NCBI RefSeq assembly: GCF_052425735.1
Contig: NC_135770.1
Coordinates: forward strand, 22,196,001-22,260,000
Length of the DNA: 64,000 nucleotides
Origin: Oculina patagonica
Lineage: Eukaryota
Reading direction: 5' to 3'
Positions within the stretch are counted from its first letter, which is position 1; each line of letters begins with the position of its first letter. This document shows positions 1-64,000 of the stretch, one piece after another. Position numbers and translations under genes: made by a program. The notes beneath the pieces were generated by a model. That model had not been told where the DNA came from and did no database searches. It was given only the letters and a program-made list of their open reading frames with translations.

Positions 1-1370
1 GCAAACGACAGAAGCGACAGAGACGATCGGGGCGATCATATGAGAACCAGCCTTAATAAAGCAGAATTTGAACATTACGCGTTGTTGTTTTGCTGAAAAA
101 AGGAATTGTACAATTTTGTGCACGTGAATTGCGTGAATGTGTGCTCGAGCTGAGTCGCCGAAATGCTAATTATACCTTTTGAATAGCGTTGACCGGTGTG
201 GCCTTTAACGTCTTTATTAATATTACCGCTATTTGACGAGGAAAAAAATTATTTGCTTGAAAAGATGCGCTGTCAGCGAGAAGCCTTTGAAATATACGAA
301 AGTCGCCAAACAAAAATTTTTATCAACAAAACAATAGCTTGTCCGTGCGTTGTGCATTATGTTAATTTCTTCACTGTCGTCCGCAAAACAACAACGAATA
401 CATGCACACAGTCAGGCGGAATCTTGGAAGGCAAACAAGATCTTTGATTTAAAACCATTATAACAGTATGCACAAGAAAGAGACTAACGGAAATCAAAGC
501 ACCAGACGCTCTTTTGTTGACTCTCTCTTTTGTTAACTGCAGAACGTTTTTGTTACTTTTGTTGCTTCGATAAACACCAGTTCTGTCAATACTGTGTTAG
601 AAATAGTTCAACTTTCTCGATTTACTTCCGTTCTGGGAAATTTACTTCCGCTTAGACCTGAGAGCATGCGCAATAAAAACCGGAAGACCAAGGTTCTACC
701 TGAAATCGACCTGAAATTGATCTGATCGATTCCAGTTTCCCAGAGTCTGTCCCGTACCGCTGACCGACATGGACGGACTCTGGGCTCTAAATATTTGTAT
801 TTTCGAAAGAGCTCTACGTTCGATTCATAAGTAACGACCTCTCCACTGAGATCGGTCTTCGGACAAGCTACAATGATGCGTTGCGTTTGTACATTTTTCT
901 GTTTAAGACTGTAGGAGATAGAATCTGTATCACATATCCAGGATTTATTGATTGAGCCGTTGTGATAGATGCATATGTCATATGATGAACCCCTAAAGAC
1001 ATCAGCAACGCCCGACCGACCCATTATGTCTTTAAGCCCCTTTTTGAGCGGCTTGTTGTTACATCAACTTTAAATCACACTTACACATGGTAGCGTAGAT
1101 TGGTTTAACAACATTTAATAGATGGTGTAAAGTTGGATAACAAATTTAAAACCAGATTAAACCCCCTTTAACTTCGCTTAAATCCCAATTTCCATTCTTT
1201 GTTGTAGTTAACTGTAAAAAGGCCCTCGCGTTTTTTACTAATAGCTGAAATGTAAGATCTGCTAAATTTACTGATGGCTGATAAATCGCCCCAATGCTTA
1301 AACTCAGAAGTGCACCGTTAGGTTACATCTCTGCCTTATCCGATGCTTGCCTTTTTCCTCTTGACCTTAA

Positions 1371-1672
1371 AGGGACTGTGTCACGGGGATTTCGCAGATT
1401 TTTAGCCTTAAAGATATAACCTTTATTTGGAAATAGAAACCAAACGTCGGCTATAAATAATCAATTGATTTGAAGGCACGCGGAAACAACTTGAAAACGT
1501 TGGCTAACGTTTTTAAATTGGAATCCATTTCCATCCGAGCCATCCTCACCCAAACGCGCTTTTAAACAGTTTTAGTGCTCTAAAATAGCAATTGTTAATA
1601 CAAATGGGCAATGAGTTTCAAATATGAATTTTAGTTGTTCAGAAATATGTTACTATCCGTGGCATAGTCCCT
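1371..1672. mobile_element. MITE, Kolobok-like (TTAA TSD)
   Basis: TIRs agggactgtgtcacgg / ccgtggcatagtccct, flanked by TTAA on both sides; purine-purine termini. Confidence 0.7.
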
Positions 1673-1799
1673 TTAATCTATGGGTTTGAATTTGATATTC
1701 TTGCGGTTTTAATTACGTATTTGAAATCTACATCTGGAATGCTTCAAGGCAGTCTGTAAATGTCTATTGACCCCTTTATTATCCTGATTATTTTGCTTC

Positions 1800-4700
1800 T
1801 CATTGCACCAGAATGTATTCCATGGCTTTGATGTGTTTTTCTCCATTATCTGGGTTATATTTTGCTGCGTTTCCACACGTGTTGTCACCATCAGGGTTTC
1901 CTCCTCCACCAAACCCGATCCTTGAGTTGCAATTGTCACAATTGTTTTGTTTGTTTGCAATAATACCGATTCTTGCTTTGGAATATGAGCTGTTATAATT
2001 AGCATTGAATCCTTCTTTGTTACAGTAGGTTTGTAAGGAGGCCTCTGAACCAATCAGCGTCTTCCACGTGTTACGACCCAGTGAGGTGGCGCGGTATTGC
2101 CCATCAGCGATCAGTGAGTACAGAGAGTTGGCCTGTTTGTTGATGACAATGAAGTTGATCTGTTGGTCGATTTTCATACCAAGACAAATCTTGGAGAAGG
2201 ATGTGTTCCAGTAGCTCGGTAACTTGGTCTCTTGTGTATCAAACCCAGTCTCCCCTCCTTGAAGATTGTATTCATTTTTATCGCTCCAGTACTCCGAGAT
2301 ATAATGAAAGGTTCTCTGAAAAAAAAAAGGAAAAATCACTTTAGTTTTTTTGCCCGGGGGGGGGGGGGGGGACTCCCATATGAAACGGACGGGGATGCTC
2401 GTCGGAAATTTTGAAAAGAACTCCTAAAAGAGACCAATCTGGGTGTGGCTCAAGCCTTTATTGACCCCTAAAAGATACCAAAAACCTAAGAATGGAGTTT
2501 ATATTTGTATATTTCTTCGTGTGTAACCCTAAACGAGACCATTATGGCTAAAAATATTGGCGTTTTGGGAGTTTTTTCCCGGAACACCCTAAGCGAGACC
2601 AAAAGTCCGAAATTTACACCCCTAAGCGAGACGACGAGCATCCCCGTCCGTTTCATATGGGAGTCCCCCCCCCCGGGTTTTTTTGGTTATGTTATTTCAG
2701 AAATCAGGATTCTGCGCCATTAGAAAGGCTGACCATTAAGCTAAAATACCTAAAACCCTTAATCATGCCCAATTATGCTCGATTCATGTTGCTTTTGCTC
2801 CATAAATTGCAATTACCGTATTCAAACTTAGCCTGGTGGACCCGGCGTTTATTTGACTCCTGTAGTTTATTGGAGCCCGATTATCATGAAGCAACGATTT
2901 TTCTTCATCAATTTCGACAAAAATGTATCTCGCTCATATAGCTACAGCTTAAATACTTGAGGGGCCTATTTTCAACTGCACCTTTGAGACCCGGCGTTTA
3001 TTCGGTACACGGCGTTTAATCGAGAAAATACGGTACATGAAAAAAGCGCATCAGGAAGAAATTTGACCTGTTCTCTTAAATGTCATACCTTGTTGCCGTC
3101 TATCTTCAAAACCGGCGTCCATCCCCCATCTCCACATCCAAAATCTCCAAAGTGACAGAAAACGGAAGTTGGTTTTGTGTCAAATTGGAGCATAACCAGC
3201 TCACTAACCCTCGACCTGTTGAATATAAAAACATATGTTACCAAGAGATAGTGTAGGAAAAAAAGAAACAAAAAAAAAAAATTAAAAAAAGTAACCAATA
3301 AAATCGACCATGGTCCATGTTTTAAAGGATATTATAAGGGTCAAACGTTTTGATCACTCCGGAGATTAGTTTTTATTGACGGCTTTCTAATCAACTGTTT
3401 CCTAACTTGCCCCAAATAATTTTCGAGTTTGATGTCAATGTTTCATAACACTGCTCAATTACCACAGCTCTAAGAAGCACGGATTTGCTCTTTTCTATTT
3501 GTTGACACCTTTTTTCAACGCTAGATGTGGAAAAAACATGTTCGTCATTTTTAAGTAACAAATTCATTAACGAAATTTTAACTAACTTTCTGATATCAAT
3601 GACCTCAACGTTTCAGTGACTTACTTGTTTTCGTCATACAGTTCCTTGCAAGACTTTGCAGCTGAAAGAACTAGAACAAAAATATGTCAGCTTCTTTAGA
3701 ACAGAGTAGTCATTGCCACCTCGCTATAAATTCGGCTATAAAATGGAGAGGAGGGAAATTGATATTCCTTGATTTATTATTAGTTCAAAATACCTTTATG
3801 GCAGTTTGTTCCACTGAATCCAGGACGACAGATACAACGAAAACCTTTACTGGTGAATCCAGCTTGACAGGTGCCATTGTTCAAACATGGGATGCTGCTA
3901 CAATGATTCTGTAATGAGAAAAAAAAGGAATAAACCACTCCACTCCACTCCAATAGGCCCCTCCCCTTTAAAGGTCTCAATAGACCTTCTAGAGGATAAT
4001 GTTTTTTAAATGTTCGTTTATAAATTTGTATTATATATTTTAGAATGCCCCTAGAAGTTTTAACCGTAGTCTACCTACACAATTTAACTTTAAAGATTAT
4101 GGTTTTACCATTTTAAAGATGTCAAGTACGGTGCAGTAAAAGTTTATCTAGTTAGTAAACTGTCAGTTTTTGGTCGGGCCTTAAGGATCTCTTTGAAGAT
4201 TAATTTTTAATGTAGCTTTGAAAAACAAAATCACCTCAGTGTCGATGTAGGTAAAGCCTGCTCGTGGTTTAAGATCTGCAGGGTGTAAAGAGTGATCCGA
4301 ATCACTCAGTTCGCATACTATTCTGTCGTTAATTGGTGGACCGATGTTGATTGACACGCAGCGACTCTCCATAACACATTGACCTCTGCAAGGATCACGT
4401 GTCTGACCCAGTTGTAGGGAAAGGTTTTTAATCACGTGACCGTGAAGAGCATAGCCATCTTTTTCAGTAGTAAATTTAACGTGTCGCCCACATGTGCCTG
4501 AATATAAAATGATAATACTATTAAAAGACAACATAAATATACGCAGTCTTATTAACGGAGGCTGTACATGTTAGATTTACACTATGAGACTTCATTTTTT
4601 TTTGGATGCATCAACTTTTATATATATTATTGTTTTATTTGTTCAATTTTTATTTTTTTTAATATTACTGTTGCTTATCTTATTAAACTGGCGCCTATTG

Positions 4701-7700
4701 TTTTCAAGTTTTTTGGTCGCTTATCGTTTGAAAAATAATGAAAAATTATTTATAAAGGTGCAGGCACATGTAACTCAGGCTCGTAGATTACAACCAGCAA
4801 AAAGCAGATTTATTGTCTAAGTGAAGAAGTCCTGGTATTCTACAGACTCTAAACATTGCATGGCACGCAAAGACACTTTACAGTTTTCGACACCGAACTC
4901 CTTTGACGAAGCCACTTGCTTAACGAAATGCTTACACAAAATGCAGACACTATTGAAACAGTGGTGTCCTCGGGAATCAAGGACACATTTTAGCTGGCAT
5001 TTTTATCCAAAGACCCGATTAAAAAATCCATTAAAGACCTCTCTCCATAATTACATTCTACCACCGACTTGTTCTATTTATTGCCCGCCAGCTATTCTGA
5101 ATACGGCGGACAAACTGAAAAATGGATGTGATATTCGTCCTTTGGAGATGGAGAAGCTCACAGATAAACATTGAACGGTGCCTTGGAATCTTCCATGCAT
5201 CTTTCGACACGCTCAAATAGTGGAACTCGTTTTTTGTAAATACAGTGAATCTCAATAACTCGGACCCTCAAAAAATCGAACCTCCCTCTAACTCGAACCT
5301 TTTTCTACACCCTCCGGGTCATTTTCTGCTAATGTTTCCCGCGATAACTCAAACCTTTTCTGATTATCCTTGTAGGTTCGAGTTATCGGGATTTAACTGT
5401 ATATCAGTGGGGGAAATTTGTGAAGAACAGCAAATGTCCGCTTGCTACAAATGTAACATTTTATTAGGAATACGCTCATCGTGGGCTATAATTATGATTA
5501 TGAGTGACCGGTTGAACAGCTCTGAGTAATTGTAAATACGCTCTCATCACGCCAGCCTAGAAGCTTCACCATTATACCACATTAATTGTTGATGAGAATG
5601 GTCTTGCAATTGTGTCGTAATTCACCATAAAAATGCAAGGGAAAACGCACGCAAACGTCCATTCGGGCATTGTGAACGATAAACATTTTTTCCCGTTCAA
5701 AGTATCTATTCGTATCTCTTTTTTAAAGTGACGGAAGCGCTGCGAGGAGCGAAAAAACAAAACTAAAGTATTTGTGCACATAATTTAAGATATTTCGGGA
5801 CACCCTTAAAGCAGTCACTTCATGTATCAACTTCTAACAGAGCAACACAATTTCAATATCGTATCGCGACTAAAAAAGATATAAACTTAAACCCAATAGT
5901 TTTCCCTTTTCTTTTTAACTGTAGACAAATATTTGTTTCAAAATTTTAGGTACACTGTAAGAGATATATATATATATTCTGAGTAGTGTTTTTTTAGATA
6001 AGTTATTAAATGTTATGCTGCTTGCTTGTATTTTCTTCTTAAAAGAAGAAAATACAATAAAAACGCAACAGATTAAAACAGAAAGCATTGTAACAATATC
6101 TTGTGTGTCACCTGCTAACAATAATTATTATGCCCATTAACGTTAGCTCGAAAACTTATATTAATCGGAGTTCAAACCTTTTACCTAAGGGCCGAAACGC
6201 ACTAGCGGACAAATTTTGTAACATTTGGTAGATTTCATCAATAACGTATTGGACAAGGGAAAATTTTGTCAAAAAGAACAAATCATCAAAGGGGCCGTTG
6301 TCCTGGCTCAAGGCAGGACAATTCATGACAATTCACATTCCCATGCCCCTCGTCATGCCAGAAAACAAGACGTTGTTGATTGGCTATTGTGTTTGGCCCA
6401 AGTTACAGCGAAAAACAACACGCAATCAAAAATTGTTGGGATAGTATGCACCGTGATGTGGCTCTCACTATTATAATCCAGCCGCGAAATCTTTTCGCGA
6501 GAGGCAAAGCATATTTATAAGTGAAGTGTTTCGGCCAAATGTAGGAATGAGAAAAGAAAAAGTTGTCTTGAGACGACTCATTATTCAACTGCACGAGAAC
6601 ATGCGTACTTTAAATGCGAATTGTTTTAGAAATTTTTACCGCGTTGTTCTGCATATTATTTTGATGTTTGCCCAAGACGGCCGTGCTGAGAAATGTACAG
6701 GGATGCCAGGAGCACGTGCAGAGCATTGTACTAATAATTACACCTGTTGTTTTCTCTAAAATGTCTCTGACGTGTCGCGACAATTTTGTCAAAAATGTTA
6801 TGACATTTAAAACTTGTCCGCTAGTGCAATTCGACCCTTAACTTTTTCGTTTTTGTCCTTTTCTAACGAAAGCTACAAAAGGTGCAAATTTTATTAGTGT
6901 CAAAGGGAGAAAGAAAAAATAAAACAGAAAACGTTATTAACCAGAAAATCTTCTCCAAAATGAAAAAAAACCTTTTTAGAATGCAAATCATGAGATAGCC
7001 TTTCGACACGCAAACCAACAAGATGGCTTAAAATTGTTTAAACATTTTGCAATGGAAACAGATTTTAAAAGGTGATCATTTCAGCTCTTCATAGTAAAGT
7101 AATAAAGTGGCAAAGTTTTTTGTTTGCTTTTTATTATAAATTGAAATACCCAAAGTTTGACAGTTTTTAAATTCAACTTCAACGGATGTTCCTTGAAGGT
7201 TTCTTTGAACACATTTTGTGATAAAACTTTAGTTTAATGAAATAGCAAATGAGTCAGATAGTTATGTACGTAGTCACTTTGTGACTTATTTATTCCACGA
7301 CTTATTTCAGTCCTATTCAGATCCAGTACCAAATAGCCAGCCTTTGTGTTATTGAAATGTAATATAAATATATTTTAAAAAAAGCAAACAAAGAGTGTTA
7401 CAAAGGAACTAAACTTGCTTTTTAACGGACTACTTTAAGTGTAGCGTATTTTGATATTCGTATAATCAACGGTTTACTGAAAAACTTCAGTAGAAATATT
7501 AAAACTAAAGTTGTCCGACATTTCGATGTAACAAACATCATTATCAAGGTAAAACGTTGTATCGTGGTGTGAATATAAATTATTTTGTGGAAAATAATAG
7601 ACATTTGCTGCATGGTTATGTAAATAGTTTCGCGCGGATGGAGTCAGTTTGCACGTTTAAAGTTCAGTTGGCTTTAGGTCTTGAATAATTAGCATTTCGT

Positions 7701-8256
7701 TGACGAGACAATCGAATTTGCTGCGGCATTTGAAATCCCGTGCGTGTTCAACATGTGTTTTCCAATTGACGAATTCTGAGAAGTGTGTTCGGGTTCGAAC
7801 TGTGTCCAGTGTGTCTAACGAAAACTCAAAAGAAGAACCCATCAGGATCCCCATCCCGTTCAAAGACCAGAGATCGGCTGACAACACAAGAAAACAACTC
7901 ATCTCCAATCACTGGGCAGCAAAATCGGCGTGCGCCTACAACCAGTTTTTACAAGCCGGAAAATAGGAGATCTTCTAAAACTCAGGGAAGATATCGCGAG
8001 CGAACAATGCGTGGTGTACTATTTCAAATGTGGTCTATGCGATATGGACTATCTCAGTTAAACAAACCTGCACCAACCAAACGTCGGACAGCTTTAGTTT
8101 TAATATTTTGATATTAACTGAAAAAGTTATAAAACAACCACAAAAAACAGGGATGGCCTCGCATAAACAACAAAAGGAATATAACTAACCTTGGGTTTCC
8201 TCGGTGATCAGATTAAAAGCAAGGAATAAAATGGGCCAAATGAAAACAGAAAACAT
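1800..8256 (-). CDS. Secreted PAN/apple + EGF + fibrinogen/intelectin-like (USOMP5-like) protein, 6 exons, ~374 aa
   Basis: Exons 8256-8190 (signal peptide [22 protein letters not shown]), 4497-4235 (PAN-like, [17 protein letters not shown]...CELSDSD), 3908-3794 ([15 protein letters not shown]...[12 protein letters not shown]), 3661-3625 (AKSCKELY), 3215-3089 ([23 protein letters not shown]), 2315-1800; all GT-AG with compatible phases. Confidence 0.85.
2353..2677. mobile_element. MITE with CCCGGG termini (EnSpm/CMC-like) in the last intron
   Basis: Inverted repeats cccggg(g)n-actcccatatgaaacggacggggatgctcgtc at both ends; TSD not clear. Confidence 0.7.
2814..3036. mobile_element. Tc1/mariner-type MITE
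   Basis: taccgtatt ... aatacggta termini, internal cggcgttta repeats. Confidence 0.5.
5241..5402. mobile_element. Degenerate pogo/Tigger-like MITE
   Basis: tacagt...ataactcg / cgagttat...actgta; same family as 14359-14665. Confidence 0.5.
6186..6840. mobile_element. TIR element (MITE) in intron 1
   Basis: taagggccgaaacgcactagcggacaa vs ttgtccgctagtgcaattcgaccctta inverted repeats. Confidence 0.55.
7400..8090. mobile_element. Penelope-like element remnant with inverted 5' segment
   Basis: Minus strand: GIY-YIG C-terminus [31 protein letters not shown]. Plus strand 7790-8080: [34 protein letters not shown], frameshifted. Confidence 0.8.
7517..7547 (-). ncRNA. Minimal type I hammerhead ribozyme motif of the Penelope remnant
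   Basis: TTGATAA-T-GATGT-ttgtt-ACATC-GAAA-TGTC: U3/A8 covariant core, perfect stem II, GUC site, just downstream of the GIY-YIG stop. Confidence 0.6.
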
Positions 8257-9134
8257 GGTAAAAGAAAACTATTCTCGCGTGAGTCTGACAAACGTGTTAA
8301 CAAGTTGGCTCCAAACGTGAGCAAACTGAGCAAACAGTTTGAGAACTTTGAAGTAAATATTTTTTTTGGGCCAATTAAGTATTTTAATGTCAGTTTTAGC
8401 CAATGAGAAAAGTTTATTTGATGACAGCGCACACAGCTATTAGTCTACGAGTGGAACATTAGTAATTGCGCGTTCGTTTTGCATTGTGTTGTTGGCAACT
8501 GAAAATTGGCAGGAGTTAAACAAGAAAGAAACTTCTGCTTCGTACTGTTGATCGAACTTTATGACCAAGAAATCAAATGTTGCATTTTTGTTGTCGACAG
8601 CTAAATTCGAAAGCTAGTGTTACCTTTTGGTAGGAGTAAACAAGAACTAAAAAAAAATTCTGCTTCTAGCCATTATTATACTTAGTAAGAACGTTTTGTT
8701 CTTGCAAAATATTCGTTTGGGTAAGTATCCTTTCAACATCTTTATTTTGAAAATGATAATAAGCTTTCAAACTTTGAGGACGCTAGAAATAAGGAATGAT
8801 TAAATTCTCTCAACTAGCTCCATGCTAAAGGAAAGGGACAAATCAAGGAGAATTTGTGTGTTCACATTGGCAACTTAATTTCTTTTCTATATAAATTTTT
8901 AATGAGATACGTGATGTCTGAAAGTTCCTGTCTATGTATTATTTACGAATTGTTGTAAAGTCTTCCATCCTATGTATATATTATTTTTGTATTGTTTCAA
9001 GGCAAAGAGAACGTTCAATATATACAGTAATAAACAAATGCCCTTCGAATATTTTGGCGTTTTAACACTATAAATAATTGATCAGGACCATGCGTAATTT
9101 TTTTGATCTTGTTTCAAATAATATTCCTAAAGAG

Positions 9135-9461
9135 TACACTCTTTTTTTATATAAGAATCTAAGTAAATAAGAACATCGAGGCCGAAAAAGGCCAAAATTT
9201 AAGAAGATCCTTAATTTAAGAACGTGCCCAGAACTTAAATTCGGTCGAGAACGAGTTTTATTTTTTCCTATTTCAGTGTGAGTGATAAGTATATGTGCTA
9301 AATGAGTTAATCTTTATTCAAATCCTGACCTGCAACCAAACACTGTCATCACTGATTGGTAAGGTGAACATTGACATATCGGTTAGGAATGAATTTTCTG
9401 CAATACCTAGCTTTTTTTTTTTAAAAAAAATTAATTAAATGTTCTTATATAAAAAGAGTGT
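9135..9461. mobile_element. MITE (TA-flanked)
   Basis: tacactctttttttatataagaa / ttcttatataaaaagagtgta inverted termini. Confidence 0.55.
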
Positions 9462-10328
9462 ATTTTAAGTTAGGATCTATTTGTTATGACAAAATAGGAT
9501 AGAATGTCCCCTCTTGGCCACAGTAGTTTTGTAATTTCTGGTACGTTCGAGGTACAGATAAAACCGTGACTGCAGCAAACTGGCTGACGACTCCCGTCGG
9601 GGAGAATGTTTTATAACTGAAAACGTATTTTGAGGTGACTTTTATGTAGAAATTAACTGTCATTCGCATGTCAACAGCAGAAGTTCTAGACTTTTGTGTA
9701 GAGAAATATACCGTATAAGCCAATGCATATATGCAGCGAAATCGCAAAGTCAAATATCGGCCAAGCGCCGACTGACGTATCGACCGCGAAATAGCCGACA
9801 AATCGACAACTGTCGACCGAGTATCGATCGGCTAACTCGTGTCCTAAAGTTACAAAAAAATCCTTGCCGGATTTCTGTTTAACAAAGCACACGTATTACA
9901 TAGAGGATAATACATGTAATGGTTGCGCGGAGATATGGAATTTATCTTTTGAGTGTCCTTATCGATAGCTCATGAGTGAGATATCGGTTTTGAACACGAG
10001 AAGATAAATTTCATATTTCCAAGCAACCATGTATTATTCTGTTTATTATATAAACCTACTAATTACGATGTTTTTGACGATTTCCCGAAAATTGTCCGAA
10101 AATTCTGAAAATGTTGTCTAAAGGTTGTACAAATGATTTCGAACATTTTCCGAAAATTCCGAAGATTGCCGAGGAAGATCCGAAGATGTTTCGACTTTAT
10201 ATCTATTAACTATGGCTTATTGAGCATTGAAACACGGCAAACTCTGCGAGCTGATTGGTCAAAAATGATATCACACATGTGTGGATATTATTTTTATCCA
10301 CACATGTGTGATACCATTGTTCTCAATA

Positions 10329-10534
10329 AAAATTTTGTAAAAAACGAATTAAAAAGTTGACACTGGCTAGAAATATTGTTTTTGGACGTTTCGGCCAGTT
10401 AAACAGGGCTGTTAAACAGGACGCCGTTGAACATTTGCATTTTTATCTTGCTGAGGCAACAGTAGTGGCCGAAACGTCCAAAAACAATATTTTTAGCCAG
10501 TGTCAACTTTTTAATTCGTTTTTTACAAAATTTG
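10329..10534. repeat. Long palindrome (~70-bp arms), probably Penelope-derived
   Basis: aattttgtaaaaaacgaattaaaaagttgacactggcta...ggacgtttcggcca inverted at 10467-10534. Confidence 0.75.
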
Positions 10535-12758
10535 TAACATGCCTAGCTATACAACCCGAACATTTTTATTGTTCTCCATGTTGCAGTAAAATTGCATGAA
10601 GATGCTTAGCAATATTATTATCAAAAGGAAATTAGCATGTATTTTTGGATAATTTTCTCATTTAAAGGCAGCTACGCGCCTCGTTGGCTTTTTTTCCATC
10701 CCGTGTCCAACGCGCGCGCGCTCCTGGAATAATTGTTAAGTATACCACGAGAATGTGTTGTGTAACTATTTGATATCATGCCATATGTAGAAAATACGCT
10801 TACTAAATTTCGTTAAAAAAAAAGATCGCAGCGCACAATGGGAAGGTTGGGTTGAATTTCGTCGATTATAAAAAAAAAACTTTAGCAATGGTATATTGCA
10901 ATTCCTTCCTTTTGATTGGTTAACAGGCAATGGTATATGTATGAGATCATACACCATTGACCACAGATATGGTAGCCAAAACATGTCAATAAAAACAGCT
11001 AGGGAGGGGGGGGGGGGGTGTAAATATTGCAATTCTTTGGGCGTTTTTAATAAAACAGTTATTCAACTCGCACTTGTTGGATATGAGATCGTTATAGCCA
11101 ACTCGGCGCTACGCATTTCATATCCAACGCGCGCTCGTGGAATAATTGTTAAATATACAACGGCTTTCCTGTATTCTGATTGGCTGTATTTTTTATGGCA
11201 TGACATAAATTGGGATAAACAACACGCAAAACAGTCAACAGACTTGCGCGTGTGAGATTTGAAATCTACATTTGAATCATGTTGTGCCAGACAACGAACA
11301 AGGAAGGTAAACCCTAATCCTTCCAAATTACCAAGGGAAAACCCTAGGAACGGGGTTGTATGGTCCATGTTCGAATGCCAGCGCATTAAATGCCGATTTC
11401 TCAGATTCAGTGGGTTGTTACAGTCTATTGCCAGCGAATGGTCTGTGCAGAACTGACAGACCTTGAGAAATTTCAAGTTGACTCAATGACAGTCTTGCTA
11501 ACAGGATAGGTCTTACAAACGAAGAACAGTTTTTGTGAGAACTATTGAATTCCTAGTTACCACAGAAATTCGGTTACGCTAATTAATAATCCAAAAATTG
11601 ACACTGTGTCAGTAATTTAAAGTGGGGTGAGATTTTCATCCATCAGTTTAGGAGCACTTAAAGCACTACTAGTTACAGTTGCGTGACAAGGACAATACTG
11701 GCAGTGAACGGTGACGCGCATTTCTTTCTTGACCTCTTCTTAAATCACTCAGCATGTGTACAGCTTTACTTTACATATACCCTCCCTGTTCTTTTTTTAC
11801 TCTTGGCCTCTTGCTTCAAAAGAGACAATTGCTGATCGAATTCTTTTGTTGTTAGACTGCAAGGGAGGTCCTGCTTGTTTCCAGTTGTGACGTCATCTTT
11901 TGAGAAAAGTTGATTACAGTATATTCAACTGAAAAACTGAGAAGATGATTTTCCCATCAGTTTAAACTGTTCTCTCTCTTTTCTTCGATCTGGCCGCCAC
12001 TTCTTGCTGTATTGTATGTACTGTACTGTACATCACTGAGGGGGGAGGGACAGGGGGATAAATCTCCCTACTCCCTACTTTTTACGCCAATTTCTCGCTC
12101 CTCCATATTCTGTACCTTCCCCTCTGCACTATCAAAGCACATCACTCGTTACATTCATTTCCTCAGATCACCATTTTTTAAAGCAGTAGTTTCTGTCGTG
12201 ACTCAATGTTGTTCGACGTAGCTGAAAAGATGCGGCGCTAAATATATATATAGGCCAAAGGCTAAAGCTTTCTAGCCTCGTTGTCTTGCATTTTAAATAA
12301 AGCTTGCCGGTTCTTCCACTAAAAGCCGTGGGTCGTTCCCAGGGTCCTCTCCTTCTCGTTGTCTGGGAACGAGGTTGGGTATATGGCAATAAGTCCAGAT
12401 AAGTCAGAGTACTGAACAACAGGCGCTTAAGCTCGGCGTGTGTTCATGATTTGATTTGATAGTTACGTTCCATACAAATGTCTTTGCCTAACTAATTTTG
12501 AACATTTAGGAATTGCCCGTATCGTGGATCGTGTGCTTTGGGTGACTGTTGAGTAAATTAACAGGCGGCTGTATCGACTGTAACTGGGACGTATCTTAGA
12601 CTTCTTACTGTCTTTTCAAACTGTTAAATGTAGCCTCTGTTTCAAAACAAATCAGTGGGGAAAGCCTTTATTATTTATGCCAAGGGATCGCTTTGAAAAG
12701 CTACGAAATTGCCTTTTGTACTGATGAAGTCCTTGTCTCATTCGTAATCGTTTCTAGC

Positions 12759-12804
12759 GTCGTCACGCAACGCTCCTTTGTGGGGAGGAGTGTTGCGTGA
12801 CGAC
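12759..12804. repeat. Hairpin element; second copy plus flank at 19762-19867
   Basis: gtcgtcacgcaacgctc...gagtgttgcgtgacgac followed by shared aagtcctaaaaaatt..acttgtaattgttttgggt. Confidence 0.7.
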
Positions 12805-14358
12805 CAAAAACGATTGTTGAAGTCCTAAAAAATTAACACTTGTAATTGTTTTGGGTAAGAACATGCACAAAAACACAAAAACGCTAATTTGTCGCAGGGA
12901 TCAGTTGCACGAATTCAAACCAGTTTGAATTTGTGATCGCACGCAGCGACAAAGACTTTCACAAAAATGCATCATGTCACACGAGGCGACTGATGTTGCA
13001 GTGAATTGTCCCCGCGATATGCTGCAGCGAATTGTCGCCTAGAGTGTCTGGGCCTTAAAAATAGTTGATCTTTGGAGCTTGCATGCGAGCGATTTCACAC
13101 TGATTTCTAAACAGTTAATAAAAGTCTGGCCAAAAATCGTAATTTCTAATATTTTTCTTTATTTTTCCAGTTTTATGAATCAGAATTGTACGATATGCCC
13201 ATTTTTACATTCCATAAGCATTCTGGCATGATTCTGCATCAATTTTCGTTAATTATTTTCTGACTTTCTAAGAAAATGGTGAAATCCAAGATGGCGGATT
13301 TAATGACGCCATGTGCCGTCATATGACGTCACAGCCAACAAAAATTTTGTCATCTTGTAGAGTAGGCTCATGGCTTTCTACACAGTGCAAAATATTTTCG
13401 CTGTACCTTAATAAAACGAAAACCCTGGGGAGGGGTTCCATCCACCTCTCCCCCCTCCCTGTACAACAGTGGGGGGTTGAGTTTGCTTGTACGTCCAAGG
13501 GTTGAATCGCACATTCACGACACGCTAAAAACTACTCAAATTCACGTGCAAACGGCAATAGCAGACGGTTACAACAACAACGACTGCAGTAGCTTTATTT
13601 GCATGAGCACAAATTCATACTGCAACAATAATAATAAAAAAAGTTTGGATGCAGGGGACCACACAACCAAGCCATAAACTGCTTGGTTTGTCTGCTGTCG
13701 GATCTTTTGTTTAAGAAATGCTCCTACCAGACGTCACTCTAAGTGTTGATAAAACCAGATTGATTGCAAGGCTGGTAGATTATAGTACTGGCCCTGAAGA
13801 AAACTAGCTCTGCTAGTTGAAATCTTGCCCTACTTCCGTTGTACCAGCCTTGTAACAGTAACGTTATAAGCAAAGAGGAAATGACAATATTAAATTAATA
13901 CCGAATTGATAATAAAATTTTGGGTTAATCTTTGTACGAAAATGTGAACTTCATTATCATTATCATTATTATAACTCTTATTGTTGTCATCATCATCAAT
14001 ATTTATTTTTTTGGTGGTTTCTTTTGAATCATTGCTTCATATTCGGTAGGTCCTGTAAATCCCGTCCCTACGAAATCACTATTCAGGATAATTGAAAAGG
14101 AAAAAAAAAAAAAAGCAAAATTATGCTTTTTCCGGTTCCTGCCATACGGAGGTTGAGCCCGCAATATGAACGGTGGGCAAAACTGGGTTTTCCTACGTCA
14201 TCGCTCCAAACATGAAGTGATACTTCACTGTCGACTAAATGAAGTATATGTCGATTGCCACTGTTTTTCTCCACTCGATGGGGCTCGAAAACCGTGTATT
14301 TTTCCGAATTTAATAAAAATAAAGCCCAACACAAACCTTTTCCTGCATCTTGGAACTA

Positions 14359-14665
14359 CAGTAGAACCCCGGTAACTCGAACTCGGATAACTCGCCACGG
14401 TTGCCTATTGATTTGAGCAACGAACAGATCACGTATTTATCAGCCTTTTTTCACTCTTATCAAAAGAATTTATGATCGTGTTAAAGTTTCTGGAGATGTA
14501 GGTTTAATTTGCACTGTACTGTATACTAAAATGCTGAAAAATCAGTAAACTATCAATTATTAACTTGGCAAATTAAATATTCAATCGACCTCGATAACTC
14601 GAAACGCCGCTAACTCGAACTGTTTTTCGTTTCCCTTCAGAGTTCGAGTTACCGGGGTTCTACTG
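14359..14665. mobile_element. Tc1/mariner (pogo/Tigger-like) MITE
   Basis: Perfect TIRs cagtagaaccccggtaactcgaactc, TA TSD. Confidence 0.85.
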
Positions 14666-16906
14666 TAGTCTCACTGATATTGAGTTTCATTTGATGAATT
14701 GTATCCCAAATGTTTAAAAACGCACAGCAAAAAAAGTCTGTTGGTAAGCGCGTCCCCGGCTGCCCGGCAGCTCAATTTTGGCGGCACTTTTTTTTGTTAT
14801 TTCTACTAAAAGATCTACAACTTTTAATATGTGCTATAATTATAACATCACCTACTGCGATTAGGAAGCCTATGTCAATATCAGTCAAAACCAGTTGAAT
14901 CCAGTTTTGAGAGGTCACTGGGGAAAACGTTGGCTGAGAAAGCTGGCCCTAATCAGATTCTCCCAAGGTAAGAGAATAAAATATAGACCTTAAACAGTGG
15001 CTGTTTTGTATCAGAACACATTGATACAAAATATTAATACCGTTTACAAAATAAAAGTTAAGGCGTACGTATATATTATCAAGGGATCAGGGCCTGTGCA
15101 CTAGCAAGCACAGCTTTTTGCTTTTCCAACTAAGATAAAATTTAGTGATCAGCAGTGTTCTATCAATCATTGCTAACAGATCTTCCAAAGGGTTTCTAAC
15201 TCTTTTAGTAGCCACTATCAACTTACAGAACTACAAATTTTGAAATCATTAAGCTTTTTTGCAACAGGATTATATCCTTTACAAGGATAATGGCAAGGCT
15301 ATTAAAGGCTATTAAAATTTGATTTAAACAAGGTGTTATCCATTTAAGATGAAAAGTATGTTGTTTTGTATTAAAGTCTTTATAACACGCCTAGAAATCT
15401 AATCCTAAAAACAGAAAAAAAAAACAAACCCTGATAGACAAAATTTAAATGATTATAGTCAACCTTTGTTCCTAGTATTTAATGAGAATGAATCTTTATA
15501 GTCCTAAACGAAATTAAAAGCTCTTGCCAAATGAAATGAGACAAAACATAGCAGTTCACAGGAAAATTATTATAATCCTTAACTGGAGAAGCCTGACTCT
15601 AGTTGAAATTAAACAATTGAAAAGTTGATTTAAAAAGTTTAATTTAGTAAATTTTACTCTAAAAGATTTATCATTTCCTAAAGTTAGGATTTCAATAATA
15701 CATATAAGTTTATATGCAGTCACAAAAACAAAACAGATTTTCTAACTCCGAAATAATTAAATACACTCAAGATATCATCTTTACAAATCAAACAAAACAA
15801 ACTTCATTTCTACACTACAGTTTCTACCTGACAAGACCAGTCTACCCGAAATGCTACATAACAACGATTTGAAAGGCACCCAAATCTAGCGAAGGCCCTA
15901 AACCTCGAAAATCCAGACTTCAAGCGCGTCCTTTTACTATTCATGACTTCAGTTAAGCTTATAGGGTTATGAACTGCAGCTACGAATTGAACAATCTCCA
16001 CAGGAACATACCAGTAGTACTCTACCCAACGCTGGTTAGAGCGGCGTACATAATAGTGATCAACCTTTTAAATGAGGTGAAGGAAAAAGGGAATGATGTT
16101 CGCTTCTTCGTTAAAATGTATTTTGGTCTGGGAGGCAGTTTAACGAGCTTCCTCGATGTCGAGTCCAATCGACCATAGCGTCGGAGTCTTCAAATGCAAC
16201 ATGAATCTCACCCAGCGATCGTCATTCCAGCAAGTCAGACACGAACAGCATCGCACACTAAATCAAAATCACTGGCTGCAGTTCGTTGAGAAAGCCTGTG
16301 AACTCAGTAAAATAAAAAAAAAAGGAACGACAAAAGAAACCAGCGCTTCGACTTCGAGCCATGTTGAACATTTTTCGCGCCTCACTTCATGTAATTTCTC
16401 TGTTTTTTCCTCGTTCAACACAACCAATCAGAGAGCGCAAAACCTAATTGTCGTAGGAAAACTCATCTTTTCCCCGCACCCGGCCTCTGATTGGCTAATT
16501 TAAATTTTGATGCCATAATCACAATTTTGTACATATACGCTCTTTTTACCTTTTTAACCGTCTTCTATTTGTAATTTTTGAACCTTTTTCATTTTAAGAG
16601 AGCGTTTTAACGAGCTACGGCTCCTAAGCTCTTCGTCTATAAATGAATTATGTCTTTATGTCTTATGTTTTTGATGGCGCGGGCCGTATGGCAGGATTGC
16701 GGGAAAAATAAAACAAGCGTTACTCTTAAAATGCGCGTAATCTAGCTGAGCTTAAAGCCTTTCAGCTTGTGGTTTGTTGTTTCAGTCACATGTGATAAAA
16801 ATTTACTAGTGTTATATTATTTTGTGCCCTAATTATATCTACCTATTTAAAAGTCACATTCGACATGGTTCCCAGGCAGTTTGTTTAAAGTTCATTGCTT
16901 CCTCTT

Positions 16907-17425
16907 TCATTCCACCAAGATATATCCCACGGCTTTGATGTGTTTGTCTCCATTATCTGGTGACATCATAGCCTCGTTTCCACACGTGTTGGAGTCATCA
17001 TGTCGCCCTCCTGTACCAAACCCGATTCTGGAATCACATCGATAGCAGTCTTTCTCATTGTTACCAAGGAAACCGATTCGCGCTTTACCCAAGGTGGTGT
17101 CACCGCTAGCTGCATTGAAACCTTCCTTGTTACAGTTGTACTGCAATGAGGCCTGGGAACCAATCAGCGTTTTCCACGTGTTGCGACCCAGTGAGGTGGC
17201 GCGGTATTGCCCATCAGCGATCAGTGAGTACAGAGAGTTGGCCTGCTTGTTGATGACAATGAAGTTGATCTGTTGGCCGATCTTCATACCAAGACAAATC
17301 TTGGAGAAGGATGTGTTCCAGTAGGTCGGCAACTTGGTCTCTTGTGTGTCAAACCCAGTTTCCCCTCCAGCGAGGTTGTAGTCATTTTTATCACTCCAGT
17401 ATCCTGAGTTGTAATGAAAAGTTCT
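16907..17425 (-). pseudogene. Orphan terminal exon of the USOMP5-like family (open frame, no upstream exons found)
   Basis: Acceptor cag|AGAACTTTTCAT, 172 open codons homologous to exon 2315-1800; no WTxVxKIDG exon seen upstream on the minus strand. Confidence 0.7.
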
Positions 17426-17689
17426 CTGAGATGGAAAGAAAAAATAATCAACCAATTCATTTTTTCTTAAGAGCAGTCCCGCACGGGTTCAAAGCGGCTC
17501 TCTGATTGGCTGATTCACGAGAACAATAGAAAATTAGTTATTAAAATAAAGACTTTATATGTCTGTTGTGATTTCTTTCTTCGTTAGTAGTTCCTCTAAT
17601 TTACATCCCATCTAAAGAACCTTTATGGCTTATCATAAGGATTCATAATAGCAAGGGCAAACATGGGTAAGGATGAGTAAGCACGGCTA

Positions 17690-18595
17690 TGACCGTACTA
17701 TGGCCATACCGGCCATAGCCGGCCGTTCCGACTGTACCGACTGTACTGACTGTACCGTACCGACTGTGCCGGCCGTACCGACTGTACCGGCCGTACCGGC
17801 CGTACCGACTGTACCGACTGTACCGACTAGGCTTTTATAGATTGTGCTAGCATAATTTTTGGCATAATTGGAGCTAAAAAGCATAATTTGTGAAACGAGC
17901 ACTGCCACGGCATAATTAGCAATTTTTAGCACTTTTTGGTGCATAAATTCATAAAATGTAGTAAATATGGTGTACTTTCTACAGAAATAAATGAAATTTA
18001 GGTAGTTTGTTCTTGCAATGCGTGTTTTAGCTATACAATTGTGATTGTTAAGTCGTTGGAGGCATTTTACAAACGGTTTAGAGATGCGAGCAGCTAATTT
18101 GGACAGCTGACGGCCGTGATAAACTGCCATAAACACAAATAAATGTACAACAACAGTTTATTTAAAAAACATCATAATTTGGTGTCGTTATTGCGCATCT
18201 CTATGTATAGAATCTACGTCATTTTGTGAGCATAATTTCGGAAATCAGAAGCATAATTTGGGAATTCTGGCATAATTTTTGCATAATTTGGCAAAATTTT
18301 GAGCACTGCTAGTAGCATAATATGCCACTTTTAGGAGCACAATCTATAAAAGCCTAGTACCGACTGTACCGACTGTACCGACTGTACCGACTGTACCGGC
18401 CGTACCGACTGTACCTACTGTACCGGCCGTATCGAAAGTACCGGCCGTACCGGGTGTACCGAGCGTACCGAGTGTACCGGCCGTACCGGCTGTACCGAGT
18501 GTACCGAGTGTACCGAGTGTACCGAGTGTACCGAGTGTACCGAGTGTACCGAGTGTACCGAGTGTACCGAGTGTACCGAGTGTACCGGCTGTGTA
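17690..18595. repeat. 9-bp minisatellite (tgtaccgac/tgtaccgag/cgtaccggc)n, interrupted by a MITE
   Basis: Direct reading; explains the RYT/HSV/GTV low-complexity ORFs. Confidence 0.9.
17828..18356. mobile_element. hAT-type MITE
   Basis: TIRs taggcttttatagattgtgct / agcacaatctataaaagccta; 8-bp TSD gtaccgac; internal gcataat repeats. Confidence 0.8.
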
Positions 18596-18907
18596 CGCAG
18601 AAATTCAAGTTGAGTACTTTTTCTACTGATTAAATGTACCAGGTACATAAATAAATAATATTGCTGTTTCATACACTTCAACTGCAGTCAACATTACTAA
18701 TTTTGAATACATTATATTTTAAAGTGGCTGTGCTTTAGAGAATGTTCTACCTACTATTTCCAAAATGATCTTAGATAAATAACTGCATGGCAAAGTTCTT
18801 AAACTTGCTGTGCAAATGTTTTCGTCACTTACAAAAAAAATCAGAATTTAGACACTGTTTATGAAAGTATTTCATTTACCATCACGCAGAATTTGTCAAC
18901 TTAATGA

Positions 18908-19756
<849 letters not shown>

Positions 19757-20684
19757 TCAAGATGTCGTCACGCAACGCTCTTTTGTGGTCAAGAGCGTTG
19801 CGTGACGACACTGAGACTAATAAAGTCCTAAAAAATTACACTTGTAATTGTTTTGGGTGAGAAAATGCCAAATGAATTGTATTGTATTGAACAATTGATG
19901 TAGAGGTGACGATATATGCTCGTATACGAAATGAACTAAGTTTAGGCACGTGGGACGAGAACAGAGACTAAAAGGAAGTTAAATAAGAAGAATGCGTCAG
20001 ACTCCAAATCGAGAGGTTCTTGTTTGAAGTCGATCTACTAGTTGTTATAAATTTGTTACCCCTAGTCGTGTTCCAGTGGGTCGCGTGGTCTGCCAACAAG
20101 CGCCTGCATAAGCTAACAATACAGGTTCACTTCAAATTCAATTAATTGTTTTATTTTATTAACAAAAAAATGTAAATTACACTCTCACACTCGGCTTATA
20201 AAACCATGGACAACATATAAAAATTTAATCTTAAATTAGGCTTCGAATGCAATACAGAAGCAGTCAACTATCGGCTGCGTAAGCCGAACTTCTTAGCCTC
20301 CAGTGAAACTAAACTAAACTGATGAATATTCTCACACGGAGAAACGTTAATATAACGCAAAAAATTAAGCTGAATACTTGTTCTGCTTATAAAATGTTCC
20401 AGGTCCATAAATGAATAATATTGCTGTTTTTTATACACTTCAATTGCAGTCAAAATGACTCATGTTTGACATTGGGAATACATAACATTAAAAAGAAGCT
20501 GTGATTGAGAAAATGTTCTACTTTATACTATATCAAAAAATGATCTTAGATAGATAACTGCATGATTAAGTTCTTAAACTTGCTGTGCAAATGTTTTCGT
20601 GACGTAAAAAAATTAACAAAAATGTAGATACTGTTTATGAAAGTTTTTCATTTACCGTCCCGCGGTTCTTATCAAGCTCCCTGA

Positions 20685-21541
<857 letters not shown>

Positions 21542-24500
21542 ATGGCGGGCCAAGTGGAAGAAGAACCCGATTTGCCTGAAGAAGTCACTGAGTCGCTAGA
21601 GACGTTTCATGAAGCGTTGGGAAAAGTTGAAGATGTATTTAAACCACTTCTGGAGACACCAGTGGACGATTTGAAGGAAAAGGTTTGGAGATTATATCGA
21701 TTTGGTTCCAGCTAACTCGCATGCCGATAATTTGTTGAGCAGTGGGACATTCCATTTTTTATCCGCACCCCCCCTAAGGATGGCGGGTTTTTGCTAAGGG
21801 GGGTTCGGATTTTTTCTTCAAAGAAGCCGACAAAATTTGGACCGTTCGGAAATTTTTTTCAAAGGTGCCGACAAACAATCAACCCTTCGGATTTCATTTT
21901 TCAAAGGGCACCGACAAAAAATTGAGGGTTCGGATTCCTGTCATCCTTAGGGGGGGTGCGGATAAAAAATGGAACGTCCCGCTGCAAAATTATGTTCTCT
22001 TTTAAGTCACGTGTATGCCATAATTAGTCGGTTTAACCTAAAAAGCTTTTGAATTTACTGCATGGAAACAGCAACTTGAATTTGTCAGAATGGCTTACGT
22101 TGGCACATTGGTATTGATAAAATAAACTAAGTAGTAAATTGTCAAAAAATTCTCATGCATGTTGCTTATAAATTGACCTAGTACATGTTAATTTTGATTA
22201 GACGGGCTTTATGTATAAATTTAAAATTATGTTAACAACTTTTTTTGTAGTAAATAATAAAGATGGTAAATTTTAAGCTCGGTAATAAATAATAAAGATA
22301 AGATGTTCTACATGACACGAGCATGGGACAAAGAAAAATTCTGAGTCCCCGACGGGAATCGAACCCATGGCCTCCCAGATACCGGTTGGGCACTCAAACC
22401 AAGTGAGCTACGAGAGACTCGTTGTGAGCTGGGCTATTTTACTAGGTTGATATGTGACACGCGTCCTGCATACTGCTAGGATCAGCAATGTCGAATTCAT
22501 CAAGTTTTGTAGTAAATAATAAAGATGGTAAATTTTAAGCTCGGTAATAAATAATAAAGATAAGATGTTCTACATGACACGAGCATGGGACAAAGAAAAA
22601 TTCTGAGTCCCCGACAGGAATCGAACCCATGGCCTCCCAGATACCGGTTGGGCGCTCAAACCAACTGAGCTACGAGAGACTCGTTGTGAGCTGGGCCATT
22701 TTACTAGGTTGATATGTGACACGCGTCCTGCATACTGCTAGGATACTATTATTACCAAGCTTAAAATTTACCATCTTTATTATGCAGGACGCGTGTCACA
22801 TATCAACCTAGTAAAATGGCCCAGCTCACAACGAGTCTCTCGTAGCTCAGTTGGTTTGAGCGCTCAACCGGTATCTGGGAGGCCATGGGTTCGATTCCCA
22901 TCGGGGACTCAGAATTTTTCTTTGTCCCATGCTCGTGTCATGTAGAACATCTTATCTTTATGTTTACAACTGTTCAACCTGAATCTTAACTCTTTATCTG
23001 AGGAAAATAATCCTTGGATTTATATTTTGATAAGACATAAAAGCTATCAAAATCCAATAATAATTATTTGCGCAGAGTTACGGAGATGCAAATTTAGTGA
23101 AAATCCTAGACAGTTACTGTAATTTTCACTCCCTCCACCAGTCAAATGGGTACCAGAAGCTGTGTTTGAGTTTAAAATGAACAGTAATGATTCCATATTG
23201 TTAACCTTGTAATGACTACACGTACATTTTGGATGCATGAAACTACTTTATTTCTTACACAGTAAAGCATGATTTTTATCTCTTTTAGATCAATCCACTA
23301 CAGAGTGCGAAACTTGATTTAGTTGTTGCTTATGCCATCAACTCAATGTTCTGGAGTAAGTGAACCAAAACCTACATGTTTAAATATATATAAAACTGTT
23401 ACCCTAAACTTCAAGATATATCCAGTGGCCTGCAAAAGTTTTTATTTTATTTTTTGACACAACAACATGACAAAATTACTTTATTGGGATGTGTTCCTCT
23501 TACTCTTCTTCCATTTTGATAAACACCGTTGTGCTTTGCTCGAGGTTGCAGCTAGAGCGCATCCTGTGTACATCCCTTGTCACAGATAATTGCATACCAG
23601 GGTTTTCAAACTTTAAGATCTGATCCTACTGTGCACCCTAATTTATTTTTGTGGAGGCCTTTATTCAATTTTTTTGAGCCTGCAAAGTAGTAACAATGTG
23701 TTGCAAAAAATTATGAAATCAAAAGTTCATACAAAAGTCGTGTGAATCATGCCTTAATTATGCTATCAAACTGTCAAATAATTTCTCAAGTCAACCAGTT
23801 CAAGGAGAGGGAGAGGAGAGGGAAGGCCCCTTTTAAGGCCGGGAAGAGTAGGATCTAATGTGGGGACTACTTCAAGGAAAACATGAGCCACAGTTACATT
23901 GCACAAGATGTTAGTGCGATTCTATTAAACTGTCAATTACATGTAATTTCTCAAGTTCAAGGAGAGGAAAGGCCCCATTTAGGGAAGAGTGGGACTTAAT
24001 GCAGGGAATACGGCAAGGAAAACATCAGCCACAGTTACATTGTACATATAATTGATTACAGTGGAACCCCGATATAATGATCTTCGATATAACGATATTC
24101 CCGATATAACGATGAATATGTTATGTCCCGGCAATAGTAAAATGTATGGGACGGAACCCCGATATATAACGATTCCTTGATATAACGATATAATTTTACT
24201 GCCCCCGTGGCATATCGTTATTTTGGGGTTCCACTGTAGTTTGATTTCAAAATTACCATGATGCACACATGTATAATATATAGTGTATTACCTTATACTT
24301 TGTTCCACAAAATGTTTCAATAAAATGTTCACAAACATGTTATTTTTTGATTTAAAGTTTACTATTAATTCATGCAATTTACCACTCAATTCTTTGGTCT
24401 ATTGTTTCAAAAAAACACTTGGAATGTATGTTGGAAGAACACTTGGAAAACCTATAAATCACAAGCTGAACTTTCTTAGTACAGTAATGATTCGATTTAG

Positions 24501-27500
24501 CGCCCTCCCTCCAATAAGCGCCCCCTTTCGAATATGCGCCCCCCTTTGAATGTGTTTTTGTCAATAAGCGCCCCTATTCCAATAAGCACCCCATTCTTAT
24601 AAGCGCCCTCATTCTTATAAACGCCCCTATCCTAAAAAGTGCCCCTGTTGTGAATAACTACCCCTACTGAAGTCATTGATGTCACCATACTGTACATGTA
24701 TATAATAAACGCTAAAATGAACAATTCTTTTAAAAGTAATTAAACTTTCAACAATTTGTTACTGTTACAGTTTCTGTCATTGTTAGTTATTTTAATATTT
24801 TATTAAAGTTTTGTTTTGAACATTTGGTTGTTTCTCAAAAAATTAAATAAGCGCCTTGTCCCGAATAAGCGCCCTGTCTCGAATAAGTGCCCTCCCTTGA
24901 GGTGCCAAAAGTAAATAAGCGCCCCGGGCGCTAAATCTAATCATTACGGTATGTGGTTTTCCAGTACAGTAGTCAATGGCAATTTGCCAGTGAGAGTTTG
25001 TTATCACTTTCAGTTATTACACTGTATACACTGTATTTTCATGAAACACTGTTTGTTTTATACCCTAGTGTATCTTACCACACAAGGTGTGAATCCACGG
25101 CAACATCCTGTAAAGACTGAGCTGGTAAGTAACTTCACAAAAGAATGTGTAATGTTATTATTGTCTTAAATAACCGGTGACATGCATCACTCTGCTGATT
25201 TTATTGTTTGTCTAATTACATGTAAGAGGTTTCTTTTGTTTCTTGTTCAATTTAAGATTTCTAAAAGATGCCACAAGGAAAACGTTTTTTTTTCAGATTT
25301 TTTGTCTCAAAAATCAAAGGGCAATGTTTTTCTGTTAAATTGAAGGTTTCAGTACATGTACATGTAACATTTCAGTAAGACACTAAAACCACACTAGAAA
25401 ATACTTCCACTACCCTCTTCAATTGCATTCCATCTAGAAATACATTGTAAATGTGCAGTAGCATACCGTATTTATTCGGATATAAGGCACACGTTTTTTT
25501 CAAGGAAAATCTGTTTTTCTGTGGGAAGTTAAAAAAGTTGTAAAGTAATGTGTCATTACAGCACATTTAGATCCTTTAATGGTCTTAATTTCTGTTTCCT
25601 GGGAAAGTCAACTAAAAAAATATAAATTTCATTGTTGAATTAAGTACAGTTTACAAACTTTAAAACTGAAAAACTGTTCCTCTTCCTGACTGTTAAATTT
25701 CAGACATGTTTTCAACTTAAAAAACCCTTTGCTTGTTTAATCTTAGGACAGAATAAAGAAGTACATGGGTAAAGTGAAAGAGGCAGCTGAAAAGAAAGAA
25801 GGTTTGTTTTGTGATTCAAGAATACATTATTTTGAAAATTAGTACATTTTTAACACCAATTTAAGTGATTACTTCACCTTTATTTATGCTGTGGGATCTC
25901 ATTTTATAATAACATTCGGAAAACCTATGTTGATTTGGTTCTGCTGAACAAGTAAGCTTTTTTATTGTTAAGAATGAGATAAAATACAATCTATGTTATT
26001 GTTTTTATTTGTGTTCTATGAAGAATACAATATGCGAATATACATGTACTGTACATGTAAATGTCACTTGTTAAAGAACAAATGCCCATAAATTGATCAA
26101 AAATGGTACTGTACATAGAACCCCAGTGACTCAAACTCTGAAGGGAAATGAAAAACAGTTCAAGTTAGCGGGGTTCGAGTTATCGGGGTTGATTGAATAT
26201 TCAATTTGCCATATTAAGTTTGAGTAACCGGGTTCTACTGTCAGTATTATATTATAGAACTGTTCATGAAATAGAATTTTCTTCACTTACATGTATGTTA
26301 TAAATTTCAAAATTTTATGTTCTTGTGCATCTACATAGTGTTAGTAACATATATTTTTTTCTGTGACAGCATCGGCAAGAATAGATAAAGGAGCTGCCAG
26401 GAGATTTGTAAAGAGTGCATTGTGGGAACCTTCAGGTAATGTTATAAATTAATAATTACATGTACTGAATAATAAGAAATGTCTTAACATTTCCCTTTTA
26501 GTTTAATGTTCCTGCATCTGAAATGAAGGCCATGCTGGGAACAAAATACAGATCTATCAGTATTTTTTCACATTATAGTTTAAGGCCATGTCCAATTCTG
26601 GGTGGGAAAAAAAAGGAAAAAAAAAAAAAAACTACACAACTTGTGGTGCCTATGCTTTAAACCCATCAATAATTAGAGAACACCCTGAAAGGAACACTGA
26701 CACTTAAAACTGTAAGTACTTCTATTGACTTGACTGAAACACAAAACTGACACCAACAAGCCAGAGCTTGTCCTGGAGCACTAAATTCACCTGTTCCCAT
26801 TTATATACTGAATGGAGAGAGGCACTATGAAAGTAACATGTCCTGTCCAGACTCACTCACTCACTCATTGCCCATTGTGCCCACTGGCACGTAGGGCAGC
26901 AACAAAGGTCCTCCACTGCTCTCTGTCTTTGGCCAGCTGTTGGATGGTGTTCCAGCTTTGGTTTAAGCCCCTCAATTCTGTCTCTACTGTACGTCGCCAT
27001 GTATTCTTGGGCCTGCCACGCTTGCGCTTTCCTTCGGGTGTCCAGTATAGTGCTGTCTTTGTGATGGATACGTTTTCCTTTCGGATGACATGGCCAATCC
27101 ACCTCCAGCGCCGTTGCATAATAATAGTCCTGTCCAGAACACAACTCAAAAACCCTGCCCAGGGCTCGAACCTGGACCACTTTTATCCAGAGTCCAGTGC
27201 ATTAACCAATACATGTACATCGTAGGCCACCATTTCCTCCCTATGTATATTGACAGAAGATACAAATAAATATAAAATTAATCAACTTACTAGAACTAGA
27301 ATTGTAAATAAGTGTCACTGTACAATGAGCTTGCAGTTATTTTAGTTATTGCAGCTGGAATGCTAACTGGGGAGTCACAAAATAGAACAATACTGAACAA
27401 TGACTAAGGAGTGGAACTGCGATTTGCCCTGCAGCAAATCCAGTTAGTGGTCACCCCAAGAATACATGTACATGTAATCTTGATTTTAAGTCCAATACCC

Positions 27501-27959
27501 TCGCCACTCATAACACTGCTCCCTTATTTTTTAACTGCAGATAAAGAGAAGACATCTCATGATAAAGGGGAAACCTCGCACAAAGAAGGTGAATGATATT
27601 ATTTTGTTAAATAAAAGTACAGTAGTTGCTGTTTCATGCAGTGAATTTCCTGCATAATTTTATTCTCTTAATACTTTTGATAAGAGATTTCTTTACATGT
27701 ACATGAAAAAGTAGTTTTTCGTTTCCGAGGCATCAAGGGAGCATGTTTTTTGAGTCTGATACAACACTTCATTCGCAACTTAGCATGACTGTAGGGCCAT
27801 ATTTTTCCAGTATGTCCCTTACGCTTGGTTAATAAGATACGTATACTGACTGAGTTACGTTTTTGTTTTGATTTTTTATTTTACTTTTCAGAGTCAAAGA
27901 AGTCCGAGAAACGTAAGAGCGAAGGAAAGTCTTCTGACAAGAAGAAAAGGAAGCGATAG
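21542..27959 (+). CDS. C1D: Nuclear nucleic acid-binding protein C1D (Rrp47; Sas10/Utp3/C1D family), 7 exons, 166 aa
   Basis: Exons 21542-21682, 23289-23355, 25069-25124, 25747-25801, 26370-26435, 27541-27588, 27892-27959; [46 protein letters not shown]...IDKGAARRFVKSALW; basic C-terminal NLS-like tail. Confidence 0.95.
21744..21980. mobile_element. MITE with GGG termini (Harbinger-like)
   Basis: gggacattccattttttatccgcaccccccctaagga / tccttagggggggtgcggataaaaaatggaacgtccc. Confidence 0.7.
22246..22962. mobile_element. Three tRNA-derived SINE-like units (two tandem on minus, one inverted on plus)
   Basis: tRNA-like moieties at 22345-22418(-), 22607-22680(-), 22835-22908(+) with A box TAGCTCAGTTGG and B box GGTTCGATTCC. 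Confidence 0.8.
24057..24238. mobile_element. pogo/Tigger-like MITE
   Basis: tacagtggaacccc ... ggggttccactgta. Confidence 0.7.
24480..24951. mobile_element. Tc1/mariner-type MITE with ataagcgccc internal repeats
   Basis: tacagtaatgattcgatttagcgccc / gggcgctaaatctaatcattacggta. Confidence 0.7.
26852..27126 (-). mobile_element. 5'-truncated RTE-clade LINE 3' end
   Basis: RRWRWIGHV..WTPEGKRKRGRPKNTWRRTV..DREQWR; (TGAG)n tail; 12-bp TSD gtcctgtccaga. Confidence 0.85.
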
Positions 27960-28739
27960 TATGAAGTAGAGCGAAACGTGGAACCTGAATCTGGGATTAA
28001 CTTTGGTCATGTTAACTGTTTAACATGTACCAAATTCGTGTGACTTCCATGTGATATGCAAACCCAAGTGGACCGACTAGTGAAATGAAACAACTCTGCA
28101 ACGTGTTATGCTGCACCACAGATGTCTGACTGACTACCATAAGAAAAACAATTTCTCGAAATGTAAATTCTCCATACTGATTCCCATACGTCTGTTATAA
28201 TGTTAGTTCGGAGAATTTCGTAGTACATCAAGAAAATAGTTCCTTGATTATAATTCTCGTTCTATTCACTAGCTGTCTAACAATGCAGTGGGAAACTTAA
28301 GTTTTAGATGAAGGGCTCTCAAACAGTCGTACGGTCATCTCTTATAAATATTCTGTAAGACAAAATACCTTACATACCCGAAAAGCCTTCTATGACTATC
28401 CAATCAAAAGGCAGCCCGACCGCTCTCCGGAAGTTGTCTACTCGCCAGCCGCATGCGCATAGAGGTTACACCACGACAGCGCTGACGTGGCGTCAGGCAA
28501 TATTCAGTGACTTGTTGACTCCGCGTCTTGTTATGAATCTCGTTAAAGAGCATTATTATTGGTCATCATTACACTTGGGTTCTGCTCAATTATATATAAG
28601 ATTAACCATTCGTTCTCTAAATTGGCACGCTTACATGTGCCAGTCCACAATATGTTTGCCTCTTTCAGCAACAAATTTAAAATTTTAGTTCGTTTTACAT
28701 GCATTATTTGTTATCTGCAACATGTTTTATTTTTAGACA

Positions 28740-30550
28740 ATGCCATCCACCGTTCCGTATCTGATAAACAGTCAAAACAAAAAAGTTTGAATAAACATTT
28801 TTGTGAAACATAAAACCGTTTATACTTTTACCCTTCCAGTAGAAATTTCCATTATGGAAGAATCACGGATTGTGGAGTTCAAGCAGCGCTTTTTGTCGTG
28901 AGGTATTACCAGCAATGCACAACTGCTCAAAATGAATTGATCAAAGTGCAAGGAACTAGCAAAGGATTGAACTGTTCCGGCCATGTTTTGTGTAGACTCA
29001 CTGGCTTCTTACGCACTGGAAAGACCGCTCAAAAATTGTAGCAAAATCTTCGAATAAAATGCTGAAGAAGACATCGCAGGTAGAGTAGAAAACATTCTAA
29101 TCAAACATGGCATCAGTGAATGTTTAAGCTATTTGTAAGTCGTTTGTTAGGCAGTGTTTTACAAAAGATTCTCTATCCAGCAACTGTAATTCTCTTTGTT
29201 CACAGGGAAAAAATGCGAAACTATTTCTACGATAAACGGGAATTCTAGCTTGATTTAAACGTTACGGGGCAAGTGTTATTTTAAACGAGAAATGCTCACA
29301 AGTAATAGCTAAAATTGATTCAATCTGCATTGTAAAAAGTCAAAACAAAAAAATTTGAATAAACATTTTTGCAAAACCCAAAATCGTTTAAACTTTCGCC
29401 TTTCTAGTAGCAATGACAATTATCGCGTAAGCACGGTTTGTCTGCTAAGTTCGCGCAGGGTTTTTGGTCACGAGTTTTTATTGCCAGGAGGGGTTGAATG
29501 GTTTCGCTGATCGACGGTTTTGGCCTCAAAAAGCGCACGGATTGTGGATTTTTGCGATACATTGAGCGGATTCAAGAATTTCGAAAATTACATGTGATCA
29601 CGGATTAGCTGAGACTTTTTGCCCGTATTCCACTTCTCTTCATGTCAGTGTGTTCGGATCGTGGATACTAAAAGAAGTTCAGATCACTGTTCGGTCTTCG
29701 TCGGTATGTTGGCGGAATCGTCGCAAAAACAAGCAATGAAACGCCTTCTAACACAAATTTGGCATAAATAATAACATCAGCTACTGTCCGTTGCAGTTAA
29801 ACAAGAGAAAATAGGTGAAACTATACCACACAAAGTTTTCAATTAATGTGGATTCGGATATTGACCGATTTCGCCAAAAATAGCACGCTCTCTATCAGTG
29901 ATGAACAACTTCTAAAAATGAATTGATCACAGTGCAGGGAATGCGCCGAGGGGTGAAATGTTCTGCCCATGTTTTGTGTGGACTGGCTGGCTTCTTATCA
30001 ACGGAAAAGACCTTGCAAAAAATTGCAGCGAAGTCTACGAATGAAACATGCTGAAGAAGACATGCATCGCAGGTAGGGCAAAACAAATTCTGATCACTGA
30101 ATGATTTTGCTGTTTGTTAGGCATTTATTAAGGAGGGGGGCAAAGGGTTTATGCGTGACGCGTGAAAAGGGCAAAAATTAGTCCGTGACGCGTGAAAATA
30201 GGGCAAAAATTAGACTGTGATGCGTGAAAAATAGTAAGAAAAGAAACGTGATCCGTGAATTCTGCTGTTTCAAGTATACGTGACACGTGAATTTGGTTAA
30301 AACTTGTGCGTGAAACGGGATCACAAACCCCCCTTTGGTACCCTCATTAAGCAGTCAGTATTTTACGAAAGTTTTTGTCTTTAGGCTCGATTCAAGCAAT
30401 CTTTTTCCGTCTTTCACACATACGGAAAAATGCAACTCTTTTTCTTACGATAAACGGGAATTTAAGCTTGACTTTATCGTTTACAGGCAAGTGTTTACAT
30501 ATGAAGCGCTTTCAAGTAGTAGATAAAATTAATTCAACTCGATTATATTG
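28740..30550. repeat. Locally duplicated non-coding blocks with small interspersed repeats
   Basis: 28770-28920 resembles 29340-29485; 28930-29330 resembles 29914-30540, the latter interrupted by a cgtga-rich insert at ~30125-30350. Confidence 0.55.
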
Positions 30551-31186
30551 CGCTTGACTGCATCTATTGGAATTTATTGAATGATCGGGAATAAAAACGC
30601 AACCGGTGATTGAATGAATGATACTCGACTGCCGAGTGCAAATTAACAGTAAATTAATTATCCACCAGAGTGCAAGTTTTTTTATAATATAGTGTATCAC
30701 AGTATTTTTTTTTTGCTGGCCGATTTGTATTTTCGGAACAGTTCTCCACACGAGTCAATGCGATGTTCAATTTGTGACGCCATATTTTTTGAGCGGAAAT
30801 AATGTACATGTATTTATGGCGAAGGATAATTTTGAACCCTAGTTTATTTTCAGGACAAAAGTATTCATTACATGGGTAAAAAAGACGACAAATTTAGGAA
30901 CTGATCAAGTACAAATTTATAAAGAGCTTTAGATCATGTCTAGTGCGCTTCATGTCAATTAATTCAAAATAACCAAGCGTGAAATAAACAAAATGTGGAG
31001 AAATGTGATTGGTTGAGAAGTGTGGCAGGAAAATGTATCTTGTTTAGTGACGGCATCATCTGGTGTAAATATGAAAAAAAAAAAAAAAATGCGAACACTT
31101 TACAGTAAATTACAACTGTTCAACCATCGGACTATTTTAGCAAGAAATTCGTCAAAAGATAACTCACTGACAATATCCGCTCGACT

Positions 31187-33106
31187 ATGAACGTTGGGTT
31201 TATTCTGCGACTATTCTGTGTGATCGCGATCCTAACTGTGGCTGTTGATGGTAACAACACTTCACCCGGGTCGACTCCATCTCCCGTCAAAAAGGGCGAC
31301 AACACAGTCATCGTCAACGTGAATCAAGATTCGCGAGAAATCAAGGAAGCCATCAAATCCCTTGAAACAACTCTGGAGAGAAAATTTTAGCAGCTGATGC
31401 GAGCAATAAACGGGACATCTCATGGTATACTGAAAATTGTGAACTTTTTTGCTTTATTTTATTCACTGCCTTCGCGCTTAACTTTTTTTGCATTTTATCT
31501 TGGGCAGGTTCGTCCTTTGAGTCGTGTAAAGACATTTACTTGAATCATCAGTAAGTTGTTAAGTTGCAACATTATTATCACGGACACTTAAGGAGTGAAT
31601 GGAAAAAAAAAGAATTTCTTTAGTCTTAAGATTAGGATTTTAAAGCATTGTTAAAGTGTCGAAAAACTTAAGCGAACAACGAAAAATCCGTATAACCGCA
31701 AGTTCTGACAAAAAAATCTCCATTTCGAATTCGTGAGCAATCCTTCTCTCTAACTGCCGCAGTTTGTTCGTTGTCACATTTTTATCATATCAACCGTTTT
31801 GAAAAATGAAGTTTGATAAATTTATTTTAGAAATCGAGCTCTTGAGAAAGCTCTAAAGATTAGTTTTCCTGTTCAGATAGTGTCTTACATGAGTCGACCA
31901 CCAAGAAATGTGGTGGAGACCACATCACACAGACGTGGTTTAATTTAGATTTTTTTTTTTATTCCTTAAAAAAGATAAATTAATTGAAGTTCTAGGTATA
32001 GCTTTCACGTTATTGCCTGTTTTTTTTTGTTAATCAGGTCGCAGGGGAACAGAGCTTATTTCCTCCAAATGAACTCTGGGAAGGTCCCTGTTTTCTGTCA
32101 TATGACGAGTCATGGCCTTGGAGCATGCGGTGGTGGTGGATGGACGCTGGTCATGAAAATTGACGGCGCTAAGGTAAAACATGACACTCTATAACCTAGA
32201 ACAATGTAATCTAAAACATTGTCAAACATTATGACGTATTCTTATGGCGTTATGTTTAAGTGACATCTTTCGGAGTATTGGCGCTGTGTTTTCTTTGGAG
32301 GCAGAAGGATTCGATCGAAACCTTTAGTTTCCCGTTTAGAGAATAATCAAAACTAGTGCTTGTTACATTGACTGTAAGTAAAGAAGCGTAAAGTCTTCCA
32401 AAACAATTTTTGTGACAAAATGTTTACTAAGGTAAAATAAGGTTTACAGTTTTTTTAAAAGTGCTAAGTAGTTTCTATGAAATCATCTTAACATCCCAAA
32501 CAATTTAAGAAAATCCTTTGATTGGGATGGAGTAACTCTCCCGGCGTTTTTATCACCTATCGCGATTATTGTTTTTATTCTCGATAGGCAACCTTTCGTT
32601 ACGATTCCCAACTCTGGAGCAACAAGGTCGACTTTAATCTCCCAGGAGGAAAGACTGGTTTTGACCACCATGAAGCAAAGTTACCGACCTACTGGAACAC
32701 ACCCTTCTCAAAGATTTGTCTTGGCATGAAGATCGGCCAACAGATCAACTTCATTGTCATCAACAAGCAGGCCAACTCTCTGTACTCACTGATCGCTGAT
32801 GGGCAACACCGCGCCACCTCACTGGGTCGTAACACGTGGAAGACGCTGATTGGTTCACAGGCCTCCTTGCAGCTCAACTGTAACAAGGAAGGTTTCAATG
32901 CTGTGAGCACTATAAGTGCCCATTCTAAAGCAAGAATCGGTATCCTTGGTAACAACGAAAATGAATGCAGAAGCTGTGATTCCAGAATCGGGTTTGGTAC
33001 AGGAGGGAATCCTGATGACTCCAACAAGTGTGGAAACGAGGCATGCTGCTTATCAGATAATGGAAACAAAAACATCAAAGCCATGGGATATATTTTGGTT
33101 CAGTGA
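31187..33106 (+). pseudogene. USOMP5-like paralog with one premature stop (TAG 31388-31390)
   Basis: Exons 31187-31424, 31508-31550, 32038-32173, 32588-33106, in phase; the TAG aligns to GAA/CAT codons in paralogs. Confidence 0.8.
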
Positions 33107-34104
33107 GAAGAACACTGACAACGTTTAAATTAGAAGCTGTCAGAAAATTTGTTGTCAGAAAATAATAATTTGCAAGAAGAAGAAGAAGAAGGACGAAACA
33201 GCTGTCTGCGGTTGCAATCCTGCTGTAACGGTTCTAGTCGCGGTGGTGTCTCGCAAAGTCAACTTTTCACGTAGTACGATCAGCCTTGCTTTCAGTTGTC
33301 TGTTATAGAAATATGCTGACTGATACATCTTAGTTTTATCTCGGTATTTGCTCTCAATAGATTTAAGAAACAGCGGTCAGTATAGAACAAATAAACATTG
33401 TTGTTGGGGATTATCAAGTGTCTGAAGTTTAGTTTAATGTTATACATGCATTCACTGCGCATAAGTTTTACCTTGCGAAAGAGTCTCCCAGGGGGAGGGA
33501 AGGTGGGGGTGATTCATATCCCCTTCATCCCTTGAAAATTTGCATTTGTCTTCTAGTTCGCCATTGAGAAATTTACTGGTTCCCTAAAGTGTTTTCCACG
33601 AAAGATCCCCGTTTTTTGTATCCCTTGTTTAGTCAAAATAATCTAATAACGTTATAGTTCCATTAAAATAATTCTACATTTTCCCTTATGTCCAAAACCC
33701 CTGAGTCCCCTCAATTATGGTGTGTCGTACTTTTGTGGGGCTACATCATTAGATCCAAAGTGGTTTTCCAACAGCTGTGTCCCCAGTTTAATTTCAAATT
33801 AGTTGAACTTTTTGTTGCGCTTGCCTGCTATCAAAGGTTATGTTTAGATACTTTGATTTCATTCCTCCTGGGAACGGGCGTTTAAGAAGATATTATCACT
33901 TGCAAGACTCAATGACTGATCACCCAGGTAACGAGAGAGAGTAAGCTGGACCACGATACCGAAAACTCCATGCCCAATTATTATCAAGCAAAATCATGAG
34001 TTCTTTTACTTCCCCTTTTGAAGGTGATTTCAAGAGGAAGGGCTAACGCCACTTCCAGTCTCAGCCCCTCTTCAGATCAACAGTCTCTACTTTAAAAGTC
34101 TCAA

Positions 34105-34158
<54 letters not shown>
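34105..34158. repeat. (AAT)n microsatellite, about 18 units
   Basis: Direct reading. Confidence 0.95.
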
Positions 34159-35796
34159 TTTTTTTTTTTTAATAAAAACTTTATTAACCAATTTCTAAAA
34201 GAATTACAATGATTTGACTATTCGAATAAGAACTTTATATATAAACATATTATTTACATAATAATAAAAACAGTGTCTTTAAAAATGTAGAAAAATAGTA
34301 AAAGCGACTTCGAGAGCAATAATAAAAGAAGAACTATATATTAAAAAAAAATATTCGATCTAAATTGCAGTACGAGAATTCTCTACTTGAAAGTCCATAT
34401 CATAAATGTCAATGTTCCTGTTTCTCTTTACAGTTCTTGATCCCCTTAGGCAGATTAAGGCGGATCGGAGGATCGCAAATGAGACTTTTGATCTGATCCA
34501 AGACACCGTTGTTGCGTAATCCTCCCCTTTCTTTGCGGCGATTAATTCTGCAAGCCTACTGTGATACCTCTTGCACTCCTCGCCCATTCCTCCGGTGGAT
34601 GTAAACACCAATGGAGTGAAAGTTCCCTGTTCTACTTGAAGAACCCTGTCTGCGTAAGCCCTCTTCTTCTCATTCTCATGGTTACGGTATATCTGCTTGG
34701 GGGTTTGGTCCTTGTAGGAATCCGCGTTGGGGTGACACACCCTCACATCAAAGAACGCGGATCTCTGCTTCTCCCAAAACCCCCGGGCATGTATATCTAG
34801 GCGAGCATCTGGCGTTGTGTTAGCGCCGCTTGGTAGCCTCTCTCCAGTCAGCTCTTGAAGGACGGGCTCTATTTCGACATCATTACAGACCATCTTAAGC
34901 AAGTCAGCCTCGAGGTCACGAAGTTCATTATGGCGCTGAATTATGAATCCGCCTCTCCTACAAATCATTGCATGTTCGATTGTAAAGGCGTCACCGCACA
35001 CGCACACTGTCGGCTTGTCGTCAATTTCCCAGTCGTACCTGAGCTTTACAGCATCTCGGAACTCGCCTTTATTCAGGTTGTAGCCCATGTCCTTTAATGG
35101 GAGGACCGTGAGCCAGTTAGAAGCACCTTTCTCGGTTGCGAGATCAATGGCTCGTTGTGTCTTCTGAGGTAGAGACTCCCTGACATTGCCAAGCCTAGTC
35201 TGAAGCGCTTCGTTGGTTTCTCTTCGCACGCACTGCTGTAGTGTCTTGACAGCAGTATCAGCCGGTGTTTCATGATCCTGTGCGATTATTTTCTCGACTA
35301 GGGGCGCTGTGATCTTGGTTGACACCTTGAATTGGGACGCTGCATCCTGGCTTGGATTAATAAGTCCAAGCCCCCCTAGCCGCACTGGAAGTGCCACTAG
35401 GTCCCTCTCTTCTTTTGTGCAGTGGTGATCAGTGATTGATGGTATTAGTACATCTGCAATAGCACGCTCCAGGGGCTCTAATAGATCTTCTATATCAGGA
35501 AGTGTTCTGAGAAAATATGTCCAGCGGTGGCGTAGTCCGAAGGTGAATGCCGCATAGCACGCCTGTGGGTTTGATGTGGCATACTCGGCTAGCTTTACCA
35601 CCTGGCTCACCCACTCCTCGACCTTTCCATCGACATACTCTTCGAGATAAGCTCGAGAGCCCAGAGCGGCGCCTAGATGTTTTTGTCCCTGCGTAGAGAT
35701 GTTTATCGCAGTCCCCTCGAAGATAGCTTTAGCATGGTCCTTCTTGTCGGGTTTCGTAATAAGCCAGCACTTTTTGGCGTTAGGGTAGTACCCCAA
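34158..35796 (-). mobile_element. Non-LTR retrotransposon with restriction-like endonuclease (CRE-clade-like), 3' part
   Basis: 478-aa open frame: RT end (KHLGAALG), [12 protein letters not shown]...H...C knuckle, RHN, RLD...FFDVRV...HENEKKRAY endonuclease; AATAAA and poly(A); 5' end lost in the gap. Confidence 0.85.
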
Positions 35797-35958
35797 NNNN
35801 NNNNNNNNNNNNNNNNNNNNNNNNNNNNNNNNNNNNNNNNNNNNNNNNNNNNNNNNNNNNNNNNNNNNNNNNNNNNNNNNNNNNNNNNNNNNNNNNNNNN
35901 NNNNNNNNNNNNNNNNNNNNNNNNNNNNNNNNNNNNNNNNNNNNNNNNNNNNNNNNNN
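35797..35958. other. Assembly gap (N run)
   Basis: Run of n. Confidence 1.
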
Positions 35959-36690
35959 TTTCAGACATTTTTACGGAGACGATATATCCCAGGCGCATTC
36001 CATTACACGCACAGTTTGCAGTCTGCCAAAGATAGCGCATAATGTAATGGTCTATCATTGAAGGGAGCGTCTTTTGCTAGGGCGCTCGTCACCAGGACCC
36101 CGTGACCTCCTCACGGTCTTCTCATTTCCACCTATAGACATTAGACTACCGAGTTCTGTCGATTCCTTTAGCGGCAGATTTTAATTAAAAAAGAGAAGAA
36201 AAAGAAAAGAACGGCCTGATAAAGTTTGCTAAAGTATTTATCTAATAAAATTACCAGATTCATTTGACAGGTTACGGATAAGAATATCTCAAACACCACT
36301 ACTAGTGGTTAAAATAATCACTCTGAGTTTTTCAGTGTATTTCTGGACCGGGTCTGATTCACGAGAATGGGAAAACAGAGAATCAGTAAATTAAAGTGAT
36401 TTATCGTGACGTACACATAGGCTAAGTTTGATAATTTAAGAGGCTTGGGGGTATAAAACAAAGGAGATGATTTATTCATCACTTGATTGTTGTATTTCCC
36501 AATGTAGTGAAGCGAAGTCAGAATTTAAATATATCGAAATTGGCCTACAGATTATGCCTTACCTCTTATTATGAATGGTAACCCTCGATTATTGCCTTAC
36601 TCCTTCTAAAGTTAAATATTTTATCCGGCCCGAGTTTACTGGGATGGTTTCTGTACTTTAAGTAACACGTCGAGACCAGATAAAATTCAT

Positions 36691-37346
36691 AATATCATAG
36701 GTGACAAATCACTCCTTAATTTTGGCGCGAAATTTCAACGTTAATTTATAATTTCACATGTGAAATTATAATATTGCCATGGCAACGTCGTTAGTGGCAA
36801 GATGGCGTCCGGAATAAAAGATGATTTAAAGCTTAAACTTTGTACATGTTCGTTTGAATTTTACCTTAGCCAGCTAGCCTTGGCCATGTAATAAAACTTT
36901 TGATGATATTTTATATTTCAAAACGTCAAAACGACTTACAATAAGCCAATTACATGAATGGCATCGAGCGGAATTTTTGAGCGTTTTACACGGGTGCCGT
37001 TTTCAGTTCATTCAAGGGGAACTAAAAAAAAAAAAAAAAAAAAAAAAAACCGACTTTTGAAGGGTAACACAATTACTGGTGTCCCAGTAGTTTTCATTGT
37101 GGCCCTGAATCCCTGATCGAATTGGAACTATGGTCATAATGTGAATAATAATTGACAGTTGATTCATCTTTGAAACTTTTTGTCAACAGCAAAAAGGAAT
37201 CTCTGAAAGGTTTTATTCAAAGACTAAAAAACTTGCAAACTTAAGCAAACTGTATGCTTTCAACTTTTCAAAGCTCAGAGATCGCAATGCAATGTACTAG
37301 TCAAAAACACCTACGATTGCAAGCGTGATTTGTCACCTATGATATT
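36691..37346. mobile_element. TIR element nested in a larger insertion (~36662-37480)
   Basis: aatatcataggtgacaaatcac / gtgatttgtcacctatgatatt; the whole insertion is missing from the paralogous block at ~45640-45660. Confidence 0.7.
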
Positions 37347-38893
37347 AAAATGTAATCAAATTACTCGTGGAAATTCATATTATTTCCCTCGTTGAAGGCT
37401 CGGGAAATTATTAGAATTTGGACAAAACGCGCGTGAAATAATTTCCTAATTTCACTCGTCACCATTTGATTACCCATACTAACAACTGAGGTTAATATAC
37501 TCCCTTCTGCCGAGACGGATATAAAACTAAATTTGAAATTCTACATTAATTTGAATGAAAAAAAAAAAAACCCTAGAATATTGCTTGAAACAAGACACAG
37601 AGGTTAGGAATTGAGATTCAACTCAATAATTTGTAATTTGTCCTAGGGAATGATAATGGACTAATGGAGCTATCCGTTAATTAATACACTACATACAAAT
37701 ATCATAAACAGGAAGGCATGACGATGTTAGTTTAATCCACCGTGTGTACATAAATATTCTCCTTACTGAATTTTCTTCTTTCCATAAGCTTCATTACAAA
37801 ACCTACCTAGTAGGAATTCAGTTAGACGTATCTTGATTTCTAAATAAAACACCGTAGTCATGATAGACATTGAAGAACAAATACAAATGCCAAATGAACG
37901 ATTCTCTTTTCGTCTGTGAAATTTATAATTTAGATCATAAAGAAAATGAGAGTATATGTTTACGAAGCCTGGTCATAACAGTGTCAATAATTCTTACGGA
38001 GCATTTTAAGCGCTTATGCAGAGCTCAACATCGCCGAGTAAATAAAAAATTCAAGAATAAGCAGCAACAGCAGACGTTCAGAATCCTCAGTGGTAAAGAA
38101 ATTAACAACTTGAAGCCAATTAAAGGGAAACGAAGCGAAGCAAATCCTCAACTGTCTGTACGATCCCTTTCCTAGTCATGATATTGTTTCACAGAGAGAT
38201 AGAGAAACCTTTACTTAATATCGATAGATAAAATTTACAGCTGAAAGCTTATTTGGTCGCTTATGTACGTGGTGTTTTACATTAAAAAATTACATTAAAA
38301 ATATAGTATTAAAATTTGCATCTAAAAGCTAACTACGTCTGAATATTACATACAAAATATAAGCTAATATACATCTAAAAATAAATAAAATCTTCGTTTT
38401 AAAAATTGTGGAAGGAATTGATATCGGATTAAAATTAAAATGTTTAACTCCTGTGTAATCTTCCAATTTTGATTGAATTGATTTGCAAGTTGCGCCGACA
38501 ATCGAGTAGTCGTTGGCTTACGTGTTGTTCCAGAGCGCTGGGCCTCTGTATACCATCGATAGATCAAGACCTTACGTTTTTTATAACAACCAAAATCCTC
38601 CTTGATGAAAATTTAATAAATAATCTTTTTCAAACCAAGTGTAAATTTTGGATCAGAAGAAACGTCGCTAATGTGTTCAATTCACTCCTCACTATAGAGG
38701 AGCACGACTAGCTAAAAAGTCGACCAAACTCTTTTTCGTAGTCCTTCATAAACATCTCCTTTGAAATGTCTACCAACTGCAATAATGTGCGAGACATTCT
38801 GTCCGTTAAATAATGATAAGAATCATGAAAGCTCTGAGTTGTTATTTCTGCGTTTTTAAGCAATTTGTCGAAAAATACAATAGGCTTAAGATA

Positions 38894-39127
38894 GTAAATA
38901 ATAAAGATGGTAAATTTCAAGCTCGGTGATAAATAGTGAAGAAATTATTCAACATGACACGAGCGTGGGACAAAGAAAAAATCTGAGTCCCCGACGGGAA
39001 TCGAACCCATGGCCTCCCAGATACCGGTTGGGCGCTCTAACCAACTGAGCTACGAGAGACTTGTTGTGAGCTGGGCCATTTACTAGGTTGATATGTGACA
39101 CGCGACCTGCATACTGCTAGGATCAGC
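38894..39127 (-). mobile_element. tRNA-derived SINE-like copy with TSD
   Basis: Same unit as 22246-22962; flanked by ata(g/a)gcttaagata; absent from the paralogous block at ~60540. Confidence 0.8.
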
Positions 39128-39559
39128 ATAAGCTTAAGATATTTTTGTTATTATATCTTTTGATTTTAAAAAAGCAATAATATACCAATATAGGCAGAGA
39201 TGGTTTTTGCAATAAATTTAAGGTGGATAAAACAAGAAACGTGACAAAATTTAGCCGTGTTTTTCCAAGATTCTCCCTCCTTCGACAAAGCTCCTTTAAA
39301 ATCCCATGGGAATAATTTTATCACCAGCCGAAGAATTGTTATGAGAATAGTGAGTGCCAGTCTTCAGGCGAAGTGGCCACGCTTTATTGACACTGGCGAC
39401 AGTTTAAGTGGTAAACGTATTCTGGAAAACGTAGAGTGCAGTATTTGCCTTTTATTGAATCTCTTTATACGTTAACACGTCTATCTGCAACTCATGCAGA
39501 TCATCTGAAAGACAATATTCCTTTGCATTAACAATTTTTTGTTTATATTTTAAAACCAC

Positions 39560-40427
39560 TTTTCCCGCAGAAAGTTTGGTTGTCAATTTTGTCACTTTAA
39601 AATAACACACTAAGAGAGGATAATGAACAAGGTATATAATGCTGAGACGTGTATCTATATCTAACCATTACATCGCGTGAAGATATATTATTCCACTCAA
39701 GTATTAAGCGATTGATCAATTGATTTATTGATGAATTGATTTAGTGGCAAATTCAGCTTTACCGAAGTGTTTGCTTTGTTAATACACTACAAATAAATAC
39801 CAAATAAACAAGAAGAGAAAATCACGACTCGTTAAAATTATTGTTATAATAAACGTTTCCCGCAGAAAGTTTGATAATCAATTTTGTCACTTTAAAATAA
39901 CACACTGAGAGAGACCAATAAGGAAGATATATACTGCTGAGACGTGTATCTATATCTAACCATAACATCGCGTGAAGATATATTTTTCTACTCAAGGATT
40001 AATCGATTTATTTATTGACGGATTGACTTAGTGGCAAATTCAGCTTTGCCGGAGTGTTAGCTTTGTTAATGCACTACAAATAAAATACCAAATAAACAAG
40101 AAGATAAAATCACGACTCGTTAAAATTATTGTTATAATAAACTTTTCCCGCAGAAAGTTTGATAGTCAATTTTGTCACTTTAAAATAACACACTGAGAGA
40201 GGCCAATAAGGAAGATATATAAAGCTGAGACGTGTATCTATATCTAACCATAACATGGCGTGAAGATATATTATTCCACTCAAGGATTAATCAATTGATT
40301 TATTGATGGATTGACTTAGTGGCAAATTCAGCTCTGCCGGAGTGTTTGCTTTGTTAATGGACTACAAATAAATACCAAATAAACAAAAAGATAAAATCAC
40401 GACTCGTTAAAGTTTTTCTTATAATGT
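39560..40427 (+). repeat. Three tandem ~290-bp copies immediately upstream of the start codon
   Basis: tttcccgcagaaagtttg recurs at ~39561, 39857 and 40144; single homologous unit at ~60938-61270. Confidence 0.85.
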
Positions 40428-40472
40428 TAAGTCTCCAATAGCGGGTACTTCGTAAAGACATTACTCAACAAG

Positions 40473-43400
40473 ATGCGCTCATCTCTGAACGTTCGGTTCA
40501 TTCTGCAGCTATCCTGTGTGATCGCGATCGTAACTGCTGATGGCAACGACACCGCACCCGTGTCGACTCCGGCTCCTTCCAAAAAGAGCGAAAAAGCAAT
40601 TATCGTGAACGCGAATGGAAATTCAGGCAGCATTGAGATCGCCAATGTGAAAGATTCACACAACACCGAGAAAGCCATCAAATCTCTTGAAGCAACTTTG
40701 GAGAAAAACTTTGAAAAGCTTATTCGCGTAGTCAATGGCACATCTCGTGGAAAACCCAACGTTGAATCTGGTATAAAATTGTTTCGCTTGTTTGACTTCT
40801 TTTGTTTGTTTCTTGCTAAACTTTATTGCATTCTATCGATCGTGGACAGTTTGTTCTTTGCGTCGTGTAACGAATCGACGTGTATTGCGTCGTGTAAAAG
40901 CCTATAGAATTGTGCCTCTTGTTTGATTTAATCTCTCTGCTTTGTTTCTCGCTTATAACTTTATGGAATTTAATTTTGGGCACGCTCGTACATTGTGCCA
41001 TGTGATGAAGCATCGTATCTTGCATCGTGGAAAAATGTGTTTCTTGTTTTATTTAGTTTCTTTGTCTTGTTTCTAACTTACTTTATTGCATTTTATCTTT
41101 TGCAGGTTCGTCCTTCGCATCGTGTAAAGACATTTACGCGAACCATAAGTAAGTTGTTAGGTTGCAATATATAAGTATCAAAGGCACCCAATGAGTAAAA
41201 AAGGAAAAAAGAAAAGAACTTAAAAATGATCAACGAAATAACCGTCTATCTTTTGTGCTTTTTTAGTAAGTTGTGACAAAAAATCTAGATTTCATATTTA
41301 TGAACAATCCTTACCTTTGACCACCGCAGTTTTTTCGTTGTCATATTTTTAAAACATCTTTTTAATCACTAAATTTCGATAAATTTCTTGTAGAAAAAGA
41401 CCTTTTGAGAAAGCTCTAAATATAAATTTTCCTTATTTTTTCTTGCACGAGTAACCATCGAAAGGTCTTGGAGAAAGTATTATGCAGATGTGGTTTACTT
41501 TTCATTTATTTCTTCTTATTTTTTTGTAATCAGGTCGCAGGGGAATAAAGCTTACTTACTCCAAATAAACTCTCGGAAGGTCCCTGTTTTTTGTCACATG
41601 ACAATTCATGGCCTTGGAGCATGCGGTGGTGGTGGATGGACGCTGGTCATGAAAATTGACGGCGCTAAGGTAAAACGTGACACTCGAGCTCACTAATCTA
41701 AAATAATGTAATCTAAAACATTGTCAAACATTATGACGTATTCTTGTGGCGTTATGTTTAAGTGACAATATTCGGAGTATCGGCGTTGTGTTTTTCTTTG
41801 AAGGCAGAAGGATTCGATTGAAACTTGTAGTTCCCTTACAAAGAATCAACAAAACCAGCGCTTGTTACCTTGACTATAACTTAAGAAGCGTAAAGTCTTC
41901 CTAAACAATTTTTGTGACAAAATGTTATCCAAGGTAAAATAACGTTCTACGGTTTTTAAGGTCGCGCAGGACCATTGCTCATTAATAAATTCATTAGCCA
42001 AATTTCTTGCCGAGGTGCTATCTTGTAATGCTTTAATTCGCTATATTTTGAACATCGATTCCTCTAAAATTTATCAAGGATATTAGGGGATGATGGAATG
42101 ACATTATGATTGTTCTAATACTGAGAGATCACCGTTGACTGTGATGTTACCAGTCCTTAAATGTTTAACTGCAGATAATACGGTTTTGTGTCCAAGTTTT
42201 CAGCTAGCACAGCGCACCAAATTTAATGATTATACAACCTAGTGATAGATCATAACCTCTTTTGTGCTATGACTAGAACGAAATTTTCGATTTCAAAAAC
42301 TGCTACAAGTTAATGGCTTCCAAGAGAGTAAAAATTTGAAATTTAAACTTTGAAACATGCTATTTTCATTTTGAGAAAGAAATTTAAAAATTCGCTCTAG
42401 TCATAGCACAATAGAGTACACCAAGTTTACGTTCCGAATCAACTCTTGAAATTCTATGTCGGCGGAGAAAACTTGGACACAAAACTGCAGATTTCGAGGC
42501 TTCCGAAGATCTTCCGAGTCAATGTTTACAACAACGTGTGATATATTCAAAGCTGTGAATCTAATTATTCTAATTTGCCATGTTCCAGCGCACGGGGCAC
42601 AAAGCTGAGAACAATTGCTGCTAATTAATTGTACAAAGAACTTTAAAAACAAACAATCTTATGAATATTTCGTTTGTTGTCGGCTTCAGTCGTCGCAGTT
42701 CGTGTATACTCTTTAAATAAATACATACTAATGATTGCAAGGGTCCTGCGCGACCTTAAAGGTGCTGTGTAGTTTCTATGAAATCATCTCAAGATCTCAA
42801 ACAATTAAAGAAAATCCTTTTATTGGGATGGTGTAACTCTCCGTTTGTATTACATATCGCGATTTTTGTTTTTATTCTCGTTAGGCAACTTTTCGTTACG
42901 ATTCCCAACTCTGGAGCAACAAGATCGACTTTAATCTTCCAGGAGGAATGACTGGTTTTGACCACCATGAAGCCAAGTTACCGACCTACTGGAACACACC
43001 TTTTTCAAAGATTTGTCTTGGTATGAAGATCGGCCATCAAATCAACTTCGTTACCATCGACAAGCAGGCCAACTCTTTGTACTCACTGATTGCTGACGGG
43101 CAATACCGCGCCACCTCACTGGGTCGTAGTACGTGGAAGACGCTGATTGGTTCACAGGCCTCCTTACAGAGCCACTGTGACATGGAAGGATTCAATGCAG
43201 GGGTTCATGGTGGCTATTCTAAAGCAAGGATCGGTATCATTAGTAACAACGAAAATGACTGCAAAACAACTAATTCCAGAATCGGCTTTGGTACAGGAGG
43301 GCACCCTGATGGCTCCAATACGTGTGGGAACGCGGCCGCCGGCAGTCCTGATAATGGAGACAAAAGCATCAAAGTCTTGGGATACATCTTGGTCCAGTGA
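40473..43400 (+). CDS. Secreted fibrinogen/intelectin-like (USOMP5-like) protein, 4 exons, ~330 aa
   Basis: Exons 40473-40770 (signal peptide + linker), 41106-41148 (SCKDIY), 41534-41669 ([19 protein letters not shown]), 42885-43400; intact frame. Confidence 0.9.
41960..42755. mobile_element. Kolobok-like MITE (TTAA TSD)
   Basis: ggtcgcgcaggacc / ggtcctgcgcgacc TIRs, TTAA on both sides; empty site in the paralogous intron at ~32455. Confidence 0.85.
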
Positions 43401-44428
43401 CATTAGAACTTAACTAGTAATTATAGATGATATCGACTGATACATTTAAGTTGTATCTCAGTATGCGAGTTAAGAAACAGAGGTCAATTAGAATGTACGA
43501 CAAATAAACATTGGTGTTGGGAATACACGTGTATCCGACTAACATTTTGGTGTGATACAAGAAAGCCCTGCACATATATACGGATGAGCTCAATCCCAAG
43601 ACGCTTGCAATTTGTTTTTACCCTGACGACGAAGAGTTTAATAGTCTAAGAGATGAAGTAGCGAAGGCCTCTCGATTTTATCGCGCAAAGTTCCCGTTAG
43701 TAGTAAAGTTTTTCTTTTGCATCCTTCGTGAGAATTAAACAATATCCCTCGTTTCCTTTGAAATAAATGACCATGTGCCTTTTACCCAAAATCCCTGGGA
43801 GGTCCTTTAGTAGCCGTATGATGCAGTCGGTTCGGGCTTAATAGCGACTGTCTGTAAATATATATGGAGAATCCCGCGACAGGACAGGAAACTCAAATTG
43901 TTTTATACTTCCTCAAAAATACCCTTACCCTTACCCTTACCCTTGTTAAAGTAATCATTCAAAAAATTACTACCTTCAGTTGCTTCTAAAATTTCCAATT
44001 TATTATTTTGTGATTTTCAGTCCCAGTTACCCAAATCCCATTTTCCCAGCGAAAATTTTCCCAAATCCAAGTTCCTATTTAATCCCATCAGGCTCCTCTT
44101 TATATGATAAAATTATATGCGCAAAACAGAATTAGTAAATTCTTGAAATTCAGCAAACGCTGGAGTGGAGAGCCATTAACTTTTTTAAATTTGACCATTT
44201 TTAAATTTAACCATTTTTTGTCAAGAAGAGCCAAAGTGTTTGCATGAAAAAAAAAAAAAAAAAAAAATTGGCTCGTCACCGGGGTCCCGTCTCCCTTCAC
44301 CCAGGGTCACCCTAGCCCCCGAGCCAACTTGGAAATTTCTCATATAAACGGTTCGCTGTTATTTATAAAGGAATTCATAAAAAGCTTTCTTGTCTGAGGT
44401 GGCTCCGTACGGAGAGTAACCCTAATAA

Positions 44429-44575
44429 CAGTGGCGGATGCAGACCTTCAGATAAGTAGGGGGTCCCATCATCCAGACCTTGCAATAAGAAGGGGCCTAC
44501 TCTCAAAAATAGTTCTTCTCTTCCCTACGGGCCTCTATTTGGCCTCTCCGGGCCCCTCCCTAAGATCCGCCACTG
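44429..44575. mobile_element. Short hAT-like MITE
   Basis: cagtggcggat ... atccgccactg. Confidence 0.55.
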
Positions 44576-44796
44576 TACCAGGGACAACTTTTCTCAATAT
44601 AACTGAACTGAGAGCAACTTTTCTTTTTTGATGTGAGATCAAAGTAGGTCCCTTGCATACAGTCAAACGATTTTGTGTTGAACGTCTCTCTAGTTTGCAG
44701 GGTTGTGGAAACAAATTTGAGCTACATACTGGCCTTTTATAATTCTTTTATAATAAGTGTTTTCAAATACAATTGACCTGTTACGTTTTTCCCAGT

Positions 44797-45125
44797 TCTC
44801 TGCCACATGACGAGTCATGGCCTTGGAGCTTGCGGTGGTGGTGGATAGACGCTGGTCATGAAAATCGATGGTGCTAAGGTGAAAAATGACATATTGTTTA
44901 TCGTATCAAGAGCAATATAAAATGATTAAAAAAATGCATTACTAAATCAGATTGACTTCAGGCTAAGTACTTGAATTTTATGTCGCGCTTTTTAATTTTT
45001 ATTTCAGTTAGACAACCTTTCGTTACGGTTCCCAACTCTGGAGCAAAGTAGAAGGAAAGTTTGGGTTTGACAATCACGAAACAAGTTGCCGAGCTACTGG
45101 AACACATCCTTCTCCAAGATTTGCA
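44797..45125 (+). pseudogene. Fragmentary USOMP5-like paralog (exon 3 and exon 4 pieces)
   Basis: [26 protein letters not shown] (TGG>TAG), then a deleted/frameshifted [23 protein letters not shown]. Confidence 0.8.
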
Positions 45126-46223
45126 TGCATGCAAAAAACTTGACTGTTCTCGACCAAGGATCTTCTCAAAAAAATTACAAACCCATCTCTCCTCAACCTT
45201 CGCGCCATATTTATCACTCAGTTTTTATTATGCTTATCGCTCCGCTATCCGGAAAGGAAATACTATTTCCTTTTGAAACAGCTGCTTGTTCAGTGTATTT
45301 CATGACCGGGTCTTATTTACGGGAAAGCGAAATCATGTTCAGAGAATGAGAAATTTAAAGTGGTTTCTAGTGACGTAAAAATAGGCCAAGTTTGATATTT
45401 TAAGAGGCTTGGGCTATATAACAAAAGAAATGATTTATTCATCACTCGAAATTGACTGCTGTATTTCCCTAGGAAGCCAAGTCAGAATTAATTGTAATAT
45501 ATCGAAATTGGCCCAGAAATTTTGCCTTAACTCTAATAGGAATGGTAACCCGCGACAATTGTTAATTTTGCCTTACCCTTTCAATAAGTTGACAATTATT
45601 CCCGGCCCGAGTTTACTGGGTTGGTTTCTGTACTTTAAAGTATTACATATAAAATTCACAACGACTGAGGTTAATACATTCCCTTTTGTCGAGACAAATC
45701 TAAACGTAAACTCAAAATGATACATTTCAATGAAATAGAAACCTAGAATATTGCTCGAAATGAGACACAGAAATAATACATTGAGATTTCACTCAATAAT
45801 TTATAATGACTATGGAATAGTGGAGCTATCCGTTAATTTATGCCCTTCATACAAATAACATGAACATTAAGACATTGCTATAGCTAAATAAATTGAATGA
45901 ATGAATAAATGAACGAATGAGCTAGTGAAGATTTTATTCAGATAGACCGTATATAAATAAAAATTCTCCTTAGCTTTCTTCTTGCCATATCCTGATTTCT
46001 AAATAAAACACCGTTGTTGTGATAAAAATTGGAGAAACCATACAAATGTCAAGTGAACCATGCTAATGCAGAGCTCAATTACAACATCATCGAGTAACAA
46101 ACGAATTCAAGGAATAAGCAGCAACTGACACAGCAGACGTTCAGAATTCGGATCAATATTCTTTTCTGGGAAACAACGACGATAAAATGTGATCGAGTAC
46201 CAATACATAAGTAGTGCACGAAT

Positions 46224-46378
46224 ACTTTTTATCCACTCGATAACTTTTTATCGACTCGATATCTTTTTATCGACTCGATTACTTTTTATCGACTCGATAA
46301 CTTTTTATAATAGATTCGATTAATTTTTATCGTCACGATTACTTTGTTAGATTCGATTAAGTTTTTATCGACTCGATT
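46224..46378 (+). repeat. Left subterminal ~19-20-bp repeats (ttttatcgactcgat..)
   Basis: About 8 copies, mirrored in inverse orientation at 59958-60090. Confidence 0.85.
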
Positions 46379-49351
46379 TTGTCCAGTTCCCAGGTCTTAC
46401 CGGTATTATTGACGTGAAAAAGTTGAGAAAGACTGGTACTTTTGCACCACGCGTACAGTCCTGGGAACGAGGTTAATGAATAAAAAATGTCATGGCGGGG
46501 AAAGTGGAGGAGTAATTTGAAGAAGTTTAACTTCGTGTAGCTTGCAGTATGCAGGAAGGGATTATCTCTCGACCTTTTGAATTGGATTAAGGTAATCTTT
46601 GTTGAACTTTTTTTAAGTATTTAGTGGATATATCATTTTATTGTGTTGTATTCGATGTCCTGTTGAGCTTCAACCAGTGTGTGCTTTAACTTGAATTGAT
46701 GCTAGTTTCATTTCAAAAAAGTTTTGAATTTTTTCGGCTCAGTCTTGTACATGGGTATGATTTTCTTTTTTGTTTTAATGCCTTAAAAAACGTTTACATA
46801 AAAGTATGGAAGTATTATTCCTTATTAAATGTTTGGTTTTGTATTGCATAGTTGCCTGCAGTGCATTCAAGACGTATATATTTTGGATGGCAATTTAGCA
46901 GGTAATTTTTAATCCCAATCACCCCCACCTGTCCCTGCCGTGAGAGGAAGATTATGTCCCTTGTGACCTCTCTTAAAAAAAGTAAGGTCGAATCCCTTTC
47001 AGCCTTGTTTCACCCCAGAGACAAGTCACAAATGTTTTGAAAATATATAATACTTTTAATTAGATAAAGAATGGCTTTTACAGTTAAGCTTACATACTAA
47101 AGAAAACAATCTATTGTGGATATAAAAATATTTTAATGCCACCAACCAGGTGTAAAAAAAACTTTGACTTTTAAGCACTAACTCTTCAAGAGCATCATTA
47201 GATGTAAATGTAATGTGAATGTACATGCTGAGTTTATCCAAATAAGTTGATTTTGAAATTCCTATCAGATATCAAATTTGCAAAACGGTTGTCAGCACGG
47301 ACACTACAGAAAAAATTGTAAGCTGAAAACAATAAATTATTTACTCATCATTGCAAAAAATCAAACAAAGAGTGGCACATGATACATAGCTAGCTCCCTT
47401 CATTTAAGGAAATTATCAGAGACTCCATTTCTAGACTATCCTTTATAATTTTTAAATGCATAAAAGATATGCTTGTTAATGCAAAACTATAACAACGTCC
47501 ATGATAAAAACATGGTACATTTTTTTTTTTAGTTCCACAAATTTTTTTTTTTTGAAAAGTTAAGCATTACTTTTTCAAGTTGCGGTATGTTTCCTATCAA
47601 GCTATCCACTGCCAAATATGCTTGTTAACATAACATTAATTGATATGTTATTTCTGTGCTCTAACAATAGCAACTTGAAATTAAATGATTTTTACTTTAA
47701 GTTTTCTGTCACTTAAATTTATTTTATTTTTTTAATTAGCTGTTCAAAACTCTGGTAAATACAGAAAAAATATGTGACATAGTCCCTTCAACTTTGTATG
47801 CTGTTGCAGTATGCTTACAATGTATGTGCTTGAAAATTATTTTTATTATGGTATAAATAATTAATTGTTGTCTTTGTTCTTTTTAATTTTTTTCCTTTGG
47901 GCTCCTGATCTTTTTTCTCTCTTTCTTTTCCTGTTAATGTCCTCCTTCTCTGCATCTCTTTCTTCTTCTTCTTTCTTTCTTTTATCTTCTTCCTGTTCTA
48001 CATCTTCTTTCTCATCAACTTTATCCTTCTGTTCCTCGTCATTCTTAATTTCTTTGTTGTCTTCCTTCTCATTTCCCTCAGACTTTTCATCTTTCTCTTC
48101 CCATTCTTTGTCTTCTACGTGTTCACTATTGTGTTGTTCTTGATCTGCTACATCCTGCTTGCCCTCTTCTCTTTTTTTCGTTTTTCTTTCTTTCCGTTTC
48201 ATTCTTATTTTCTTTTCTTGGTGTTTCTTTTTTCTTTTTATTTTGAGTTTTCTGTTGGCATCTTTTTCTTCTTCTGTGCTCTTTCTTTTCTTTTTTCCTA
48301 CTCTCTTTACATTTTCATCTATACAGAAAAAAAAAATTGTTTGGCATTACAAACTGATGCAAACATCATAATCACATGTAGCCTGGAATGTCTTTCATAT
48401 CCATAATTTATCTGATAATAGATACCAGGGATGTATAGTTAACAATACATGACTTTGTTTGTTTAAATGGTATACATTTAAACTCTTATGGGGCTAATCA
48501 AACAGGCATCATATTTTTGTTATGTATAAGCAATACACCTTATTCATTAATGGTGGATTGGGTGGAAGTGTTTAGGTAGAGTGCATGAAAGTGAGGCGAG
48601 TGAGTCTTCTGCTTCAAACCAAAACAAGAAAAGTATTGCGATTTGAATACTTAGTATTTGACAATTCTGTTGTGGGGGGTAGGTTGGAAATCGGAATTTC
48701 AAGTGATGAGGATTAACAATAAATTTTTATTAGTTGCAAGTCTTCTTCTTCAAAATACCTTTGCAAAGCCTTCAACATAATGGTTGTTTACACTTTTTGC
48801 ACAGAACAATGAAGCCAATGCAATTGGTAACAATTTTTTAAATCATATTTTATTACCACCAAATAAACTGTTTGTGCCAAATTTTCCTGTCTACAAACAG
48901 ATTCTAATCCTCACTTGAAATGTCATTTACCCCCATTCGAAAGAAAGAAAGGTTTGCCTGTATCTTCACAGAGTTTAAACTAACCTTCTACAGTGGATTC
49001 CAATATCTCTGTTTCATTCTGGGGTAAATTTCCTCTGAAGGATACCTGCAATGAAATATAGGGAAGGGAAGTATGCTGCTTGAATGAGTCACTTGTTTAT
49101 CCATTTTCAAGCAAGTTACTCATTTCTCATTTGTGCAGCATACTCCCCTTCATGCTCTTTATCATGTAGTTTATACAAATCATTAATTTTTTTTTAAATT
49201 TACAATGTGAAAGAGAGCTCTTATGACAATAAACTGGTGTTAAGAGCAATATATCTAACATTCAATGACATATCAAATATCAATATGTTTTACTTTTTGT
49301 TGATCAGCATCTTATTCAATTTTAGTCTGGTCACTTTTAATTCTCAATTAT

Positions 49352-52300
49352 CAGTGGCAGTAATTCCCAAGTATCGGGTCAAAAACCCCTCGTCTCTAAA
49401 GTAGCATTAGTTCCCAAGTCCCGGTCTTAAAAAGCCTCGTCCCTGGAGTAGCATTACTGGCAGTAATTCCCAAGTATCGGGTCTTAAAAAGCCTCATCCC
49501 TGGAGTAGCATTACTGGCACTAATTCCCAAGTACCGGGTCAAAAAAGCCTCGTCCCTGGAGTAGCATTAGTTCCCAATTATCGGGGCTTAAAAAGACTCA
49601 TCCCTAGAGTAGCATTAATGGCAGTAATTCCCAAGTATCGGGCTTAAAAAGCCTCCTCCCTGGAGTAGCATTACTGGCAGTAATTCCCAAGTATCGGGCT
49701 TAAAAAGCCTCGTCCCTGGAGTAGCATTACTGGCAGTAATTCCCAAGTATTGGGCTTAAGAAGCCTCGTCCCTGGAGTAGCATTAGTGGTAGTAATTCCC
49801 AAGTATCTGGCTTAAAAAGCCTCCTCCCTGGAGTAGCATTAGTTCCCAATTATCGGGGCTTAAAAAGACTCATCCCTAGAGTAGCATTAATGGTAGTAAT
49901 TCCCAAGTATCGGGCTTAAAAAGCCTCGTCCCTGGAGTAGCATTACTGGCAGTAATTCCCAAGTATCGGGCTTAAAAAGCCTCGTCCCTGGAGTAGCATT
50001 ACTGGCAGTAATTTCCAAGTATTGGGCTTAAGAAGCGTCGTCCCTGGAGTAGCATTAGTGGTAGTAATTCCCAAGTATCGGGCTTAAAAAGCCTCGTCCC
50101 TGGAGTAGCATTACTGCAGTAATTTCCAAGTATCGGGCTTAAGAAGCCTCGTCCCTGGAGTAGCATTAGTGGTAGTAATTCCCAAGTATCGGGCTTAAGA
50201 AGCCTCGTCCCTGGAGTAGCATTACTGGCAGTAATTTCCAAGTATCGGGCTTAAAAAGCCTCGTCCCTGGAGTAGCATTAGTGGTAGTAATTCCCAAGTA
50301 TCGGGCTTAAGAAGCCTCGTCCCTGGAGTAGCATTAGTGGTAGTAATTTCCAAGTATCGGGCTTAAGAAGCCTCGTCCCTGGAGTAGCATTAGTGGTAGT
50401 AATTTCCAAGTATCGGGCTTAAGAAGCCTCTTCCCTGGAGTAGCATTACTGGCAGTAATTTCCAAGTATCGGGCTTAAGAAGCCTCGCCCCTGGAGTAGC
50501 ATTACTGGCAGTAATTCCCAAGTATCGGGCTTAAAAAGCCTCGTCCCTGGAGTAGCATTAAAAGGCAGTAATTCCCAAGTATCGGGCTTAAAAAGCCGCG
50601 TCCCTGGAGTAGCATTACTGGCAGTAATTCCCAAGTATCGGGCTTAAAAAGCCTCGTCCCTGGAGTAGCATTAGTGGTAGTAATTCCCAAGTATCGGGCT
50701 AAAAAAGCCTCATCCCTGGAGTAGCATTAGTGGTAGTAACTCCCAAGTATCGGGCTTAAAAAGCCTCGTCCCTGGAGTAGCATTAGTGGTAGTAACTCCC
50801 AAGTATCGGGCTTAAAAAACCTCGTCCCTGGAGTAGCATTAGTGGTAGTAATTCCCAAGTATCGGGCTAAAAAAGCCTCATCCCTGGAGTAGCATTAGTG
50901 GTAGTAACTCCCAAGTATTGGGCTTAAAAAGCCTCATCCCTGGAGTAGCATTAGTGGTAGTAATTCCCAAGTATCGGGCTTAAAAAACCTCGTCCCTGGA
51001 GTAGCACTAAAAGGCATTAATTCCCAAGTATCGGGTCTTAAAAAGCCTCATCCCTGGAGTAGCATTAGTGGTAGTAACTCCCAAGTATCGGGCTTAAAAA
51101 ACCTCGTCCCTGGAGTAGCATTAGTGGTAGTAATTCCCAAGTATCGGGCTAAAAAAGCCTCATCCCTGGAGTAGCATTAGTGGTAGTAACTCCCAAGTAT
51201 TGGGCTTAAAAAGCCTCATCCCTGGAGTAGCATTAGTGGTAGTAATTCCCAAGTATCGGGCTTAAAAAACCTCGTCCCTGGAGTAGCACTAAAAGGCATT
51301 AATTCCCAAGTATCGGGTCTTAAAAAGCCTCATCCCTGGAGTAGCATTAGTGGTAGTAATTCCCAAGTATTGTGCTTAAAAAGCCTCGTCCCTGGAGTAG
51401 CATTACTGGCAGTAATTCCCAAGTATTGTGCTTAAAAAGCCTCGTCCCTGGAGTAGCATTACTGGCAGTAATTCCCAAGTATCGGGCTTAAAAAGCCTCG
51501 TCCCTGGAGTAGCATTAGAGGCAGTAATTCCCAAGTATAGGGTCAAAAAAGCCTCATCCCCGGAGTAGCATTAGTGGCAGTAATTCCCAAGTATCGGGTC
51601 AAAAAAGCCTCATCCCTGGGGTAGCATTATTTCCCAAGTACAGGGTCAAAAAAGCCTCATCCCTGGAGTAGCATTAGTGGCAGTAATTCCCAAGTATCGG
51701 GTCAAAAAAGCCTCATCCCTGGGGTAGCATTAGTTCCCAAGTATCGGGTCAAAAAAGCCTTGTCCCTGGAGTAGCATTAGTGGCAGTAATTCCCAAGTAT
51801 CGGGTCAAAAAAAGCCTCATCCCTGGAGTAGCATTAGTTCCCAAGTATCGGGTCAAAAAAGCCTCGTCCCTGGAGTAGCATTACTGGCAGTAATTTCCAA
51901 GTATCGGGCTTAAAAGCCTCGTCCCTGGAGTAGCATTAGTGGTAGTAACTCCCAAGTATCGGGCTTAAAAAGCCTCGTCCCTGGAGTAGCATTAGTGGTA
52001 GTAATTCCCAAGTATCGGGCTTAAAAAGCCTCGTCCCTGGAGTAGCATTAGTGGTAGTAATTCCCAAGTATTGGGCTTAAAAAGCCTCGTCCCTGGAGTA
52101 GCATTAGTGGTAGTAATTCCCAAGTATCGGGCTTAAAAAGCCTCGTCCCTGGAGTAGCATTAGTGGTAGTAATTTCCAAGTATCGGGCTTAAGAAGCCAC
52201 GTCCCTGGAGTAGCATTAAAAGGCAGTAATTTCCAAGTATCGGGCTTAAAAAGCCTCGTCCCTGGAGAAGCATTAAAAGGCAGTAATTCCCAAGTATCGG

Positions 52301-52625
52301 GCTTAAAAAGCCTCGTCCCTGGAGTAGCATTAGTGGTAGTAATTCACAAGTATCGGGCTTAAAAAGCCTCGTCCCTGGAGTAGCATTAGAGACAGTAATT
52401 CCCAAGTATCGGGCTTAAAAAGCCGCGTCCCTGGAGTAGCATTACTGGCAGTAATTCCCAAGTATTGGGTCAAAAAAGCCTCATCCTTGGAGTAGCATTG
52501 TTTCCTAAGTATAGGGTCAAAAAAGCCTCATCCCTGGAGTAGCATTACTGGGACTAATTCCCAAGTATCGGTTCAAAAAAGCCTCATCCCTGGAGTTGCA
52601 TTTAGTTCCCAAGTATTGGGGCTTA
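49352..52625. repeat. 56-bp tandem satellite, ~3.3 kb, roughly 60 units
   Basis: Unit gtaattcccaagtatcgggcttaaaaagcctcgtccctggagtagcatta(ctggca/gtggta); shorter ~47-bp variants near the ends. Confidence 0.97.
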
Positions 52626-55600
52626 AATAGTTGAACTGATTGCCTTATGGATTGAAGATCTTATTTAAATGACATGGAATAAAATTTTCCCTACCTCATG
52701 GTTTAAAATTCTCTTGCATTCTGCCTCTGTCTAGCAAATGTTAGAAATGTGGATATAAGTATTTTATATCTGCATTGATATTCTAGTTAATGTATATGCC
52801 CAAGACCTGCCCCTCCCACAAGCTGATTTTTTTTTTCAAGGTTATCCTGTGTTCAAATCCCCAAATTTAACACAGCCAACTGGTCTGCCTCCTGCCAGTT
52901 GCTTTTTTTTTTACCTTCAATAGTGGTTCAACTTTCCTGGGTTGTATTTCTTTTTTTTTGGTTAATTTTTTTGTTCTTCCATTACATCACTTGCATCAAT
53001 TACATCAGGTATTCTGTCATAAATAATAATACATTGTATGTAACATGCATACTATGTTCTGTAACTTACATTCTTTTGACATTGCTAGCCTTTGTATCTA
53101 CTTACTCGTTCATTTGCATCCAACAACTCACGACCGTTTACTGCATCCCTGTGAAAAACCACTTGACTCTGTCGTTGCAGGGTAAAGTGATGGGGCATGT
53201 CTTCCAAGCCCCCTGCCCAGTCATATACTTCCTGTTATAGAGAACCTGCAGAGTCAGGTAGTACAAACAATTGGTTGGGGCACACAAATCTTAGATACTT
53301 GCTGTTGTTAATATTATAATTATTATTATTTGAATTGCAAACAACTGATATGTTCTAATACGTATCAAGGACATTTAATGATTTTTTTTCAAAGTAGATT
53401 GTTATCTACTTTGAAGTAACAAACCCTTAACATACCTCTTCCTCCTTTTCCTTTTCCCTTTCGGGGTCATTTATGTTTCCTGGTGGCTTAAATAAAATAA
53501 AACAAAGAATTAAGTACAGAAGTCTGTGTCTGAACAAAGTGGCACCATACGGCCAGGACCTATCCTGGATTATCAACCTGGATGGGATGCTTAGTCTACT
53601 CCAGGGTTACCACCCAGCAGGTTCACCAAATTCACTCCTGTCAGCTTACTATGCACTCCGGTTAGCCTAACTATACACTCCGGTTAGCCTGTTTACGGTT
53701 AGCTTTAAATAATGGTAAAGGTAACGCAATATATTCTGCATTCTGCAAATGTCAGACAATGTGTATTTTCCAAGGACACAATGCAGCACACTGGTTAGGC
53801 CTCAAACTTTGGTTGTTTGTCACAGAATTAGCACACTGACCACCCCTCCACACTGATACAAGTGTTATATCAATTATGTATACCGGTAAATCTGAACACC
53901 AGAAAGAATCAAGAAAAGAACATTGCTTATTTGTAGGCATTGCTTACATTCCGATTATTTGTGTTTAACTTCACTACAGAAAAGTTAATGTTTGTCTAAA
54001 TTGCCTGGTAGCATCTGTTGCCTGAATACTCACCATGTCCAATGACTGGTTATTTATCTCACACTCGGCAAACTGTCCATCTTGTTCCTGCTTCTCTGCT
54101 CGCCATCTTGCAAGTTTTTCTCTAAACAGGAAAATTACACCAAATTTTTTGTTTAATTATGAGTGAAACTGAGTGTTGTTAATAATTATGTGGAGTATTA
54201 ATTTGTTGAATACTGTTAATTATTGTATCAAATTGAGAAAACAATCTATGTACCTTTCTATTACAAGCGATTCAATGAGAAAGGTTGCTCGCTCGCATAT
54301 GCTGGTCGTTGAGCGGGAAAGCCAATCATCATCCTCAATATCTGATGCTGAAATTGATTAAGAAATAAACAACAGGGTTACATATGAAGCCGTTATTGTT
54401 TCAAAACTGAATAGAATTATTCTTCAGCAAACAAAATTATGTCTCCTTCAATCCTTTCAATGAAGGTTAGATTTCGTCCAGCTGAGGGAGTTAAAAATAT
54501 TAACTGGTCCACATCATTTGCCTGATTTCCATACAACTTGAGTGCTGTTTATTTAAAAAAAAAAACATAGTGAAATTAGTAGGAGGATAAAAGGCAGTAT
54601 AACAAACAGAACCTACTGTGGAACTGTTGAAAGGACTTTTTTCAAGTTTGATGAAAACCTACAATGTTTAAGTCTAACCAACCTTTTTGGCCATCTTTAG
54701 ACGTTGTTTTAGCCGTCCAAAAGAGCCAACCTTCTTTGCATTGCTCCAGTACCTTCTGAAAAACCCTTGATAAATTAATAACATCTGAGTTAGTAAAACA
54801 CAACCCTAAGGTCATCCAAGTTTACAAACAGGACATACCTAGGTTAATGTCCAATAACAGTATGAATACAGTCCAGAGTAAAGTGGTATGGTTACTTGAA
54901 TTAAGTGAAAAAGGTAAATTTGTGACATGAAAAATTTGGACAAATCATGACACTGATTTGTATATTGAAATAATTGGATGAGAAAAATGCTGAGGACAGC
55001 CAAAATTTGACGAGGCCGTAGGCTGAGTCCAATTTTGCTGTCCGAGGAATTTTTCGAGTTCAAGTATTTCCAAATTGGTCGACAAGCATGTAGTCCTGTT
55101 ACTTATTAATTATATAGCATCTTTAAATAAGTGAGCCTGGCAAATTTCTGACCCCAAATAGGAAAAAAAATACAAAATTTTAAAAAAGTGAAAGTGTCCA
55201 ATTTATTTTAAAGAGTCCAATTTATTTTAAATTTGGACAGTTGTAAAAAATTTATAAAAAATCTATCTGTTGGCAATATAGGATTTACTGACAGCTTAAT
55301 ATAATTAGAAATTAAACGAACATAGCAAATGCCATGATAACACTGTAAAATGTACATGCATACCTCAATGTAGCTTCATTTAATTTTCCATGATGCAAAC
55401 ATGCACTGGGGCAAAGTAAAAGAACCATAACTGGTTTTCTCTCCTCACGTGCCTGCCAGCATAGCTATTTGTAAATCAAGAACAAGGAAAAGTGAATAAT
55501 GGTTTTAGTTAAACCTCAAACAGTGTTACTTAAGATTTCTCCTGACCTCTTCAAAAGTGTGAGTAAGAAATGGAGGAACCGACATCTGCAAATTAATACA

Positions 55601-55811
55601 GGATAACTGTATAGTAGATTCACATCGGCACACTTCATTGACCCGACACTCTCTGCTGGATACCCCTGCAATCAAAACATTACAATGTATATTATTTTGA
55701 AAGGTGACACAAAACAATTATTGAAATGGCATAGTAAGCCAACTCCAGGGGAAGTAAGATAAAGGGGCCTTCCACATGCTTCGATCATTGTGCCTTATCT
55801 AGTTATTGTAA

Positions 55812-56851
55812 CACAGGGCACAGAGGAGTCAAGTTTGTCCGCAATTCCAAATCTCTACCGTGCAAAACGACCTTCAAAAGCTTTTCAAAGCGATCGTGTG
55901 AGCCGTACGTGATACAACGCCGTCATGCGATACTTGTTTGCAGATCGTCTGGTGATATCGTATTCTGACAATGGTCGCCTGGGGAGAATAAATCGTCGCC
56001 CTTCGGGCGACGATTTTTTTTCCGCAAGCGAAGCTTTCCGACGAGGCACGAAGTGTCGAGAAGAAAAAGAGACAAGGGACGAAACATTATACCACGTGAT
56101 CCGCTCGATGTCACCCGAAGCATACTGGTGGCGGAAACGGAAGTCGTGTGTAGATCCATGCTGTGACAGCTGAAATCAACCGTTACTAATCCGAAATTCA
56201 AAACAACAACTCATCTTTCGACCGGCGGTAAGATTCAAAATATGAATAGTGCTCTCCAGGAAAAGCGAAATTTACCATACGAGGAACAACGCAATCCGAA
56301 GAAATTGAATGTGGAAAACAATGTTTTCTCTTCAAAGCGGTAAGTTAATTGTGAAACACATTACGGTATTGCAACATCACGTCTCGTGACGCATTTCCGC
56401 CACCAGTATTCTCCGGTCCACATTGTACGAAACGAATTTTTAACTGCCTAAAACTCATCCCTCGAAATACAGCTTAAATGACTTGTTTGAAAATTTTCTT
56501 ACAGCGTATGGGAAGACAATCCTAGTCTTAAACCACATGTTAAAAATGAGATCGATTCGTTTGATTTTTAGGGAGTAACGAGGGATCGGAATTTCGCCTC
56601 AAATCGCTTTCGTCCCTTGCTCTTTTTCTTACTGCTGGTCTCTCTGGTAACGCCCACAAACATTGATGTGTGCGGATGTCGCATGAGGATATGAATACGA
56701 TATCACCAGACCAGACAATCTGTAAACAAGTATCGCATGACAGCGTTGTATCACGTACGGCTCACACGATCACTTTGAAAAGCTTTTGAAGGTCGTTTTG
56801 CACGGTAGAGATTTGGAATTGCGGACAAACTTGACTCCTCTGTGCCCTGTG
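55812..56851. mobile_element. P-element-type MITE nested in the large transposon
   Basis: Long (~170-bp) TIRs starting CACAGGG; 7-bp TSD attgtaa. Confidence 0.85.
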
Positions 56852-59800
56852 ATTGTAATTGTTAGGTTTTTAGTTGTATTACTATAATAATGAATATTTC
56901 TTTTCAAGCATTTAGGTAATATTCCAGGTAACAAGTGTATGTACTCTTACATTACAATGTACATGTCTTTCAACTGTTTTTTGAAAAAAAAAATCTCTTG
57001 TGAATTATTTTATTAGGGGTATGCTATTGTTGATATGTTTATTACCTCCTAAGCCATGCGGAGACATGTCCATTGTAAATGTCCCAACTGTAGAAGAAAG
57101 ATTTCAATCACAGAAAAATTACCTGCTCTTAACTGAATTAAAATACTTAACAATTATCCTGCGAAATCGCGCGGAATATCGCCTGATACTTAGCCGACAA
57201 GGCCGTAGGCCGAGTTGGGTAAAATCAGACGATATTCCGCAAGATTGAGCAGGATAATTGATTTATTATTCAACAAATTGTCAACTAAAACACATTTTGG
57301 ACATAGAAAAACTGTAATTATGCAGAGCTTTACAAGATTTCGGACGAATCAACGCAACCTACGAATATCGCAGGATATCTGTTATGTATGGATGACAGAT
57401 ATCCTTAACATTTTGACCATATATGGGCAGCGCGCGCATCTGTTGAATAATAAATGTAAATATAAGACATTCTTACCATTTATACCATCTCCATGAAAAG
57501 GTTCACCACTTTTCCCTGTGTGTGAAACAGAAACTTAATTATTGAGATTACGAAGGCTTAACTGTGTTAAATCTAATGTATGAGTGAAAACAAAGCCAAT
57601 AACTACAATCAATTAAAACATTAATTTTAAGATCTTTAGAATTTTACCTGAGGTAGTACAGGTAGATGATGGTTGCCTCACACGTCTGATGAACGGTCTT
57701 CGTATTGGCACTTAAATAGAGAATTTTTTTTTCAAAATCACAACTAGCAGCTACAAGGTGAATTATTTGTGTTATGTACATGTACAATAATTTGGTAAAA
57801 AATCAAACTTAAAATAACTCCTGAGTATATAATAAGTTAACCTGCTGCCTAGCTAAATGGAAGGTGGGTGCCCGGGATATCCAGGGGCTTCCACTGTGGC
57901 CTGCCAGCCCCTAGACAGAATACAGCTCCCATGGCTGGCAAATCCCCGCAACCCAGCCATGAGCCCCCATTCCAGGCACCCGTCAACACTTTTTGAATCA
58001 GTGGAAGGAGAAGAAATAGGGGAGGGTGGGGTGGGGGAACGCTGAGCAAAGCCGGTAGGAAAGTGCTAAAAAAAACACGAAGAAGACCGCTACGACGACC
58101 GCTAGTGCTCAAAGCAAACACGCTGCTGAAAAACGAAGCTGCAACAAACCATGTGAGCCTGCACTTAACCAGGTGACCGCTGGCCAGAGGCGCCCGCTAG
58201 CTCATGGCAGTTAACTACTTTGTTAAATGCCCCAGAATAACTTCGTTAAAAGTCATTTAACTAAATGAAAAAACTTATTATACAAATGATTTAATACACC
58301 AAATCAAAGACTTCTTAACGTTTTAAAATAATTACAATTGCTGCCTAATTGCATAGTGCATTATAAAATGACTTTGTCTGCACCAGTGCATATTAATAAA
58401 TGCAACATTTAAGTGATATTATAAAGTCTTCTAACATTTTAATTTAAGTCTTAAATTATTCACATAGATACAGAGTGGATCTTACATGTTGTACCTTGCA
58501 CAGTGTTAACTATCTCTATATCATCATCAATTGTGAAAGGGCTCTGTAATAGATCAGCATCTGTGGGGTTTCAGAAAATAATGCATTATTTTTCCCCTGC
58601 TAGTAACATAATTATGATTATACAGTTTAATCCTGCTTTTCAAGCCTACAATGTAAAAATACACCATTAAAAGGCTGGAATAAATAATGTGACATCATAC
58701 ATTTATCATGAATATATAAAATGACTTGTGATGGTCCACAGCTCAAAAAAAATTATTCAAGAAACAGCTTGAGGTAATTTAAATTTAAATGTATTGGTAA
58801 CCCTGTTTACACAGATTCAGGAACCCCTGTTTGCAAAAATGGTAAACAACATCTTGGAAAAAGTTTTCCAAATTTTATACTAAAAAAATAGACAAAGTTT
58901 TTGCATTGTAGTGACTTTAGAAGTATTGAGAATTTGGGGTTAAATGATAGTTAATATTACAAATTATAAGATACTATCCAAAGGAAAACAAAATATGGCC
59001 AAGGAAATCAGGTACCGGTATTTTCAGAAACTGAGGGTTGCTGAACAATTAAATTATGTACTTACCATTTGTGTCATCCACACTCATGCTTGTGTCCAAT
59101 GGCACTGAAACTGTTTGTTTTTTTTAAAAAAAAAAATAACATTATAAGAGTAGACAGGAGTTAATCCCTGTTTTTTTTTTTTTTTTTTCAGGGCAATGTG
59201 TGGGTCCAGGAAATCTGTACATGTCCCCATAAGAAGGGGATGGAAATTCCCTGGGGTAGAAGGGATTCAAAGGTGAAGAACTAGGAAGAAACATATAAAG
59301 CTTTATAACAATTGAAACTTCCCGAGGGGTTGGGGTGCCTTTGTAAAAAGCGTTTCTTGGCGCACAATGATTGTCTACTCAAACTCCTAAATATCCTTTA
59401 CAATTCACTTCTGAGCAATGCTCATTGCAGGAATACATTAGTCAAAAATATTATTATCCTTTTGGGTTATATTAACTCACGGCTTAAATATATAAAGAAA
59501 AAATTAATGGATATTCTGCTTAGTACATATCGACCACAAGTCACCTTCACTTTGGCAAATAGTTCCGCGACTGTAGTTAGTAGCGATTCAATTCTCTTTT
59601 TACTAATCTCTGTTGTTTGTGTTCCATGTACTTAAATACAGATTAATATAATAAGTAGTAAACGCTATGACTCAAAACTAAATTTTAGATTCATGGACTC
59701 AATATAATGAATAATAATCCCTGTGTTGTTTCACCTGTTATTTACACATTGAAACTTTACTACACAAGAAACCTTAAGTAAAGTGTCTTAGTATTATTTT

Positions 59801-59957
59801 GTTTTAAAGCAATACACTTACTTCTTCTAGGTGTTGAATCAACCTGGGCAGGCGTGCTGGCCAAAGGGGCAAGAACTGATACTGCAGTAAATGATGTTGA
59901 ATTGGTGGTCTGGGCAGACGTGGCAGCAGAGAGAACATTGGCTGGCTGAGTAGAAGA

Positions 59958-60090
59958 AATCGAGTCGATCAAAAGAAACCGAGTCGATAAAAAGAAATCG
60001 AGTCGATCAAAAGTAATCGAGTCGATAAAAAGAAATCGAGTCGATCAAAAGTATTCGAGCTGGATGTAAAAGAAATCGAGCTGGATGAAA
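59958..60090 (-). repeat. Right subterminal repeats of the large transposon
   Basis: atcgagtcgat(c/a)aaaag repeats. Confidence 0.85.
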
Positions 60091-61315
60091 TTGCATCGTG
60101 CACTAATTATGTTTTCGTAGTCGACCACATTTTATCGTCGTTGTTTCCCAGAAAAGAATATTGATCCCAGAATTCTCGGGGGTAAAGAAAACAACTGCGT
60201 GTACGATCCCTTTTTTATTGTTTCGTAGATCAAGTCTTAACGTTTTTTTTTTTAACGTCCAAAATCCCTCTTCATGGAAAATTGCCCCCCTTTGTTCAAA
60301 CCAACGGCGAATTTCGGACCAGAAGAAACGTCTCTAAGTTGTTCAATTCACCCTTCACTGAGACGAGCACGAATAGCCGAAACGTCGTGCAAATTCTTTG
60401 TCGCAGTCCTTCGTAAACGTTTCCTTTGAAATTTCTACCAAATGCAATCATGTACGAGGATTTTTGGCCGTAAATAATGGTAGAAATGATATTACTTTGG
60501 GTTATGTCTGCAGTTTTAGCAATTTCTACTAAACATAGGCTTTAGGTATTTATGTTATTTTATTTCTAATGTCAAAATTTAATTGAAGCCGGGGAAAGTA
60601 ATATAATAAATTAAGCGAGGATGGCTACTGCATATTGAGATGGATTAAAAACGTGACAAAATGGAGCCATGTTTTCTCAAAAAGCCCCGTCATTGACAAA
60701 GCCCGTTTAAAGACCCGCGGGAATATCACCAGCCGATGAATTGTTATTTGAATAGCAACTGCCAGTCTTCGGGCTAAGTGGCGACGGCTTATTGACACAG
60801 GCGACATTTTAATGGTTAAAATATTCTTGAAAAGGAAGAGTAATTACCTTTTATTGAGTCTCTCTATATGTTATGCCACTCATGCAAACGATCTGAAGGA
60901 CAATTGTCTTTTACATTAATATTTCCATATTGACTACTTTTCTCGCACGAAGTTTAGTAGTCAGTTTCTGCACTTAAAAAAAACACACCAAGAGAGGATA
61001 AAAATGATAATATGTACCGTTGAGACATATCTATATCTAAATTAATTTAAACTACGTATCAATAAAAAAAGAATCTCAATGGAATATTGCTTGAAATAAG
61101 ATCGCGTGTCCTTAGGTATTAGATTCCACGTGACATAACTTTTTTAGGGTTAGTTGATTTACAGACTAATGAGCTTCACTGGAGTGTTTACTTTGTTAAT
61201 GGACTACAAATAAATATCATATAAACAAGAAGATATAATCACGACACGTTAAAATTGTTGTTATAATGTTTAATCTTCAATAGTGAGTGATTCATAAAGA
61301 ACACTGCTCAACAAG

Positions 61316-63953
61316 ATGCGCTCGTCTCTTCGGTTTATTCTGTGGCTATCCTGTGTGATCGCGATCGTAACTGCTGATGGTAACAACACTGCACCCGTGT
61401 CGACTCCGCTTCCCGCCAAAAAGGGCGACAACACAATTATCGTCAACGTGAATCAAAATACAGGCAACACTGAGAAGGCCATCAAATCCCTTGAAGCAAC
61501 CTTACAGAAAAAATTTCATCAACTTATACAGGCAGTAGTGAACGCCACATCTCGTGAGAATCATAATGTCGAATCTGGTAAGATGGCTTTATCGATGATT
61601 ATATACTAATTGGTTTATTCAGTTCATTTCCCTGTTTTGTTTACCCTTAACTTTACTACATTATATCTTTTGCAGGTTCGTCTTTTGCGTCATGCAAAGA
61701 AATTTACGTGAATCAGAAGTAAGTAGCCATGATAAAAGTGGTACGGGGAAAAAAGAGTTCTCTGCTAGCATTGTCTCCTAGCTCTGTTAGCAATTAAAGG
61801 AGACGTGTTGTGTAAGAAAAGTTTATGCAATTTGGTTCTTTAGGATTTTCATTTGAAGAGCAAATCTTGCTCTTCACCAGTTATCTCGTTATACAACATC
61901 ACCGTTTCAGCGTAATAGTCGAAAAACAGCATTTACCATCAGTCGCAGTAATAGTATACCACGCAAAGTTTTTAAGTAATGCGGATTCGGATTTGAGCAA
62001 AAATAGTGGCGGATTTACCGATTTGGCCAAAAAATAACACGGATCGTCGGATTTGCGTACCTCTATTAACCCCCCCCCCCCCCCCCCTCTATCTCTCTCT
62101 CGTTGACCGCATGTAAACTATTCTTTCCGGTTAGATAATCAAACAACCGAGAAAAAAATAGTGTTTTATAAATGTAAATCGAAACAGAACACGTAGCCTT
62201 GGCTTTGTTGCATTTTCCATTTGTTTTCGATAAATTTCAGTTAAGCGTTTAAAGACTGAGAAAGTTAAATTTATATATTCGATGAAGTTACAATACCCCA
62301 GATAAATGATCTCATCAAGTCTTCAGTTTTGAGTGCGGAGTTAAAGTTAAGTCTACACTCAATCAGTTTTTCTGTCCTTTAAGTGACCCTGAGTAGAAAA
62401 CGTTCAGCTTGTTTCCGTAAAATTTACCCCGTTTTGCAGAAATTTGTCTTCTATGTATTACCATTTTTAAAGGAGGGGAAGACAAGGCATATCGGAGTGG
62501 GGGAGTATTTTTTTTTTTCTACGCATTAACATGTTTTGTTTTGTAATAAGGTCTCAAGGAAACAAAGCTTACCTACTACAAATGGACTCTGGGAAGGTCC
62601 CTGTTTTCTGTCTCATGACGAGTCTTGGAGCATGCGGTGGTGGTGGATGGACGCTGGTCATGAAAATCGATGGTGCTAAAGTAAGGCCCGGTTCAGATGC
62701 CGTACTATTCATGAGCCGAACTCAATTCGAATTTGGACCGACCCAAATTGACAAAAGTACACCTCTTGATTCAGATGCCGTACTTTTTGGCCGTTCCGAG
62801 ACCGTTCCTAATACAGTTCCATACAGTTCCGTTAAAACCAGTCTTTGAGATAAACTGCTTGCAAAATACATTATAATAGTTTATGAATTAGGATCGGCAC
62901 TTGAAAAGTACGGCGTCTGAATCAAAGCCGTTCCAAAGGCGTTCCACAGGCGAAATTCTCGGCCAAGCCAGGCGGGAGGATCGGGTGAGCCGTTCCAAAT
63001 TGAAATAGCCGTTATAATTTGATTCAGACGGCGATCTTTTCATGTACTTAATTCAAGGAATTAGGTTCGGCTCATGAAAAGATCGGCGTCTGAACCGGGC
63101 CTAAATAAAATATAGAGAGCCCAATATAGAATTATGAAACAGTTGTTTTTACCCCGAGTGTACATTTGAAATTAATTGTAAATTGATCTCTGCAAAAAGA
63201 AGAAACAAAATTAGTATGTGTCTCCTCGCAATATCCAATATAGTCGACCCGAAGAATCGCGTTAGTGAATTGACTCATTTCCCGCTGTCAAGCTAGGAAA
63301 TTAATCAAGCAGCTCCACGTATTCTTGTTTTAGATGACGTACTGTATAACGTACTGTATGTAACGGTTATGTAGTACGTGTGCAGGACTTGATTTTCATG
63401 TCACACTTTTTATCTTTATTCCCAATAGACAACATTTCGTTACGATTCAAATCTCTGGAGCAACAAGGTCGACTTCAATCTTCCAGGAGGAAAGACTGGC
63501 TTTGACCATCACGAGACCAAGTTACCGACCTACTGGAACACACCCTTCTCCAAGATCTGTCTTGGCATGAAGATCGGCCAACAGATCAACTTCATTGTCA
63601 TCAACAAGCATGCCAACTCTCTGTACTCACTGATCGCTGACGGGCAATACCGCGCCATCTCACTGGGTCGTAACAAGTGGAAGACGCTGATTGGTTCACA
63701 GGCATCCTTGCAGACCAACTGTAACAAGGAAGGGTTCAATGCAATTAGTGGTAATAGTGCTGATTCTAAAGCAAGAATCGGTTTTCTAGGCAACCAACAA
63801 AATGACTGCGGCAGCTCTGAGTCCAGAATCGGGTTTGGTACGGGAGGGCATCCTGATGACTCCAACACGTGTGGAAACGCAGCAAGTTCCGGGCACTCGC
63901 CAGATAATGGAGGGAAGAACATCAAAGCCATGGGATACATTTTGGTTCAGTGA
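61316..63953 (+). CDS. Secreted fibrinogen/intelectin-like (USOMP5-like) protein, 4 exons, ~319 aa
   Basis: Exons 61316-61577, 61676-61718, 62551-62680, 63429-63953; intact frame and signal peptide. Confidence 0.9.
62685..63101. mobile_element. PIF/Harbinger MITE inserted in a splice donor
   Basis: TIRs ggcccggttcaga / tctgaaccgggcc; TAA TSD (62682-62684, 63102-63104). Confidence 0.88.
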
Positions 63954-64000
63954 CACTCTAAAGGAACTGAACATTTTCTGCTTTATAGAAAAGGCCATAA

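Follow-up and report, generated by a model that had tools for sequence, protein, structure and literature searches.

What kind of protein do clustered coral genes encode whose annotation reads 'skeletal organic matrix protein 5-like', a label under which thousands of proteins from cnidarians and sponges are listed with neither a domain nor a function? The question is raised by a stretch of 64,000 nucleotides from Oculina patagonica, referred to here as the window. An earlier note on this DNA had proposed a secreted family with a constant framework and hypervariable loops, possibly a lectin-like recognition repertoire under diversifying selection and birth-and-death evolution. In the present analysis the fold, the location of the loops and birth-and-death evolution were supported, while diversifying selection was not borne out for the loops as a whole.

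USOMP-5/egg-protein-like genes of a stony coral form a tandem cluster in the window (Table 1). All five full terminal exons listed previously (A to E) are open and lie at the positions given. A complete gene consists of four exons and its product of a signal peptide, a linker of ~70 residues with a heptad-like helix and a globular domain of ~228 residues. Secretion is plausible, judging from the hydrophobic N-terminal leader in D and E. The signature SCK...VFC.M...GGGWT.V, as it had been described, is distributed over two exons in C, D and E: the small exon 2 codes for SCK, exon 3 for VFC.M...GGGGWT.V. In gene A the divergent GDGGWT takes the place of the GGGGWT motif. The introns of gene D are GT-AG throughout.

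Table 1. Positions of the family genes, their fragments, the variable loops of gene C and the assembly gap in the window. Loop residues follow the numbering of P0004.
Feature	Position	Strand	Remarks
Gene A, terminal exon	1800..2315	-	171 codons + stop, intact; AG acceptor present
Gene A, exon with divergent ...[16 protein letters not shown]... motif	3089..3217	-	HMM E = 5e-10
Gene A, small exon with [10 protein letters not shown]	3624..3662	-	
Gene A, EGF-domain exon	3795..3908	-	Pfam PF00008, 33 bits, above cut-off
Gene A, PAN/apple-like exon, weak match	4235..4498	-	Pfam PF00024 E = 0.009, below cut-off; splice context
Copy B, orphan terminal exon	16907..17425	-	frame intact
Gene C	31187..33106	+	exons 31187-31424, 31508-31550, 32038-32173, 32588-33106
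Gene C, loop V1, AVSTISAHS	32900..32926	+	residues 174-182; 178, 180, 181 hypervariable
Gene C, loop V2, [11 protein letters not shown]	32951..32983	+	residues 191-201
Gene C, fourth variable loop, GGNPDDSN	33002..33025	+	residues 208-215; 210 hypervariable
Gene C, loop V3, EACCLSD	33038..33058	+	residues 220-226; 222-224 hypervariable; indels in loop
Assembly gap (N run)	35797..35958		intergenic; 2.7 kb past stop of C, 4.5 kb ahead of ATG of D
Gene D	40473..43400	+	intact, 330 codons; exons 40473-40770, 41106-41148, 41534-41669, 42885-43400
Decayed partial copy	44792..45136	+	exon-3-like sequence, stop within GGGG*T, then first ~48 terminal-exon codons with deletions
Gene E	61316..63953	+	intact, 319 codons; exons 61316-61577, 61676-61718, 62551-62680, 63429-63953

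Birth-and-death evolution is apparent from the state of the cluster. D and E are intact. Gene C bears an in-frame TAG at 31388-31390 (codon 68) that severs the signal peptide, and the O. patagonica protein P0004 (ACROYT_G041159), which is 100% identical to gene C, begins at the Met after this TAG. Copy B is an orphan exon; its exons 2 and 3 were found nowhere in the window with tblastn and the family HMM on all stop-to-stop pieces. Gene A is a domain-shuffled copy, a PAN/EGF fusion, whose EGF exon shares 87% identity with the counterpart exon of a locus in another coral (L001); its first exon with the signal peptide was looked for and none was identified. Together with the one decayed fragment, the window contains clustered paralogues (five terminal exons) and pseudogenes, the multigene pattern expected, by analogy, of a repertoire like that of the snail FREPs. 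An interruption of a family gene by the assembly gap was considered and rejected, as no family exon touches it. A transposon-like ORF of 478 codons on the minus strand (34360-35796) abuts the gap; all three minus-strand frames beyond it are full of stops, so that continuity of this ORF across the gap cannot be claimed.

The terminal exons matched named USOMP-5-like proteins with E-values of 1e-79 to 1e-107 at 72-95% identity and 99-100% coverage, the nearest named match being 'skeletal organic matrix protein 5' of O. patagonica. The best 120 matches included no fewer than 16 different proteins of O. patagonica, all encoded on one 38.3-Mb contig. The whole family comprises 4,262 clusters at 90% identity (E <= 0.001) and 1,495 representatives at 50% identity. 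USOMP-5 is a skeleton-occluded protein with B8VIU6 as the Acropora millepora member, and no domain was reported for it by Ramos-Silva et al. 2013 (PMC3748352). Takeuchi et al. 2016 tied it to coral egg proteins and to the Nematostella protein 248548 (PMC4890752), which falls into the same cluster as one of our family matches (P0122). Fibrinogen-related subdomains alone were noted by Conci et al. 2019, in sponge homologues (PMC6824150). In the literature searched, the experimental contexts of the family are skeleton-occluded protein and yolk protein only, not immunity (PMC3748352, PMC4890752, PMC7579821); presence in skeleton or yolk is known for members other than the window genes (PMC3748352, PMC7579821). 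The same search yielded no account of the complete fold, of hypervariable loops or of how the tandem cluster turns over, nothing that links USOMP5 with intelectin, and nothing on family members binding microbes or symbionts or being induced by challenge.

The earlier note had recognised the start of a fibrinogen/intelectin fold, and this holds. In a profile search of the PDB the family profile matched intelectins first (E = 2.6e-9 to 4e-7; profile residues 4-58 aligned) and then fibrinogen-related proteins, in each case over the first ~55 residues. The A subdomain of the fibrinogen-related domain is present, with invariant C16, C44 and G58-W59-T60 (alignment A2). In distant relatives, only positions 2-70 of Pfam Fibrinogen_C / COLFI were matched, immediately ahead of the terminal-exon homology. 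Sequence similarity ends there: neither the five terminal exons nor full-length coral relatives had a significant Pfam match, PF00147, with its B and P subdomains, was not matched by the coral proteins at all, and phmmer with one terminal exon against PDB sequences gave no match. For the C-terminal 170 residues no Pfam model or PDB chain was matched by sequence, and a profile covering the last 84 residues found no PDB chain at E <= 10.

The structure prediction and Foldseek search suggested earlier extended the assignment to the predicted full-length domain. The AlphaFold (AF2) model of the gene C domain reached a pLDDT of 93 and a pTM of 0.91, and its six best Foldseek matches were all intelectins, aligned over the full length (XEEL, human intelectin-1 and lamprey LSVL; E = 8e-6 to 1e-4, probability 1.00). 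The TM scores of 0.51-0.58 (query-normalised) over ~300 alignment columns at an rmsd of 6-7 Å are borderline in both TM and rmsd. Canonical fibrinogen-like domains were aligned over only ~130 columns of the N-terminal part, with TM scores of 0.32-0.42. As judged from this model, the domain belongs to the fibrinogen-related superfamily as a divergent member, with the intelectins (X-type lectins) as its closest solved relatives by fold. The domain also occurs in Myxococcota, which hints at an old fibrinogen-related branch or a horizontally moved one, lacking a Pfam model of its own.

All 15 loop strings quoted in the earlier note are letter-exact. In pairwise comparisons of the five copies, amino-acid identity was 42% within the three loops and 82% outside them, and columns with at least four residue types among the five copies were much more frequent in the loops (8/29) than elsewhere (3/145; Fisher p = 3e-5). 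The contrast of loops and framework is therefore confirmed, but 'almost invariant' was generous, as invariance extends to 99 of the 145 framework columns. Likewise, V1 and V3 are variable loops as described, whereas V2 is mostly a conserved motif (N-x-E-N-D-C-x-S-x-D-S) and truly hypervariable at one or two positions only: 17 different amino acids occur at residue 197 across 79 sequences, and residues 198-199 are less variable. The motif itself is kept from corals through to myxobacterial homologues. Further variable sites, absent from the earlier note, were observed in a fourth loop, GG-x-PDD (208-215), and at the isolated residues 77, 96 and 165. In the model, the variable segments correspond to four inter-strand loops that follow one another within the C-terminal third (DSSP loops 176-182, 191-200, 209-216 and 222-229).

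Substitution rates were determined on 79 terminal exons, with DNA from coral metagenome and transcriptome contigs and one ENA contig; marginal site likelihoods were calculated with a script that reproduced the iqtree lnL of -15754.79. Omega was 0.15-0.19 in the framework and 0.6-0.8 in whole loops, that is, below the value of 1 up to which the earlier note was prepared to give up diversifying selection. At the hypervariable sites omega was about 1.7-3.5 with a uniform gene-wide dS but about 1.0-1.5 with local dS (p 0.036-0.23), strong support in the former and nominal support in the latter case, so diversifying selection at these positions is only possible. Under the one-rate site test, 13 sites had omega > 1 (p < 0.05), ten of them in the three loops described before, and 8 passed Bonferroni correction; the local-dS test gave five sites at p 0.02-0.06, uncorrected. 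Eleven sites were picked from the window copies alone, and in a test on the remaining 74 sequences they changed non-synonymously at 1.7x the gene-wide synonymous rate (likelihood ratio 89); with the synonymous rate of the same codons the ratio falls to 1.0-1.3 (p = 0.23). In 26 disjoint close pairs dN/dS at these sites was 1.46 (binomial p = 0.036), and the 7 closest pairs differed by 14 non-synonymous and 1 synonymous change. Loop dS by NG86 saturates in pairs containing A and was unusable there. Silent differences at codons for the same amino acid amounted to 21.7% in the loops and 14.0% elsewhere (p = 0.005), and along the exon they increase, starting at 10% by the N-terminus and reaching about 17-24% in the C-terminal third. 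As silent divergence is thus raised ~1.5x in the loops and the C-terminal third, a mosaic history or alignment error could inflate the rates there. Overall, selection for diversity is no more than suggested.

A reading that we consider evenly poised is that these intelectin-like secreted paralogues, through their loop-tip variants, form a germline-encoded binding repertoire, probably for carbohydrates and with the assistance of Ca2+. Core and acidic/amide motif (N-x-E-N-D-C-x-S-x-D-S and D-N-G) are retained across paralogues, residues at the tips of the four loops described above are replaced, and the cluster turns over by duplication, decay and exon shuffling. The variable tips may set the specificity of a putative Ca2+-assisted ligand-binding domain, at a binding site whose position is likewise putative, and the ligand would most likely be a carbohydrate; the N-terminal helix may serve oligomerisation. 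The more far-reaching version, an intelectin-type lectin repertoire for microbes or symbionts that was diversified by selection on about a dozen loop-tip residues and by birth-and-death, and that would be the cnidarian counterpart of snail FREPs, appears rather doubtful to us.

The known members of the family, skeleton-occluded USOMP-5 and major egg proteins (PMC3748352, PMC4890752, PMC7579821), would fit bulk structural or storage proteins of skeletal matrix and yolk, in which the core fold is constrained, loop tips drift neutrally and the differences are a by-product of duplication. This is a tenable alternative, although we lean against it. It agrees with the hypervariable-site omega being indistinguishable from 1 with local dS, with the in-frame indels in the loops and with the fact that gene A and its likely orthologue in locus L001 also differ in their loops. 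Neutrality would, however, need a locally raised mutation rate, since in every comparison non-synonymous change at the hot sites runs at 1.7 to 2.5 times the silent rate of the gene as a whole, and the excess of non-synonymous changes in the seven closest pairs also speaks against drift. The high model confidence of the loops and the invariant motif beside the variable tips would also indicate a built site rather than floppy linkers.

Apparent rates could also be inflated by mosaic evolution, if gene conversion homogenised the framework of neighbouring genes while loops or the C-terminal third escaped it or were swapped. Between C and D, identity is 86% over the part that runs from exon 3 via intron 3 to the stop but only 68% upstream of it, which is in accordance with such a history, as are the raised silent differences mentioned above. 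Still, the silent-site effect is modest at about 1.5-fold, and residue 197 lies in a motif of fixed length that is unambiguously aligned and nevertheless shows its 17 amino acids. Mosaic evolution is moreover a process, not a function, and is compatible with selection or neutrality alike; we regard it as quite unlikely. Least probable is a role in gamete or self/non-self recognition, with loops mediating species- or genotype-specific protein recognition instead of glycan binding. Fast change at the loop tips and the egg proteins of the family, which are up-regulated in coral ovaries (PMC7579821, PMC4890752), would speak for it, but the egg proteins described are yolk proteins from ovarian somatic cells (PMC7579821), and by fold a lectin comes nearest.

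The assignment as intelectin-like gives a label without content a testable hypothesis, namely Ca2+-dependent ligand binding with specificity at named residues. If the loop tips tune recognition, the family is a candidate for coral-microbe or coral-symbiont specificity, and its repeated appearances in transcriptomes of calcification, ocean acidification and reproduction would have to be read anew. If the loops are merely unconstrained, we are dealing with a gene-family expansion of the ordinary kind, and the gain is better annotation only.

Among known systems, the USOMP-5/EP-like proteins and the egg proteins of Euphyllia ancora and Galaxea fascicularis belong to the same direct sequence family as the window genes. 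Intelectins (human ITLN-1, 4WMQ; Xenopus XEEL, 4WMO; lamprey LSVL, 7E1E) are secreted, as the coral proteins plausibly are, and provide both the best PDB profile matches of the N-terminal subdomain and the best full-length structural matches. They are defined by a Ca2+/diol ligand site for exocyclic diols of microbial glycans. They differ in that sequence similarity to the coral domain is undetectable past ~55 residues, in that identity in the structural matches is 14-17%, and in that the coral domain is ~40-50 residues shorter. With canonical fibrinogen-related domains (ficolins, tachylectin-5, angiopoietins, tenascins; PF00147) the coral proteins share the A subdomain with its Cys pair and GGGWT, and their N-x-E-N-D-C motif recalls the D-x-D-N-D...C calcium loop of these domains. 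For snail FREPs somatic diversification has been described; the coral repertoire would be germline-encoded. FREPs and other fibrinogen-related domains are likewise multigene lectin-type families that bind their ligand with the C-terminal part.

The window carries five copies (A to E) of the USOMP-5/egg-protein-like family ('skeletal organic matrix protein 5-like') with an intact terminal exon. Six-frame motif searches of the window found EGFN five times and the GGGGWT/GDGGWT exon four times, and extension between stops yielded five open terminal exons of 171–174 codons each. Upon translation, all loop strings quoted in the earlier note proved exact. Its observation of a constant framework with three variable loops (V1 to V3) was likewise confirmed: within V1 to V3 the five copies share a pairwise identity of only 42%, against 82% over the rest of the exon, and columns with at least four states were found at 8 of 29 positions in the loops vs. 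3 of 145 elsewhere (p = 3e-5). The five exons were pooled with 73 from coral-associated metagenome/transcriptome contigs and 1 from ENA, and in the resulting 79 unique terminal exons the entropy maxima lay in the same loops, plus residue 210 and the isolated residues 77, 83-84, 96 and 165 (numbering of the O. patagonica protein ACROYT_G041159, P0004). Variation in V2 is restricted: N191, C196 and S201 show no or almost no change between corals and bacteria, and an acidic or amide residue is kept at positions 193-195 and 200. Residue 197 of the same loop takes 17 different amino acids.

Coordinates of the features described (window positions unless another stretch is named)
Feature	Position	Strand	Remark
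A terminal exon	2315..1800	-	open between stops
B terminal exon	17425..16907	-	open between stops
C terminal exon	32588..33106	+	open between stops
D terminal exon	42885..43400	+	open between stops
E terminal exon	63429..63953	+	open between stops
Sixth copy, decayed	44792-45136		stop inside GGGG*T motif and deletions in start of terminal exon
Gene C	31187-31424, 31508-31550, 32038-32173, 32588-33106	+	in-frame TAG in exon 1 (31388-31390)
Gene D	40473-40770, 41106-41148, 41534-41669, 42885-43400	+	intact, 330 codons
Gene E	61316-61577, 61676-61718, 62551-62680, 63429-63953	+	intact, 319 codons
Extra SCK exon copies, D intron 1	40800-41100
288-bp repeat	39558-40425
Gene A PAN/apple-like exon	4235-4498	-	weak, Pfam E = 0.009
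Gene A EGF exon	3795-3908	-	PF00008, 33 bits
Gene A SCK exon	3624-3662	-	3' of EGF exon
Gene A divergent GDGGWT exon	3089-3217	-	precedes terminal exon
Arf-family ORFs	18908-19756, 20685-21269	-	intronless
9-bp microsatellites	17719-17828, 18357-18587
N run	35797-35958
478-codon ORF	35796 down to 34360	-	cut by gap
56-bp satellite	49560-52602
tRNA-like matches	22348-22905, 38990-39056
Terminal-exon pseudogene, L001	14220-14721		in another coral
Bacterial relative, L101	3001-3642
Bacterial relative, L132	3001-3687

The start of a fibrinogen/intelectin fold had been claimed from sequence motifs. No Pfam match was obtained in the terminal exons or full-length coral proteins. In distant multidomain relatives, the approx. 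55-70 residues that directly precede the terminal-exon homology gave a match to Fibrinogen_C/COLFI positions 2-70. Alignment A2, which comprises 39 diverse domains, was turned into a profile that matched PDB sequences over its first ~58 positions only; intelectins were in the lead (lamprey LSVL 2.6e-9, XEEL 6e-8, human ITLN-1 3e-7), ahead of fibrinogen, angiopoietins, tenascins and ficolins. No PDB match was obtained with a profile built from the C-terminal 84 residues. The AlphaFold2 model calculated from A2 with P0004 (gene C) as target reached a pLDDT of 93.1 and a pTM of 0.91. When compared to the PDB with Foldseek, ranks 1-6 were taken by XEEL, human intelectin-1 and LSVL with E = 8e-6 to 1e-4 and TM 0.51-0.58 over ~300 alignment columns. 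Below them came canonical fibrinogen-like domains (~130 columns, TM 0.32-0.37), and other fibrinogen-like alignments were full length and poor (TM ~0.4, rmsd ~10 Å). The profile and Foldseek results thus indicate a divergent member of the fibrinogen-related superfamily with a shape closest to intelectins, which confirms the claimed fold and sharpens it to 'intelectin-like'. In the model, the variable stretches are four consecutive inter-strand loops, flanked by strands at residues 169-175, 183-190, 201-208, 217-221 and 230-233.

The earlier note also suggested diversifying selection on the loops. By the Nei-Gojobori method, the five copies showed a dN of 0.51 in the loops and 0.095 in the framework, with a framework dS of 0.43; loop dS was saturated for pairs containing A. 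On the 79-sequence tree, omega (dN/dS) was 0.63 in V1 to V3 vs. 0.19 in the rest (iqtree, GY+F3X4), and whole loops do not exceed 1. Per-site marginal likelihoods were calculated by script on the fixed tree and reproduced the iqtree lnL exactly. With the synonymous rate fixed at its gene-wide value, the class omega was 0.8 for loops and 0.15 for framework; omega exceeded 1 at 13 sites (p < 0.05). V1 to V3 account for ten of the 13, and Bonferroni correction left eight of the 13, with omega 2-3.5 (residues 178, 180, 181, 197, 210, 222, 223 and 224). With the synonymous rate free per site, only five loop sites remained at p = 0.02-0.06 and none after correction.

To avoid circularity, 11 sites were picked by at least four states in the five window copies, and the test on them used the remaining 74 sequences alone. 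There, the non-synonymous rate (beta) was 1.7 and the synonymous rate (alpha) 1.3-1.7, which puts beta/alpha at 1.0-1.3 (p = 0.23); a likelihood ratio of 89 resulted when alpha was held at 1. In 26 disjoint close pairs, dN/dS at these sites was 1.46, with 217 non-synonymous differences out of 263 vs. 77.8% expected (p = 0.036), and the 7 closest pairs contained 14 non-synonymous vs. 1 synonymous difference. Framework omega in the close-pair comparison was 0.21-0.25. Silent differences at amino-acid-conserving codons amounted to 21.7% in the loops vs. 14.0% elsewhere (p = 0.005), and the C-terminal third of the terminal exon shows higher silent divergence in general. The identity of C and D is 86% over the stretch that runs from exon 3 through the intron to the stop codon, and 68% upstream; this shift and the silent-site excess in the loops make mosaic histories likely. 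Between close paralogues, silent divergence of residues 174-241 was ~1.5-fold that of the first two thirds of the exon, which suggests mosaic histories or gene conversion. The hypervariable positions are no slower in their evolution than silent sites and probably somewhat faster, and diversifying selection at them is plausible.

Gene models were built by aligning paralogous upstream regions and reading splice sites. C, D and E have four exons each with GT-AG introns. Gene C is 100% identical to P0004 and carries a TAG at the codon that reads GAA in D and CAT in E; apart from this codon, it is intact and still looks constrained. The NCBI model of C starts at the Met after the TAG and the annotated product is therefore devoid of the leader. 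The N-termini of D and E, a basic residue and then a hydrophobic stretch ending in ...VTA/DG, read as typical signal peptides. The following linker contains [20 protein letters not shown], presumably a heptad-like helix. Intron 1 of D harbours two further copies, both degenerate, of the small SCK exon with flanks (alignment A1), and a 288-bp unit repeated three times with 90% match ends 48 bp before the ATG of this gene.

Gene A differs from C, D and E in its front end, which has a weak PAN/apple-like exon and an EGF exon. Its EGF exon, exon 3 and terminal exon are also present in another coral (locus L001, an ENA contig of 233 kb), where a terminal-exon pseudogene, disrupted by a stop and frameshifts, lies 4 kb downstream of an intact A-type gene; the birth-and-death pattern thus occurs outside this genome, too. 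For copy B, neither exon 2 nor exon 3 was found anywhere in the window. Directly upstream of exon B are two Arf-family GTPase ORFs (Pfam E = 1e-59 and 1e-65), with 9-bp microsatellites between the exon and the nearer ORF. Possibly the ORFs are retrogenes, or an insertion has parted B from its upstream exons. The decay of C, B and the fragment as well as the exon-shuffled A support the birth-and-death evolution proposed earlier.

The N run is intergenic and affects no family exon, which rules out that the gap interrupts a family gene. The 478-codon ORF at its edge has no Pfam match and resembles the C-terminal part of a retroelement protein; the far side of the gap has many stops in all three minus-strand frames and continuity of the ORF across it cannot be asserted. 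A local GC rise to 0.46 is due to a 3-kb satellite (56-bp unit, ~55 copies, 89% match). Rfam gave four tRNA-like matches of 31-41 bits, three within or beside a 262-bp tandem duplication; SINE copies derived from tRNA are a more probable explanation for them than tRNA genes.

With the E terminal exon as query, 4,262 protein clusters at 90% identity were retrieved (E ≤ 0.001), led by O. patagonica entries with the name 'putative skeletal organic matrix protein 5'. Among the best 120 matches were at least 16 distinct O. patagonica proteins, all on one 38.3-Mb contig. A search without length restriction gave 1,495 representatives at 50% identity, with multidomain proteins of up to 1,900 residues among them, and the Nematostella member bears the UniRef name 'Fibrinogen C-terminal domain-containing protein'. 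USOMP-5 is present in the skeleton of Acropora millepora, and no domain was assigned to it (PMC3748352). Its Acropora digitifera relatives were termed 'EP-like' by Takeuchi et al. because they have a region in common with the coral egg proteins and with Nematostella protein 248548 (PMC4890752). A Euphyllia egg protein annotated as USOMP-5 is up-regulated in ovaries (PMC7579821), and Conci et al. described fibrinogen-related subdomains in sponge homologues (PMC6824150). The family is already known by name; no description of an intelectin-like fold, loop hypervariability or myxobacterial relatives was found in the searchable literature.

Relatives of the whole coral domain (residues ~15-241) with 33-47% identity occur in 196 bacterial-genome stretches, almost all from Myxococcota; the complete genomes of Minicystis rosea (CP016211) and Nannocystis punicea (NZ_CP114040) are among the sources. 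The bacterial relatives make up the C-terminal domain of ORFs with 460-835 residues, with DUF4215 repeats in L132, and Pfam recognises Fibrinogen_C positions 5-57 only.

Taken as a recognition repertoire, the proteins would be secreted, possibly oligomeric, each with a predicted intelectin-like binding domain. A conserved acidic/amide scaffold (the V2 motif, N219 and D226-N-G) would hold the putative site, which we take to be a possible Ca2+ site by analogy with fibrinogen-related lectins. About 12 loop-tip residues would vary specificity among paralogues, and the set would be renewed by duplication, decay (C, B and the fragment) and exon shuffling (A). The main rival explanation, with which the data are also compatible, holds that the proteins serve as bulk matrix or yolk and that their loop tips are simply free of constraint. 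According to the model, the coral domain is near to the intelectins in shape, but by sequence it is not an intelectin.

Follow-up and report, generated by a model that had tools for sequence, protein, structure and literature searches.

Known Merlin transposons are a few kilobases long and hold a single gene, and to our knowledge none has been described with subterminal repeat arrays or a second gene, which would make a two-gene unit of more than 23 kb unprecedented. An 8-bp target-site duplication (TSD) is not unique to Merlin in the Repbase scheme. The hAT elements combine it with short terminal inverted repeats (TIRs) starting YARNG and with a hAT dimerisation domain, and the ends of both hAT and P elements start with CA or TA; Mutator-like elements (MULEs) usually have TSDs of 9-11 bp, long TIRs, and a MULE transposase in the autonomous partner. 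In Zisupton elements the transposase is of the KDZ type and contains SWIM and Ulp-type domains. Gene cargo between long arms that bear subterminal repeats is most familiar from MULEs and CACTA elements, and what Pack-type elements carry is usually short pieces of genes, in many cases of more than one. Some subgroups of the bacterial IS1595 family, as listed in ISfinder, carry passenger genes. The hallmarks of Merlin are a TSD of 8 or 9 bp, TIRs of 24-462 bp, and a conserved terminal 5'-GG (PMC8101967, citing Feschotte 2004); the Zisupton TSD is 8 bp, and Kyakuja, of the KDZ group, ends in CA..TG (PMC12730594).

We analysed a 64,000-nucleotide stretch of the Oculina patagonica genome (CM126647.1:22196001-22260000; the window), in which a 14-kb element at 46150-60167 is set between two paralogues of skeletal-organic-matrix-protein-5 (SOMP5). 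It is a non-autonomous class II (cut-and-paste, TIR) transposon copy, and the core of an earlier note on this DNA, that a non-autonomous, cargo-carrying 14-kb TIR element was mobilised in trans, is supported. Its ends and surroundings are as follows.

46142-46149, no strand: left TSD, CAGAATTC, by direct reading, identical to 60168-60175
60168-60175, no strand: right TSD, CAGAATTC, by direct reading
46150-46191, plus strand: left TIR, 42 bp, beginning 5'-GG, exact reverse complement of 60126-60167
60126-60167, minus strand: right TIR, 42 bp, exact match to the left TIR
46224-46377, plus strand: left subterminal array, 19-bp unit, 7.9 copies (tandem repeat finder and motif scans)
59954-60080, minus strand: right subterminal array, 19-bp unit, 6.6 copies, in inverted orientation (tandem repeat finder and motif scans)
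38079-38086, no strand: paralogous empty site with a single CAGAATCC, upstream of the second SOMP5 paralogue (40473-43400)
61316-63953, plus strand: downstream neighbour, a SOMP5 paralogue of 319 aa, annotated publicly (L001 5135-7772 corresponds to window 63953-61316)

The 42-bp TIR, GGATCAATATTCTTTTCTGGGAAACAACGACGATAAAATGTG, occurs exactly twice in the window with no mismatches (none expected from 100 shuffles); no third copy is present there even when 12 mismatches are allowed, and the public collections scanned contain none. The TIR starts with GGATC, and the inverted arms reach 86 nt at 87% identity. The 19-bp unit has a nearly palindromic 11-bp core, ATCGA(C/G)TCGAT (ATCGACTCGAT in the left array), which within the window is confined to the two arrays, and we presume these repeats to be putative transposase-binding sites. 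When the flanks are joined with one copy of the TSD, they align unbroken across the junction to the paralogous block. The features claimed in the earlier note are confirmed: the perfect TIRs beginning GG and the perfect 8-bp TSD both read exactly, the mirrored subterminal repeats are present as arrays in opposite orientation at both ends, the flanks rejoin precisely at the empty site, and the distance from the element to the ATG at 61316, put at ~1.15 kb, is 1,149 bp.

The element's own parts are two arms of ~230 bp, and the remaining 13.5 kb is a passenger segment. Only one other genomic copy of this cargo is known, on a different chromosome (CM126638.1:37518424-37561749; L008), and comparison with this sister copy gives the following interior features.

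46380-47863, minus strand: 3' UTR of the passenger gene and the DNA beyond it, running straight into the left arm, colinear with spliced transcript L006 and with L008
47864-59087, minus strand: passenger gene copy LOC144636473 / ACROYT_G041162, multi-exon, 5'-truncated, and degenerate (exon search and cluster names; exon map by tblastn)
49353-52630, no strand: 56-bp satellite, ~55 copies, within a passenger-gene intron (tandem repeat finder)
53237-53239, no strand: point at which 760 bp present in the sister copy are deleted, with the loss of two exons (blastn segments break, L008 28599 to 29360)
54444-54445, minus strand: lost splice donor, GT to GA, of exon ALKLYGNQ...FIERIE at 54446-54548 (window ATTGAAG/GAGACA, L008 ATTGAAG/GTGACA)
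55813-56851, no strand: nested TIR element with 142-bp TIRs starting CACAGGGCACAG and 7-bp TSD ATTGTAA, an internally deleted version of an 11.9-kb element
59796-59956, minus strand: Thr/Ser-rich exon fragment of the passenger gene, its 5' side cut off (parent exon longer in L008 and L005)
59954-59956, no strand: deletion junction where the right subterminal array meets the Thr/Ser-rich exon, showing 3-bp microhomology CTT (three-way comparison of window, repeat unit, and L008)

The interior holds no open reading frame longer than 165 aa, and no Pfam family reaches its curated cut-off across 60 stop-to-stop pieces of the element. DDE_Tnp_IS1595 is absent from these pieces, and tblastn with coral Merlin exons gave no match in the window, as expected for a non-autonomous copy and in agreement with the earlier reading of an interior with a satellite, a nested element, and no recognisable transposase. 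Beside the left arm, window 47519-46564 is colinear with positions 2693-3986 of L006, a spliced transcript from another coral, and the 3' UTR region is colinear with L008 35294-33588 at 96.7%. The passenger gene is modelled in the window as P0121 (291 aa) and P0125 (439 aa), with an annotated ATG at 59087-59085, and its decay is plain. The annotated models skip the exon at 54446-54548, which is used in the parent protein P0131 and in transcript P0128; the two deleted exons encode the first half of a ubiquitin-like domain, and residues 468-544 of P0131, which map to L008 28686-29219, have no counterpart in the window. The parent Thr/Ser-rich exon runs 360 bp further upstream in L008 (10702-11199) and is likewise extended in L005 (4447-4910); homology to L008 ends at window 59956, or L008 11066. 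The window copy is without a transposase, the 5' end of the passenger gene, two exons, a splice donor, and 10.8 kb of the nested element.

The interior aligns with L008 in five colinear blocks of 96.3-98.7% identity (98.5% in aligned bases, about 97% with gaps included), the copies differing by 157 substitutions (1.5%) and four large indels. The earlier note called the insertion real and recent; it is real, and it is recent only in a relative sense, given 1.5% substitutions and several large deletions against the sister. The exact 42-bp TIR occurs once in L008, at 35253-35294, with TIR and subterminal array together spanning 35061-35294, and this left arm is joined to the 3' end of a multi-exon gene, LOC144648415, at the same junction as in the window. 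Because the outer end of the arm points away from LOC144648415, the gene lies on the interior side. Also interior to the shared left arm, head-to-head upstream of LOC144648415, is a 268-aa transposase gene (L008 2747-6474) with PF12762, DDE_Tnp_IS1595; its C-terminal exon scores E = 2.4e-15 by hmmscan, at 57 bits against a cut-off of 27, and judged by eye the motifs KCDESKF, TDDWGAY, and VESCWN in its exons are likely the catalytic DDE positions. The sister copy's right arm, which would show as the TIR and the 19-bp array with CAAATGTA after them, is absent from the 2.7 kb examined past the stop codon of the transposase gene (L008 1-2747). The nested element is complete in L008 (14149-26033), where it occupies the corresponding site, has the same TSD, and contains a zf-AD/DUF6589 gene of 1094 aa; L008 also has ~32 copies of the 56-bp satellite at 30001-31788. 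The nested element and satellite, both present in the sister copy, therefore came with the cargo and were not gained after insertion; the comparison indicates that the satellite then changed copy number, and the 10.8-kb internal deletion of the nested element is found in the window copy only.

Probably, the element arose by internal deletion from a giant two-gene transposon of the Merlin superfamily and was mobilised in trans, rather than being a classical Pack-type capture or a member of Zisupton/KDZ. The autonomous parent would have exceeded 23 kb without the nested element and 35 kb with it, and would have been laid out as right arm, Merlin/IS1595-type DDE transposase gene (minus), ubiquitin-like-domain gene (plus), and left arm. 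An internal deletion, probably in gap repair after excision, would have started just inside the right arm and ended within the Thr/Ser-rich exon, removing the transposase and the second gene's 5' end; the right-arm junction, with its 3-bp microhomology and its place inside an exon, looks as a deletion breakpoint should. The arms would then have been bound by a Merlin transposase acting in trans, a mode of mobilisation implied by the TSD, which would have excised the derivative and integrated it by 8-bp staggered cuts between the two SOMP5 paralogues. We infer that the L008 transposase gene belongs to the same element as the arms, and that the window copy was mobilised by this transposase or one related to it. 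In cnidarians, Merlin-type genes are scarce, with 5-23 protein hits per species (PMC8101967), and chance adjacency is therefore unlikely. Like Ds from Ac, dSpm, and KP from P, the element keeps both ends, has lost the transposase, and has a short microhomology at its deletion junction; unlike them, it retains 13.5 kb of a non-transposase gene, and looks more like a cargo carrier than a short MITE-like remnant.

The transposase and passenger gene form a colinear head-to-head pair in another coral (L005), and a third also has the pair (L003/L009/L010). For the transposase, comparison of O. patagonica with L005 gives a dN/dS of 0.16, which indicates purifying selection. In Acropora muricata, homologues of the passenger gene lie on seven different contigs with 99-100% protein identity, as expected of a gene travelling with a mobile element. 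The passenger gene is transcribed and spliced in other corals (L006, L007), with no such arms beside it in the DNA examined. In the third coral (ERZ25067879), the gene pair has no TIR pair within 10 kb in either direction. The two loci there with the transposase ORF are 99% identical over 16 kb; because this identity takes in the flanks, they resemble haplotigs or a recent segmental duplication more than transposed copies, and the pair could here be a domesticated, immobile neighbourhood.

An unlikely alternative is Pack-type capture or transduction, in which the TIR family is unrelated to the Merlin gene and an element that had inserted downstream of a host gene, LOC144648415, carried neighbouring host DNA along, either by reading through to a second end or as a composite 'macrotransposon' of two copies, so that the 14-kb unit is a host-gene transduplicate. 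The element is indeed a non-autonomous TIR element with a TSD and a genic interior, that interior copies a gene found more complete on another chromosome, and its right-arm junction cuts an exon; the armless, expressed homologues in other corals point the same way, and the Merlin/second-gene pair might reflect conserved synteny of a domesticated gene. However, capture by template switching predicts an armless parent, an ordinary host locus, and L008 shares the left-arm junction, the inner side of the arm facing the gene; if a separate small element had landed there, its proximal TIR should lie between gene and arm, where there is none. The length of the TSD and the GG ends point, each independently of the cargo, to the superfamily of the neighbouring transposase, and an ordinary host gene would not usually be multi-copy, as this one is in Acropora. 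Plant Pack-MULE and Pack-TYPE elements (PMC8903248, PMC5861414) share the non-autonomous TIR structure, TSD, and intron-bearing genic interior annotated as a gene, but their fragments derive from host genes outside any element, whereas here the parent has an arm. The segment also differs from those of plant Pack-types in being a single 13.5-kb piece in an animal host. The earlier note had allowed either a Pack-type or an internally deleted element; a deleted giant fits better, given the left arm, shared junction, and interior transposase of L008, and Pack-type fits less well.

Rather less likely still is an origin in another superfamily with 8-bp TSDs (Mutator-like with G-rich termini, hAT, P, Novosib, or Zisupton/KDZ), with the autonomous partner elsewhere in the genome. 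Such TSDs are not restricted to Merlin, with Zisupton also at 8 bp (PMC12730594), and the element contains no transposase; nevertheless, the element yielded no MULE, hAT, THAP, KDZ, SWIM, or Ulp domain, nor was one called in the sister locus. With the nested element set aside, the IS1595-type gene is the sole transposase interior to the shared arm; the zf-AD/DUF6589 gene of 1094 aa is part of that nested element, which is bounded by separate TIRs and a 7-bp TSD. For Mutator-like elements the long arms fit, the 8-bp TSD is atypical, and neither the element nor L008 has a MULE domain. The hAT elements agree in TSD length; the GG..CC termini do not match theirs, and the scans showed no hAT domain. 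Zisupton/KDZ shares the 8-bp TSD, large size, and a ubiquitin-family-related domain somewhere in the element; there, however, a protease is fused to the transposase, whereas here the beta-grasp domain is in a separate gene. No KDZ, SWIM, or Ulp family is found in the ORF pieces of the element, in proteins P0121, P0125, P0129, and P0130, or in the genes called in L008, which leaves Zisupton/KDZ unsupported.

Merlin is favoured over Zisupton/KDZ, the two candidates of the earlier note, because of the GG termini, the 8-bp TSD, and the DDE_Tnp_IS1595 gene in the sister copy. The TSD and the 42-bp TIRs starting GGATC are within the Merlin ranges; the window copy itself does not encode DDE_Tnp_IS1595, and it shares its left end with a locus that does, where the left TIR and array are identical and the PF12762 gene is interior, within sequence reaching 2.7 kb beyond that gene. 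Unlike known Merlin elements, the window copy is 14 kb without a transposase, and the inferred parent is larger than 23 kb, with a second multi-exon gene and 19-bp arrays. An assembly chimera, or a segmental duplication ending in repeats by chance without transposition, is extremely improbable: assemblers can misjoin sequences as similar as this interior and its counterpart on another chromosome (about 97% identity with gaps counted), but the boundaries are exact, with 42-bp inverted ends, an 8-bp direct repeat, and flanks that rejoin in the paralogous block, and 157 substitutions and four large indels against the sister show that this is not a duplicated read set.

The C-terminal domain of the parent passenger protein is confidently predicted to adopt a beta-grasp (SUMO/ubiquitin-like) fold. 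In an AlphaFold2 model of P0131:240-600, residues ~270-345 have pLDDT values of 80-88, and the top Foldseek PDB matches are SUMO1 and ubiquitin (TM-score 0.72-0.77 on target, rmsd 2.1-2.5 A); the result applies to the parent copy, the window copy having lost the first half of the domain. The parent protein matched no Pfam family at E up to 1-10, including the curated ubiquitin, UBX, and UAS families, and the passenger protein had no PDB sequence match. The earlier description of a ubiquitin-pathway-like gene therefore stands at the level of the predicted fold, and not as Pfam family membership. A UAS-like region is also suggested by sequence pattern alone, where the model has pLDDT 40-50.

We tentatively propose, as a possibility that falls somewhat short of probable, that scleractinian corals harbour an undescribed giant two-gene Merlin lineage in which an IS1595-type transposase is stably paired head-to-head with a ubiquitin-like (UBX/SUMO-fold) gene, a pairing maintained in three or more coral lineages and, in Acropora muricata, recently amplified. 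If so, the second protein would be a transposon accessory factor, and we speculate, by analogy with ClpX in phage Mu, that it may act as an adaptor recruiting a p97/VCP-type segregase to disassemble the transposition complex. The window element would then be the first recognised deletion derivative of this giant Merlin lineage.

The element at window positions 46150-60167 ends exactly where an earlier note had placed it: a 42-mer terminal inverted repeat (TIR), GGATCAATATTCTTTTCTGGGAAACAACGACGATAAAATGTG, lies at 46150-46191 on the plus strand and at 60126-60167 on the minus strand with 0 mismatches, and the 8-bp target site duplication (TSD) CAGAATTC is present at both ends (46142-46149 and 60168-60175). 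The window holds no further copies of the TIR, even at 12 mismatches (none are expected by chance), and the inverted arms are complementary over 86 nt at 87%. Inside each end is an array of a 19-bp unit (46224-46377, 7.9 copies; 59954-60080, 6.6 copies), the two in opposite orientation, as the description of mirrored subterminal repeats had it; the 11-bp core of the unit, ATCGA(C/G)TCGAT, is nearly palindromic and within the window occurs in the two arms only. Diverged tandem blocks are present in the window, and when the flanks of the element are joined with one TSD copy they align without interruption across the junction to the neighboring, paralogous block, where a single CAGAATCC at 38079-38086 marks the empty site that the earlier note had proposed. 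The insertion is real and precise. Whole-collection scans of metagenome and genome contigs with a TIR 25-mer and two successive subterminal units gave no match.

The "family gene" next to the element is a paralogue of skeletal organic matrix protein 5 (SOMP5); the element lies between SOMP5 paralogues at 40473-43400 and 61316-63953, and the measured distance to the ATG of the latter, at 61316, is 1,149 bp, in agreement with the previous figure of ~1.15 kb upstream. L001, a locus reached through a protein that the element encodes, matches window 37861-64000 with 100% identity across 26,140 bp, which puts the window at CM126647.1:22196001-22260000 of the O. patagonica assembly GCA_052425735.1. 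The window lies within a large tandem cluster of SOMP5 genes, with many O. patagonica paralogues on the same 38-Mb chromosome, and holds five copies of the large SOMP5 C-terminal exon, in both orientations and with 77-87% pairwise DNA identity.

SOMP5 C-terminal exon copies in the window
1800-2339, minus strand
16907-17455, minus strand
32566-33106, plus strand
42850-43400, plus strand
63394-63953, plus strand

Elsewhere in the window is a tandem duplicate pair (18595-19767 and 20355-21547, 86.8% DNA identity) of intronless ARF-like small GTPase genes, the first of which has an odd 90-aa N-terminal extension.

ARF-like genes in the window (Pfam Arf, E = 1e-59)
18908-19756, minus strand
20685-21269, minus strand

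A 478-aa ORF at 34360-35796 (minus strand) abuts and runs into an N run (35797-35958) and has no Pfam match; judging from the sequence alone, our guess is the C-terminal portion of a mobile element protein of retroelement or recombinase type. Direct and inverted copies of a 240-bp repeat lie at 22243-22961 and 38892-39128 (92-98% identity), and the repeat also matches 10178-10444 of L005, a contig from another coral; to judge from this match, it is a small interspersed repeat common to different coral species.

There is no long ORF in the element, and Pfam searches with 60 stop-to-stop pieces found no family above cut-off, consistent with the earlier statement that it lacks a recognizable transposase. 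A DENN match (Pfam, E = 0.0024) was rejected because the real exon at that place uses another reading frame (VPIRRPFIRRVRQ), and an APC1 near-match from a PDB sequence search with a single exon (E = 2.9) was rejected because it is absent with the other exons. Two plant-miRNA-like Rfam matches far below the gathering score were taken as chance, one of them a hairpin with 37-nt arms at 57151-57260 (31 bits; gathering score 95). The minus strand shows exons bounded by splice sites, and one of these, searched against 1.84 billion representatives, matched a 291-aa protein at 93% identity with all mismatches falling at the splice edges; the protein is XP_078351813.1, annotated as "uncharacterized protein LOC144636473 [Oculina patagonica]", and GenBank models this locus as KAL9953707.1 (439 aa). 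The exons of the gene extend from 59087 to 47864 on the minus strand, and a 56-bp satellite (49353-52630) lies inside an intron of this passenger gene.

A search with the longer, 439-aa model identified LOC144648415 (XP_078364107.1, 758 aa; KAL9977554.1, 522 aa), a second such gene in O. patagonica, located on a different chromosome. The entire interior of the window element aligns colinearly with this sister locus (L008, CM126638.1:37518424-37561749) in five blocks, with 157 substitutions in 10,545 aligned bases (1.5%).

Colinear blocks between the window element and the sister locus L008
Block 1: window 46150-47845, L008 35294-33588, 96.7% identity
Block 2: window 47846-49352, L008 33341-31840, 98.7% identity
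Block 3: window 52631-53239, L008 29972-29360, 96.3% identity
Block 4: window 53237-56360, L008 28599-25490, 97.5% identity
Block 5: window 56348-59956, L008 14655-11066, 97.3% identity

The exact 42-bp TIR occurs once in L008 (35253-35294), with a subterminal array at 35061-35213 and a flanking 8 bp, CAAATGTA, at 35295-35302. The array meets the gene's 3′ end at exactly the junction seen in the window, and the TIR has its outer end facing away from the gene, which therefore sits interior to the left arm there too. At the other side, homology ends at window 59956 and L008 11066, inside a Thr/Ser-rich exon that in L008 has 360 bp more upstream and is preceded by further exons; the right subterminal array stands in the window where the homology ends, with 3-bp microhomology (CTT, 59954-59956). 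A right arm of the sister copy was not found within the 2.7 kb examined beyond the L008 transposase gene. Just inside the 42-bp TIR, the left arm of the window copy (46192-46235) has ~6 differences within 30 bp, at which the right arm (60082-60125) and L008 (35209-35252) agree with each other; this local excess of changes in the left arm hints that L008 itself is not the direct donor.

Compared with L008, the window passenger copy is without its 5′ exons and without 760 bp holding two exons, and the GT donor of the exon ALKLYGNQ...FIERIE, which both the sister gene and a transcript from another coral include, is now GA (54445-54444). The two public gene models read across the deletion in different frames, hence their differing 3′ ends. 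The satellite (~55 copies in the window versus ~32 in L008) and the nested element, a 1-kb remnant at 55813-56851 of an 11.9-kb element, are indeed inside as previously noted, and both were inherited with the cargo rather than gained after insertion, since both are also in L008. The 11.9-kb nested element there sits at the same site with the same 7-bp TSD and holds a 1094-aa zf-AD/DUF6589 gene; its family differs from that of the 14-kb element, and a GenBank model fuses flanking exons with a DEAD/Helicase_C gene.

Nested transposon family (142-bp TIRs starting CACAGGGCACAG, 7-bp TSD)
L008 14149-26033: full-length, 11.9 kb
Window 55813-56851: internal-deletion derivative

L008 also carries a 268-aa gene (2747-6474, minus strand), head-to-head with the passenger gene and belonging to Pfam PF12762 DDE_Tnp_IS1595; hmmscan of its C-terminal exon gave E = 2.4e-15 and 57 bits against a cut-off of 27, and its exons contain by eye the motifs KCDESKF, TDDWGAY, and VESCWN, the likely positions of the catalytic DDE residues. 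The same gene pair, in the same relative orientation, is colinear in the 12-kb contig L005, in which 1-4934 corresponds to L008 2885-11226 and the remainder runs on through the passenger gene; the transposase exons of O. patagonica and L005 have dN/dS = 0.16 at dS = 0.32. Cnidarian Merlin-type proteins are rare, with 5-23 hits per species (PMC8101967), which makes a chance neighbor improbable. The pair is also found in a third, more distant coral (ENA ERZ25067879; loci L003, L009, and L010), in which no TIRs of the Merlin copy in L003 are recognizable, no TIR pair lies within 10 kb around the gene pair, and L009 and L010 are 99% identical throughout without an element boundary; the pair may be immobile or domesticated there. 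Between the two genes in L008 is a 127-aa ORF (7617-8000) that is absent from the compact orthologous L005 interval; it is probably a later insertion in O. patagonica, and our guess by eye is a non-LTR retrotransposon tail.

The passenger gene is spliced and expressed in other corals, as seen in transcript contigs L006 and L007, and its 3′ UTR in these ends ~190 bp from the start of the left array in the window. No version of the protein has a Pfam match, and an AlphaFold2 model of sister protein residues 240-600 is poor overall (mean pLDDT 50), with one confident domain (residues ~270-345, pLDDT 80-88) whose best structural matches are SUMO1 and ubiquitin (TM-score 0.72-0.77 on target, rmsd 2.1-2.5 Å). 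The gene is thus multi-exon as proposed earlier, and the model supports the description "ubiquitin-pathway-like" at the level of fold only, not of Pfam family membership. Our impression is that a putative UAS/thioredoxin-like domain lies upstream of a coiled coil, before the ubiquitin-like region. Acropora muricata homologues are on seven different contigs with 99-100% protein identity (P0130, P0132-P0136, P0138, P0139, P0141; loci XP_067040375, XP_067029046/XP_067054624, XP_067046699, XP_067029509, XP_067016264, XP_067030931, and XP_067022747), which is the pattern of a gene moving with a mobile element and suggests very recent amplification. In the distant coral, ctg73823 (691547-723984; L003/L004) has two copies of the ubiquitin-like-domain gene in a large palindrome, arranged tail-to-tail with a shared satellite (~118-bp spacing) between them. 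A third copy, on ctg73310, appears to represent the other haplotype.

We favor, with moderate confidence, the view that the window element is an internally deleted, trans-mobilized derivative of a giant Merlin transposon. One large Merlin-superfamily transposon would comprise the arms together with the genes for the IS1595-type transposase and the ubiquitin-like-domain protein, and internal deletion of this unit followed by mobilization in trans would have given rise to the window element; an account with one transposon is the simplest. Capture of the gene by an unrelated TIR family seems to us unlikely. It may have occurred in a composite or read-through form, but the left junction contradicts template-switch (Pack-type) capture, since the left arm is present at the parent locus L008, and we dropped it as a reading of the exon-cutting right-arm junction for the same reason. 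Of the earlier wording "Pack-type or internally deleted," the second half is therefore the one favored, and the element falls outside the strict sense of the Pack-type class. Membership of another superfamily is quite improbable: nothing in the element or sister locus supports Zisupton/KDZ, hAT, or P, so that of the earlier pair of candidates, Merlin and Zisupton/KDZ, Merlin is the one favored. Merlin elements have TIRs of 24-462 bp with terminal 5′-GG and TSDs of 8 or 9 bp (PMC8101967), and the window element has both features, while it encodes no transposase, as is the case for any non-autonomous copy. The exact ends, TSD, and empty site leave hardly any room for an artefact.

As an internally deleted Merlin derivative, the element would work like the classical deletion derivatives Ds, dSpm, and KP. 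What is unusual is its size, its retained multi-exon gene, and its palindromic subterminal repeat arrays, along with an association between a Merlin transposase and a second gene that appears to be of long standing. Animal DNA transposons carrying whole multi-exon genes are rarely documented, and a Merlin element this large, or one with an accessory gene, is not known to us. Despite its annotation as protein-coding, LOC144636473 is the decayed copy of a transposon passenger gene. With the 14-kb insertion in place, a SOMP5 paralogue is cut off from its distal upstream DNA, and its regulation may differ from that of its neighbors as a result; the insertion also provides a presence/absence marker in an invasive coral. 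Should the two-gene unit prove true, it would be a new architecture for a superfamily thought to be minimal, and would supply a candidate accessory protein of a eukaryotic transposon, linked to the ubiquitin/p97 system, that can be tested.
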